From assembly GCA_030390025.1 (NCBI GenBank), contig CM059431.1, positions 150,538,001 to 150,602,000 of the forward strand: a DNA stretch of 64,000 bases, given 5' to 3'. How positions within the stretch are numbered: the first letter of the stretch is position 1; each line of letters opens with the position of its first letter. Under the pieces are notes generated by a model. That model did not search any database. It was not told the origin of the DNA and saw only the letters and a list, made by a program, of their open reading frames with translations. Source of the stretch: Squalus acanthias. Lineage: Eukaryota. Made by a program: the position numbers and the translations under genes. Below, one piece after another: positions 1 through 64,000 of the stretch.

Positions 1-74
1 GACACTAATTTGTATCAAAGCGCTCTAAATGAGTATAATAAGAATGAAATTGTACGGATCGAGCTTGGAAACGA

Positions 75-700
75 TAAAGGCACAAACCACCCATTCGACC
101 TGCAAATTCCTCATCACTAACATCTGGGGACTTGTGCTAAAATTGGCTGAGCTGCCCCACTGACCAGTCCAACGGCAGCCTGACACAGTCATACTGACAG
201 AATCATATCTTTCAGCCAATGTCCCACTCTCTTCCATCTCCATCCCTGGATCTATCCTGACCCACCAGATATGGCGGTACTCCAGTTTATAGTCGGGTCG
301 GAGTGGCCCTGAGAGTCCTCATAATATATTTCGGACTCCATGAAGTTTCGTGGCAACAGGTCAAACATGGGCAAGGGAAGCTCCGACTGATAACATACGC
401 CCTCCTTAATCTGATGAAACAGTACTCCTCCTTGGAAGAAGCACTAAGGTTAGCGAGAGCGCAGAATGCAGTCTGGGTCGTGGACCTCAATGTCCATCAC
501 CAAGACTGGATCGGTAGAACCACTAAAGGACACAAATGCCAAATTGGGCGTGCAGGAGTAGGTGAGAAAACCCACACGGCGGAAATCCCAGTTGACTTCC
601 TCCTGACCAATCTAACTGATGCATCTCTGCTTGGACGAATTTGTTGGAGTGATCACTGCACAGTCCTTGTGGAGACGAGGCCCGTACTCACACCGAGGGC
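75..700 (+). mobile_element. Degenerate non-LTR retrotransposon endonuclease (APE) remnant
   Basis: Broken frames give APE-like motifs: NIWGL...QPDTVILTESYL at about 118-210, and DLNVHHQDW...SDHCTVLVET in ORF 303-716. Frameshifted. Confidence 0.65.
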
Positions 701-703
701 ACC

Positions 704-2512
704 CTACCTCCAGTAATGTTAGAATAGGTCATCACCAGTAATGTTCGTGTCGTGTCACTATCAGAAAAGTTAGACAAGAGCCACCAACAGTAATGTTAGA
801 GTAGAATTACCAACGGTGCTGTTAGAGTAGGATCATCACGGTTAATTCTAGAATAATGTCACCACCAGTAATTTAGAGTAGGATCACTTCCAGTAATGTT
901 AGAGTAGAGTCACCACCAGTAATGTTAGAGAAGAGTCGCCTCCAGCAATGTTAAAGTCGAGTCACAACCAATAATATTAGACGAGGGTCTCTACCAGTTA
1001 TATTCGAGTACAGTCGCCTCCAGTAATGTTAGAGTAGTGTCATCCCCAGTATTGTTAGTGTAGAGTCTGCACCAGCAACGTTCGAGTAGGGTCAAGAGCA
1101 ATAAGGTTGGAGTAGAGACCCAATCATTAATGTTAGACAAGTGTCATCAGCAGGAATATTAGTGTAGATTCAGCACCAGTAATGTTAGAATGGGGTCTAC
1201 ACCAGTACTGCTGGACTAGGATTACCACTAGTAATGTTCGTGTAGATTCAGCACCAGCAATAACAGAGTAGAATCACCACCAGCAATGTTCGAGTAGGGT
1301 CAACATCAGTAATGTGAGAGTAGGGTCTCCACCAGTAATGTTAAACTATGTTCATCACCAGTAATATTAGAGTGGGGTCAGGACCAGTAAGTATATTGTA
1401 GAGCCACAGGCCAGTAAAGTTAGAGAAGTGTCATCATCAGTAATGTAAGAGTGGGATCTCCAGCAGTAATGTGATAGTAGGGTCACCACCAGTTTTGTCA
1501 ATGCAGGATCACTACCAGTAATGTTAGAATAGGGTCACCACCAGTAATGTTAGAATAGGTTCACCACCAGTAATGTTTGAGTACAGTCACCACCAGTAAC
1601 GATAGATTAGATTCAGCAGAGGTAATGTTAGAATAGGTTCACCACCAGTAATGTTAGAGTAGGCTAAACTCCAGTAACGTGAGACTAACCAACAGTAATG
1701 TTCGAGTGCGGTCACAACCAATAATGTTAGGGTATTGTCAGAATCAGTAATCTTGGACTAGTGTCAACACCAGCAATGTTATTGTACAGTCACCGCAATT
1801 AACGTTAGAACAGGGTCAACACCACATATATTAGAGTAGGGTCAATACCAGCAATGTTAGAGTAGAGTCACCGTCAGTAATAATTGATTAGAGTCACCAT
1901 CAGCAATGTTAGATTTGCGTCAGTACCAGTAATGTTAGAATAGGGTCACCACCAATAATTTTAGAGTAGAGTCCCCACCAGCAATGTTAGAGTAGAGGCA
2001 CCACCAGTAATGTTAGAGTGCGGTCACCAGCAGTAATGTTACTGTAGAGTCACCACCAGTAATGTTAGAGTAGAGGCACCACCAGTAATGTTCGGTTAGA
2101 ATCCCCACCAGTAATGTTAGAGGAGGTTCTTCACAATTAATGTTAGTGTAGGGTCTCCATCAATAATGTTCGGTTCAGTCATGACCAATAATGTTAGCGT
2201 AGGTTCACCACCAGTAATTGTCGAGTTGATTCATCACCAGTAATGTTAGATTAGGGTCATCACCAGTAATCTTACTATAGGTTCCCACCAGTAATAGTGG
2301 AGTAGAGTCATCACAATTAATGATAGATGATGGCTACTACCAGTAATATTAGTGTAGGATCACCAGCAGTAATATTAGAGTAGAATCATCACCATTAATG
2401 ATAGATGATGGCCACTACCAGTAATATTAGTGTAGGATCACCACCAGTAATATTAGAGAAGGGTGACGGCCAGTAATGTTAGGACAGGATCGTCAACAGT
2501 AACGTTAAAGCG
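704..2512. repeat. Tandem array of a degenerate 26-bp unit (consensus about CACCACCAGTAATGTTAGAGTAGGGT), about 70 units
   Basis: The period can be read directly, e.g. 1999-2090. Units are adjacent with no unique spacers. Confidence 0.95.
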
Positions 2513-2699
2513 TTACTTATGGAATGGATGAGAGAATATTTCACCAAATTATGTGAGGCCCTGAGAAGCTAACACAGAGATTTGGAGAGATGTTCCCTTC
2601 AGGTTTCACATGGCGGGTGCAGAGCGCATTCCCTCTGGAATTAACTCCCTTTCATTGTTTTTAATGGACGGAGTTTCATGGACTCAGATGTACAATTTC

Positions 2700-2815
2700 C
2701 CCATTGGGCGCACTGAAGCGGAAAATCGCACCTTGTTTGTTAAGTGGCTGTAACTAAGTTCAATTATTGTGTAACCTCACTTTCTCACCAGGGCACGGAT
2801 TGTTCTATAAAGGGG
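2700..2815 (+). promoter_or_regulatory. Candidate promoter of GPCR gene 1: reverse CCAAT (ATTGG, 2704-2708) and TATAAA (2806-2811)
   Basis: TTCTATAAAGGGGGAG lies about 80 bp upstream of the ATG and is conserved in the paralog at 21755-21770. Confidence 0.6.
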
Positions 2816-2888
2816 GAGCATTTACGGATCTCAGATAAACGCCAGTCGGAACTGTAATGCAGGACAGAATTCACACAGTCTTCTGAAA

Positions 2889-2958
2889 ATGGCACGGCCA
2901 ATAATTCTACAGATAAAGGACATATACTATCATTTTCTCGCAGTCTTTGGTATTCTCG
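2889..2958 (+). CDS. GPR139-like class A GPCR, gene 1, coding exon 1 (MARPIILQIKDIYYHFLAVFGIL)
   Basis: ATG at 2889, 70 nt, donor G|GTAAGT at 2959. Splices in phase 1 to 4548. Homologous exons occur at 19180, 21841 and 61672. Confidence 0.88.
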
Positions 2959-3464
2959 GTAAGTCAATGCATCCTGTTGTTTAATAGTTGTTAACGAACT
3001 CACTGTTAATGATTATGTTACAGATTCCGTGAAGATCATTTATCTACCGGGATAATTTGGTGAATATCAGCGGGAATCCGATCAGTTTGCCCGGCCGGTT
3101 AGGCGCTACTCTGGCCGGCAGATCTTGGGCACGGGGCAGTCAACTTCCCTCTCTACACTGAGGGAGGGCGAGGCTGATTCCACGGCCCCTCCAACAGTAT
3201 ATCGTCCATTAAAGAATGTGTTGCTTAGTGTCCATAGCATTTATTTCATTTGTCCCGTGGTTCCCTGTCTATTTTATGGTGATAATTGCTCGGACTGCAG
3301 CTACCTCCACCCAACAGCTGAATGTTTTATTGAATCCATATATTTCCAATAATTGCTGCGAAATTATATTTAACCGCTGTCTGAAGTTTGGTGGAAGGGA
3401 GTCGGAATTTGAGTCCCTCTATATTGAATATTCAATGTTTCATTCCTTTTAAATCAATTTTTTA

Positions 3465-4405
3465 AGATATAAATAAATGACCTGGATATTGGAATACAGT
3501 GTAGAATTTCTAATTTTGCCGATGACACCAAACTTGGTGGTGTGGCAAACAGTAGCTGCAACAGGACATAGAAAGGCTAGCAGAATGGGCAGACAAGTGG
3601 CAGATGGAATTTAATACAGAGAAGTGTGAGGTGATGCATTTTGGCAGAAGGAACAGGGAGAGGCAATATACACTCAGTGGCACAGTTTTAAAGATTGTGC
3701 AGGGACAGAGGGACCTGGGAGTTAATGTGCATAGGTCCCTGATGGTGGCGGGACATATTGAGAGAGTGGTTAACAAAGCATATAGGATCTTAGGCTTCAT
3801 AAATAGAGGTATTGAGTACAACAGTAGAGAAGTTATGCTGAATCTTTATAAAACGCTAGTTAGGCCACAACTGGAGTATTGCGTCCAGTTCTGATCACCA
3901 CACTTTAGGAAGGATGTGAAGGCCCTTGAGAGGGTGCAGAGGAGATTTCCCAGAATGTTTCCGGGGATGGGGGTTCTTGGCTACAAGGACAGGTTGAAGA
4001 AGCTGGATTTTGTTTAATTAGAGCAAAGGAGGTTGAGCGGTGATTTGATTATGGCGGGTTTGGATAGGCTAAACGGGGAAAGTCTGTTCCCAGTAGTTGA
4101 TGGTAAAAAGACTAAGGGACACAAATTTAAGGTTTTGGGTAAGAGATACAGGGGGGTGGTGAAGAAAAACTTTTTTACGCAGTGAGTGGTGAACACCTGG
4201 AACTCACTACCGACGGAAGTGGTGGAAGCGGAGACACTCAATGTTTTCAAGGGCTCACTGGATAGGCACTTGAGGGAAATAATCTTGTAGGGCTACGGGG
4301 ATAGCGGGGGGCGGATGAGACTGACTGGAGTGCTCTACAGAGAGCCGGAACGGACTCGATGGGCCGAATGCCCTCCCTCTCTGCCGTAATGTCTGTATGG
4401 CTCTT
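3465..4405 (+). mobile_element. 5'-truncated CR1 LINE (RT C-terminus and 3' tail) in the intron of gene 1
   Basis: FADDTKLGG, KCEVMHFG and LVRPQLEYCVQF motifs. The segment is absent from the paralogous introns. Confidence 0.9.
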
Positions 4406-4547
4406 TGACTCCTCAATGCTCGCCTATATGGCAAAAAAATCAATGTAGGTAACGCTAAGTAGGAACACATCTGAGCATTCCCCACAATAAGCTGTGATGT
4501 TTATCCGGGTGACCCTGTTAATAAACTCTTCTCCCTCTTCCTTACAG

Positions 4548-5422
4548 CGAACCTAGTAACAATCCTGATTCTCTCCAGAGGAAATTGCGGCCTTTCCAAA
4601 TGTATCTCGATCTACATGTTGGTCATGGCGACAGCAGATCTACTGGTCATCATCTTCCATATACTGGTGTTTCAGATTTTCTGTTACCACTTTCCGCATT
4701 CATTCCTGTACTACACTGCCGTGTGTAACTCCATTCATTACATCAATACCGTTACCCTGGATATGTCGGTGTGGTTTACAGTCTTGTTTACTTTTGACCG
4801 ATATGTAACTATATGTTGTCAGAAGTTTAAAACAAAGTATTGCACAGTGAGAACTGCGGCAACTGTTTTAACAACTGTCACTGTGCTGGTCTGTTTAGAG
4901 AATATCCCCTTTGCTTTCTCCTATCAATCTCAACGAATCATTAACAATGTTTCCTGGGGATGCCGCCCCAATGAAGCCTTTTATTCATCGCCTGCAGGCA
5001 TAGCCTATTTCCGCATTCAAAATATTTTAGTTCCATGGTTTGCTGTTGCTTTGATATTACTGTTTAATTGTTTGACAGTCAGACGCATTGTAGTCAGCAG
5101 TAGGGCCCGCAGGGGACTCCGGGGTCACTGCAGTGAGAATCAGAGCGATCCAGAGATGGAAAGCCGGAGGAAATCCATCATTTTACTCTTCACTGTATCG
5201 GGCAGTTTTATACTGTTGTGGTTGACATCTGTCGTGAGTAACTTGAAGAACAGCCTGGCCGTTTACTACAAAGGTGAATATGAAACCCCTGCATACATCC
5301 TGGCTGAAAGCGGATATATGCTCTTATATTTGAGTTCCTGTACAAACACCTGCATTTATGCAGCGACACAAACCAAATTCAGGCAAGATTTGGTGAAGAT
5401 GGTGAAATCTCCTGGACATTGA
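4548..5422 (+). CDS. GPR139-like class A GPCR, gene 1, coding exon 2 (spliced product 314 aa)
   Basis: Acceptor CTCTTCCTTACAG|CG at 4547/4548, in frame with ORF 4616-5422. Motifs: (A)NL in TM1, MATADL in TM2, FDRY in TM3, ECL2 Cys, NTCIY in TM7, and KFR helix 8. Confidence 0.9.
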
Positions 5423-6494
5423 TTCTGATATTGGTTAATAAAATGAAGAATTAAACCATAACTTCCTGTCCTAACTAGAGCTCAATTACAGCCCGTGTTC
5501 CGTTTTAGAATGGCAATCTTTCCCTTGGGACAAAAGCGGATTGTTCTTGTGAAAATGAACAGGTATCAGGAAATATTATTCCCACTTTGTGCCGTGTGTT
5601 TGATGTCTGCTGCTTTCCCCGTGTGAACATAATCGATTCCCGCTAAAACAGCGCCCTTCCCGCTCAAGATTCAAGGAGAACAGTCATGACGGAGCTTCAG
5701 CAGTGGAGTAGAACATGTGTGCGGTCAGCATTAACTACCTCACACAGCAGCTACTGGAATGAGACGCTCAGTTTAATTAACAGATAGACATTCCTTTAGT
5801 GTAGAAACAATGTGTTACAATGGTGTTTATTTGTAATTCTGTAATCTTGGTGTGAATGTTGCAGGCGCTGGACTCCCCATCAGACTCCGCCCCCCATTGT
5901 CACCTGGACCAATAGAACGGGGCCCTGTCTCCTGATCAGTGTTTAATGATGGAGACAGTAGGAACTTGACCCGTTAATGTGACATTAGACATCTTTGTTC
6001 ACAGATATTTACTGAAAATCTCAAATGTTCATCAGTTTGTTGGAATGTTATAAGAGGGGAAATGACTGTATATCCCAATTAGTCCTTCTCAGCGTTTACC
6101 CTCCAGCCGATCAAATAGTTCCAATCACTTTATCCGCCCGGTCTCAACATCAATTCAACCTATTTTTGTTCACACAATTTAGTCTCCAATTTTGACATAA
6201 TTTCTGCCTCTGTTACTTCCACAGCTTCACCAATCTCCATATAAAGAGGAGTCTCTGGCCACCCGTTCTAAATCTCTTCAATCCATTCCTTAATCTATAG
6301 CCGTTAGTTCCAGATCCTTCAAATAATGGCAGCAGTCTGCTTCTTTCTATTCTGTCCCGTACCTTCTTAACCTAAAGCACCTGGGCACAACTCGCCAAAA
6401 CATCTCATCCTGGTAACAATTCACAATCTAGTACAAGTCAGGTAAGTGTAGTAAAGACAGTTAATTGATTGCTTTCTCTTGGAGATGAAAGCGG

Positions 6495-9400
6495 TTTACA
6501 TAGGATATACAGCACAGAAACAGACCATTCGGCCCAACCAGTCCATGTCGGCGTTTAAGCTCCACTCGAGCCTCCTTTCATCTTTCCTGATCTAACTCTA
6601 TCAGCACAAACCTATATTCCCTTCTCCCTCCTATTCTTATCCAGCCTCCCTTCAAATGTGTCTATACTGTTTGCTGGAACCACTCCCTGTGGTAGCGAGG
6701 TTCACATCCTCACATTCTATTGGTAAGAACTTTCTTATGAATTCCGTATTTGATTTCTTGGTGACTATCTTACATTGATGGCCTTTAGTTTTGATCTTCC
6801 CCACAAGTGGAAACATTCTTTCTCTGTCTACTCTATCAAAACCTTTTCATATTTTAAACACCTCTATTAGGTCACCCCTCAGCCTTCTCTTTTCAATAGA
6901 AAAGAGACCCAGCCTGTTCATACCTTCCTGATAGGTATATCCTCGCAGTTCTTGTATCATCCTTGTAAATATTATTTGCACCCTCTCCAGTGCCATTATA
7001 TCTTTTTTATAATATGGCGACCAAAACTGTCCGCAGTTCTCCAAGGTGGTATTATTAAGGTTCGATACAAGTTTCGCATAATTCTCTACTTTTCAATTCT
7101 ATCCCTCTTGAATTAAACCCGAGTGCTTGGTTTGCTTTTTTATGTGTCGCTTGCATTTATAAACCTGCGTCGCTGGTTTTCGTGATTTGTGTATTTGTAA
7201 TTCAAGATCGCCTTGCTTTTCTCTCCCATTTAGATTCTTATTTTCCAAATAATATGAGACTTTCTTATTTTTCTTACCAAAATATAACGCCTCCCATTTA
7301 TCTGTGTTGAAATGCATTTGCCCTTTCTGCAAGTTTATTAATGACTTCTTGCTATTTGTTGCAGCCCTCCTCAGTATTGACTATCACAGCCGCTCCCTTC
7401 CCCCAATTTGGTGACATCCGCCAATTTAGAAATTGTGTTTTTGATTCCAAAGTCTAAATTGTTAACATAAATTGTGAACAAACATGGTCCCAGCACTGAT
7501 CATTGTGGGACCCCACTTTTCATATTCTGCCGCTCCGTATAGCTAACCTTTAGCCCTACTCTCTGCTTTCTGTCTTGAAGCCAGCTAGCTATCCATTCTG
7601 CTACTTGTTGCCTCACTCCGCATTCTCTGACCTTTTTCATTAGTCTGTTATGCAGTACTTTATCGAAGGCTTTTAGAAATCTCGAAAAATTATGTCTACT
7701 ACTTTACCCTTGTCAACGCTCTCTGTTACCTCTTCAAAGAATTCAATGATTGTGGTCAAACTAGACTTTCTCTTTTGAAATGCATGCTGACTAATCATTA
7801 TTATATTTTTAGCTTCCAGATGTTCTTCTATTTTTTCCTTTAGTAGGGATTCCATTATTTATCCTAACACCGATGTTAAGATGACTGCTCTATAGTCCCA
7901 TGGACATGTTCCATTTCCCTTCTTAAATATAAGTATTACTTTAGCTATCCTCGAGTACTTTTGAACAATACAGTTTCCCAACGAATTATTAAATATGTGT
8001 AATAGTGTCTATTCTGTCGCTTCCCTAGATTCCTTTAAAATGAACGAATGTAATCCGTCTGGAGCAGGGCATTTATCCTGTTTGAGTTCGATTAGTTTAT
8101 TTAATAGTTCTCCTTTTTAATTTTAAATGCGGTTATATCATTTCTAATGTCATTTTCCGATGTCACGTCTCCCTGACCGTCTCCCTGGTAAATACTGAAG
8201 TAAAGTAATTATATAATATTTCTGGCATTTCGCTATCGCTGCCATTGATTTTTTCCTGACCGTTCCTGAATGGCCGTATTCCCATCCCAAATTTCCTTTT
8301 TATTTATGTGCCTGTAGAATATTTTATTACGTTGTTTTATGTTCCTTACTAATTTAATCGCAATTCCCCTTTGCCTTCCTATTGTTTTTTTGACTTCTCT
8401 ATTATCTTCGCATTCTCCCTTGCCATGATCTCCCCTGTTGTCCATTTTCTTAGTGTATGCCTCTCCTTATCCTCAATTCTTCCCTTATGTCTTTATTCAT
8501 CCATGGCATCCCAATAGTGTTTAGTTTGTTCTTGATTTTTAGTGGAATATATTTTCCTGGTCCTGCTGAATAAAAGTTTCCCATTGTTGTTCTACATCAT
8601 TGCTTGCCAATATTGTTGTTACATTTTATGTTCCCAATTTCTATTCTCAGCCCCTCAAAATCGCATTTTCTCCAATCTATTACCCTGTTCGTCGTCATAC
8701 TTATGTTCTTCTCAATTATTACCTGAAATCGTATTACATTATGGTCACTATTACCAAGGTGCTGTCCCACTTTTACTTCTCTTATCTGCTCTGGTTCATT
8801 CCCCATTACTCGATCCAGTAGCTAATTCTCCCTTTTCGACTTGAAGGGGAATCATGCTTGAAAATTTGCTCGAATTCTTTGACGACGTAACAAAAGGGTA
8901 AATAAAGGGGAACCAGTGATGTGGTGTATTTGGACTTCCAAAAGGCATTTGATAAGGTGCCACACAAAAGATTACTGCACAAGATAAAAAATCACGGGAT
9001 TGGGGTAATATACTGGCATGGGTGGAAGATTGGCTATCTAACAGAAAACAGAGAGTTGGGATAAATGGTTCATTCTCGGGTTGGCAATCAGTAACTAGTG
9101 GTGTTCCGCAAGGGTCAGTGCTGGGACCCCAACTCTTCACAATCTATATTAACGATTTGGAGGAGGGGACCAAGTGCAATATATCCAAGTTTGCTGACGA
9201 TACAAAGATGGGAGGAAAAGCAGTGAGTGAGGAGGACATAAAAAACCTGCAAAAGGACATAGACAGGCTAAGTGAGTGGACGGAAATTTGGCAGATGGAA
9301 TATAATGTTGGAAAGTGTGAGGTTATGCACTTTGGCAGAAAAAAATCAAAGAGCAAGTTATTATCTAAATGGAAAGAAACTGCAAAGTGCTACAGTACAA

Positions 9401-11560
9401 AGGGATCTGGGGGTCCTGGTGCATGAAACACAGAAGGTTAGTATGCAGGTACAGCAGGTGATCAGGAAGGCCAATGGAATCTTGGCTTTTATTGCAAGGG
9501 GGATGGAGTATAAAAGCAGGGAAGTCTTGCTTCAGTTATGCAAGGTGCTGGTGAGGCCACACCAGGAATACTGCGTGCAGTTTTGGTTTCCATATTTAAG
9601 AAAAGATATACTTGCTCTCGAGGCAGTTGAGAGAAGGTGCACTCGGTTGATTCCGGAGATGAGGGGGTTGACTTATGAGGAAAGGTTGAGTAGGTTGGGC
9701 CTCTACTCATTGGAATTCAGAAGAATGAGAGGCGAACTTATCGAAACATATAAGATTGTGAGTGGGCTTGATCGGGTGGAGGCGGGGAGGATGTTTCAAC
9801 TGATGGGTGAGACTAGAACTAGGGGGCATAATCTTAGAATAAGGGTCTGCCGTTTCAAAACTGAGATGAGGAGAAACTTCTTCACTCAGAGGGTAGTAAA
9901 TCTATGGAAATTGCTACCTCAGAGAGCTGTGGAAGCTGCGAAATTAAATACATTTAAAACGGAGATAGACAGTTTCCCAGCTGATAAGGGAATTAAGGGT
10001 TATGGGGAGCGGGCAGGGAAGTGGACGTGAGTCTAGCTTCGGATCAGCCATGATCCTATTGAATGCGGAGCAGGCCCGAAGGGCCATATGGCCTACTCCT
10101 GCTCCTACTTCTTATGTTCTTATGTTCTTATGTTACCTATTGGGTTCGAAAGGAGTCCTTTGCACATAGTAGGAACTCCATTCCCTTATCCCCTTTACCT
10201 AGCTCTTCTGCCCAATTAATTTCGGGGCAGTTTAATCTCATGTTTCGTTTTTACTAATTTCTCTCATTTGTTTCCAAATTTCTTCCTTCATCTCTTCTTC
10301 CACCATTAGTGGTCTGTAGACTTCCTCTAGGAGTGTGATTCAACCTTCATTTTCTTTTATCTCTATGCACTTGGATTCTATTTCTGTCTTACTGATAGCT
10401 GCGTAATTTTTTCTACTGCCATTATGTTACCTATAATAAGCACAGCTACTCCATCTCCCTTTTCCCCTCTCTATCTTTTCTAAATATAACCTGCAATGTT
10501 CAATTCCAAGTCCTGATTTTTCTGTAGCCATGTCTTTGCATTCCCTACAATATCTGGTTCCTCGCAACGTATTAGTGCCTCCAGTTCCCCTGTTTTATTA
10601 CGGACATAGTGCACATTGCTGTACAGGGTGTTTAACTCATGCTTAATTGCAGTTCTTGTCACTTTATTTTTAACCATATTTTAACTCTCTAGTTCAATAA
10701 CTCTATTTATTAACTAGAGTCTATGCCCTCCCTTAGTTTATTCCTTCCTATGCTCTCCGTTCCTGTTTCGTTTATATTTAGTCTGGTTTAATTTCTTATA
10801 GATCCCTTTTTACGAATGCTTCGTGCATTCAGATAAACAGCCTTTAATTTTAACTTTTTACCATTATTCCCTGCTTTCTCCTCATTCGCTGATGCCCTAT
10901 TACCGTTAAGCTCTCTGTCCTTTCCTGTCACACTCTGCTTATCTTTACCCAAATCGATACACTGCTCAATTGCCTTGACTTTTAGTTTAAATCCCCATTA
11001 ACAGTCCGTGTTATTCGATTCACCAGGATACAGGTCCCAGCCCGGTTTAAGTGGAGCCCCTCCCAATGGAACAGCTCACTCTTTTCCCAGAACTACATTC
11101 ATTTTCACTCCCCCCACTCGAATGGCCTCCTACACCACGCTACCGTGGTCAGTTTGCTCATCCATACTGCAGACTTCGCCCTCATCCACACAGGCAGCAA
11201 GAACCTCATACCTGCTGAATACGTACTAAGCCGAGGCTCCTCCAGCACTGCACCTGGGGTCCCCTTACCTGCCTGAGTCACAGTCACACCCTCCTCTCCC
11301 TGACCACTAGCCAGGCCTGTGGCACTACCTAACCTAAGGGGTGTGACTGACTCCAGGTTCAAAGTTACCAGGTAACTCCCCCCCCGCCCTGATGCCTCGC
11401 ACTGTCTGCACCTCGGTCTCCTGTTGAACAACTCCGTGCTAAAGTTCCTCGAGGTGCAGGCACTAACTGCAGACATGGTCGTCAGGGATCGCGATGCTCG
11501 TCACAAACATTCCACTTGATGCTGTCACGGCACACAACCTGCACTTCCCTCACTATACAT
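6495..11560 (-). mobile_element. Older, nearly full-length degenerate CR1 LINE (ORF1 remnant, EN, RT, tail), interrupted at 8840-10133
   Basis: ORF1-like VTPLR...GQGEEGVT (11105-11476). EN fragments at 10480-10677 and 8597-8806. RT fragments at 6847-7855. Tail near 6500. Confidence 0.85.
8840..10133 (+). mobile_element. Younger 5'-truncated CR1 LINE nested in the opposite orientation
   Basis: [10 protein letters not shown] and FADDTK RT motifs in ORFs 9022-9426 and 9272-10030. Ends in a (TTCTTATG)n tail. Confidence 0.92.
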
Positions 11561-12949
11561 CCTCGTTTTAGTTATTTAATTCGGAATGGCTTGTATCGGA
11601 TGCCTCCATCTGCCTGATCTTGGGTTATCGCTGTGTATGCTGAAGTGTGGTGTTGCTCGTGAATGCGATACCAGCATGCGATGTGCATGATGAAGATGCC
11701 CTGAAGAATGGGTCCAAGACATGGTCAGTCACGCTGAAGTCAGCACTACAAGAAATGGTTAATGTAGCTCTGGATAAAGTAATGTGTAAAGCAAATGGGT
11801 AGAGATCTGCAGAAGAGAATAGATCGAGATAGATATATGATGCTGATGAGATTTAGTTTTTGTGTTGGCCTTAAGTAATCTAACGCCAACATTCGGGTAT
11901 TGTAAGGAAAGAGTTAATTAGACTGTCCTAAAGTTTGCTAATGTTATGCTATATTGGTTTATCTTTCTATAGCGTTAATGTATAATATTTTGCGTTTGCC
12001 TGTTAAGCAGGGATGTACAAGTCTACTTAAAGTAACAGTGGACTGATGTGCCAGGGCCGTTCATGCAGCAATGGTCAGTCTCAGGAGGAAGCAATAAGAG
12101 ATTTATACAACACATGTCATTGCAAACTGATTCATACATTTCAGAGAACTTTAATCATTTGCTACAATGTGGGAAGATAGTTAGTTCCAGAACGGAAACA
12201 TCGGGGCTAGCATCATCATTTTAATTGGTACGAATGATACAGAAATAAAAGTAGATTTATAATTAATGGTTTCACTTGGTAGAATTGAAATGCTGTGGAT
12301 CAAGAGTGTAACTATTGATAAGATAATGACTCGAATGGAATTACGCTTGTAAGCCCACCAGAAAAAGAGATTGTTTCGGAAGGAAAACTATCCTTATTGA
12401 TCAACGATAAGTCGAGGGCGCTGATGGGGTGCGAAACAACTAGTGCCCGGGCGCGCCGCTTTTTTTGCGCCGCTCGCGAAATTGATCGTGACCTCAATCG
12501 ATCGTGCAAGGCCCCGGTAGTGTCCCGGACCGGAGATTGAATGGTGCCCCCTGCCTTACCTCCTGCCGCTAGAAGCGACATGTTGAGGGGAGCGTTTTGC
12601 AGTCTGGAAGGGACTGGGGAGCGCTATTTACAGGCGATCGCTTCCTGCCTTATTTTTATCTGCGACATTTTTGCACCACGCATTCTGCGAGAGAGGGAGA
12701 GACTTCTGGAGAGATTCAACGCTGTGTGAACGAGTTTTGGGTCCTGAGCAGCAGTTTGCAGGCTGATTTTGATTTGACCTTCCTTGCATCGATTTAGAAG
12801 CGACTATGTGGGCTGCACTCTGAGCTCTTTCCCTGTGTATCCTCATTGTTCTTTCCAGCAGATTTGATGTACAGCTCTCTCCAGGGCGAGATGCAAGGCT
12901 GCAATGAGCAGGGTGTGGATGGAGAGCAAGATCGACACTCCCCTTTAGG

Positions 12950-13282
12950 AGAGGGATGGAGTCGGTGACTATAGAATGGAGTTTGTGGAGGGGACTGAAA
13001 ACAATGGCTTCGGTCTTCCCAAAATTTATTTGGGGAAAATTTCTGCTCATCCAGTACTGGATGTCGGACAAACAGTTTGACAATTTAAAGACGGATGGAG
13101 GGCTCGAGAGCAGTGGTGATGAGGTAGAGCTGGGTGTCGTCAGCGTACATGTGGAAACTGACGCCGTGCTTTCGGATGATGTCGCCAAGGGGCAGCATAT
13201 AGTGGAGAAATAGGAGGGGGTCAAGGATAGATCTTGTGGGTCCTCAGAGGTAATGATGCAGGAGTGGGAAGAGGGAATTTCG
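12950..13282 (-). mobile_element. L2-clade LINE RT fragment
   Basis: An alternative minus-strand frame reads [16 protein letters not shown], followed by LSDIQYWMSRNF..KTEAIVF. Confidence 0.8.
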
Positions 13283-14384
13283 CTTCTAAGCCCACCAGAC
13301 AAAGAGAACGTTATGCAGGGAAAACTAACCTTACTGATAAAGGATATTTCGATGAAAGTCTCATATATGAATTTACATTTTAACTATCATATATTTATAT
13401 CATGCAACATTATGTGGATGGTCACAGAGAGGGAGTGAGGCAATTGTAATAAAACTGGCTGTTTGTACTGAGTATTCTGATTCTTAAAAGCTTAAGATAC
13501 TGAGCTGAGAACTGTAAGATGTTTCAATCGCAATGCAACCATCATCAGGTGTGGCTGCAATTTGCACCTTTTAACCATATGTTTAAGTACTATTGCATGT
13601 ACCGTGTGCTCAATAAACCTGTGACACCTCACGTCAATTTTCAAGCACGTTATGGAAAACTTTACTCTAACAACAGCATGCGTACTTTAATAGTCCGTGG
13701 GGTTCATATATTATTTGTGATTAAGTGCCCCTTTACCCGTCACTCGTTCACGTTCCACTTTATGCTGACGTTCTCAAAACAAACAAACTCCATTTGTTTT
13801 CAGGTCCCCGGAGCCCCGGCTCTGCCAATCCGGCTCGCATCCATCTTCTGGGAGAAGTGGTGATGTGTTGCTGGTAGGACTGAGCAGGAAGTTGATTCTC
13901 ATTTAAGTAGTTTTAGACGACGAACACTATTTATGCCAAGAGTCAGGCAGCAGGTTGAGGTTTTAATTCCGTCAGTCAGTGATGTATCTGCACCCAGCTA
14001 CAATCGTGAGACGGCGCCTTGTGATCAATGACATCATCCAATATAAACAAGTATTATACAACTCAAAGCCATGCAGAAGTAACCATTGCATTACCGTGTC
14101 AAATTCAATCCCATACGGTTGTGCTTCTTCTTCCTGTTTCTAATTTAATAGTTGTTGGGTTTCCTTGAGTCCCCCTATTTCTAATATTAAAGTTACTGTG
14201 TGTCCCTGATATTCTCATCTCCTCTATTTCTAAATAAACGTTTGCTGCATTTCCCTCAATTCCCATATCCGTCATAACATCGCCGACAGCACGTCGGAGA
14301 AACATGGCCGACGGCACGTCAGACAGCCAGCAGACACACGTTCCTCGAACACAGAGGGAGAGAGAATAACGCTGACTAAAGCTC

Positions 14385-14940
14385 AATGACACACACAGCC
14401 TGACGTCACACAGAGTGCAGACTGACGTCACACAGACTGATGCCACACAGACTGCAGACTGATGTAACACAGGCTGCAGTCAGAGTCACGCAGACTGCGG
14501 ACAGAGTAACAAAGACTGCGGACAGAGTAACAAAGACTGCAGACAGAGTCTAACAGACGGCAGCCTGAAGTCACACAGATTGCAGAGTTACACAGACTGC
14601 AGACTTAAATCACACAGACGGCAGAATTACGTCACACTGACTGCAGACAGAGTAACACAGACTGCAGTAAACGTCACATAGACTGCAGACGGTCGTCACA
14701 CTGACTGCAGACAGACGTCACACAGAATGTAGACTGACGTCACACAGGCGGTAGACAGACTCGCACAGATTGTAGATTGACGTCACACAGACTGCAGACA
14801 GTCGCACAGACTGCAGACAACTTCACATAGACTGCAAACTGACGTTACACAGACTGCAGAAAGCGTCACACAGACTGCAGACAGAGTCACACAGACTGCA
14901 GACCGACGTCACACAGAACGCAGACAGATTCACACAGACT
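14385..14940. repeat. Minisatellite, about 20-22-bp unit (CACACAGACTGCAGACTGACGT / CACACAGACTGCAGACAGAGT)
   Basis: Tandem units are visible directly. Several contain TGACGTCA. Confidence 0.85.
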
Positions 14941-15031
14941 TGGCTTTATCAGGGCAGCTGTGGGCACGGAATGAAGCGGCTGCAGTTCCCACCAGAGCCA
15001 CTCAGTGTCGCTATTTCCGTCGCCCATCAGA

Positions 15032-15104
15032 GCCCCGATAGCTCAGTCGGTAGAGCATCAGACTTTTATTCTGAGTGTCCAGGCTTCAAGTCCCTGTTCG
15101 AGCG
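15032..15104 (+). tRNA. tRNA-Lys(TTT), probably a pseudogene
   Basis: The 73 nt match vertebrate tRNA-Lys3 (GCCCGGATAGCTCAGTCGGTAGAGCATCAGACTTTTAATCTGAGGGTCCAGGGTTCAAGTCCCTGTTCGGGCG) with 5 substitutions. These include two in the acceptor stem and GGTTC>GCTTC in the B box. Confidence 0.85.
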
Positions 15105-15434
15105 CTGCTTTCTATCAATGGAAACACCATTTGATTTAGACTTCTAAGCAACGACTTTGTTTATAACCTATCAGTAAAGTTGGTTTATATTTCAAGAAAA
15201 ATGAAAAATATTCTTGTATTATATTGAGGCTACAGGAAAGATCAGCGTGAATTGACAGTTTTTTTTATGGTGCTGAGGCCTATCCAATACATCATAAACA
15301 TTTAGCAGAATTTCCTTGCTTTGTACTCTATTCCTCTGTTAATAAAGCCAAAGTTCCCATTTGTTTTTCAACTACGTTCTCAACTTGTCCTGCCACCGTC
15401 AAAGATTTGTGGACATAAACTCCCGGCGGTGAGT

Positions 15435-16610
15435 TTAGGCCTTCGATAAGGTACCCCATAATAGACTGATGCACAAGGTCAGAGAATGCGGAGTCAGGGG
15501 ACTAGTAGCAGAATGGATTGCTGGCTTGCTTCTGAAAAAAAGCAGAGTGTAGGATTAAAGTGTAGCTATTCACAGTGGCAGAAGTTGAGTAGAGGTATTC
15601 CACAAGAATCAGTGCTGGGATCACTGCAGTGCACAATTTACAGTAACGATTTAGACTTAGGAATCAAAAACACAATTTCTAAATTTGCGGATGACACCAA
15701 ATTACGGGGGCGGGGGAGGGTGGGGGGATAGGCAATACTGAGGAGGACTGCAACAAGTTACAGGAGGACATGAATAAACTTGCAGAATGGGCATATAATT
15801 GGAAAATGAAGTTCAACAATGATAAATGTGAGGTATTACATTTTGGTAGGAAGAATAGGGAGGTCACTTATCACTCGGAGTGTTTGCGTCTAGGTGGGGT
15901 AGAGAGACAAAGGATCTAGGAGTACAAATACACACATCTCTCAAAGTTGCGACACAGGTTAGAAAGGCCATAAAAAGCATAACAAGCATTATGGTTTATT
16001 TCTAGAGAGATAGAATCGAAAAGTAGGGAAGTTATGCTAAACCTGTATCGAACCTTGGTTCGACCACACTTAGAGTGCTGCGTACAGTTCTGGTCGCCAT
16101 ATTTTAAAAAGCATTGAATTGAGAGGCACTGGAGAGGGTGCAGAAAATATTTACAAGGATGATACTAGAAATGTGAGAGTATACATATCAGGAAAGGACG
16201 AACAGGCTGGGTCTCTTTTCTCTTGAAAAAAGTAGGCTAAATGGTGACCTAATAGAGGTCTCTAAAATTATGAAAAAAGTTGATAGAGTGGATACAGAGA
16301 GAATATTTCCACTTATGAGGAAGAGAATAACTAGAGGACATTAATAAAAGCAAGTCACCAAGAATACAATCGGAAATTCAGAAGAAACTTCTTTACCCAA
16401 GGATTGGTGAGAATGTGAAACTCGCTACTACAGGGAGTGTTTGAAGCGAATAGGATAGATGCTTTTAAGGGGAGGCTAGTCAATGAGGGATAAAGCAAAT
16501 GGAGGGTTATGCTGCTAGATTTAGATGAGGAAAGACGGGAGGAAGTTCGTGTGGAGCATAAACGCCGGCATGGACAGGTTGGCCGAATCGCCTGTTTCTG
16601 TGCTGTATAG
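15435..16610 (+). mobile_element. Degenerate 5'-truncated CR1 LINE
   Basis: GIPQESVLG and SKFADDTKL motifs plus a CR1 3' end; many stops. Confidence 0.85.
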
Positions 16611-17045
16611 AGTCATTGAGTCATAACGGCACAGAAGGAGGCCATTCGGCCCATCGAGGCCGTGCCGGCTCTCTGTAGAGCAATTCAGTCAGTTCCATTC
16701 TCCCGCTGTATCCCCGTATCCCTGCAGATTTATTTCCCTCAAGTGCCTATCCAGTCTCCCCTTGGAAACAATGAGTGTGTCCGCTTCCACCACTTCCGTC
16801 GTACAGTGAGATCCAGGCCCTCACCACTCGCTGCGTAAAACAGTTTTTCCTCACACCCCGTTGTATCTCTTTCCCAAAACCTTAAATCTGTGTAGAACCA
16901 CAGGAAAATAGAAGCAGGAGTAGGACATTCGGACCTTCGAGCCTGCTCCGCCATTCAATATGATCATGGCTCATCCTCTATCTCAGTACCATATTCCCGC
17001 TCTATCCCCATACCCCTTGATGTCTTTTGCTTCTAGAAATCTACG
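16611..17045 (-). mobile_element. Two short CR1 3'-end fragments
   Basis: Reverse-complement CR1 tails at about 16611-16890 and 16895-17045. Confidence 0.7.
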
Positions 17046-17058
17046 TATCAAAAGGTAA

Positions 17059-17171
17059 TGTCAGAAGAGGGTTTCGAAACATCGTCTGCTCGAAAGGGAC
17101 CAGAATTCACCAACCTTTGGTAAGGATTAACATGTTGTATGAGTCTGGCGCCTTAGACCACTCAGCCTGAC
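17059..17171 (-). pseudogene. Intron-containing tRNA-Leu(CAA)-derived pseudogene
   Basis: Minus strand reads GTCAGG-CTGAGTGGTCTAAGGCGCCAGACTCATA[~30-nt intron]TTCTGGTCC...TTCGAAACCCTCTTCTGACA, followed by TTTT. It has a 4-nt deletion near the 5' end and the anticodon reads CAT. Confidence 0.75.
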
Positions 17172-17389
17172 AACTATGCAACTGTGTCCCCTTGCCCTTG
17201 TAACACCAACTAGTGGGAACAACCTTTCCCCGTCTAGCCTATCCAAAGTGCGAGAAATATTTCCTGACACCTGTTGATTTTCACAAGAACCATCGGTTTA
17301 TGTCCCAAAAGAAGGCGGCAATTCTCAAACGGATCACGGGCTGTAATTGAGCTCGAATTAGGACAGGAAGATATAGTTTAATTCTTCAT

Positions 17390-18284
17390 TTAATTAACCA
17401 ATATCAAAATCAATGTCCAAGGGGATTTCACCACCTTCTTCAGCTCTTCATTGAATTCGGTTCGGGGTCGCTGCATAAATACACATGTTTCTACAGGAAC
17501 TCAAATACATGAGCATATATCCGCTTTCAGCCAGAATGTATTCAGGGGCTTCATAATCATCCTTGTAGTAAACGGCCAGGCTGTCCGTGAAAATACTCAC
17601 GGTAGCTGTAATCCACAAGAGTAAAAAGCTGCCCAATATAGTGAAGAGTAAAATGATGGATTTTCTCCGGCTCTCCTCTCTGGATCGCTTTGATTCTCAC
17701 TGCTGTGGCCCCGGAGTCCCCTGCGGCCCCCACTGCTTACTACAATGCGTCTGACTGTCAAACAATTAAACATTCATATCAAAGCAAAAGTCAGCAATGG
17801 AACTAAAATACTTCGCAGTTGGAAGAACGATACACATCCAGACGATGAAAAAAAGGCTTCATTGGAGCGGCAACCCCAGGAAACATTGTTAATGATTCGT
17901 TGAGATTCATGGGAGAAACGAAAGGGGATATCCTCTATACAGAACAGCACAGTGACAGTTATTAAACCTGCTGCGGCAGTTCACACTGTGCAATACTTTG
18001 TTTTCAACTTCTGACAACATATCGCTAGAAATCGGTCAAAATTGAACGAGACTGTGAACCACACCGACATATCCAGTGTGACAGTATTGATGTAATGAAT
18101 GGACTTACACATGGCAGTGTAGGACAGGACTGAATGCGGAACGTGGTAACAGAAAATCAGAAACACCAGTAACTGGGAGATGATGACGTAAGATCTGCTG
18201 CCGACATGGCCACCATGTAGACCGAGATACATTTGGAAAGGCCGCAATTTTCGCTGGAGAGAATCAGGCTTGTCAGTAGGTTCG
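17390..18284 (-). pseudogene. GPR139-like GPCR pseudogene (gene 2), exon 2
   Basis: Acceptor TTACAG|CG at 18285/18284. Collinear with gene 1. One-nt deletions at about 18190 and 17675; in-frame TGA at 17981-17983 and 17774-17776. Confidence 0.9.
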
Positions 18285-19110
18285 CTGTAAGGAAGAGGGA
18301 GAAGAGGCCAGTAACGGGGATACTCAGATAAATCTCACAGGATATTGTGGGGGAATGCTCAGATGTGTCCCTACTTAGCGTTACGTACCCCCATTTGTTT
18401 TACTATATAGGCGAGCGTTGAGGAGATTTGATTTAGAAGAAATGAAACACTGAATATTCAATATAGAGGGTCTCAAATTCCGACTCCCTTCCACCGTACT
18501 TCAGACAGCGGTTATATATAATTTCGCTGCAATTGCTGGAAAGATATGGCTGCAATAAAATATTCAGCTGAGAAACATATATTTCCATACATGTCGAAAA
18601 CTCTGCTGCGCTTTTTCTATTTACGGTCGCCCCAGGGGGGAGCTGCTCGGTAACAGAGCGGGAGCTGGTGGAGCCGCGAAGGTTCTTTACAGCCGAGCGG
18701 AGGGGAGCAACTCCCTGAGCGGCTATTGTTGCTCATAATATCTTTCAAAGTCTCCTGCAAACCGAGCAATTACCAACTGATAATAAACAGGGAACAAATG
18801 TACAAATGAGATTGTAACCATGCACACTAGGCAGCACATGCTGTAGTGATCCATATAGTGTTGGAGGGGCCGCGGAATCAGCCTCGCCCTCCCTCAGTAT
18901 AGAGAGGAAAGTTGAGCGCCCGGTGCCCACGATCTACCTGACAGAATAGCGCTTCACCGGCCGCGCGGACTGGTAGGATTCCCACAGATATTTATCAAAT
19001 TATCCCGGTGGCTAAATGACTCTGCAACGGGGACCTTCACGGAATCTGTTACATAATCATTAGCAGTGAGACACTCAACAGCTATTAAACAACAGGATAC
19101 ATTGACTTGC

Positions 19111-19180
19111 TGAGAAAACCAAAGGCTGCAAGAACATGATAGTATATGTCCTTTATCTGTAGAATTATTGGCCGTGCCAT
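19111..19180 (-). pseudogene. GPR139-like GPCR pseudogene (gene 2), exon 1 (MARPIILQIKDIYYHVLAAFGFL)
   Basis: 70-nt homolog of 2889-2958. The donor reads A|GCAAGT instead of G|GTAAGT. Confidence 0.88.
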
Positions 19181-19209
19181 TTTTAGAAGATTGTGTGAAT
19201 TGGCCATCA

Positions 19210-21412
19210 TTTATATTAGAGTAGGGTCGCCATCGTTTATATAAGAGTAGGGTCACCACCAGTAATTTTAGAGTAGGGATATTTCCTGTAAATTTAGACT
19301 AGGTTTACCACGAGTAATGTCAGAGACGGGTCACCACCAGTAATGTTACAGTAGTGTCACCACCAGTAATGTTTGAGTCGGTTCACCACCAGTAATGTTA
19401 GAGTACGGTCACCGCCACTAATGTTAGAATAGGGTCACCACCATTAATGTTAGTGTAGGTTCACCACCAGTAATGTTAGAATAGGGTCAGCACCAGTAAT
19501 GTTATTGTAGGGTCACTGCCAGTAATGATAGATTAGGGTCACCACCAGTAATGTTAGATTAGGTCACCACCAGTAATGTTATGAAGGTTCACCACCACTA
19601 ATTTCACAGTACATTCACCACCAGTATTGCTCGAGTAGGTTCGCCCCCAGTAATGTGAGCCTTGGGACATCAACACTAATGTTAGTGCAGCCTCAGTGCC
19701 AGTACCGTTCGAATAGTGTCACCACAAGTAATGTTATACTCAGTTCACCACCAATAAGGTTAGAGTAGATGTAACTCCAGTAATGTTCTTATCAGATCAT
19801 CAGCAGTAATGTTAGAGTAGACTCACCATCATTAATGTTAGAGGAGGGTCACCAGCAGTAATGTAAAAGTAGGTTCACCGCGAGTAATGTTAGTAGGATT
19901 ACCATCAGTAATGTTAGAATAGAGTCACCACCAGTAATGTTAGTTTAGAATCACCACGAGTAATGTTAAAATAGGGTCACCACCAGTAATGATAGAGTAG
20001 GCTCACCACCAGGAATGATAGGGTCTGGTCACCACTATTAATGTTAGACTAGGTCCACCACCATTAATGTTAGTGTTGGTTCGGCAGCGTTAATGATAGT
20101 CAAGGTTCACCACCAGTAATGTTAGAATATATTCTCCACCAGTAATGTTAAAGTAGGATACCCGACAGTAATATTATATATGTGTCACCACCAATAATGT
20201 CAGCGTTGGTTCACCACCAGTAATGTAATAGTTGGAACACCGGCACTAATGTCAGTGTAGGGTCACCACCAATAATGTTAGACTAGGTTTAACACCGGTA
20301 ATGTTAGAGTCGGGTCAATACCAGTAATGTTAAAGTAGGGTCATCAGCATTAATGTTAGAGAAGGTTCATCACCAGTAAAATATAAGTAGGATCACCACC
20401 AGTAATGTTAAAGTATTGCCATTACCAGTAATGGTAATGCAGATTCCCCGTCAGTAATGTTGGAGTACAGTCATCACCAGTGATGTTAAAATAGACTCAC
20501 CACAAGTAATGCTAAAGTAGGGTTACCGCCTTTAATGGTCGAGTAGGGTCCCCAGCAGTAATGTTAGAGAAGAGTCACCACAATTAATGTTAGTGTAGGG
20601 TCACCATCAGTAATGTTAGAGTAGGGTAACCACCAGTAATGTTAGAGTAGGGTCACCAGCAATAATGTTAAACGAGGGCAACACGGTGGCATAGTGGTTA
20701 GCACTGGTGCCTCACAGCGCCAGGGACCCGGGTTCGAATCTGACCTCGGGTGACTGTCTGTGTGGAGTTTGCACATTCTCCCCGTGTCTGCGTGGGTTTC
20801 CTCCGGGTGCTCCGGTTTCCTCCCACAGTCCAAAAATGTGCGGGTTAGGTTGATTTGGCTATGATAAATTGACCCTTAGTGTTAGGGGGGTATTAAATAT
20901 GTGGGGTTTCGGGGGTAGGGTGGGATATGTGTACTGTGGGGATTAAAGCAGGGACAGGGTACTGGATTTGGATGATCAGCCATGATCGTAATGAATGGTG
21001 GAGCAGGCTCGACGGGCCGAATGGCCTACTCCTGCTCCTAGATTCTATGTTTCGATGTTAATGTCACCACCAGTAATGTTACAGTATGATCACCGCCAGT
21101 AATCTTAGAGTAGGGCCACCAGCATTAAAGTTAGAGCAGATTCACCAGAAGTAATGTTGAAATAGATTCACCGCTACTAATGGTAGAGTAGGGACCCCAG
21201 CAGTAATGTTGGAGAAGAGTCACCACAATTAATGTTAGAGTAGGGTCAGCACCAGAGATATTAGTTTAGAGTCACCACCAGTAATGTTAGAGTAGGGTCC
21301 CCAGCAGTAATGTTACAGTATAGTCACCACCAGTAATGTTAGAGTAGAGTCCCCACCAGTAATGTTACAGTAGAGTCACCAGCAGTAATGTTAGATTAGG
21401 GTCACCACCAGT
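19210..21412. repeat. Second array of the 26-bp unit, same orientation as 704-2512, interrupted by a SINE
   Basis: Same CACCACCAGTAATGTTAGAGTAGGGT unit. About 1.8 kb once the SINE is removed. Confidence 0.95.
20676..21059 (+). mobile_element. tRNA-derived V-SINE (HE1-like) with a CR1-type tail
   Basis: A box (TGGCATAGTGG), B box (GGTTCGAATC), V-domain core TGTGTGGAGTTTGCACATTCTCCCCGTGTCTGCGTGGGTTTCCTCCGG, and a tail shared with the CR1 copies in this window. Confidence 0.9.
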
Positions 21413-21649
21413 TTTTTTTAGATCCTTTTCACAACAGCAGTGTTAGCGCCGATTCATCTTCACAATGTAAAACCAATTTTAAATATGTAATGGATGACAG
21501 AGGATTTCACCCGATTATTATGAGGCCCCAAGAACCTAACGCCTTGACCGGGAGTGGTGCTCCCTTCAGAAATCACATCTCTGGCGCAAAGATCACTTTC
21601 CGATCATTAATTTTAAAGGGCGGATTTTCATGTACTGAGGGACACATTT

Positions 21650-21770
21650 TCCCCATTGGCATCCCCGGTGCACTGTAGCGAAAAATTGTTTGTTACGTGA
21701 TTGTAAGAAACGTCAGTTATTGTGGAAGCTGATTTTTTCACGGGGCACCGAGTGTTCTATAAAGGGGGAG
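21650..21770 (+). promoter_or_regulatory. Candidate promoter of GPCR gene 3: ATTGG at about 21655 and TATAAA at 21758-21763
   Basis: Paralogous to 2700-2815, with the same TATA-to-ATG spacing. Confidence 0.6.
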
Positions 21771-21840
21771 CATTTCCGGATCTCAGATACACTCCAGTCA
21801 GAAACGTGAACCGGACAGAATTCACACAACCTTCTATAAA

Positions 21841-21910
21841 ATGGCACGGCCAATAATTCTACAGATAAAGGAAATTTACTATCCAGTTCTCGCAGCATTT
21901 GGTATTCCCG
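21841..21910 (+). CDS. GPR139-like class A GPCR, gene 3, coding exon 1 (MARPIILQIKEIYYPVLAAFGIP)
   Basis: ATG at 21841, 70 nt, donor G|GTAAGT at 21911. Confidence 0.9.
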
Positions 21911-22716
21911 GTAAGTCCGTTTATTCTGTTGCTTAATAGCTGTTGACTATCTCACTGCTAATAATTATGTAACAGATTCCGAGAATACTCTCATTGCAGA
22001 GTCACTTATCCCAGCGAGCTGAATCGGGGAATATCAGCGGGAATCCGACCAGTCCACGCATTCTGGACATTCGATCCTGAGCATCGTGCGCTCAGGATTC
22101 CTCCCTTTACTGTGGGAGGGCGAGGTTGATTCCCCGGCCCCTCCAACAGTATATTGTTCACTGCAGAATGTGTATGTTTTGTGCCCATGGTGATCATCTC
22201 ATTTGTGCCGTTGTTCCCTGTCTATTCTAAGTTGATAATTGCTCGGATTGCAGCCACCTCCACCCAACAGGGGGCTTTGAAAGAGATTTTGAGCAATACT
22301 GCCGCTCGGCTGCAAAGAACCTCTGCGGTTCCATCAGGTCTCGCTCTGTTCCCGAGTAGATCCGCTCGCGGTGATTATAAATCGGAAAATCCCAGGTTAT
22401 CGACGTTTGTAGTATGCTTGCATTTCAGTTGAATGATAGCTTTGAATTCATATCTTTGCAGTAAATGCTGTAAAATGATTTTTAATATTTTTCGAGGACT
22501 GAAGGAACTATGCTGGAAGGACGCGGGATTTTAAGTCCCTCTAGTGTTCAAAGATTTATTCTTTTTAAACATGATGCCGTCAACGCTCGCCGATGTATAA
22601 AAAAGTATTAATGTGCATAACCCTAAATAGGGACACATCTGAACTTTCCCCCACTTTATGTTTTAATGTATAGATGGGTGTTCCCGTGACATACCTCGTT
22701 TCCCTCTTCCTTACAG

Positions 22717-23636
22717 CGAACCTACTGACAATCGTGATTCTGTGCGGAGGAAATTGCGGCCTTTCCAAATGTATCTCTGTCTACATGGTGGCCATGGCAA
22801 CAGCAGATCTACTGGTCATGATCAACAATGTGATAGTGTATCACACTTTTACATATCACTTTCCAGGTTCTTTCCTGTCCTACACCGCCGTCTGTAAGTT
22901 AATTGTGTACGTGAATTCTCTCGCACTAGATATGTCGGTGTGGCTTACAGTCCTGTTCACATTTGACCGATTTGTAGCTATATGTTGTGAGAAGTTTAAA
23001 ACAAAGTATTGCACAGTCAAAACGGCTGTCGCTGTTGTAACAACCGCCACTGTCCTCTTCTGTTTAAAGAACATCACCTTTTGGTTTGCATATGAACCTG
23101 AGCGAATAACTAACAATGTTCCCTGGGGATGTCGCTCCAGAGTGGACTTTTTTCTATCAGCTGCAGGTACAGCGTTCTTCTGGTTACAAAGTATTTTTAT
23201 TCCATGGCTACCTTTTGCTTTGATATTTCTGTTTAATTGTTTGACAGTCAGACGTATTTTAGTGGCCAGCAGAGCCCGCAGGAGACTCCGGGATCACAGC
23301 AGTGAGAATCAGAGCGATCCAGAGATGGAGAATCGAAGGAAATCCATTATTTTACTGTTCAGTGTATCAGGTAGTTTTATAGTGTTGTGGCTGACAGCTG
23401 CCGTGAGTTTTTTAACTACCAGACTGACAAACCCCGAGCATAAGCGAGGCGATTATGCAGCCCCTGCGTATGTCGCCACAGTAACCGGATATTTACTCAT
23501 GTATTTGAGCTCCTGTACAAACACCTGCATTTATGCAGCGACCCAAACTAAATTCAGGGAAGAGCTGAAGAAGTTGGTGACATCTCCTTGGGCATTGATT
23601 CTGACTTTGGTTAAATTAAATGTAAAATCAAACTGA
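22717..23636 (+). CDS. GPR139-like class A GPCR, gene 3, coding exon 2 (spliced product 329 aa)
   Basis: Acceptor CTCTTCCTTACAG|CG at 22716/22717. Open to TGA at 23636, with seven hydrophobic segments and ANL, MATADL, FDRF, NTCIY and KFREEL motifs. Confidence 0.93.
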
Positions 23637-25449
23637 AGCTTCCTGTCCTAACTAGAGCTCAATTGCAGCCCGTGCTCCGCTTTAGAATGACCCTCTTTCT
23701 GCTCCCATGACAATGGATTGTTCGGTTTAAATAAACAGGTACCAGGAAACATTTTCTCCACTTTGTGCCGTGCGTTTGATGTTTGCTGCTTTCCCCGCGT
23801 GAACATAATCGATTTCTCCTAAAACAGCGCCCTTCGCGCTCATGATTCAAAGGGAACAGTCATGATTGAGCTTCAGTAGTGGAGTGGAATATGTGGACGT
23901 CAGCGTTAACTACCTCACCCGGCAGGTACTGGAATGACCCGCGCAGTTGAATTAACAGATAAAGCTTTATCTAGTGTAGAAACAATGAAGGGTTTCACAA
24001 TCCTGGTTATTTTAATTCTTCTGTAATCTTGCGGGCGCTGATCTCTCCATCAGACTCCGATCCCATTGTCTCCTGGACCAATAGAATGAGGCCCTGTCTC
24101 CTGATCTGTGTCTAATGATGGAGACAGTAGGAACCTGACTCGTCAATGAGACAATAGAAATCTTTGTTCACAGATACTAACATAAAATCTCAACTGGTCA
24201 TCAATATGTTGGAATGTTATAACTGGGGAATTGACCATTCGACCCAACCAGTCGTTGCCGCCGTTCACCCTCCACCTGAGCAAAAGGTTCGAATCACGTT
24301 CCCGACTCTGCCTCGACATATCTTCAATCTATTTTTATTCCTGGATCTTCCCAAATTATTCTTGAATATTGGTATAATTTCTGCCTATGTGAATTCCACA
24401 GCCGGACGACACTCCATGCATGGAGATATTTCACTTACCCTCAGTTCTAATTCCCTTACATTTATTATTTAAACTGTGGCCGTTACTTTTTGATCCCTCA
24501 ATTAATGGGAGTAGTTTGCTTGTGTCGATGCTATCCCGAAACATAGGGACCAGGCAGGGAGCGAAACTAATCATAAGACCCCGATCATTTGCTAGATGTC
24601 CAGAAGTGTCAGGGATGGTACTTTATGAGATGTTTCTTGCTGTAAGTTCTTGGGATATCACTTTGTGTGCAGAAGTGCCTTGTTGCATGTGAAGCATCCA
24701 GCATGCGATATGCATCATGAATATGCCCTGAAGAACGGGTGCAGGACAGGGTCGGTCACGCTGAAAACATGGCAACAGGAAACGATTAATGTAACTCTGG
24801 AGAGTGAGGATATCGGTAAAAGCAATGGGTAGAGATCTGGGTCGAAGAATCGACCGAGATAGATGTATGATGCTGGTGAGATATAGTTTAATATTGGCCG
24901 TTAATACTCTTACACCCAAAAAGGGTCACTGTAAGGAAAGCATTCATCAGACTGTCCTGACGTCTGCTAATGTTGTACTCTATTGGTTACTCTTCATATA
25001 GTACTAATTCTAACCATTAGTATTTACCTATTCAACGAGGAAGTAAACGTCAGCTTAAAGTTCCACTAGGTTGTTGGGACAGGATTGACTCTGTAAGTAT
25101 GTTAAGGTTCAGTGTGATGTAATAATGAGACTTGATTAAAGTCTGATTCATAAATTTCAGATACCTTTAATCATTTGGTAACAGAGTGGTAAGGTATCAG
25201 TCCAGCCATGGGAAGTATCTGGGCAAACATCAACATTTTGAATTGACATCGACGATACAGAAACAAAGATGTATTTATAATTCAAGACCTCAAGTGGACT
25301 GATATTCAATGCACGTCATGCTTCAGTTATGTAGAGATTTTGTCAGACCCCATCTGGAGTGCTTCATTCGGTATTGGGCAGCGCACGGATATATTGGTCT
25401 TGAAGCAGGTGCAGAGTAAACAATCTACATAAATATTAAAATCTAACAG

Positions 25450-25619
25450 AGGCACGGTCTCCGCGTGGTTCGGAAGGTGAAGGGACTTGGATAAATAAAT
25501 GGGTTAAGATAGTCAGGTGTATAAAGCATCAATGCTTTCACAAGCAGAAACGGATTGAGAATGTTAACCCGCGCTTTTCGGCTCATTAGACCGACGCCTT
25601 ACCGTTTGGCCACCGCACC
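25450..25619 (-). pseudogene. tRNA-Thr(CGT)-type pseudogene split by a ~100-bp insertion
   Basis: Minus strand GGTGCGGTGGCCAAACGGTAAGGCGTCGGTCT...GCGGGTT (25619-25566) matches vertebrate tRNA-Thr(CGT). The 3' end CGAACC...CCGTGCCT resumes at 25472-25450. Confidence 0.65.
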
Positions 25620-25754
25620 AACTACTTGCAAACCTGGCGAACCCGGTTGTTCCACTGCAGTTGTCAGACACAAGATGTCAAACATGTTTCAAGTTTAATA
25701 TCGGAATGGACCTTCCAATATTCGGAGATGGAGTTCCGACCAGTATTGGGTACT

Positions 25755-26615
25755 TACCTAGCTTTCCCTTAAATACATCTATGCTATTTGAATTAATCTA
25801 CGCCATGTGCTAGCGAGTTCCACATTCTATCCACTCTCAGGTTAAAAGGTTAATCCTGAATTCCGATTTGATTTATTAACGACTTTCTTTTATTTATAAC
25901 GCCTAGTATTGGTCTCCCATAAAAGTGGAAACACCTTCTCTACGTCTAACTTATAAAATCCTGCCATAATGTTAAAGAATTCTACCAGGTCGCCCCTCAG
26001 CCTTCCGTTTTCTAGAGCAAAGAGCCCCAGCCTGCTCAATCCTTTCTGATAGGTACGTTCTCCCAGCATCATTGTAAATCGTTTTTATGCCATCTTCAGT
26101 GCCACTGTATCATGTTGAAAATATGTAGACCAGAACTGTGCACAGTACTAAAAGTGGGCTCCAATCAAGGTTCTATACAAATTTAACAACATTTCTGATT
26201 GGTTTGGTGGAAACCTTATTACTCCTACCAAAATACAACACCACACAGTGACTTATATTGAAATTCATTTGTCATTTGCTCTTCCATTTTACAGTCTAAC
26301 TGTATGTTGTCGCAGCCTTCCTCAGTATTAACTATATCTCCCAATTTGGTGACAAATGCAAATTTTGATATTGTATTTCAGATTCTCGAGTCCAGTAAAA
26401 TTGGTTAAATGGTGGAGAACCGTGGTCCCAGCAGCGACCCTTGTGAAAAACCACTTTCCACCTTCCACCAGTCGAAGTGTCTAACTTTAACCCCCACTCT
26501 CTAGTTATCGTTTTGTATCCAGATTGCTTTTTTTTCTGCTACTTGCCCCCTGACTCCATGCTCCGACCTCAGTTAGGAGTCGACTATGTGGTACCTTATC
26601 AAAGGCCTTATGAAA
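25755..26615 (-). mobile_element. Degenerate CR1 RT fragment
   Basis: LGLFALENGRLRGDL motif in ORF 25890-26072, and upstream RT remnants. Confidence 0.7.
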
Positions 26616-26732
26616 GTTCAATGGATTGGAAATGTCAATGGACTGGGATATATAAATGGATTGGAAAAGTGAATGGATTGGGATTTGTCAATAATTGGGG
26701 AAATCAATGGACTAGGATATATAAATGGATTC

Positions 26733-27185
26733 GTAGAATCATAGAATCATAGAATGGTTACAGCACAGAAGGAGGTCATTCGGCCCGTCGAGACCGTGCC
26801 GCATTTCTGCAAGAGCACTTCAGCAAGTGCTATTCCCCCGCCCTTTCCCCGTAGCCCTGCAATTCTTTTTTATCCTTCAGGTACTTATCCAATTCCATTT
26901 TTAAAGCCACGATTAAGTCTGCCTCCACCATTCTTTCAGGCATTGCATTCAAGAACCTATCCACTAGCTGCGTAAAAAAGTTTTCCCTCATGTCGCCTTT
27001 GGTTCTTTTGCCTATCACCTTAAATCTGTGTCCTCTGGTTCTCGTCTCTTCCACCAACGGGAACAGTTTCTCTCTATCTTCACTGTCTAGACTCCTCATT
27101 ATTTTGAACACCTCTATCAAATCTCCCCTCAACCTTCCCTGCTCCAAGGAGAACAACTCCAGCTTCTCTCGTCTATCCAGGTAAA
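26733..27185 (-). mobile_element. CR1 3' fragment with tail
   Basis: LFSLEQGRLRGDLIEVFKIM...QGYGERAG and an (ATTCTATG)n tail. Confidence 0.88.
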
Positions 27186-27624
27186 TAAAGTGAAAGTTCA
27201 TTAAAATTCGGAAAGTTAATGGACTGGGATAAATAAATGGATGAGGATAGTCAGGTGTATAAAGCATCAATGCTTTCACAAACTGCAACCACCTGGGAAT
27301 GTTAACAGATCGAGATGTAATAGTGTGGAATAATGTCAACGATTGGGAATGCCAATGCTTTACGAATTATCGATAGTTTGATAAACCAACCGCTGCCTTT
27401 ATGTCTGACTGTACCTTTGCCTATGTCAGTTTGTCTGTCACTGCTTCTGGCGTGTCACTTTGCACCTTCCGCCCGTCTGAGAGTCGGCTCAGTGGGTCAG
27501 AGCCAGAGCTTCAGATTCGAAACGTCGTGGGTTCATTTGTCAATGATCAGCCCGATTGTCGTCCGTTTCTCATGAGCTCTCTCGGCTCTGGGTCAATAAG
27601 TCATGGTTTCATATTCCTGTTCCG

Positions 27625-27952
27625 TGAGACCTGAGCCCGAAATCAAGGTCGTCACTCCCAGTACTGAGGGAGTGCTACATTGTCGGAGGTGCAGTCTTCT
27701 TTAGAGGTGGATGTTGCTCCTTCAGGTGGACATAAAAATCGCATTGCACGATTTCGAAGAAAAGCAGTGAAGTGCTTCCCGGTGTCCTGGGCAATAGCTA
27801 CCCCTCAATATCAATAAACAAGGAAAACAGGATTTACAGTTTGCTATTTGTGCAACTGTGCTGTGCGCAAATTGGCTGCCGCGTTTCCTTCATTGGTTTT
27901 AAAGCGCTTTGGGAGGTCAGGCGGTCACCAAAGGCGCTATATAAATGCAAGT
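27625..27952 (+). mobile_element. Deu-domain SINE remnant (SacSINE1/AmnSINE-like) with an L2-type tail
   Basis: Core CAGTACTGAGGGAGTGCTACATTGTCGGAGGTGC and tail AAAGCGCTTTGGGA...GGCGCTATATAAATGCAAG. Confidence 0.7.
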
Positions 27953-28356
27953 ATTCTGCCGTCCACTATCAGTCTCAGTCTCTTTGTCTGATTTAAGGTC
28001 CAAGTTGCTTTGTCCCTTTTATATGTGGTACTGATGCATTAGGTGTGACTGTAGACTTGGTACTAATAGACAGGGGGGACTCCAAGCGAGATTGACTATC
28101 TCTCTGTCTCTAATACCAGCAGATTTGAGAATATCAAAGAAGTTAAGAGATGGGAAAATAATTATGCCTCGCTCCTGTTTCAAACCACAAAATGAAGGAA
28201 ATGCTACCGCCGGGAAACCTAGTCCAGCAGATTTGTTAAATATCCAAAGTTTACACGGGGAGTTAAAGATTTTACCTGTGATGGTGAGAGACAAGGACAC
28301 AGGGGATTAAGTGGCTCGGGGAAAATCATGTCATTAAAGATTGGAGTCATAAAACC

Positions 28357-28429
28357 GCTACAGATATAGGTTTGAACCAGCGATCATCGAGTTTACAAAA
28401 CGGATGCCCTACAACTTGGCGACCAGGCC
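28357..28429 (-). pseudogene. Degenerate tRNA-Thr-like pseudogene (TGT at the anticodon position)
   Basis: Minus strand GGCCTGGTCGCCAAGTTGTAGGGCATCCGTTTTGTAAACTCGATGATCGCTGGTTCAAACC aligns to the tRNA-Thr scaffold, with TTTT just downstream. Confidence 0.55.
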
Positions 28430-29179
28430 ACATGTCAGGACTGGTTACAACAACTTGTGGATAAAAAGAACAAAAATACAACTCATTTTAAACTTTTTAG
28501 CCTTCATAAGGATGTTTCGAAATCCAAGATTTGCCAGTACAACCAAGATGGTTAAAGAAGCAGAATCATCTCAAATGTCCTAAAATTCCAATTCAAATCA
28601 TTAGCGTTCTAAAAATTCAAACTGCCAATTTTAATAGGTGAAAGTCTCACGTCCGGAATTAGAAACCTTCCCATAATTTAAAATAATAAGCAGAATTTCA
28701 ATGTGGCCAAAATGAATGTCGGGTTTTCACAATTTAATAGGTTAATTCACCTCAATGGCTCCACTGTAATTCAGACCAATAATTTATTAACTGACAACAA
28801 TACAGAACAGATAAAATAATCAAAAAAGCGCATGCTTACAAAATCTAAGAAAATTACGTCATCTGTTTTCTTTTGTTCTTCAGGCGCCTTTCCAAATAAC
28901 TGTAACATAATTGAAGAAAATGGTGGCTTTCACAGTTAAAGAAAACCTTTAACATTTTTACACAAAAGGGAAAGAGGGCGGAACCACATCCAGCAGCACC
29001 GAAACATTGACACAGGCTTTATAAAGAGACAGTACACTGAAATCTTGCAGCCTTTCGCAGTAGAAAAGGGACAGAATCTTTCCCTTTCTCCTTCTATATT
29101 CCATCATAGACTACTTTATCCTTTTTCTCTCGAACCAATTTTTAATTTCTGATGTTTGCTAATTAACCGCATTTCGAAT

Positions 29180-29765
29180 AACAGTCAATTATAACCAAGA
29201 CGAACTGGTTACCTTTCTGAGTCCTGTGAAACGGACCAATGTCAACAATCTGCAACTTGCTCTCTGTCTACCCCATCAGTTCCCCTTAATACCTTGAAAG
29301 CTTCGATCAAATCACCCCTTACCGTCTAAATTCCAGGGAATATCACCGTCGTTTATTTAATCTCTGCTCGTATTTTAACCCATAGATTCTGGCAAATCTA
29401 CGCTGCACTCCATCCAAGGCCAAGATATCCTTCCTAAGATATGGTCTAACCAGGGATTAGTACAGCTGTAGAATAAATTCTACCCTCTTGTATTCTAGTC
29501 CTCCAGATATTAAGGCCAAGATTCCATTAGCCTGTTTGATTATTTCTGTATCTATCCATGAAATTTTAATGATCTCTGTACATAGACCCCCAAGTCTCTT
29601 TGGACTGCCACTGTTTCTAGCTTTTCTCCATTTAGAAAGTACTCTGTTCTATCCTTTTATGTTCAAAGTGAATTAACTCACGTTTGCCTGCATTGAAATT
29701 CATTTGCCACAGTTTTTGACCATTTACTTAATCTATTAATATCTCTTTGTAATTTTATGCTTCCG
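29180..29765 (-). mobile_element. Degenerate CR1 RT fragment
   Basis: Nucleotide similarity to the other CR1 RT 3' regions in the window. Confidence 0.6.
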
Positions 29766-30202
29766 TTGATTTAAAATAAAAGTTAACTGAGGAAATCACC
29801 TAAAAATTAATCTCACTGTGATGAGTACAAAGCACACCCTGGCACTTGTGTGGGATCAATGTTACTTGCCACTTATAAATCCAGGCCTGAATGTCTGTGA
29901 TGTCTGCAATAGATTGTGGTGTACGTGGCGAGCACAATGTCTCCTCCACTGTTACGTCAGAGCACCCCATACTTTTGTATCTGTTCTACTCCCAGTATAA
30001 AATACAAAATGTATACAGCACATACTTACAGATGTTCTTCATCCTGTACCCTGCAGCGTAGTTGTTACCGTAAGATGCAGACGGCGGTAGAAGTTTACCT
30101 CCTGTCCCAGAGCTCGCTCGCAATTGTGTTCTTGATGCATGAGGTTTCTTCTATCCGATGTCTATGAGCCCCCAGTGTTCAAAAAAAAAGCTGGAAGTTG
30201 AG

Positions 30203-30890
30203 GCCCTGGTGGCTCGCCAATAATCTTGGTAAAACACACATATTGTCTTTTTACATGAGTCGTAATGAATTTAGTCGTTGCTTCAGGTTCAACACCTTTA
30301 TTTTTTCAGTCAGCATGCAAAGCACGTTACCAGCAGAGTAGATTAAACAGATACGAATACAGAAATGTAGACATGCATTTTTCTAAACACAAAATGTCTC
30401 TTTTCACATGATTTTTGTACCCCTAGTAAAATTGAATCTGTTTCTTCTCCCTTGATTGGATTCCTTGTGTCACCTGACTTAACATGCCTCTCCCTTCAGT
30501 AACTTTCCATTGCCACCAGACTGATCCAAGGCCTCGGTTATCCTGCACGTAGCATTCCCTTATCTCGTCTGTCCTCATTCTTTCATCTGTCTGCTTTCTG
30601 TGTGAAAAGCAGTTGCATTTTAACAACTTATTTTCTTTCAAACGTTTACAACCAAAAGGCTTTCTTCTGGCAGGCTTCCAGGATCCAGGTACAATGCTTT
30701 ATTTCAATTAATTACGCACACACACACTCTCTTGCAATAATGTTTCATATTCTCTATGCTAAACTAGTTTAATTTCCCACCTATTTTTCTGCTAAACTAT
30801 TTTTTATCGTCTCAGTTACCTGATGCTTTTAGTTTGTCTGCTCAGCTAACTGTTAGTTTCCCATCAAGCTCTCTGCCTCTCCCTTCTCCA
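30203..30890 (-). mobile_element. Putative ERV/LTR-retroelement 5' LTR with a tRNA-Arg primer-binding site
   Basis: Minus strand TGGCGAGCCACCAGG (30219-30205) is complementary to the 3' end of tRNA-Arg(ACG), ...CCTGGCTGGCTCGCCA, with one gap. AATAAA lies about 80 nt upstream. The outer boundary is uncertain. Confidence 0.45.
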
Positions 30891-31403
30891 TGTTTCAAGA
30901 GGGAGTGCAGCGAAGGTTCACCAGACCGATTCCTGGGATGGCAGGACTGTCGTATGAGGCGAGGTTGGGTCGACTAGGCCTGTATTCACAAGAGTTTAGA
31001 AGAATGAGAGGGAATCTGATTGAAACGTATAAAATTCTGACAGGGCTAGAGAGACTGGATGCAGGGAGGATGTTTCCCCTGGCTAGGGGGTCTAGAACGA
31101 GGGGTCACAGTCTCAGGATACGGGGCAGGACATTTAGGAATGAGATGAGGAGAAATTTCTTCACTCAGAGTGTGGTGAACCTGTGGAATTCACTACCACA
31201 GAAGACTGTGGAGGCCAAGTCACTGAATTTATTTACGAAGGAGATAGATAGATTTCTAGAAGCAAAAGGCATCAAGGGGTATGGGGAGAGAGCAGGAATA
31301 TGGTATTGAGTTAGAGGATCAGCCATGATCATATTGAATGGCGGAGCAGCTCGATGGGCAGAATGGCCTAATCCTGCTCCTATTTTTCTATGTTTCTATG
31401 TTT
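30890..31403 (+). mobile_element. CR1 3' fragment with tail
   Basis: ORF 30890-31309 is the RT C-terminus, followed by a (TTTCTATG)n tail. Confidence 0.9.
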
Positions 31404-31986
31404 CGGTGTCCCGTGTACCAACACAACTTTCCTACTCTTCTTGCAATATTACAATTGGGCTCGATACAACTTTTCCTCTGAGTGTCAGTATGGAATATGT
31501 GTTCGGTCTCTGGGGCGGGCTTCAACCCGAGACATTATGACTCAGAGGGGATAGAGTTCCACCACAGGACTCACCTGAAAGACCCAACATGTTCGTTTCC
31601 CTTTGATCTGCACATCCAACCTGAGCCCGCACTCATTCTAGCAGTCCCGCGACAAGCCAAATATCTCCCTCTTCTGCACATTGTATATTGCCTCTTAGAA
31701 CCCAAATGATGGAATCATAAAATGACACAGCACAGAAGGGTCCATGCGGCACATCATGCCTGAACTGGCTCTTTGAAAGAGCTATCCAAGTAGTCCAAAT
31801 CTCCTGTTCTTTCTCCAAAGCCCTATTTTACCCCTTCAAGTATTTATCCAATTCCCTTTCGAAAGTTACTATTAACTTTGTTCAAAAGAAATGTATTGGC
31901 CGCACTGTGGAGATGGCAGGCACCTGCGAGCGTGTGAATATTGGGATTTTGCAGGTTTTTGTATTTAGATGTTATTGTACATAATA

Positions 31987-34900
31987 AGAACATAAGAACA
32001 TAAGAAATAGGAGCAGGAGTAGGCCAATCGGCCCCTCGAGCCTGCTCCGCCATTCAATAAGATCATGGCTGATCTGATCCTAACCGCCAATCTACTATCT
32101 ATCACAGAACCATCTCCTGCATCTAACAGAATTGCACACACGAAATAGGAGCAGAATCAGGCTACACGGTCCCTGGGCCCGCTCCACTACCCACAGGGCC
32201 ATGACCGATCCGAACCTAGAGTCATGTCCAAATTCCTGCCCGCTCCCCGTAACCCTTAATGCCCTTTACTTCTAGGAAACTGTCTATTTCTGTTTTAAAT
32301 TTATTTAATGATGTAGCTTCTACAGCTTTTTGTGGCAGCATATTCCATGGACCTACCACCCTCTGAGTGAAGTAGTTCCTCCTCATCTCAGTTTTGAAAG
32401 AGCAGCCCCTTATTCTAGGACTATGTCCCCTAGTTCTAGTCTCACCCGTCATCGGGAACATCCTCCCCGCATCCACCCGATCCAACCCCTTCACAACCTT
32501 ATATGTTTCAATAAGATCGCCTCTCATTCTTCTGAACTCCAATGAGTAGAGTCCCAATCTACCCAACCTCTCCTCATATGACCACCCCCTCATCCCCGGG
32601 ATTAACCGAGTGAACCTTTTTTGCACTGCCTCGAGAGCAAGGATGTCTTTCCTTAAGTAAGGACACCAAAACTGTATGCAGTATTCCAGGTGCGGTCTCA
32701 CCAATACCTTGTACAACTGAAGCAATACCTCCCTATTTTTATATTCTATCCCCCTAGCAATGAAAGCCAACATTCCATTTGCCTTCTTAATCACTTGCTG
32801 CACCTGCATACTAACCTTTTGAGTTTCGTGCACCAGGACCCCCAGATCCCTTTGCACTTCAGTACTCTCCAGTTTCTTGCCATTAAGATAATAAATTGCT
32901 CTAGGATTTTTCCTGCCAAAGTGCATCACCTCACACTTTCCAGTGTTGTATTCCATCTGCCAAATCTCTGCCCACTTACTTAGCCTGTCTATGTCCCCTT
33001 GCAGGTTTTTTATGTCCTCCTCACTCACTACTTTCCCTCCCATCTTTGTATCATCTGCAATTTTGATATGTTACACTTGGTCCCTTCCTCCAAATCATTA
33101 ATATAGATTGTAAAGAGTTGGGGACCCAGCACTGACCCCTGTGGAACACCACTAGTTACTGATTGCCAGTCTGAGAATGAACCATTTATCCCAACTCTTT
33201 GCTTTCTGTTAGATAGCCAATCCTCTATCCATGCCAGAATATTACCCCCAATCCCGTGATTTTTTACCTTAAGCAATAATCTTTTGTGTGGCACCTTGTC
33301 AAATGCCTTTTGGAAGTCTAAATACACTACGTCCACTGGTTCCCCTTTATCCACTCTATATGTTACTTCCTCAAAGAACTCCAGCAAATTTGTCAAACAT
33401 GACTTCCCCTTCGTAAAACCATGCTGACTTTGTCCTATTAAATTATGATTATCCAAATGTCCTGTTACTGTTTCCTTAATAATGGACTCCAAAATTTTAC
33501 CTACCACAGATGTTAGGCTAACAGGTCTATAGTTATCAGCCTTCTGTCTACTGCCCTTTTTAAATAAGGGTGTTACATTAGCAGTTTTCCAGTCTGCCGG
33601 GACCTTAGCGGAATCCAGGGAGTTTTGAAAAATTATTACCAATGCATCTACAATCCCTACCGCCACTTCCTTCAAGACTCTAGGATGTAAGCCATCAGGT
33701 CCAGGTGATTTATCCGCCTTGAGTCCCATTATTTTACCGAGTACCACTTCCTTAGTGATTTTGATCGTGTTTAGCTCCTCTCCCCCTATAGCCCCCTGTT
33801 TGTCCAGTGTTGCGATATTCTTAGTGTCCTCTACTGTAAAGACTGATACAAAATATTCATTCAGTGTTTTTGCCATCTCCATATTTCCCACCATTAATTT
33901 CCCGGTCTCATCCTCTAAGGGACCAACATTTACTTTAGCCACCCTTTTTCTTTTTATATAACTATAAAAACTCTTACTATCTGTTTTTATATTTTTTGCT
34001 AATTTACTTTCATAATCTATCTTCCCTTTCTTAATCAATCTTTTTGTTATTTTTTGCTGCCTTTTAAAGTTTGCCCAATCCTCTGTCCTCCCACTAGATT
34101 TCGCTACCTTATATGCCCTTGTTTTTAGTCGAATACTATCCTTAATTTCTTTACTTAGCCACGGATGACTGTCCTTTCTTTTACACCCTTTTCTTTTCAG
34201 TGGAATATATATTTTTTGGAAGTTGTAAAATAACTCCTTGAATGTACACCACTGATCATGTGTCGTCTTACCCTTTAATCTATTTTCCCAATCCACTCTA
34301 CTAAATTCCGCTCGCATACCTTCATAGTCTCCTTTATTCAAGCTTAGCACGCTTGTTTGAGATCCAACCTTCTCACACTCTAATTGAATATGGAATTCAA
34401 CCATGTTATGGTCACTCATTCCAAGGGGATCCTTTACTAGGACATTTTTAATTAATCCTGTCTTGTTACACAGGACCAGATCTAAGGTTGCTTGCCCCCT
34501 GGTCGGTTCAGTTACATACTGCTCAAGAAACCCATCCCTAATACACTCAATGAACTCATCCTCAAGGCAGCCCTGCCCCATTTCATTTGTCCAATTAATA
34601 TGATAGTTAAAATCCCCCATAATTATAGATGTTCCCTTATTACATGCCTCAACTATTTCCTGATTGATACTCCGTCCAACAGAGTTGCAACTGTTCGGAG
34701 GCCTATAGACTACGCCCACTAGTGTTTTTTCCCCTTATTATTCCTTATCTCCACCCAAACTGTTTCATTATCATGATTTTTTGACCCAATATCATTACTC
34801 TGTATTACAGTGATTCCTTCCTTTATTAACATAGCCACCCCACCTCCCCTTCCTTCCTGCCTGTCCTTCCTGATCGTTAAATAACCTGGTATGTTTAATT

Positions 34901-36530
34901 CCCAGGCATTGTCACACTGCAGCCATGTTTCTGTAATGGCCACAATATCATAACCGTATGTAGTTATTTGTGCCATTAACTCATCTATTTTGTTGCGAAT
35001 GCTACGTGCATTCAGATAGAGAACTTTCAAATATGCTTTGTGGCACTTAGTTCCTGCTTTTTCACTTTTTACCACTTTACCTTTTACTCCACACACTCTG
35101 TCCCTTCCTGCCACGCTCTGATTTGTGATTCCCCTACTGCTACCTATGTCTATGACCCTCTCTGTTGTCATTTTTATTTTTTGCTCTCTTGAAACCTCCC
35201 CCCCACTAATTAGTTTAAAGCCCTCTCCACAGCCCTAGTTATTCGATTCGCCAGGACACTAGTCCCAGCACTGGCCAAGTGAAGTCCGTCCCAACGGAAC
35301 AGCTCTCTCCTGCCCCAGTACTGGTGCCAGTGTCACAAGAAGCAAAACCCATTTTTCCCACACCAGTCTTTGAGCCACGCATTCAACTCCCTGATTTTAT
35401 TTCCCCTAGCCAAATTTGCTCGTGGCTCAGGTAGTAATCCAGAGATTATTACCCTCGAGGTTCTGCTTTTTAATTTGGCCCCTAGCTGCTCAAACTCCCT
35501 CAGCAGAACCTCTTTCCTTGTCCTATCTATGTCATTGGTACCAACATGGACCACGACAACTGGATCCTCCCCCTCCCACTCCAAGTTTCTCTCTAGCCCA
35601 GAGGAGATGTCCTTAACCCTGGCACTGGGCAGGCAACACAGCCTTCGGGACTCTCGCTCTTGGCTGCAAAGAACCCTATCTATCCCCCTAATGATACTAT
35701 CCCCTACCACTACAACATTTCTTTTTACTCCCCCCACTTGAATGGCCCCCCTTACCACGGTGCTGTGGCCAGGTTGCTCATCCTCCCTGCAGTCCCCGCT
35801 CCTATCCACACAGGGAGTAAGAGCCTCGAACCTGTTGGACAAGAGCAAGGGCTGCGGCTCCTCCAACACTACCTCCTGGATCCCTGTACCTGCCTCACTC
35901 GTAGTCACACCTTCCTGTCCCTGACCACGGGCTACTTCTGAATTAGTTACTCTAATTGGCGTGACTACCTCCTGAAACAAGGAGTCCAGGTAACTCTCCC
36001 CCTCCCTGATGTGTCGCAGTGTTTGAAGCTCGGACTCCAGCTCATCAACACGGAGCCGGAGTTCCTCGAGCAGCCAACACTTACTGCAAATGTGTGCACC
36101 GTGAACATCAATGGTGTCCACCAGCTCCCACATATTGCAGCAGTATTATATCACCTGCTCTCCCATTCTATGTAATTAATTAAAAATTTATTATTTACCC
36201 TTCAGTTAATTTATGCCAGCAGTCTCCGCTACACCACAGATACCCGAGAAACTATAAACTATGGAATTGAAGTTTTGTATAAAAAAAAGAGAAATACCCA
36301 CCAACCAATCACTTACCTGCTTTCTGGTGACGTCACACTTCGATTATTTTTTACCTCTCTCCTGCTCTCGGCTTGGTGAAAGCCTACCTGGTCGCTGCCG
36401 CCTTTTACCGCCGCCGCCTCGCCGCTGTTGCTCCACCCAGGTCCGCCGCCTCTGTGGGCCTACCTGGTCGCTGCCGCCTTTTACCGCCGCCGCCTCGCCG
36501 CTGTTGCTCCACCCAGGTCCGCCGCCTCTG
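31987..36530 (-). mobile_element. Near full-length young CR1 LINE: GC-rich 5'UTR, ORF1 (Zn finger and SGNH esterase), ORF2 (APE-RT) and tail
   Basis: ORF1 35333-36133 has GDS, G and HVGTND blocks and a premature TGA. ORF2 is split by frameshifts into 34719-35171, 33028-34719 and 32222-33043. (TTCTTATG)n tail at 31987. Confidence 0.95.
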
Positions 36531-37164
36531 GCCCGTAATTTCCGATAGGAGGCATCCTGCGTGCGGGAAAAAAATCTCCGACCTTACCTGAGGGCTCCCG
36601 AGTTCCGGACTCTTCCGCTCCTTGGCCTCTCCTGCTGCGCGCGCAAAGGCCCAGGTATCCCAGGGGCGCAGGCGGTTCGAAAGCATCCCTGGGATCACGT
36701 GGGCCAGGCGAGCCAATGGGAGAATGGGAGAAGGGAATCCCCTTCATACTTTTGATAGGTAGACCTGTCAAAAGTATGAATGGATCACTGAAAAAGATAC
36801 AACATTAAATACATCTTTAAAAATCACGGTTTTTAAATGCGTCAAATTTACATTAAATTAAATATGTTAAACAAAAATGTATTTACGGGGCTAAAAATAA
36901 ACTTAGCATTTTTAAACGTATTTTTCAATTATAAATTAGTGGAACATTTTTTTTTTAACCTTTTTAATCCTTATGCTTTTACCAGGTGTAATATTTTTAA
37001 GGGATTTCAGCGGTCGGAGGTTCTGCAGAAAGCGGAACACTCCACCCGCAAAAGCCATTCTTCAGTGCAGGCGTGCGATCTGTCAAGAGAATTATTGACA
37101 GATCGGAAGTGCCGGTTTTCAGCACACAGCTCGTACACACCCGTAGGCATCGGAAATTACGGCC
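36530..37164. mobile_element. Non-autonomous DNA transposon (Harbinger-like MITE)
   Basis: Terminal inverted repeats GGCCCGTAATTTCCGAT ... ATCGGAAATTACGGCC, and an internal hairpin at 36743-36780. Confidence 0.65.
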
Positions 37165-37452
37165 AATGTATTCTTCCTTGTTATCTATGTTTATGGGTGC
37201 TAATACGGACTGGCGAGCGTATTTTATTCCTTGTGATGTGCATTAAGTATATGTACTCGAATTGGAGGGAAGAGAATCGTGGTGTCCCACCAGGAACCGT
37301 GCTGGTGCCTCAACTATTCACTATATGTATTTATGATTTCGATAACACAATGGAGAGCCACAAATGCAAGTCCGCCGATGAATCACAGATTGGTGGCATA
37401 GTAAGTAGTGTAGCCGAGTGCATACAATTACAAAGAGACATTACTAGATTAA

Positions 37453-37607
37453 GGCCGAGAAATTCGTCTAGGGCGGTGGCAAAAAACGTGCAGTATCGGA
37501 TTCAGTTCCATCGACTGTAATAGAACTGAATATCAGGCGCTCCGTATAACGGGCTGCCGATCCGATACCGCCCGTTTTCACCACCGCCCGAGATGAATTT
37601 CTAGCCC
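37453..37607. mobile_element. 155-bp PIF/Harbinger-type MITE with a TAA target-site duplication, inside an old CR1 fragment (about 37275-37625)
   Basis: Imperfect TIRs GGCCGAGAAATTCGTCTAGGGCGGTGG / CCACCGCCCGAGATGAATTTCTAGCCC. TAA at 37450-37452 and 37608-37610. Removing it restores CR1 AGATTAAATGAATGGGC. Confidence 0.8.
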
Positions 37608-37884
37608 TAAATGAATGGGCAAAAGAAAGGACTGGGAGGTTTCATGGTTAGATGTCACAGCAACGGCCAAAATACTGGGGTGTTTCCAGTAACACGTTGA
37701 ATACAAACTGCAACACTCGGCCGAGTTCGATCTTACTGCAAACTTAGATTTAAACATCGCTCTGTGATGCTGTAAGCAAGCTAAATCCAGCTAAAGCTGC
37801 TGATACACTTAAGTTACGGTTATGCCTCAAATGATAGGACAATGGCTGGGGCACAAATCATGTCAACACTCAAGATTAAATGAA

Positions 37885-38315
37885 AGAAATAATTTGGACT
37901 TATACAGCACGTTGCAGGAACTCAGGACGTCCCAAAGCGCTTTACAGCCAATGAACTACTTTGGAAGTTGTTGTAATGTAGGAAAATCGCAGCCAATATG
38001 AGCACGACAATATCCCACAAACAATAATGAGACGATGACCAGACAATCTGTTTTAATGAATGTTGGTAAAGGGATAAATATTGGCTGGGACACCTGCAGA
38101 CCTCCCCAGCACTTCTTCCGGGAGCACCACGGGATCTTTTACGTCGGCCAGAGAAGACAGACGGTGTCTCAATTTAAAGTCTCATCCGAAAGACAGCACT
38201 TACGGCATTTCAGCACTCCCTCTGTACTGCACTGGAGTGTCGGCTTAGATCTTGTGTTCAGGTCTCTTGAACCCATGACCATCTGGTTCAGATGCATGAG
38301 TGCTTCCACTGAGCA
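37885..38315 (-). mobile_element. Deu-domain SINE copy
   Basis: Reverse complement of GACACTCCAGTGCAGTACAGAGGGAGTGCTG...TCGGATGAGAC plus an L2-like tail. Confidence 0.75.
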
Positions 38316-38702
38316 ACATTTGACACCTAAATTATATATGATAGGCAGATGAAGGAAAAAAAGGATTGAAGGGATATGGCACCAGGGCGGGTAGCTATGA
38401 TTAGATGTATTTGCGGGACGGAAGGTGACCACGGACATGGACTTTTTGGGCGCAGTCGCCTGTTTCCGTGTTCAAACTCCAATACTTCAATGTATTTCTC
38501 TGTACGATTAAGTACTTACTGTGACTCTGAAAATGTAACCTTTCTTATAGAACTAAAAAGGTAATTGCATCTTATAGCGTTTTACTTCCTCGGAGCGCAA
38601 AATGTGTTTCACTGCCTATCATTTGTGTTTCAAGAGCGGCTACTCTTGTTAGGGATAAAAATACAGAAACCAATGAGGCACACAGCAAGGCACCAAAATC
38701 AA

Positions 38703-39272
38703 ATTACATATTACATAGGATTACATAGGATATACAGCATCGAAACAGGCCATTCGGCCCAACCAGTTCATGTCGGCGTTTATGCTCCACTCGAGTCTCT
38801 TCCCGTCTTTGCTCATCTAACTCGATCAGCATAACCTTCTACTCCCTCCTCCCTCATATGCTTATCTAGCGTCCCCTTAAACACATCTATACTATTTCCC
38901 TCAACCACTTCCTGTGGTAGCGAGTTCCACATTCTCACCACTCTCTGGGTAAACAAGTTCTTTCCGATTTCCCTATTTGAATTCTTGGTGACTATCTTAT
39001 GTGGATAATGTCTAGTTTTGCTCTTCCCAACAAGTGGAAACACTCTCTCTGTATCTACTCTATCAACACTTTTCATCATTTTAAATACCTTTATTAGGTC
39101 ACCCCTCAGCCCTCTCTTTTCAAGATAAAAAAGACCCAGCCTGTCCATCCTTTTCTGATAGGTATACACTCGCATTTCTGGTACCATCCTTGTGAATCTA
39201 TTTTGCACCCTCTCCTGTGCCTCTATGTCCTTTTTATAATATGGCGAGCAGAATTCTATGCAGTACTCCAAG
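38703..39272 (-). mobile_element. CR1 3' fragment
   Basis: LEYCIEFCSPYYKKDIEAQERVQ...GYADRVR in ORF 38813-39355, plus tail. Confidence 0.88.
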
Positions 39273-40676
39273 AATTCCGCAACATTACAGGGGATTTGAC
39301 GTTCGACATTCAAATGATCCAGTATTTCGAAGTAGAGCAGGGGAGTCCTGGTCAATATTTACCCCTCAACCGACATCATTAAAACAGATAATCTGGTCAT
39401 TATCACATTGCTGTTTGTAGGTCCTTGCTCTGCGCAAATTGACTGCGGCGTTTCCCACGTTACAACAGTGATTAGACTTCAAACATCCTGTACAGCGCTT
39501 TGGGGCGTCCTGATTTCGTGAAATGTGCTATATAAATGCAAGTCTATCTTTCTATTTATTCTTAACTTTACTTAATGCTTAGAAAGTTACATGATTAGAA
39601 TTTAGCTGTGCCGGTCTCTTAACATCCTAACGTCATTTAAACATTACAGAAGCTTAACCTGGAAAGCCCAAACTCTATCAGGCTCATTGATTCATCTAAA
39701 AACAATAGGACTACCTTACGATGCTTCTGTGTACGTACACATTATTTAAGAGGTTTTTCCTTCCTTGTCTTTACAGGACAGGGAATTCTCAAAGGGACAC
39801 AAACTGCTGTAAAATTAAGACAACGCTGTCTCCTCGGAACTTCCGAATTCTCTCGCTGGAGATTGGAGAGCAGAATTCCTGTTGTGCGTCAACTTGGTGT
39901 TACTGGTCTTTCGCATTAGACACTGCAGGAAATATAATGTGGCTATCTCTCGCTGGACTCATGTAGTGATAATGTTTACTGGTCTTGGTAAACGTTATCT
40001 TTCTATTGAGAGCTGAATTAAAATGTACGTTGGTGACATTTGGTAAACCGGATACTTTCCGCTGTAGAGGGGTCTGGGTCATTCAATGGGATTGCACTCT
40101 CATTAACGAGTGAAATTTGTGCACATCACGCCTAGAATGATGGCGGGTAGGGGCTTCTCTCTGCTGGCTGGAGTGGTCCTCACTGAGATAAGTTAGCACA
40201 TTTTCCACCCAGCCCTTTAGAGGACTGAGTGCACAAGGTAATTGCAGCAAATCAGGCATAATTTCGCACTAAATCAGCAGAACCGGTTCGAACATCGACA
40301 GAAGATCCAACATGGAAACTGGTCATTTCACACTAATGCAACAGAATGGTTCTGATAATTGATTGGTTTGATTTGATACTTGATTTGATTTGACATCCTT
40401 ATATTGCTATGCGACTCTCCTCTGATCTCCATCTTGTTTTTGGGGCATATTACTGGAACAAATTCTTGCAGTTAATGCTACAATCTGCAGATGTGCTTTT
40501 TTTGAGATTTATGTTTGTCCGTCTGTCCAACGCGTATCTGAAAGTTTCCGTATTTACCGTGTGTCTCCATCACTATCCTTCTCTGTAAAAGTTCTTTCTC
40601 TTTTCACTTCTGATTGCTTCGTGAATCTGTTTAGAGCTGCGAATCTTACAGTACCCCCAGGATTGTTATTACATCG

Positions 40677-43600
40677 AAACATAGAAGCATAGAAGATAGG
40701 AGCAGGTTTAGGCCTTTCGGCCCATCGAGCCTGCCCCACCATTTAATGAGATCATGGCTGATCATCCAAATTCAGTACCCTGTCCCTGCTTTCTCCCCAT
40801 ATCCCTTGATCCCTTTAGCCTTAAGAAATAGATCTAACTCCTTCTTGAATATATTTAATGACTTGGCCTCAACTGTCTTCTGTGGTAGAGAATTCCACAG
40901 GTTCGCTACTCTCTGGGTGAAGAAATTCCTCCTCATCTCAGGTCGACATGGCTTACCCCTTATCCTTAGTCTGTGACCCCTGGTTCCGGACTCCCCCGCC
41001 ATCGGGAACATCCTTCCTGCATCTAGTCTGTCTAGTCCTGTTAGAATTTTATAAGTTTCAATTAGATCACAGAAACATAGAAACATAGAAGATAGGAGCA
41101 GGAGTAGGCCATTCGGCCCCTCGAGCCTGCTCCGCCATTCGATGAGAAAATGGCTGATCATCCAAACTCAGTACCCTGTACCTGCCTTCTCCCCATATCC
41201 CTTGATACCTTTAACTTTAAGAAATATATCTCACTCATTCTGGAATATATTTAATGAATTGGCCTCAAGTATCTTCTGTGGTAGAGAATTCCATAGGTTC
41301 AGCACTCTCTGGGTGAAGAAATTCTTCCTCATTTCTGTCCTAAATGGCTTACCCCTTATCCTTAGATTATGATGCTTGGTTCCGGACTCTCCGATCATCG
41401 GGAACATTCTTCCTGCATCTAGTTTGTCCAAACCTGTCAGAATTTTATATGTTTCGATGAGATCCCCTCTCATTCTTCTATACTCCAGCGAGTATAAGCC
41501 CAATCGACGCAATCTCCCCTCATATGTCTTTCCTGCCATCCCAGGTATCAGCCTTCTGAATCTTCGCTGAACTCCTTCCATGGCAAGAACATCCTTCCTC
41601 AGATAAGGCGCCCAAAACTGCACACAGTACTCAAGGTGTGGTCTCACCAAGGCCCTGTACAATTGCAGCAAGACATCCTTGTTCCTGTACTCAAACCCTC
41701 TCGCTATGAAGGCCAACATACCATTGCCTTCTTCACCGCCTGCTGCACCTGCATGGTTACCTTCAGCGACTGGTGCACAAGGACACCTAGGTCTCGTTGC
41801 ACTTCCCCTTCTCCCACTCTATTGGCATTCAGATAATAGTTTGCCTTTCTGTTTTTGACACCAAAGTGGATAACCTCGCATTTATCCACGTTATATTGCA
41901 TCTGCCAAGCCTTAGCCCACTCACCCAACCTGTCCAAATCATCCTGGAGTTTCTCAGTATCCTCCTCGCAGCACACAAGCCCACCCTGCTTTGTGTCATC
42001 TGCAAACTTGGAGATATTACATTTAGTTCCCTTATCTAGATCATTAATGTATATTGTGAATAGCTGGGTTCCAAGGACCGAACCCTGCGGTACCCCACAA
42101 GTCACTGCCTGCCACTCGGAAAAAGACCCATTAATTTCTACACTCTGCTTTCTGTTCGCCAACCAGTTCTCTATCCAAGTCAATACCTTGCCCGCAATCC
42201 CATGTGACTTAACTTTACACGCTAATCTCTTATGCGGGACCTTATCGAAAGCCTTTTGAAAGTCCAAATACACCACATCGACTGGTTCTCCCTTATCTAT
42301 TTTCCCAATTACATTCTCAAAAAATTCCAGTAGATTAGTCAAGCACGATTTACCTTTTGTAAATCCATGTTGACTTTGTCCGATCCTGTCTCTGTTTTTC
42401 AAGTGCTCAGCTGTTACATCCTTTATAATGGACTCTAGCATTTTCCCCACTACCGATGTTAGGCTTACCTATCTGTAATTCCCCGCTTTCTCTCTAACAC
42501 CCTTTTTGAATAGTGGGGTAACATTAGCTACCCTCCAATCCATGGGTACAGTTCCAGATTCCATCGAATGTTGGAAGATGATCAGCAATGCATCTACTAT
42601 TTCTAGGGTCACTTCCTTAAGTACCCTAGGATGTACATTATCAGGCCCTGGGCATTTATCGGCCTTCAATCCCATCAATTTCCCTAACACCATTTCCCTG
42701 CAAATACTGATTTCTTTTAGTTACTCCCTTTCATCAGACGCTATGTTCTCCAACATCCCTGGGAGATTATTTGTTTCCTCCTTTGTGAAGAGAGAACCAA
42801 AATATGCATTTAATTGGTGCCTATCCACCGTCAACCCTTTGAGTGATATTCCCCAATCAAAACTACCCAATTCGCGCCTCACACCATCGTAGTTTCCTTT
42901 ATTTAAATTCAGGACCCTAGTCTCTGATTCAACTACTTCACTCTCCATCCGAATGAAGAATTCTATCATATTATGATCGCTCCTCCCCAAGTGGCCTCGC
43001 ACAACAAGATTGCTAATTAATCCTTTCTCGTTACATAATACCCAGTCTAAGATGACCTGATCTCTGGTTGGTTCCTCGACATATTGTTCCAGAAAACCAT
43101 CCCGTAAACATTCTAGGAATTCCTCCTCCACAGTATTTTTACTAAGTTGGTTGGCCCAATCTATATGTAAATTAAAGTCACCCATAATGACTGCTGTGCC
43201 CTTACTGCATGCTTCTCTAATTTCCATTTTAATTTCGTCCCCAACCTCCGTATTACTGTTTGGAGGTCTATATACCACTCCCACTAACGTTTTCTGCCCC
43301 TTGATATTTCTCAGTACTACCCATACAGATTCCGCATCATCAGAGCTAATATCCTTCCTTTCAATTGTTTTAATCCCCTCTTTAACCAGCAATGCTACCC
43401 CACCTCCCTTTCTTTTTTGCCTATCTTTCCTAAATATTGAATACCCCTGGATGTTGGGTTCCCAGCCTTGGCCACCCTGGAGCCATGTTTCTGTAATCCC
43501 AATGACATCGTATTCATTTACCTCTATTTGCGCAGCTAATTCATCCACCTTGTTCCGAATGCTCCTTGCATCAAGACACAAAGACTTCAGGGTTGTTTTT

Positions 43601-46445
43601 TTAATGCTCTCAGACCTGTATGAATTATTATTTACTGTGACCATATTTGATTTAAACCGTTGAGTTCTTTGCCTTCTACTTTTGTTTTTCTCCTTCCTGT
43701 CTTTTGCTTTTATACTTGTTTACCTTTCCTCTGTCTCCCTGCTCAGGTTCCCAACCCCCTGCCACTTTAGTTTAACTCCGCCCCCCCCAACAGCACTAGC
43801 AAACACTCCCCCTAGGACATCGGTCCCGGCCCTGCCCAGGTGCAGACCGTCCAGTTTGTACTGGTCCCACCTCCCCCAGAACCGGTTCCAATGTCCAAGG
43901 AATTTGAATCCCTCCCCCTTGCACCATTCCTCTAGCCACGTATTCATTTGAAATATCCTCCTATTTCTACTCTGACTAGCACGTGGCACTGGTAGCAATC
44001 CTGAGAGATTACTACCTTTGAGGTCCTATTTTTTAATTTACCTCCTAACTCCCTATATTCTACTTTTAGGACCACATCCCGTTTTTTTACCTATATCGTT
44101 GATGCCTATGTGCACCACGACAACTGGCTGTTCGCCCTACCCCTCCAAAATGTTCTGCAGCCGCTCTGAGAGGTCCTTGACCCTTGCACCAGGGAGGGAA
44201 TACACCATCCTGGAGTCTCGTTTGCGGCCGCAGAAACGCCTATCTATTCCCCTTACAATTGAGTCCCCTATCACTATAGCTCTTCTACACTTTTTCCTCC
44301 CAGCCTGTGCAGCAGAGCCACCCATGTTGCCAGGAAGTTGGCTGTTGCTGCCTTCTCCTGATAAGTCATCCCCCCCAACAGTATCCAAAGTGGTATATCT
44401 GTTTGAGAGGGGAATGGCCACAGGGGACCTTTGCACCTCCTGCCTGCATCTCTTACTCTGCCTGGTGGTCACCCATTCACTTCCTGCCTGTACACCCTTT
44501 ACCTGCGGTGTGACCAACTTGCTAAACGTGCTATCCACGACGTCCTCTCCCATTCTTCTAAACTCTAGCGAATACAAGCCCAATCGTCCCAATCTCTCTT
44601 CATACGTCATTCCTGCCATCCCAGGTATCAGTCTGGTGAATCTTCTCTGCACACCCTCCATGGCAAGAACATCCTTCCTCAGATAAGGGGACCAGAACTG
44701 CACACAATACTCAAGATGTGGTCTCACCAAGGCCCTGTACAACTGCAGCAAGACATCCTTGCTCCTGTACTCGAATCCTCTCGCTATGAAGGCCAACATA
44801 CCATTTGCCTTCTTAACCGCCTGCTGCACCTGCATGCTTACCTTCAACGACTGGTGCACAAGGATTCCCAGGTCTCGTTGCACTTCCCCTTTTCCCAATC
44901 TATTGCCGTTCAGATAATAATCTGCCTTCCTGTTTTTGCCACCAAAGTGGATAACGTCGCATTTATTCTCATTATACTGCATCTGAAATGCATCTGCCCA
45001 ATCACCCAACTTGTCTAAATCATACTGGAGTTTCTCTGCATCCTCCTCACAACACACACGCCCACCCAGCTTTGTGTCGTCTGCAAACTTGGATATATTA
45101 CATCTAGTTTCCTCATCTAGATCATTAATATATATTGTGAATAACTGGGTTCCTAGCACCGATCCCTGCGGTACCCCACTAGTCACTGCCTGCCACTCAG
45201 AAAAAGACCCGTTTATTCCAACTCTTTGCTTCCTGTCTGCCAACGAGTTCTCTATCCAAGTCAATACCTTACCCCCAATCCCATGTGCTTTAACTGCACG
45301 CTAATCTCTTATTCGGGACCTTATCGAAAGCCTTCTGAAAGTCCAAATACACCCAATCCTCTGGTTCTCCCTTCAGTATTCTATCAGTTACATCCTCAAA
45401 ACATTCCAGTAGATTAGTCAAGCATGATTTACCTTTTGTAAATCCATGTTGGCTTTGTCCGATCCTATCATTGTTTTCCAAGTGCTCTGCTATTACATCT
45501 TTTATAATGGACTCCAGCATTTTCCCCACTATCGATGTCAGACTTAACGGTCTATAATTCCCCGTTTTCTCTCTCCCACCTTTTTTAAATAGTGGGGTTA
45601 CATTAGCTACCCTCCAATCCATGGGAACTGTTGCAGACTCTATAGAATTTTGGAAGATGATCAGCAATGCATTTAATATTTCTAGGGCCACTTCCTTAAG
45701 TACCCTAGGATGTAGATTATCAGGCCCTGGTGATTTATCGGACTTCAATCTCGTCAATTTCCCCAACACCATTTCCCTCCAAATACTGATTTCATTCAGT
45801 TGTTCCCTCTCATTAGACCCTATGTTCCCTGACATCTCTGGGAGGTTATTTGTGTCCTCCTTTGTGAAGACAGAACCAAAGTATGTATTTAATTGGTCCG
45901 CCATTTCTTTGTTCCCCATTATAAACTCCCCTGATTCTGACTGCAAGGGACCTACGCTTGACTTCACTAATCTTTTTCTCTTCACATATCTATAGAAGCT
46001 TTTACAGTCAGTTTTTATGTTCCCAGCAAGCTGACTCTCATACTCTATTCTCCCCCTCTTAATTAATCGCTTTATTCTCCTTTGCTGAATCCTAAACTGC
46101 TCCCAATCCTCAGGTTTGCTGCTTTTTCTGGCCAATTTATATGTCCTCTCCTTGGCTGTTATGCTATCCCTAATTTCCCTTGTTAGCCACGCTTGAGTCA
46201 CCTTTTTTTTATGCCGATCTAGGATGAACAAATTCTGTAGTTCATTCATGCGATCTTTAAATGTTTGCCATTGCCTATCCACCATCAACCCTTTAAGTAA
46301 CGTTCCCTAATCCATCCTAGCCAATTCGCGCCTCACACCATCGTAGTTTCTTTTATTTAAATTCAGGACCCTAGTTTCTGAGTCAACTGATTCACTCTCC
46401 ATCTTAATGAAGAATTCTATCATATTATGATCGCTCCTCCCCAAG
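40677..46445 (-). mobile_element. Three head-to-tail pieces of one CR1 subfamily (about 40677-41069, 41070-44543 and 44544-46445)
   Basis: Tails at 40677 and 41070. RT/EN ORFs at 41231-43644, ORF1 SGNH part at 43720-44543, and a second EN-RT at 44544-46445. Confidence 0.92.
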
Positions 46446-46589
46446 GTGCCTCGTTCTTGTAACACACCCATTATATTAAGCTTCAATATCCAATTTCACA
46501 GGAAAACAGGAACATTAAGAACAGGGATACACCCTCTGGCGCCTGCTTCGCCATTCAATGGCTACTCTGTACCTCAATCTTTTTGTAAC

Positions 46590-49500
46590 ATTATGTATTT
46601 GACCCAACAAGAAATCAGGTCTTACTAGATTTAGTGATGAGTAATGGGCCCCGAATCTTCCAATAAGATAACGGTAAGGAACACCTAGCTAACTGTGACC
46701 ATAACATGATTAGTCATGGGAGGGAGAAAGATGAGTCACGAACCAAGTTTCTAAATTTAGGTCAAATGAACGGTAGAGGGATGAGGCAAAAATTTACAAC
46801 AATAAACATCTCTGAACTAGTCATGGCTAAAACTACAGATGAATGGTGAGAGGTTTTCAACTACAAATTTGATAGAACACTGCACCTGTGCATACCTTTA
46901 TAGGGCAAGAGCGCTACTTGTTTAATTTAAAAACCTTGGTCAACAAGAGACGTGATGGATAGTCTGAAATAAAACAAAGGGGCTTATATTAACGCAAAGA
47001 ACAGTGAATATCTCGAGGTCTAGGGGAGATAGAAAGAACACAAAGGGATGCAAAGAAAGTCATCCGAGCTTCTAATAGGGAATATAAGAATAAACTTGCG
47101 AGGGGAAGCAAGGACAAAACTAAAGTTTTTTTACAAGTGTATTAAGAGTAAAAGGGTGGCCAAGATTAATGTGAGACTCTTAAAGACAGATACATATGAT
47201 ATTGTAATTGAAAAGCAGAAATAGCAGATTTGTTAAATATTCACCTTTTATCGATCTTCACAGCAGAGGATGAGGATAAAGTACCAGAGATACAAGGAAA
47301 AGGAAAAATAATTCAAGGAGAGCAAATTTCTAAATTTAATATAAGTTTTTAAAATGATAATGGAGAAAATAATGAGAATAAAGGTGGACAAGTCTCCAGG
47401 AACTGATGGTTTCCTGTCCAGGGTATTAAAAGGAACAGGTGATGACATGGTAGATGCTCTAGTCATGATCTTTTCAAACTCTCTGGATTCAGGAATTGTC
47501 CCCTTGGATTGGGAAATTGCCAATGTCAACCCACTATTTAAGAAGGGTAATAGAGATAAACTGGGAAATTTTAGCCATATTAGTCTAACGTTTGTTGTGG
47601 GGAAGTTGCTAGAATCTATTATTAGGGACAGAGTGACTGAGCACTTGGACTAGCGTGAACTGATCAGAGAGAGCCAGCATGGATTTCTAAAGCTTTAGTC
47701 ATGTCCAAATAAACTGGTTGATTTTTTGGAGGAGGCAATTAACGTGGTAGATACGTGAGTGTCTGTGGAATTTATTTAGATGGATTTCCAGAAGGCATTC
47801 GATAAGGTTCCACATAAGAGACTGTAAACAAAAATTAGACACAATGAAATTGGATAGAAGCTATTGAAATGGATAGGGAATCGTTTGGGAAATAGGAAAC
47901 GTAGGGATTATTGGTAAATACTCCAATTGGCAGCAAGTGAGTAGAGATGTCCCTCAGGTTCCTGTACTTTGGTCTCAGATGTTCACTATATTAATAAATG
48001 ACTTAGCTGAAGAACTGGAGATCCATATATCCAGGTTTGATGACAACACCAAGTTAGGTGGCGCAGTAAGTAATGTAGATGGAAGCAGAAAGTTGCTAAG
48101 GGGCATTGATAGATTAAGTGAGTGGGTAATACTGTGGCAGATGGAGATCAATGTGCGGAAGTGTGTCGTCATCTACTTTGTGGCTAAGAATGATAGACCA
48201 GACTACTTTATAAATGATGAGAAACTATGGTCTGTGGAAGTAAAGGGCATTAAGGGTTACGGGGAGCGGGCAGGAATTTGGACATGAGTCTAGGTTCGGA
48301 TCGGTCATGGCCCTGTGGGTAGTGGAGCGGGCCCAGGGACTGTGTAGCCTGATTCTGCTCCTATTTCGTGTGTGCAATTCTGTTAGATGCAGGAGATGGT
48401 TCTGTGATAGATAGTAGATTGGTGGTTAGGATCAGATCAGCCATGATCTTATTGAATGGCGGAGCAGGCTCGAGGGGCCGATTGGCCTACTCCTGCTCCT
48501 ATTTCTTATGTTCTTATGTTCTTAGGAGAGAGATTTATGGATCCAAGTGCTGAAATCACTAAAGCCAGTGGACTGGTGCAAATATAATTTAAAAGGCTAA
48601 TGTAGTGTTGGCCTTTATCTCTAGGGGTCTGGAATACACATGGTTGGAAGTTATGCATCAGTTGTATAAGCCTTGATTGAACTTCTTCTCGAGTACTGCG
48701 TTCAGTTTTTGGCACCAGGTCTCAGGCAGGATTTATTGGCTTTGGAGGGGGTGCAGTGCAGATTCACCAAAATGATGCCGCTGCTTCGATGGGTAAGTTC
48801 TCATAACACGTTGTTTAAACGCTCCCTTGAGTATAGGCGATTGAGGAGTGAGCTGTTCGAGGTGCATAAAATGTCAAGAGGATAAGATAGGGTTGATGCA
48901 GAGAAACTATTCCTTCTGTTGACAAATCAAGAACGAGGGGACATAAGAGGACAGATTTCACTGTCAACATAACGGCGAGGATAACGGCGTTTGCCATTAT
49001 TTATGCGCAAGTCCTACAGCAACTTCAGGCGAGGGCAGATGCGTGGTTAACGCGAAAATCCGAAAGTTGCTGTCTGAAATGCGAGCCCCTGTCGTTAGCT
49101 TCGTGAAAACGGCACCTCGCTTTCTGATTCACTATTCCAATATATTGAACTGTGTGAAGTTCCTGTACTTGCATGGTAGATATGAAATAAATTCGCTGCA
49201 GAAATGTAGGGCTTTTCCATTTTAGAACATAAGAACATAAGAACTAGGAGGAGGAGTAGGCCATATGGCCCCTCGGTCCTGCTCCGCCATTCAATACATT
49301 CATGGCTGATCTTGGACCTCCACTTTCTCACCCGATCCCCATCCCTTGATTCCTCTATAACCCAAAAATCTATCGATCTCAACCTTGAATATACTCAACG
49401 CCTCAGCATGCACAGCACTTTGGGGTAGAGAAATCAGAAGATTTAAAACCCTCTGAGTGAAGAAATTCCTCTTCTTCTCAGTCTTAAATGGGCGACCCCT

Positions 49501-50385
49501 TATTCAGAGACTATGCTCACTCGTTCTAGAGTCTTCAGACAAGGGGAACACCCTCTCAGCATCTACCCTATCAAACCCCCTAAGAATCTTATATGTTTCA
49601 ATGAGATCACCTGTCATTCTTCTAAACACCAGAGAGGAAAGGCCCAATCTACTCAATTTCGTCTAAGTACGCGTTTTAACGGCGTGGTAAGTTTTAATTA
49701 CTGCCAAACAATCTCTCTAGCTCTGAAAATTAACATTTACAATTGTGGAGTCTCATTCCTTCAGATTTTAATTGTTGGAGTTCTACTTTTACATTTTCTT
49801 TCCATCTATTGTTCTCTTTCTATTCAGCCAGTCTTTATTTCCCTCCCTTTTTTTTGCTTTCTGTACCTGATTTGACATTGAATTTATTACTCTGACGTAA
49901 ACGTCCTGGTTTGGACTGCGCTGTTCATTAACCATACGTCAATCTGATTGGTTAAGGTGATACACAGTTGCTTGCCCTGTTGACACAGGCCCCAGATGCC
50001 TTATAGAGGGCACTACACCATGTGCAACTCACACTTACAGCAACTGGCAGTGCAAAAGCTCATGGAAATTAAATGGGCATGGGCAAGTCTCCTTTCTCCG
50101 CCGGCTACAGTAAATTCTGGCCCAAGAGGTAGGCCATTTAAGAGGGAAATTAGGAAGAAAGCTTTTGACAAACAATGTCAGTAGAAACCTCGAATTCTCT
50201 GCTCCAAAATGCTGTGGCTTCTCGGCGAAATGGAGCTTTGAAGATTGAGATAGATTTTTGTTAGGTAATGTTATAAAGAGCTTTGGAGCTGAAGTGGATA
50301 AATGGAGCAAAGGTACAGATCTGCCACGATCTAATTCAATGGCGGAGCAGGCTCCATAGGCGGAATGGCCGAGAGCTGTTCATAT
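46590..50385 (+). mobile_element. Old CR1 (EN-RT-tail) carrying nested insertions: young CR1 tail 48236-48523, and a MITE-like element about 48950-50123 that contains a minus-strand CR1 fragment 49223-49660
   Basis: [15 protein letters not shown] and FDDNTKLGG motifs. The CR1 sequence resumes collinearly after each insert. Confidence 0.8.
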
Positions 50386-50624
50386 GAATTATTTTAGACT
50401 GTGATTACTGTATCATTGGACATACGAAGAAACGAAAAGCTTTCGCAAAAAAATCCAGAAGTTTGTTCTCTAGTCCACTTGTTTCAGCGATTTCGTAAAC
50501 AAAGCGATAATTACTCCAATGCCCATTTCTCTCAAAACAGGCAATCGTTTATTCAGAGAGCTGTTAGCATTTCGCTTGCGGCAGCGAACGTGTGGAACCG
50601 TGCCGGCTTGTTTCAACCCGTTGC

Positions 50625-51248
50625 TCACTCAAAACGACTGGTGGAATCATCCAGTCGCGTTTCCTCTTCTTCACAGGGCAGAAAACTGTTTCCGTTCATG
50701 ACTTTTTCTCTGAGATATTCCTCAATGCATTTCACTGCTGTGCTGTCCACTGCAGCGTCGAACATGTTGTCAAACAGGTGGTGCTGATGCTGCAGGATCC
50801 AGTGCAAGTCTCCAGCGCCGTAGACACAGATACCGTGGCGGTGAATACCTGCGCAGGGCGAGTAGCTGCCTCCCTCCTTCCCCACACGTTCCAGGACCTG
50901 CCATTTTATCAACCGCGGGACGACAGGGACATTTGGGGGACGGGAAGGGCCACTAAAGTGGCCAGAGCCGGGAACGCCGGGCATTCTGTGGATGGTGGCC
51001 CAAATGTGTTCATCGGGACTGTAGGTATCTTCAGACCACTTTAAGAAATGTTGGATTTCGGGGCTCCTCAACACGTGGTTAACAAATTCCCTAGTAACCG
51101 CATAATACGCGTTTCCCGCGAAAACCGTGATATTGTTTAGCTGTTCTTTCAACTGACCAGTCCTCCAAACAACGCTGCCAACCCGATATCGGTACTGCCA
51201 CCGTCTCTGAAAGTGACACAAAGAGGAAGGATTATGAGCACCAATCAT
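50625..51248 (-). pseudogene. C-terminal half of a GCNT-family (GT14, core-2/I-branching) beta-1,6-N-acetylglucosaminyltransferase; fragment, pseudogene or terminal exon
   Basis: FAGNAY, DTYSPDEHIWATIHRMPGVPGS, RLIKW, PCAGIH..GICVYGAGDL and HHLF..FD motifs are characteristic of GCNT1/3/4-type enzymes. No N-terminal half is visible in the window. Confidence 0.8.
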
Positions 51249-51497
51249 TCGCTGTTAAAACTCACAGTAAAAGTGCCTGCAACAGAACCGTTTCAATGAA
51301 TTCGCATCTTGTCTCCACGCAGGGCGAACGGGAAACGTCTATTTATGCTGATTTGAATGAATACTTCGGAGTAAGATGTAAGGACAAGCGAGCCCAACCA
51401 GGAACCATTGCTTTATTATGTGGGAAAATAAATCGGTTTATGTTGTGAAACTCCACTCGCCATTAACGCATAATTATATTCATTAATAGATGTGGGT

Positions 51498-51519
51498 GAT
51501 AGACAGGTAGATAGACAGG

Positions 51520-51565
<46 letters not shown>

Positions 51566-51567
51566 TT

Positions 51568-51650
<83 letters not shown>

Positions 51651-51651
51651 G

Positions 51652-51743
<92 letters not shown>

Positions 51744-52332
51744 GAGACAGACAGACAGACAGACAGGCAGATACACAGACAGACAGACAGACAGAGAGAC
51801 ATATCAACTTTGATTGGGAGGATGGATGGATAAAGGAATGAATGAATGAATGAATGAAAAGATGGAAGAATGAATTAATGAACAAATGTTTGGATGTAAA
51901 GATGAATGAATGGATGAATGAATGAATGAATGGATGGTAGGATGGATGGATGAATGAATGAGTGAATGAATGAAAGAAAGAAAGAATGAATGAATGAATG
52001 AAAGAATTAATTAATGAATGGATGGAACAATGAATAAATGAATAAATGAATGAAATAATGAATGAGTGATTTAAATAATGAATGAATGAAAGAATGCATG
52101 AATGAATGCATGAATGAATAAATGAACGAATGAATGGATTGATGGATAGATGAATGATTGTATGAATGAATGAGTGAAGGAACGAACGAACGAATTAATG
52201 AATTAATTAATGATAGAATGATGAATGAATGAATGGATGGATGAATGAATGGATGAATGAATGGATGAATGAATGAATGGATGAATGAATGAATGGATGG
52301 GTTGATGGATGGATGAATTATTGGATGGATGC
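51498..52332. repeat. Compound tetranucleotide microsatellite (GATA)n-(GACA)n-(GAAT/GGAT)n, resuming at 53444-53522
   Basis: Directly visible. Confidence 0.97.
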
Positions 52333-52339
52333 ATGTCTA

Positions 52340-53440
52340 TACGAGCATGGATTCAGATTTGTTTAACGGAGAGAAAACAGAGAGTAGGAAATACGGGTCA
52401 TTTTCGGGTTGGCAGGCTGTAACTAGTGGGGTAAAGCCGGGATCAGTGCTTGGGCCTCAGCTAATCGTATTCTACATCAACGATTTGGATGAGGGGACCT
52501 GATGTAATATATCCTAGTATGCTGAGGATACAAAGCTGGGTGGGAATGAAAGTTGTGAGGAGGATGCAAGGAGGCTTCAGTGGGACATAGACAGGAGGCT
52601 AGGTGAGTGGGCAAGAGCATGGAAAATGGAATATAACGTGGAGAAATGTGAAATTCTGCACTTCGTTAGGAAAAATAGAAAAACAGGGTATTTTTTAAAT
52701 GGTGAGTGACTGGGAAATGTTGGTGTCCAGAGGGATATGATGTCCTTGTACTCGAATCACTGCAAGTTAACATGCAGGTACAGCAACCAATTAGGAAAGC
52801 AAATTGGTATGTTGGCCTTTATTATGAGAATTTGACTATATGAGTAAAGACAATTGACTGCAATTATATAGGGCCCTGTTGAGACCACACCTGGAGTTTT
52901 GTGTACAGTTTTGATCTCCTTACCTAAGGAAGGATATACTTGCCATAGAGGGAGTGCAACGAAGGTTCACAAGACTGGTTCCTGGGATGGAGGGACAGTC
53001 CTATGATTAGAGATTGAGTAGACTAGGACTACATTCTCTAGAGTTTGGAAGAATGGGGTGCGATCTCATTGAAACATAAAACATTCTTACAGGGCTTGAC
53101 AGGGTAAATGCAGGGAGGATGATTCGCCTGACTGGGGTTTCTAGAACCGGGGGTCACAGTCTCAGAATACGGTATCGGCCATTTAGGACTGAGAGGAGGA
53201 GAAATTTCTTCACTCATAATGTGGTGAATCTTTGGCATTCTCTACCCCAGAGACCTGTGGAGGCTCAGTCGTTGAGTATATTCAAGACAGATATCGATAG
53301 CTTTTTGAATATTAAGGAAATCAAGGGAAATGGGGAGAGTTGAGAAAAGTGGAGATGAGGTAGAAGATCAGATATAATCTTATTGAATGGCGCAGCAGGA
53401 TCGAAGGGTCAAATGGCCTGCTCCTGCTCCTATTTCCTAT
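52340..53440 (+). mobile_element. Degenerate 5'-truncated CR1 inserted into the microsatellite
   Basis: RT motifs with stops and a CR1 tail. GGAT/GAAT repeats on both flanks. Confidence 0.88.
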
Positions 53441-53559
53441 TCGTGGATGAATGTATGAATGAATGGAACGATGAATGGATGGATGGCTGGATGGATGAAT
53501 GAATGGATGAATAGATGGATGGAATTCGGGGAGGGAGGTGTGCCTTCCATTTTCCATCT

Positions 53560-56500
53560 TTGTCAGTTTCCTGGTGCGGCGGCGGACCTGCGTGAGGCGA
53601 GGCGGCGGCAGAGGGTTTAAAAGGCTCCAGAGACCAGGTAAGGCGGGACCAGTCTCCGAACTCGGAGCGAGGGAGAGAGGTAAAAATAATCGAGGTGTGA
53701 CGTCACCAGAAAGCAGGTAAGTAATTGGTTGGTGAGTATTTCTCTCTTTTTAAACTTAAACTCTGTGGGATGTAGTTAATAAGGCCCTTCTGGTGCAGAG
53801 TGAGTATTGGTAAACCATTAACTGGTGTAATTTAGAGGGATTGATTTAATTAAAATCCAATTAAATAGAGGGGATACTAGCATCTATAATCGGGCAGAGA
53901 GTGTCCATAACTAATAATAAAAAAATTAATTAATTACATAGAATGGAGCAGGTGATGTTTTACTGTTGCGAATGTGGGAGCCGGTGGACCCCATTGAGGC
54001 TCATGGTGATTACATCTGTGACAAGCGTCTGCTGCTACAGGAACTCCAGCTCTGTGTTGATGAGCTGGAGTCTGAGCTTCGGACACTGCGACACATCAGG
54101 GAGGGGGAGAAGTACCTGGACTTTGTGTTTCAGGAGGTGGTCACACCTATGAAGTTAATTAATTCAGATGTAGCCCATGGTCAGGGACAGGACGGTGTGA
54201 CTGCGAGTGAGGCAGGTACGGGGATCCAGGAGGTAGTGTTGGAGGAGCCGCAGCTGTTGCTCTTGTCCAACAGGTTCGAGGTTCTTACTCCCTGTCGGGA
54301 CGGGAGCAGGGACTGCAGGGAGGATGAGCAACCTGGCCACAGCACCGTGGAACGGGGGGTCATTCAAGAGGGGCGAGTAAATAGAAATGTTGTAGTGGTA
54401 GGGGGTAGTATTATTAGGGGGATAGATAGAGTTCTCTGCAGCCGAGAGCGAGAGTCCCGTAGGCTGTGTTGCCTGCCCGGTGCCAGGGTTAAGGACATCT
54501 CCTCTGGACTGGAAAGAAACTTGCAGTGGGAGGGGGTGGATCCAGTTGTCGTGGTCCATGTTGGTACAAACGACGTAGATAGGACAAGGAAGCCGGTTCT
54601 GTTAAAGGAGTATGAGCAGCTAGGGGTCAAATTAAAGAACAGAACCTCAAGGGTAATAATCTCTGGATTATTCCCTGAGGCGCGAGCGAATTTGGCTAGG
54701 ACAAATAAAATTAGAGAGTTAAATGAGTGGCTCAAAGACTGGTGTGGGAGAAATGGGTTTTGGTTCCTGGGACACTGGCACCAGTACTGGGGCAGGAGGG
54801 AGCTGTTCCGTTGGGACGGGCTACACTTGGCCAGTGCTGGGACTAGAGTCCTGGCGGATCATATAACTAGGGCTGTAGAGAGGGCTTTAAACTAACTAGT
54901 GGGGGGGAGGTTCCTTGAGAGCAAATAATAAAAATGACAACAGAGAAGGTCATAGACTTAGGTAGCAGTGGGGAAATTAAAAACTAGAGTCTGTCAGGAA
55001 GGGGCAGAAGGTATGGTGTAAAAGGTAAAGTAATAAAAAGGGCAAAAACAGGAACTAAGTGTCACAAAACATATTTGAAAGTTCTCTATCTGAATGCACG
55101 TAGCATTCGTAACAAAATAGATGAGTTAATGGCACAAATAACTACATATGGGTATGATCTTGTGGCCATTACAGAAACATGGCTGCAGGGTGACAATACC
55201 TGGGAATTAAACATACCAGGTTATTTAACGATCAGGAATGACAGGCTGGAAGGAAGGGGAGGTGGGTGGCTCTGTTAATAAAGGAAGGAATCACTGTAAT
55301 ACAGAGAAATTATATTGGGTCAAAAGATCAGGATAATGAAACAGTTTGGGTGGAGATAAGGAATAATAAGGGGAAAAAACACGAGTGGGCGTAGTCTATA
55401 GGCCTCCGAATAGTTGCAACTCTGTTGGACGGAGTATCAATCAGGAAATAGTTGAGGCTTGTAATAAGGGAACATCTATAATTATGGGGGATTTTAACTA
55501 TCATATTAATTGGACAAATCAAATTGGGCAGGGCTGCCTTGAGGATGAGTTCATTGAGTGTATTAGGGATGGGTTTCTTGTGCAGTATGTAACTGAACCG
55601 ACCAGGGGGCAAGCAACCTTAGATCTGGTCCTGTGTAACGAGACAGGATTAATTAAAAATGTCCTAGTAAAGGATCCCCTTGGAATGAGTGACCATAACA
55701 TGGTTGAATTCCATATTCAATTAGAGTGTGAGAAGGTTTGATCTCAAACAAGCGTGCTAAGCTTGAATAAAGGAGAATATGAAGGTATGCGAGCGGAATT
55801 TAGTAGAGTGGATTGGGAAAATAGATTAAAGGGTAAGACGATACATGATCAGTGGTGTACATTTAAGGAGTTATTTTACAACTTCCAAAAAATATATATT
55901 CCACAGAGAAGAAAAGGGTGTAAAAGAAAAGACAGTCATCCGTGGCTAAGTAAAGAAATTAAGGATAGTATTCGACTAAAAACAAGGACTTATAAGGTAG
56001 CCAAATCTAGTGGGAGGATAGAGGATTGGAAAAACTTTAAAAGACAGCAAAACATAACAAAAAGATTGATTAAGAAAGGGAAGATAGATTATGAAAGTAA
56101 ATTAGCAAAACATATAAAAACAGATAGTAAGAGTTTTTATAGTTATATAAAAAAAAAAAGGGTGGCTAAAGTAAATGTTGGTCCCCTAGAGGATGAGACC
56201 GGGAAACTAAAATGTGGGAAATATGGAGATGGCAAATACACTGAATGAATATTTTGTATCAGTCTTTACAGTAGAGGAAACTAAGAATATCCCAACACTA
56301 GACAAACAGGGGGCTCAGGAGGGGGAAGAGCTAAACACGATCAAAATCACTAAGGAAGTGGTACTCGGTAAAATAATGGGACTCAAGGCGGATAAATCAC
56401 CTGGACCTGATGGCTTACATCCTAGGGTTTTGAGGGAAGTGGCGGTAGGGATTGTGGATGCATTGGTAATAATTTTCCAAAACTCCCTGGACTCAGAAAA

Positions 56501-57182
56501 GATCCCGGCAGACTGGAAAACTGCTAAAGTAACACCCTTATTTAAAAAGGGCAGTAGACAGAAGGCTGGAAGCTATAGACCGGTTAGCCTAACATCTGTG
56601 GGAGGTAAAATTTTGGAGTCCATTATTAAGGAGACAGTAACGGGATATTTGGATAATCATAATTTAATAGGACAAATTCAGCATGGTTTTATGAAGGGGA
56701 AGTCATGTTTGACAAATTTGCTGGAGTTCTTTGAGGAAGTAACACACAGGGTGAATAAAGGGGAACCAGTGGATGTGGTGTATTTAGACTTCCAAAAGGC
56801 ATTTGACAAGGTGCCACATAAAATATTATGGCTTAAGATAAAAAACCACGGGATTGGGGGTAATAGTCTGGCATGGATAGAGGATTGGCTATCTAACAGA
56901 AGGCAGAGAGTTGGGATAAATGGTTCATTCTCAGACTGGCAATCAGTAACTAGTGGTGTTCCGCAGGGGTCAGTGCTGGGTCCCCAACTCTTTACAATCT
57001 ATATTAACGATTTGGAGGAGGGGACCGAGGTTAACATATCAAAGTTTGCAGATGATACTAAGATGGGAGGGAAAGTAGTGAGTGAGGAGGACATAAAAAT
57101 CTGCAAGGGGACATAGACAGGCTAAGTAAGTGGGCAGAGATTTGGCAGATGGAATACAATACTGGAAAGTGTGAGGTTATGC
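53560..57182 (+). mobile_element. Young CR1 with 5'UTR, ORF1 (SGNH esterase) and a 3'-truncated ORF2; same subfamily as 31987-36530
   Basis: ORF1 53966-54895 (HVGTND, DGLHL). ORF2 fragments 55075-57116 nearly match the minus-strand copy. Similarity stops abruptly after GKCEVM. Confidence 0.93.
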
Positions 57183-57916
57183 TCTTATCTCTTCTTCATA
57201 ACATTACTGAATTCCATGTCTCCTACAGTCTCTGTGTTTACTTAACACAACATTCCATTACTTCAGCATATTCTAACAGAGTTTAGCCAGGGAGCATAAT
57301 TTCCCATCCTGCTTTGCTTCTCAGCCATTCGCCATTTTGGACAGGCTTTTTAGGTTTTTAAAGTACAATTTCACATATTACAGTTATTTAACAATGGTTA
57401 CAAAATCTTAACAATGTTTACTAAATTCTACTGGTACACTCTATCCTGCAACCTTTTTAAACAGAGCGTTGTGAGACTATCCAAGGCAGAATGGAATTAG
57501 GTTGTGAAGCCCAGACCACGGGGAGCAATTTTAACTGTGGGCACCTTCGGGGTGAGTGTCCGGGAAACCCCCATGTTCAGCTCAGCGTGGAGCAGGGGGA
57601 ATTTAAGTCTTTATTAAATCCAGGACCGTTTCCCACCCAAAACTGGTGGAAGCCATTACAGCACTCATCGGCGGGAGCAAAGATCGGGTTGTGAAGCCAG
57701 GACAGTCGGAGGTATGGGAATGGCCCCGGCATAAAATCAATATTGGGTAGTGGATTGAGAAACCGATGTGGGCGCTTAGAAGGAGAGGTAAGTCCGGGCT
57801 GGGGATGACTAAGCATTCCTTGCAGGGCCCAATGAAGCAGTCCTGCTGCTCCTGGCCTTCCTATGATTTCACAGTTGAGTGATTTTGCAAAACTTAGGTT
57901 AGCTTCTACTGGCCAC

Positions 57917-59245
57917 TGCATAGGATATACGGCACAGAAACAGGCCATATGGCCCAGCCAGTCCATGCCGGCGTTTAGGCTCCACTCAAGACTCCTTCCG
58001 TCTTTCCTCATCCAACTCTGTCTGCATAACCCTCTGTTCCCTTCTCCCACTATCCTCCCCTTAAATGCATCTATACTATTTGCCTCAACTACTCCATGTG
58101 GTAGCGAGATCCACATTCTCTCCACGCTCTGGGTAAAGAAGTTTCTTCTGAATTCCTTATTTGATTTCTTGGTGACTATCACATATTGATGGCCTCTAGT
58201 TGTGCTCTCCCCCAAAAGTGCAAAAACTCTCTCCTTACCTACTCTATTAAAACCTTTCATAATTTTAAAGATTTCAATTAGGTCACCCCTCAGCCTTCAT
58301 TTTTGAAGCGAAAAGAAACCCACCCTGCTCATTCTTTCCTGATCGGTATACCGTTGCATTTCTGGTATCTTCCTTGTAAATCTTCTCAGCACCCATTCCA
58401 GTGCCTCTATATCATCATTATTATATGGCGACCAGAATTGTACGCAGTACTCCAAGAATGGTCTAACCAGGGTTCGATACAAGTTTAGCATAACTTCACT
58501 ACTTTTTAAATCTTTCACTCTAGAATTAAACCCTAGTGCCTGGTTTGCTTTGTTATGGCCTTGTTAACCTGTGTCACTACTTTTAGTGATTTATGTATTT
58601 GTACTCCGATATCCCTTTGCTCCTCCACCCCACCCAGGCTCGCACCCTCCAAGTAATAAGTAAGCTCCCTATTCTTCCTACCAAAATGTAATGCCTCACA
58701 TTTATCTGTGTTGAATTTCATTTGCCAATTATATGCCCATTCTCCAAGTTCCTTAATGTCTTCCTGTAATTTGTTGTAGTCCTCCTCAGTATTAAGTATC
58801 CCCGCCAATTTGGTGTTATCCACAAATTTAGAAACTACCCAACTTCTGCCACTGTGAATAGCTACCATTTAGTCCTACACACTGCTGCCTGTCTTGAACC
58901 CAGCTAGCTATCCATCCTGCTACTTGTCCCCTGACTCCTCATACACTGCCCTTATTTATTAGTCTATTATGTGCTCCCTTATCGAAGGCCTTTTAAAATC
59001 TAGATATATTAAATCTACTGCATTACCCTTGTCTATTCTCTCTGTTACCTCTTCAAAAAAATCAATGAGTTTGGTCAAGCAAGGCTTTCGCTTTTGAAAT
59101 CCATACTGACTATTCATTATTATATTTTTGGCTTCTAGATGCTCTTGCATTTTATCCTTTAGTAGGGATTCCATTATTTTACCGACCACCGATGTTAAAC
59201 TTACATGTCTATAGTTCGCTGGACATGTTCTATCGCCCTTCTTAT
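57917..59245 (-). mobile_element. Degenerate CR1 RT and tail
   Basis: ORFs 58959-59189, 58533-58868, 58297-58518 and the start of 57577-58260 are consecutive RT pieces. Confidence 0.85.
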
Positions 59246-61671
59246 TTTCGATGTGGTTTTGCTAATAATATGCCACAAACCAGAAGCCTTTGTGTTGAAG
59301 TCAATAAAAGGGAAAATCCGGTCGAGGCCTATTATTGGAGTCCTATTCAATATTCCTCATTTTACACAATAGCCCAAAGTTAAATCGGATCTCAAAATTT
59401 CGTCCCCACGACGATTACATCACCGGGCCGTTGAATGTTGATGTAAAGCAGAACCCTTGCTGCCGTGAACAGGCGACCGTCCCGTGCCTCGATTAATGTA
59501 TGTCATGATGCTGCGCGATGGGAACGATTCGGAATTCTGGCACAATTCACTTGCCCACCATTTTAACTCTCCCCCGCTCGCACTGACACCGCGGGGCCGC
59601 CAGGGATTTAAGTCCACCTCCATAAATGGGCCAATCAACTTCTGCAGGGGAGCAAAATGTAATGTAATGGGTCAGCGGCCCGTTATGCACCCGCACAATT
59701 TTCAATTTCATTGAAATCAATATTGAAGAATAGGTTAGATGGATGCTTGAAGAAAGAAGGGTGAAGAAATATTGAACAGAGGCTGCCCAGCTAGTAAAAA
59801 CCTGGAATTGTAGTAGAAATCTGGAACTGGAGTAGAATTCTAGAATTGGAGTAAATCTGTGGGTCGCTCTCCTAAAAGTTTCTGGATCGCGGGGACAATT
59901 GAAGCTTTCAAGACTGAGATCGATAGATTTTTGGAGGCTAAGAGTATGAAGAGACATGGTGCTTAATCAGATAAGTGAAGTTGAGATTCACATCAGCCAT
60001 GATCTAATTGAATGAGGGAGCAGGCTCGAAGACCTCAATGGCCTCCACCTGTCCTTATGTAATCTTCCAAATAAATGTCAATGATTAGCATTCGGGCTGT
60101 AGAGAGAGAAATCTACGCCAGTGAGTGTGTTTCACAGGTAGTGGAGGTGAATCATAAGTTATTGAGAGCTGCTTAATGGCGGCCAGATTCTTCAGATTTT
60201 TTATTTGTGTTGATTTATTATTACTGAAGCGGCAATGCAGGTGTGACCCTCGGCAGTGCGTGTAGGGGAGCAATCCAACTGTTGAAGCCCTCACGGCCGA
60301 TTCAGATCTGTACTCGGACACGGACAGCTGAGGCTCTGCCACCCAGGTCAAAGTTCAATCACCCCAGCTAGTGAAGCCCCCTCTAAGGCTGCCATCTGCA
60401 GCTTAACTGCCTCTCCCTCTGACAGCAGCAAGTCACCAGACGAGAAAGTGACCGGATCCGATGCAACGCTGGTTATACATTCGTCCCGATTTTAGTCAAT
60501 GGACAGTAATATTGGGCGATGTGTAAAACTAGCGTTCCTCCCGATCCCGTCAGTCTCTCGTCGAGCGAGATAGTTAAACATTACCCCCACTTAAAGTCAT
60601 CTCCCTTTGAAGTTGTCTGGTGTGGTTTGATTTCCCAACGATATTTCAGGACTGCCCGTGTATATTTGAATATGATATTGATCATAATTTTGTGGCGTTG
60701 ACACCTATTCAAATGGCAGAAGGAAGTCGGCTGCCAACTGATTTTTAGAAGCATTTCAGATAGCTCGCTGGGCTTCCGATTCCATCTGATTTTAAAGGTT
60801 TTTGAATATACTTTTTTGGTTGAGGTAGCCTAGTGGACTTGAACCAACAATATGATAATCGGTATTGGTGGACACCAGATGTCATTGAATGGCCACACAG
60901 AACATCTGAAAGGAAAGCAGAACATTGAGCAATCTGACCTTTCTGGGGTCAAACGTTAAATCAAATTATCTGATCCCCGTTGACATTATAAGGTGAAGGG
61001 TGGACCTGATTTACAATCCAACGTAAGCAGCGTTACTCATTCATATGGAAAATACCATCACAAGATCTGGAATGAGATTCGATCCGAGGTCCCATTTGTC
61101 CTCTTAGGTGAATGTAAAAATCACATGGTACTTTGTGGAGGACCTGGGGTGCTCTCCTGGTGTCCATACCTACATATATCTCTCAACCAAAATCACTGAA
61201 AGCAGATTATCTGATCATTTATCTCTTTGCCGTATGACAACAGTGACTACCTTCAAAAAGTACTTGGTTGGCAGTACACCATTTGGTTTGGCCTGAGGTC
61301 CTCAATGGCGCAGGAAAATAATGCCTCTTTAATTTGTTTCTGTACATTTACGGACTGGCACTTAACACCTAACGCATGTGAAAAATATACATAAGTAACT
61401 CTTGTTCGATCAAAGTCAGGTGTCTTTTTAGCTTTTATGTTTCAATCTGTGAACTAGCTCTATAAAATGTTGTTGTCGATCAGTGGAAACTGAAAACAGC
61501 AGATTATGTGATGGCTGAAATAACAGGGACTAATTGGGGTTATGCAACATGTCTGTCCCATTGGAGCATACCATGATGTATATATATATATATGTGTTAT
61601 CTTGGAAAGCATCGTGTCAGCACAGCCGTGAGACTCAGTGTACAAACAAAAATCATCTCGTCGCACGTAAA

Positions 61672-61741
61672 ATGAGATTGCAGACATTTCTATTGGCGAA
61701 ACGTATTTATTATCCCATCCTCTCAGCCGTCGGTACCCCTG
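61672..61741 (+). CDS. GPR139-like class A GPCR, gene 4, coding exon 1 (MRLQTFLLAKRIYYPILSAVGTP)
   Basis: 70-nt exon with the IYYP.L...G.P motif, donor G|GTAAGT at 61742, and a (TA)n tract about 90 bp upstream. Confidence 0.85.
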
Positions 61742-62056
61742 GTAAGTCAATATAATATTTGCATTTGCTTTAGAACTTGTCGAACTGTAACCCTACTGCT
61801 TCTGTGATGATGAAACATTTTTACCTGGATGTCTCCATTATCTAAGACTAGAAATCACTGTTAACAATGATAACCCGCCTATATCAGAATGTTATTTAAG
61901 AATACCCCCTCGGAATAACAGCAGCAATTAAATTTGGGGTAGAAAATCATTTTTGGGAGGCAACACAAAATGGGCGAGAAAGCATGGGCCGCCTTTTGTA
62001 ACCGACGCCCCATATTTAGTTCTATTGCAGTCAGCCAAACTCAATATTAGGCGGAA

Positions 62057-62635
62057 TATTGGCAGAACACCTCCGTTCAGTCCGTGCGCGTGACCCCGAG
62101 ATTCTGGTCGCCTATCACTTTAATTCTCCACTCCACTCCCACTTTGATCTCTCCGTCCTCGGGCCTCTTACACTGTTCCAACGAAGCTCAACGTAAGCTC
62201 GAGGAACAGCACCTCATCTTTCGATTCGGTACTTTACAGCCTTCTGGACTCAACATGGAGTTTAACAATTTCAGACTGCACCCTCGGCCCCGATGTTTTC
62301 TTCTTTCTCTCACAGGGCAGCTGTTGATGATTCTGCCATTGCCATTTACACCTCATCGAGAATCATCTTTTTTTTCTTAACTTGACCCATTACCATTTCC
62401 TTTGCACCATCATCCCTTTTGTTTTTTAAGTTCTCCTGCCTACTATCCTATCACAGAACATCCCTTTGTTCTTTCCTCCCCTCCTCCCTTTCCCTGACCC
62501 ATACTTGCTTAAAAATCTGTCACTTCTCCAACTATCTTCCAGTTCTGACGAAGGGTCAACAACCTGAAACGTTAACGCTGTTTCTCTCTCCGCGATGCTG
62601 CCGGACCTGTTGAGTGTTTCCAGCATTTTCTGTTT
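62057..62635 (+). mobile_element. Penelope-like element 3' fragment (GIY-YIG C-terminus and pLTR)
   Basis: AEHLRSVR..DPE..VAYHFNS and GLLHCSNEAQRKLEEQHLIFRFGTLQPSGLN, followed by a pyrimidine-rich pLTR. Confidence 0.85.
62540..62580 (+). ncRNA. Minimal type-I hammerhead ribozyme motif in the Penelope pLTR
   Basis: GTT-CTGACGA-AGGGT(caaca)ACCT-GAAACGTT-AAC contains the CUGANGA and GAAA cores, stem II, a palindromic stem III and a 3-bp stem I. Confidence 0.65.
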
Positions 62636-62744
62636 TTGTCAATGGAACTGAATATCAGGCGCTGCGAATAACGGGCGGCCGAACCGATACCGCCCGTATT
62701 TCGCTAACGCCCGAAACGAATTACTCGGTCAGAGTTTTTAAAAT

Positions 62745-63092
62745 GTAGTCTCGGGATATGGGCGTCGCTGGCAAGGCCAGCAGTGAAAGCCCATCGCTGA
62801 TTGCTCCGAAACAACTCAATGGCTTTGTCGGCCACTTCAGTGGGCCTTTAAGAGTCAACGACTTTGATGTAAAACTGGAGTCACATATTGGCCAGAACGG
62901 GTAAGGACGGCAAGTTTACTCCAATTCCAACAGCTTCATGATCACTTTTACTGATACCTTTTATTATTTCCAGAATGAAACTTATTTCAAAATGTCAAAC
63001 TGCAATGCTGAGATTTGTACTCGCCTTATCTGCATTATCACTCAAAACCCCTGCAGTGCTAGTTTAGCGACATAACTACTACACCACCATAC
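62745..63092 (-). mobile_element. Degenerate tRNA-derived SINE with a LINE-type tail
   Basis: Minus-strand head GGTGGTGTAGTAGTTATGTCGCTAAACTAG resembles an A box, and the body resembles common shark interspersed repeats. Recalled from memory, not searched. Confidence 0.5.
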
Positions 63093-63845
63093 CGAATACT
63101 GGCCATAATTAAATTCTTGGTAGCACGATGGTGCTCTCAAAGGCACTTTGAAATATTTCTTCGGACACTAAGTGAAGCAAGGCTGAAAAGATCAGGCGCT
63201 TTCTCTATCACCTCCTACTGTAACGTTATTGAAATTGCTGATGATTACAATTTGAGTTATTTCCCAACTATATGATGATGCGGACTAGATTGACCATTTT
63301 GTGCAAAATCATGTAGCTTCTCGAAGCACATTGCGGTCCGTTAATTGTCATGACCCCAGCAGGTAACTTAACTTCGCTGCAGAACTTTGAAAGCGGTGGG
63401 AATATTGGGCGTAATTTTAACTTTAACATATAATGAAAGTAAAGGGGGGAATAGCAGGCTTGATCACTGGGTACGCGCTCAGTCGTTATTAGTTATGGAA
63501 CAGACTAATCTGAAAGGAGCTGGTTAATACAGGGGCGGGGGTATAATTTAACTCACGGCCGTGGTGCTAAATGGTCGACATGGGATTAGCCGCCCCTTTT
63601 ACACTTAGCCCCAATTTCCTTTTACAGTGAAGTAAATGTTACGGAAAATCGGGCGTGGCGTCGTCCAAAACTAAAATTACCCTCAGGTTCCACAATACCA
63701 GTTTAATTCAGCTTGTTTAATGCCCAGATCTCTGTTTTCAAGGAAGGATTATGTGATCAAGTTGTAAATTACTGTGATTATTCACCCTGTGTGAGTGAGG
63801 CTAATCAACAATTTCTGGATTATTTTCTCTCTCTCATTCTCACAG

Positions 63846-64000
63846 TTACCCTGCTGGCAATTGTCATCTTATGGAGAGGAAAGTGCGGTCTATCCAAATG
63901 CGTCACTCGCTACCTGGTGGCCATGGGAATAGCAGATCTGACCATCGTTATCCTTTATGTAATACTGTGGCAGATTAATCGTATTTACTTCTTCTTTACT
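63846..64000 (+). CDS. GPR139-like class A GPCR, gene 4, start of coding exon 2 (continues past the window end)
   Basis: Acceptor CTCTCATTCTCACAG|TT at 63845/63846, phase 1. Reads (V)TLLAIVILWRGKCGLSKCVTRYLVAMGIADLTIVILYVILWQINRIYFFFT with no stop. Confidence 0.88.

What the first reader, a model, noticed from the sequence alone, without database searches (positions are those of the whole stretch)
704..21770. A ~1.8-kb 26-bp satellite sits directly upstream of the promoter of both intact receptor genes
Seen: arrays 704-2512 and 19210-21412 have the same orientation and nearly equal length (about 70 units after removing the SINE). They end about 300-350 bp before the TATA box and are followed by homologous sequence. 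Most units keep the AGTAATG core while the flanking bases vary. Inference: the duplication cassette is satellite + promoter + gene. The array could act as a multimerised TAAT homeodomain enhancer, analogous to the HD sites in olfactory receptor promoters, or as a recombination substrate driving the expansion. Gene 4 lacks it.
Basis: partly seen in the sequence, partly recalled or inferred. Interest (0 to 1): 0.75.

Follow-up and report, generated by a model that had tools for sequence, protein, structure and literature searches.

The report
TAAT-preserving repeat before shark receptor genes
About 70 copies of a 26-base repeat sit just upstream of two related shark receptor genes, and one four-letter word in the repeat (TAAT) has changed far less than the rest, which hints that the repeat may bind a regulatory protein, although no binding or effect on the genes is shown.

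Summary
Both arrays are real: 704-2512 (1809 bp) and 19203-21412 (1824 bp without a SINE). They share orientation and end 293 and 345 bp before the TATA boxes of two GPR139-like elasmobranch GPCR genes. A contig of another species bridges the same array-promoter junction. The scan found this cassette before, 317 kb away (e1-7939187). The addition here is the per-position test. TAAT columns differ from consensus at 7.1% against 19.9% elsewhere, TAAT is the best 4-base window in each array separately, and this survives context, duplicate, rare-allele and overdispersion controls. The rest has drifted about as far as synonymous sites. Corrections: full AGTAATG is kept in only 63 of 137 units (TAAT in 105). 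The hexamer is TAATGT, not the Lhx2-type TAATGA/TAATTG. Gene 1 has a C-terminal frameshift. Array 2 also abuts an inverted, promoter-less pseudogene. Best reading: a co-duplicated array whose TAAT core is under constraint, probably from a homeodomain-type protein (0.45; activation versus silencing is open). Genome-wide restriction to these genes, expression and binding could not be tested.

The parts
261..703 (+). Decayed endonuclease (APE-type, LINE-like) fragment that runs into the distal end of array 1
   Evidence: Pfam Exo_endo_phos_2 E=0.0018, below the curated cut-off; Atlas hits 0.93-0.95 to endonuclease clusters; no longer relative at E<=1e-10
704..2512 (+). Array 1: 70 segments of the 26-bp unit, mean 81% identity to consensus
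2513..2888 (+). Gene 1 promoter and 5' UTR; TATAAA at 2806; CCCATTGG near 2700
   Evidence: alignment to the gene 3 promoter
2889..2958 (+). Gene 1 exon 1 (MARPIILQIKDIYY...)
   Evidence: spliced translation
3556..4404 (+). CR1-like fragment in the gene 1 intron, absent from the gene 2 intron
   Evidence: self-BLAST; very high contig depth
4548..5422 (+). Gene 1 exon 2 (7tm_1); frameshift near the C-terminus ends the protein at 314 aa
17244..19201 (-). Gene 2: inverted pseudogene, closest to gene 1 (dS 0.17), with 3 frameshifts and 2 in-frame stops. Exon 1 is 19180-19111. Homology ends about 20 bp upstream of its ATG, at the edge of array 2; its own promoter is gone
19203..20672 (+). Array 2, distal part (57 segments); the first two units read TATAAA on the minus strand (19210, 19236-19238)
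20673..21058 (+). SINE-like insert; its 3' part matches 11 other places in the window; the head looks tRNA-derived (by eye, from recall)
21059..21412 (+). Array 2, proximal part (15 segments, two of them partial)
21413..21840 (+). Gene 3 promoter and 5' UTR; homology to gene 1 starts at 21484; TATAAA at 21758
21841..21910 (+). Gene 3 exon 1
22717..23636 (+). Gene 3 exon 2; intact 329-aa class A GPCR, 'probable GPR139' family of sharks and rays
61672..64000 (+). Gene 4 (exon 1 61672-61741; exon 2 from 63846, cut by the window end): divergent paralogue, 45-52% identical over 58-63 aa, no array and no promoter homology

Best explanation
The array is the 5' part of a duplication cassette (array, ~300-bp spacer, TATA promoter, two-exon GPR139-like receptor gene) of one receptor subfamily. 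It was nearly uniform when the lineages of genes 1 and 3 separated, or has been reshuffled since. Most columns have then drifted at about the neutral rate, while the TAAT core (and the A two bases before it) is held about 2.5-fold more tightly. The likeliest cause is weak selection for many binding sites of a TAAT-recognising, homeodomain-type protein, so that the array acts as a homotypic site cluster that sets the state of the neighbouring promoter. Shown: position, orientation, linkage, uneven conservation. Inferred: selection, the binding protein, any effect on transcription. Whether it activates or silences cannot be told; I lean slightly to activation because of the fixed distance to the TATA box.
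For: TAAT columns mismatch 39 of 548 (7.1%) against 19.9% for the other 22 columns and 15.0% for the other A/T columns. TAAT is the best 4-base window in array 1 and in array 2 separately. A trinucleotide-context model from old repeats in the window expects 95 changes; 39 are seen. AGTA occurs twice in the unit; the copy overlapping the core has 60 changes and the other 121 (p=9e-7). The effect stays after removing 20 near-duplicate units (7.9% vs 20.6%) and when only minor alleles are counted (4.75 vs 12.1 per column). An overdispersed null gives p=2.5e-4. TAAT/ATTA in old interspersed repeats is not protected (44 of 256, 17.2%, vs 15.4% overall). The core is looser beside frameshifted gene 1 (27 of 276) than beside intact gene 3 (12 of 272), p=0.019, while the other columns do not differ (p=0.41). 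Indels are scarcer than in the flanks (13 per 644 substitutions vs 22 per 409, p=0.007). Cross-array divergence of 30% matches synonymous pS 0.33. A 364-nt contig from organism D aligns at 2367-2728 without gaps, 146 letters in the array and 216 in the promoter; a 211-letter piece from a second individual is collinear with array 1 at 86%.
Against: No binding, chromatin or expression data. The site is TAATGT, not the TAATGA/TAATTG named for Lhx2. 32 of 137 units have lost TAAT. Selection on single sites among ~70 redundant copies should be very weak (inference). Among T columns alone, conservation is not significantly uneven (p=0.22), so the signal rests mainly on three A columns. The array mutates oddly (ts/tv 0.70 vs 1.02 in flanks and 1.33 in old repeats), so its mutation or repair process may differ from my null models. 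The array 1 versus array 2 contrast is one pair of arrays. Gene 4 of the same family has no array. Near-consensus units draw very high contig depth in three runs, and where those copies lie is unknown.
Confidence: 0.45

Rival explanations
1. Neutral passenger. The array arose once beside the ancestral promoter and is carried along by segmental duplication. Uneven columns come from founder variation, from repair or conversion tracts centred on the A/T core, or from mutation biases of this G-rich repeat.
For: Non-core columns have drifted as far as synonymous sites. Unit divergence is Poisson-like (mean 4.67, variance 4.69), as in passive decay. The substitution spectrum is unusual. A SINE insertion is tolerated. 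Gene 4 does without the array. The earlier follow-up e1-7939187 leaned this way (an AI note, not independent evidence).
Against: Context, internal AGTA, minor-allele, de-duplication and overdispersion controls all leave the core too conserved. The same window is best in both arrays although they share no clear unit order. The core is looser next to the damaged gene.
Confidence: 0.3
2. Recombination substrate. The arrays promote unequal exchange, deletion and inversion and so drive birth and death of the receptor family; the conserved core would be a recombination or pairing signal rather than a transcription-factor site.
For: Both distal ends are junctions: a truncated endonuclease fragment at 703/704, and an inverted promoter-less paralogue at 19201/19203. 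Recent local block duplications exist (array 1 units 63-64 vs 66-67; array 2 units at 20550/20576 vs 21195/21221). Unit order is not shared between arrays although simulations detect it in 60 of 60 runs at each of three settings.
Against: Units within an array are no more alike (69%, 71%) than between arrays (70%), so there is little ongoing homogenisation. At about 70% identity homologous recombination should be inefficient (general knowledge). A second individual matches 1013-1253 with 2 differences and no gap.
Confidence: 0.15
3. The array belongs to a mobile or dispersed repeat (for example a Helentron-type element with internal tandem repeats, or a dispersed satellite) that landed beside the ancestral gene; the conserved core reflects that element's biology.
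For: One Atlas hit for the fragment left of array 1 is a Helentron-named cluster (0.93, rank 9). Near-consensus units are very abundant in contigs.
Against: The endonuclease fragment is absent beside array 2, and the two arrays share no distal flank. No stray unit lies elsewhere in 64 kb. Most Atlas hits are endonuclease-reverse-transcriptase clusters.
Confidence: 0.1

Closest known systems
Mouse odorant-receptor homeodomain enhancer: H element (3 x TAATGA in 92 bp) and engineered 4x21/5x21 multimers (bioRxiv 10.1101/2022.05.05.489571, passages seen; review PMC12547500, passages)
   Same: Several TAAT-core sites upstream of a member of a large class A GPCR family; there, multimerising the site raises the probability of gene choice.
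   Different: Here a natural array of ~70 units in front of single genes. The hexamer is TAATGT rather than TAATGA/TAATTG, the genes are not ORs, and neither olfactory expression nor singular choice is known.
Beta-satellite / zinc-finger gene cluster of human 19p12 (Eichler et al. 1998; named in e1-7939187; I saw only its title in the reference list of PMC8125562)
   Same: By its title, satellite structures tied to the expansion of a clustered gene family.
   Different: Different unit, gene family and lineage. I could not check that paper for a fixed promoter distance or a conserved protein-binding core.
Transcription-factor-bound satellites: PAX3/PAX9 and FOXD3 on mouse major satellite (PMC8647145, passages)
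   Same: Tandem repeats carrying factor sites; binding there represses the repeat and maintains heterochromatin, a model for the silencing version of my reading.
   Different: Those are very large pericentric arrays (general knowledge), not 1.8-kb arrays fixed to single promoters; no factor is identified here.
GPR139/GPR142 class A receptors, and the elasmobranch proteins automatically named 'probable G-protein coupled receptor 139' (GPR139/142 clade passage in PMC6504862)
   Same: Gene 3 is 50-75% identical to the 120 listed proteins, from sharks and rays; 1873 of 5284 candidates passed E<=0.001.
   Different: The name is an automatic label. Orthology to GPR139, ligands and tissue were not tested.
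Trypanosome 70-bp repeats upstream of VSG genes; Plasmodium repeats upstream of upsB var promoters (both recalled, from no call)
   Same: Degenerate arrays at a fixed 5' position of members of a large receptor or antigen family, used in recombination or silencing.
   Different: Parasite antigen families with known switching; nothing comparable is shown here.

Membership tests
OR-type homeodomain choice enhancer (H element / x21) | Multiple TAAT-core sites upstream of the promoter | tested here: met
   105 of 137 full units keep TAAT; arrays end 293 and 345 bp before TATA
OR-type homeodomain choice enhancer (H element / x21) | Lhx2-type hexamers TAATGA or TAATTG | tested here: not met
   TAATGT 81 on +; TAATGA 7 and TAATTG 7 on both strands of both arrays; motifs as named
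OR-type homeodomain choice enhancer (H element / x21) | Core more conserved than its flanks | tested here: met
   7.1% vs 19.9%, with controls
OR-type homeodomain choice enhancer (H element / x21) | O/E (EBF) sites in promoter or enhancer | tested here: inconclusive
   A recalled pattern gave only one-mismatch hits in the three proximal promoters; the arrays were not scanned; no motif library available
OR-type homeodomain choice enhancer (H element / x21) | Linked gene is an odorant receptor | tested here: not met
   Pfam 7tm_1 only; homologues named GPR139-like
OR-type homeodomain choice enhancer (H element / x21) | Raises the probability of singular expression in sensory neurons | not testable with these tools
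   No expression or reporter data
Satellite-gene duplication cassette (19p12 type) | Array at a fixed place and orientation relative to paralogues | tested here: met
   2 of 4 family genes in the window (genes 1 and 3); gene 2 abuts array 2 in reverse; gene 4 lacks it; bridging contig in organism D
Satellite-gene duplication cassette (19p12 type) | Array inherited as a block with the gene (shared unit order) | tested here: inconclusive
   No anchored diagonal between arrays 1 and 2; best diagonal +16 units, z=3.27, permutation p=0.017; local alignment p=0.41, 0.13, 0.025 at three settings; but a contig is collinear with array 1 at 86% over 211 letters
Satellite-gene duplication cassette (19p12 type) | Array confined to the gene family genome-wide | not testable with these tools
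   No genome held; metagenome scans empty
Transposon-internal tandem repeat (Helentron or LINE derived) | Same element flanks both arrays | tested here: not met
   Positions 1-700 match only themselves; the distal flank of array 2 is a receptor pseudogene
Known non-coding RNA | Rfam match over the arrays | tested here: not met
   Only a tRNA at 15032-15104 in 1-24000

The most novel reading that the evidence does not exclude
Each gene of a subfamily of a very large chondrichthyan GPR139-like receptor family carries its own natural multimer of ~70 homeodomain sites, which sets the probability or level at which that receptor is expressed, as the engineered x21 multimers do for mouse odorant receptors. 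The array would be a gene-by-gene choice element for an undescribed sensory receptor repertoire, and its reversed edge may even have supplied a replacement TATA box to the head-to-head gene 2.
Probability: 0.2. Interest if true: 0.85.

Novelty: new variant of a known kind. Interest (0 to 1): 0.56.

Why it matters
The catshark has only 5-8 genes in each of the OR, ORA and TAAR families and 35 V2Rs (PMC6368271, passages), yet sharks and rays carry a large GPR139-like family on which my searches found no paper. A promoter-proximal array with a selectively kept TAAT core would be a direct handle on how and where that family is expressed. It would also be a natural example of a satellite acting as a homotypic enhancer or silencer that is duplicated with each gene. 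If the conservation proves mutational, it is an ordinary passenger repeat and a caution for motif tests in tandem arrays.

Tried and rejected
Genome-wide mapping: no genome is held, so the scatter test is open. Metagenome scans found 0 exact matches to the unit and no relative of the receptor among 501 pattern hits; neither is informative. Sequencing runs: no RNA holder listed. The one guessed-RNA run laid (X21) had near-zero depth over most of the array and two short receptor pieces at depth under 3; I draw nothing on expression. Contig depth was not used as copy number; only 32 of 72,368 contig pieces were displayed. N-terminal extensions of the 120 listed homologues hold no convincing array-derived peptide (one hit at E=0.026); one Heterodontus protein matches the TATA/5' UTR region. 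The endonuclease fragment found no longer relative at E<=1e-10 among 1590 candidates, so LINE versus Helentron is unsettled. A coding array is rejected: period 26 puts TAA into every frame on both strands (read from the sequence), and no ORF of 100 aa lies within the arrays. Concerted evolution within arrays is rejected. No divergence gradient along either array. Look-ups of earlier findings by sequence, near place and relatives were empty. Paper searches listed nothing on this array or family expansion. I saw listings only, plus term passages of PMC12294341, PMC6504862, PMC13113109, PMC6368271, PMC8125562, PMC8647145, PMC12547500 and bioRxiv 2022.05.05.489571. No supplements were opened, and most subscription papers are outside the library.
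Full report
Setting. The window is elasmobranch DNA rich in CR1-like repeats. It holds four members of a two-exon class A GPCR family: gene 1 (+, ATG 2889), gene 2 (-, ATG 19180, pseudogene), gene 3 (+, ATG 21841) and the start of gene 4 (+, ATG 61672). Gene 3 hits Pfam 7tm_1 and 1873 of 5284 candidate proteins; the best 120 are 50-75% identical, come from sharks and rays, and are mostly named 'probable G-protein coupled receptor 139'.

Observation. TRF finds period-26 arrays at 706-2482, 19203-20670 and 21064-21412. A wrap-around parse gives 70 and 72 segments; 5 partial ones were dropped, leaving 137. Lengths are 1809 and 1824 bp without the SINE. The arrays end 293 and 345 bp before TATAAA, which lies 83 bp before each ATG. 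No other 26-mer within 8 mismatches exists in the window, and gene 4 has no promoter homology. AGTAATG is intact in 63 of 137 units and TAAT in 105. Gene 1 ends early (314 aa, SPGH-stop, where SPW is the commonest motif, 53 of 120 homologues). It has 24.5 nonsynonymous to 5.5 synonymous private changes, with 45 ambiguous codons left out, so it may be decaying.

Array 2 lies between two head-to-head genes. Gene 2 is closest to gene 1 (dS 0.17), has 3 frameshifts and 2 stops, and its homology ends about 20 bp upstream of its ATG, at the array edge. Array 1 begins where an endonuclease fragment breaks off. Both distal ends therefore look like rearrangement junctions (inference), which weakens the equal-length argument.

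History. Units average 82% identity to consensus with Poisson-like spread. Pairwise identity is 69% within array 1, 71% within array 2 and 70% between them. No unit order is shared on the anchored diagonal, although simulations find it in 60 of 60 runs at each of three settings; a weak diagonal at +16 units has p=0.017. Synonymous divergence between genes 1 and 3 is pS 0.33, about equal to the cross-array 30% and above the non-coding flanks (22-29%). So the arrays were nearly uniform at the split, or were reshuffled, and their non-core columns drift roughly neutrally. In public contigs (4 of 23 listed runs laid at 80% likeness), a second individual matches 1013-1253 with 2 differences; another piece is collinear at 1156-1366 with 29 differences in 211, probably a close paralogue; and a 364-nt contig of organism D spans 2367-2728 without gaps, bridging array and promoter. 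The junction is thus shared with at least one other species, on one displayed contig.

The TAAT test. The four TAAT columns mismatch at 7.1%, the other 22 at 19.9%, the other A/T columns at 15.0%. Column profiles correlate between arrays (Spearman 0.61), and TAAT is the best 4-base window in each array alone. Controls: a context model expects 95 changes against 39 seen; the second AGTA in the unit has 121 changes against 60 for the one overlapping the core; removing 20 near-duplicate units or the commonest variant per column keeps the gap; a column-level permutation gives p=0.0025; an overdispersed null gives p=2.5e-4; TAAT/ATTA in old repeats of the window is not protected (44 of 256). The core is looser beside gene 1 (9.8%) than beside gene 3 (4.4%), p=0.019, with no difference elsewhere. 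Indels are about 2.7-fold scarcer than in the flanks, though whole-unit indels are invisible to this count. Against: T columns alone are not significantly uneven, so the signal rests mainly on three A columns (8, 11, 12); ts/tv is low (0.70), so the array may mutate by its own rules; and the context control comes from old LINE copies, which are neither independent nor fully neutral.

Mechanism. I put 0.45 on weak selection for many sites of a TAAT-binding, homeodomain-type protein acting on the adjacent promoter, 0.30 on a neutral passenger, 0.15 on a recombination substrate and 0.10 on a mobile or dispersed repeat. That TAAT is the homeodomain core is general knowledge; no factor was identified. 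The OR analogy holds in logic: multimerising a 21-bp homeodomain site raises gene choice, and H has three TAATGA in 92 bp (bioRxiv 2022.05.05.489571). It fails in sequence: TAATGT dominates (81) over TAATGA (7) and TAATTG (7). Factor-bound satellites can instead silence (PAX3/PAX9, FOXD3; PMC8647145), and unchosen OR genes are heterochromatic (PMC12547500), so the direction is open.

Novelty. The scan noted this cassette at another window of this genome (e1-7939187) and the large family in a ray (e1-7813824); both are AI notes that I could check only in part. My paper searches listed nothing on the array or the family. Satellite-gene cassettes and factor-bound repeats are known kinds; a ~70-site TAAT array fixed in front of single receptor promoters would be a new variant. 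It is not an OR-type enhancer by membership.

Verdict. Real feature; cassette supported; TAAT core conserved beyond the nulls I could build; function unproven; genome-wide restriction untested. Interest 0.56.

Noticed in passing
window 19203-19253: The two outermost units of array 2 share changes that make them read TATAAA on the minus strand, about 30 and 56 bp upstream of the ATG of promoter-less gene 2. The three changes would meet by chance in about 3 of 10,000 units (post hoc); one more TATA-like site lies at 20175. Possibly a replacement TATA box, possibly edge decay.
   Followed up: partly
window 2699, 21651, 61556: CCCATTGG (a reversed CCAAT box, by recall) occurs in the upstream regions of genes 1, 3 and the divergent gene 4.
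   Followed up: no
window 704-2512, 19203-21412: Transitions/transversions are 259/368 in the arrays against 194/191 in the gene flanks and 892/671 in old repeats; unexplained.
   Followed up: partly
window 14392-14940: A second degenerate tandem array (21/43-bp period, CACACAGACTG-rich), with no match to the 26-mer, next to a tRNA-like sequence at 15032-15104.
   Followed up: no
window 50625-51248: A 207-aa ORF that looks, from recall only, like the C-terminal part of a core-2/I-branching glycosyltransferase (GCNT type).
   Followed up: no
window 32222-36133 and 53972-57116: Near full-length CR1-like elements in opposite orientations with long ORF1- and ORF2-like frames.
   Followed up: no
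window 51498-52299: Long compound GATA/GAAT microsatellite, about 75 and 116 copies.
   Followed up: no
window 20666-20672 and 21055-21061: ATGTTAA flanks the SINE on both sides, and the SINE tail resembles the array's ATGTT: a short target duplication or microhomology-guided insertion.
   Followed up: no

Follow-up and report, generated by a model that had tools for sequence, protein, structure and literature searches.

What does a cluster of orphan receptor genes, each built on the same two-exon plan, do in a shark? The question is raised by a 64,000-nucleotide stretch of Squalus acanthias DNA (the window). The original prediction read it as a tandem birth-and-death cluster of GPR139-like receptors and proposed a lineage-expanded, functionally uncharacterised sensory repertoire. 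We find that its four gene copies are part of a very large family of receptors, apparently undescribed so far, in sharks, rays and chimaeras, for which a role in chemical sensing is the best explanation.

Results

Gene copies in the window

By tblastn, the 64-kb window holds exactly four copies (A, C, B and D) of a class A GPCR gene. Copies A and B match Pfam 7tm_1 with E-values of 3e-18 and 9e-19 (66.5 and 68.4 bits against a curated cut-off of 30.5), so the likeness to class A receptors is not due to chance. PF00001 is their only match at E<=0.1, and none was obtained with the OR, TAAR, V1R, V2R and T2R profiles. The D/E-R-Y/F motif and the TM3-ECL2 cysteine pair of class A are present, and the AlphaFold model of copy B exon 2 (pLDDT 88) has a seven-helix fold that class A structures match at Z ~24. 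The predicted gene design holds in every copy: a first coding exon of 70 nt is followed by a phase-1 intron (A 1589, C 826, B 806 and D 2104 nt) within TM1, immediately before N1.50. Copies A, B and D have a GTAAGT donor and copy C a GCAAGT donor, and all four acceptors end in ACAG.

Copy B (plus strand; exon 1 at 21841..21910 with a GT donor, exon 2 at 22717..23636) is intact and encodes 329 aa once spliced. Copy A had also been called intact, and its exons (2889..2958 with a GT donor, and 4548..5422, plus strand; 314 aa spliced) are indeed open through all seven helices; however, one base present in B and C is missing near 5411, a deletion that has replaced and shortened the C-terminal tail, and P5.50 is lost. 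On its branch since the A-C split there are 24.5 non-synonymous against 5.5 synonymous changes, and A has been changing at about the neutral rate since it parted from C. Copy C (minus strand; exon 1 at 19111..19180 with a GC donor, exon 2 at 17390..18284) is a pseudogene, as proposed, with frameshifts near 18192, 17677 and 17468 and stops near 17983 and 17776. Copy D (plus strand; exon 1 at 61672..61741 with a GT donor) is partial in that the window end cuts its second exon (63846..64000); it represents a different subfamily, with best database relatives 56-66% identical and T in place of N1.50. The copies are clustered but not head-to-tail, since C runs in the opposite direction and 38 kb separate D from B. 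Over coding DNA, A is 87% identical to C and 80% identical to B; recent, distant (D) and dead (C) paralogues thus lie together, as birth-and-death evolution implies. LINE-like frames are dense across the window.

The motifs highlighted originally are present with one exception: the R/G-G-x-CGLSKC of ICL1 is found in A, B and D, whereas C has S-E-N ahead of CGLSKC. NTCIY does replace NPxxY in A and B, and both lack the TM6 proline.

Cassette, arrays and promoters

Upstream of A lies a 26-bp minisatellite array of ~69 copies (706..2482, plus strand; TRF), and a second array (19203..21412, plus strand, interrupted at 20670-21064) lies upstream of B, oriented with B and against C; within the window the 26-bp units are confined to these two arrays. 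Each is followed by a putative promoter and 5' UTR, at 2518..2888 for A (TATAAA at 2806-2811) and at 21484..21840 for B (TATAAA at 21758-21763), both on the plus strand, and the two upstream regions align at 73% over 826 nt, exon 1 included. The cassette comprises the 26-bp array, a TATA promoter, the 70-nt exon, the 7TM exon and a common 3' flank, although D has neither the array nor an A/B-type promoter upstream. The similarity of C to A stops ~20 nt upstream of the ATG, at the start of B's array, and copy C thus lacks the promoter. We propose that such cassettes spread through unequal or ectopic recombination, and that C may have been promoterless from birth, through an inverted duplication.

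In one of four sequencing runs compared (X1, taken as RNA by guess only, and with a small word share), contigs at 80% likeness cover both exons and the 3' flank, with few in the intron and none upstream of the TATA box; the predicted intron is unspanned in the 15 joints listed of 43, which speaks neither for nor against splicing. Another run (X2) gave 1637 contigs, most of them <95% alike, a figure that fits many paralogues and is not a copy number.

Family size and spread

The family comprises 2316 or more clusters at 90% identity (E<=1e-80, a threshold stricter than the best non-chondrichthyan score tested, 1.4e-70), far beyond the four copies from which lineage expansion had rightly been proposed. 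All 120 clusters listed are of chondrichthyan origin. Heterodontus alone has at least ~99 members by hand count (34 of 120, 62 of 120 and 3 of 25 rows listed), on many chromosome-scale contigs. An annotated cartilaginous-fish genome would carry some 100 genes of the family or more. No listed protein is >77% identical to copy B, and 83 of the 120 relatives listed have 23 residues ahead of the junction residue.

These proteins are already in RefSeq and UniRef, where chondrichthyan models with up to 77% identity and shared motifs carry the name 'probable G-protein coupled receptor 139'; others are mislabelled as allatostatin-A, FMRFamide, capa, vasopressin V2, CCR3 or mu-opioid receptor-like, the names being automatic only. 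The ESM Atlas search returned the same RefSeq-named clusters. In the literature searched we found no description of the size, origin or function of the expansion, and GPR139 labels are absent from the supplements searched of PMC8455134 (12 of 24 files), PMC11372145 (4), PMC11806052 (1), PMC13188829 (8) and PMC6504862 (1).

Relation to GPR139, GPR142 and GPR210

The description 'GPR139-like' holds at the level of the clade. Among solved receptors, human GPR139 is the closest to the family profile (5e-29; the next at 8e-22) and also the top match for the relatives in amphibians (3e-13) and coelacanth (2e-18). It does not hold as orthology. In phmmer, copy B scores 23 bits (E 4e-4) against GPR139, ranked under the CCKB, PrRP and melatonin receptors. 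At the GPR139 Trp/Phe site (E3.32, F3.33, H5x43, W6.48, R6.51 and N7x38, mapped via the profile alignment), A and B retain only W6.48, one residue of six, and the mean of the relatives is 1.5 of six (n=120). GPR139 is a single, highly conserved gene that retains its TM6 proline, in contrast to the four copies of the window and the thousands of clusters beyond it; no one-to-one orthology to a known receptor was found. GPR139 shares the two-exon structure, and the orthologue benchmark is ~70% identity between human and zebrafish, according to the accessible part of PMC7318219. By structure, many generic class A receptors tie in Foldseek and VIA-align, and GPR139 is not among the matches listed.

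In a tree that held no vertebrate GPR139 or GPR142 orthologues, 26 chondrichthyan and four amphibian/sturgeon rows group at 100/99, within which the chondrichthyan clade has 92/90 and includes the Callorhinchus (chimaera) member as a nested branch. The sister of the family (100/99) is a single-copy amphibian/sturgeon gene, also named 'probable GPR139' (e.g. Pleurodeles XP_069092602.1), which shares the short N-terminus and the missing P7.50. This gene differs in having one cluster per species (20 amphibian rows) and an invariant pocket, in retaining P6.50 and a basic residue at 6.51, and in lacking the ICL1 cysteines. Amniotes and teleosts are absent from the 25 matches listed for it, in a word-indexed search that cannot prove loss. 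The two coelacanth proteins that adjoin the family in the tree (UniRef H3B118 and H3BBB8) are probably two GPR210 proteins, judging from accession spacing. The GPR210 subtypes of coelacanth, gar and teleosts (Rinne et al. 2019, PMC6504862) are likewise orphans beside GPR139 and GPR142, but low-copy; the accessible text of that paper has no occurrence of sharks or cartilaginous fish.

Most of the motifs first highlighted are inherited and not shark novelties. The NPxxY proline is missing from human GPR139 (PDB 7VUG, 9M42), which reads NFFLY, from GPR142 and from the amphibian relatives, and the single-copy amphibian proteins have 23-25 residues ahead of the junction residue. Judged from these sequences, the proline loss and the short N-terminus are ancestral. 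The GPR139 intron, we presume, shares its TM1 position and phase with that of the family.

Variable pocket and fixed signalling face

We compared pairs of proteins at 70-80% identity over 26 pocket positions, other outer-helix positions and inner positions; the pairs are non-independent and mix species, and the list of 26 came from general class A knowledge, was finalised after seeing the family data and was fixed before the replicate. In the first shark set (1045 pairs), differences fall at 38% of pocket, 32% of other outer-helix and 18% of inner positions; in the replicate of 81 other shark proteins (1893 pairs), at 50%, 32% and 12%; and among amphibian orthologues (39 pairs), at 1.4%, 21% and 20%. 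In two of the three sets the pocket varies more than the lipid-facing positions beside it: against other outer positions, the first set gives p 0.093, which is not significant, and a deeper set p 0.002. The six GPR139 ligand positions carry 92 signatures in 120 shark proteins and 73 in 81, against one in 20 amphibians. The inner face, DRF motif, W6.48 and TM3-ECL2 cysteines are nearly invariant over deep subfamilies, chimaera included. A predicted variable pocket above a fixed cytoplasmic face fits many ligands converging on one signal.

Between A and B, 14 of the 26 pocket codons differ, pocket pN is 0.27 against a pS of 0.33 (whole gene) or 0.55 (pocket), and inner-side dN/dS is 0.33. The three alignable genes of the window do not support positive selection, with no pocket dN/dS above 1.

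Discussion

We propose, with a probability of roughly 45%, that the family serves as a sensor repertoire for diverse external chemicals, deployed in sensory or barrier epithelia and encoded by two-exon cassettes. The reason is that the predicted pocket varies while the signalling side is fixed. This lends indirect support to the sensory role first suggested, for which no expression evidence was found. Considering that the N-terminus is almost absent, ligand binding would take place within the helical pocket, beneath an ECL2 hairpin that the conserved TM3-ECL2 cysteine pair holds in place. Ligand preference would differ between paralogues, and the ancestry of the clade makes amino acids, peptides or related solutes the probable ligands. 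All would signal via one common G protein, which by analogy with GPR139 may be Gq. Where they are expressed is a guess: chemosensory cells of nose, taste or skin, gill, or gut. Vertebrate OR, TAAR, V1R, T2R, FPR and MRGPR repertoires are similarly clustered and subject to birth and death, with a short N-terminus and a variable pocket, but their origin is unrelated; the copies match 7tm_1 only. The small known repertoire of the catshark (8 OR, 3 ORA, 3 TAAR, 2 TARL and ~32 V2R genes, in the accessible part of PMC11979771) also speaks for such sensors. A bolder version is tentative: that vertebrates have here one more chemoreceptor family, so far unrecognised, which arose from the GPR139/142/210 clade before the chimaera-elasmobranch split and exceeds every other chemoreceptor repertoire of sharks and rays in size, with sparse expression in nose or in taste or skin chemosensory cells.

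The same variable pocket and fixed inner face are predicted if the receptors sit on leukocytes or mast-like cells as innate-immune sensors of microbial or damage-derived peptides and metabolites, a possible though not the favoured reading. Formyl-peptide and Mas-related receptors detect such compounds. Peptides with aromatic ends are bound by receptors of the ancestral clade, according to the accessible part of PMC8557429, which is in keeping with an immune role; against it, no GPR139 or GPR142 label occurs in four supplements of PMC11372145, a single-cell study of shark immunity, although gene naming may hide the family. More remote from any sensory function, the expansion could be mostly genomic drift, in which a short cassette beside a satellite array and LINEs is easily copied, the pocket is relaxed and few copies matter. 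One dead copy of four, a second with a frameshifted tail and near-neutral change, the density of LINE-like frames and the pocket dN/dS below 1 would all agree with drift. We consider it unlikely, however: relaxed copies would not explain an inner face, DRF motif, W6.48 and cysteine pair kept through deep subfamilies to the chimaera, nor a pocket whose variability exceeds that of the adjoining lipid-facing positions in two sets out of three, and A has kept its frame open through seven helices while C gathered five lesions and lost its promoter. It is quite improbable that the receptors serve diversified own signals (pheromonal, reproductive or neuropeptide) instead of environmental or microbial ones. 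Protostome sister receptors did diversify alongside neuropeptides and GPR139 is a brain receptor (accessible parts of PMC8557429 and PMC7318219, respectively), yet at least 100 paralogues with rapid turnover are unlike conserved hormone-receptor pairs, and it is the single-copy amphibian gene that exemplifies a fixed endogenous ligand.

Cartilaginous fishes are described as relatively GPCR-poor (PMC8455134) and as smelling almost exclusively via V2Rs (PMC11979771), in the accessible parts of both sources. Whatever their function, ~100 variants per annotated species under one automatic name contradict the GPCR-poor view. The single-copy amphibian sister gene provides an experimental handle on the ancestral ligand. 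Whether the family is olfactory, immune or neither is an old puzzle that is now directly testable in existing catshark tissue RNA-seq; if the chemoreceptor reading is true, it would overturn the view of GPCR-poor sharks that smell with ~35 V2Rs.

Four receptor genes and a duplicated cassette

The window has a base composition of 43% GC and abundant LINE-like frames, and it contains four copies (A to D) of a two-exon class A receptor gene, with none further detected by tblastn with two long receptor frames as queries. In all four, a 70-nt exon runs from the ATG, followed by a phase-1 intron of 806-2104 nt that ends in ACAG immediately before the N1.50 codon; this agrees with the original prediction of four paralogs sharing such an exon and an intron inside TM1. 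Two copies had been considered intact, which holds for B (21841-21910 and 22717-23636; 329 aa) and fails for A (2889-2958 and 4548-5422), where the tail seen in B and most relatives is replaced through a 1-bp deletion near 5411, giving a length of 314 aa. The expected pseudogene is C, on the minus strand, with GC as its donor site and a coding sequence broken by three frameshifts and two stops; the expected divergent, partial copy is D (61672-61741 and 63846 onward), which belongs to another subfamily and exits the window end. Coding DNA identity is 87% for A-C, 80% for A-B (dS 0.43) and 78% for B-C. Since its split from C, A has changed at approximately the neutral rate, and may be in the course of decay or of retuning. 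A, B and C are identical over their first 32 coding bases (2889-2920, 21841-21872 and 19180-19149), a stretch variable in relatives, and synonymous divergence is lower on the inner (cytoplasmic) side (0.32 vs 0.58); gene conversion is a possible cause of both.

Upstream of A and B, about 370 nt are common to the two copies and include a TATA box about 80 nt before the ATG; their downstream flanks are also shared, over kilobases. In each case a 26-bp minisatellite, oriented like the gene, precedes the upstream region. The similarity of C to A ends about 20 nt above the C ATG, where the array of B starts in the opposite orientation, a pattern that points to an inversion, at the birth of C or in a rearrangement of it, that took away its promoter. 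D has neither the 26-bp array nor an A/B-type promoter; therefore, the array is not universal. A separate 21-bp minisatellite lies between A and C (14392-14940). Elsewhere, an open frame at 50628-51254 on the minus strand matches Pfam Branch (E 1.6e-10) and corresponds to the C-terminal portion of a core-2/I-branching glycosyltransferase; upstream of it, the frames are disrupted and give way to GATA/GAAT repeats, thus it is probably a pseudogene fragment.

A very large chondrichthyan family

The predicted lineage expansion is real and very large. B exon 2 matches 1867 proteins of 4250 candidates, and the 120 matches listed are all elasmobranch models, most named 'probable GPR139' (best 77%). 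Against a family profile built from 40 chondrichthyan sequences, the best non-chondrichthyan relative tested scores 1.4e-70; at E<=1e-80, with 8000 candidates scored, the profile retrieves 2316 clusters, a count that takes in some chimeric or isoform models and has known identities for the 120 rows listed, all 120 chondrichthyan. Named matches cover 21 chondrichthyan species, which gives a mean of about 110 clusters for each, provided that all clusters come from these species; Heterodontus has 99 distinct rows by hand count among the matches listed. In 83 of the 120 closest entries, which are gene models and not transcripts, 23 residues precede the junction residue, in agreement with the prediction from exon 1 in the window. 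Many RefSeq family models carry long odd N-termini or doubled segments, which suggests that annotation often misses the 70-nt exon or fuses adjacent copies; public family counts are therefore unreliable.

The genes are already catalogued under automatic names, and the expansion is apparently undescribed: full-text searches of open-access papers found no description of it, and the parts retrieved from PMC12208981 and PMC12294341 hold nothing relevant. A whale shark paper states that GPCRs are relatively few in cartilaginous fishes (PMC8455134), and a catshark sensory study is, in its accessible part, restricted to the OR, ORA, TAAR and V2R families (PMC11979771).

Origin and relation to GPR139

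In a search of 50% representatives, a gap separates the family from its outer relatives, which are salamander, coelacanth, teleost and amphioxus proteins of 26-34% identity. The salamander protein comes from a gene that, unlike the multi-copy shark family, is single-copy: each of 20 amphibian species contributes one cluster, and sturgeon contributes another. An IQ-TREE phylogeny of 42 rows, of which 26 are chondrichthyan and picked for spread (true GPR139 and GPR142 not among the rows), unites the chondrichthyan rows in one clade (support 92/90) with a chimaera protein nested within, and the amphibian/sturgeon gene is its sister (100/99). The next branches are two coelacanth/teleost groups, probably corresponding, by our own matching, to the GPR210 subtypes set beside GPR139/142 by Rinne et al. 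(PMC6504862). The single-copy gene is itself a conserved orphan GPCR, present in sturgeon and in each of the three orders of amphibians and misnamed as GPR139 by RefSeq, with N replacing D2.50 and an invariant pocket.

The best solved match of a family profile that included five bony-vertebrate relatives is human GPR139 (5e-29; next 8e-22), but B alone scores 4e-4 against it. The 'GPR139-like' label thus applies at clade level, and orthology is rejected: these receptors are distant GPR139 cousins.

A scattered pocket on a conserved output face

We compared pairs matched at 70-80% overall identity, which are non-independent, at 26 pocket positions set by numbering, not coordinates. In the first shark set, 38% of pocket, 32% of other outer-helix and 18% of inner positions differ; in amphibian orthologue pairs, the figures are 1.4%, 21% and 20%. 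With the position list fixed, a replicate on 81 further shark proteins (those of 300-360 aa among 108) gave 50%, 32% and 12%. At the six GPR139 ligand positions defined in PMC7318219, a set of 120 shark proteins shows 92 signatures and the set of 81 shows 73, against a single one in 20 amphibians. Thus, judged from sequence comparison, the single-copy gene keeps its pocket constant in the manner of a one-ligand receptor, and the shark family combines a scattered pocket with a conserved G-protein face. In the closest shark set, pocket and other outer positions do not differ significantly (p 0.093). Among the window genes, no pocket dN/dS above 1 was found, so relaxed constraint may also account for the variation.

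Of these six residues, A and B retain only W6.48; the amphibian proteins retain F, W and N, with K replacing R. P6.50 is kept in GPR139 and in 20/20 amphibian proteins and missing from about 98% of the closest shark set, from 84% of the deeper, more distant set and from three coelacanth-group proteins. NTCIY in TM7 is rejected as a shark novelty, since human GPR139 has NFFLY and P7.50 is likewise absent from the single-copy relatives. An AlphaFold model of B exon 2 (pLDDT 88) gives a helical bundle with an ECL2 hairpin, and fold searches with it return generic class A ties. Four cytoplasmic cysteines in ICL1 and ICL2 (B residues 37, 42, 113 and 122) are nearly invariant in the family (81/81 in the second set); amphibian relatives lack the ICL1 pair. 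The cysteines possibly form a lipid-attachment or metal site.

Proposed function

Many receptors with differing pockets and one common output would constitute a combinatorial sensor, with coupling through Gq by analogy with the GPR139 clade. The ligands known for this clade comprise aromatic amino acids and peptides with aromatic termini (PMC8557429, PMC7318219, PMC6367278); therefore, our best guess by analogy is soluble amino-acid or peptide-like cues. We tentatively favor sensory cells as the site of expression, with a probability of about 0.45. Immune cells expressing the same diversified receptors are a less probable setting. An expansion that is largely drift seems unlikely; least probable of all, the ligands would be the animal's own signals. 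The shark receptor expansion belongs to a known kind of system, yet stems from an unexpected branch.
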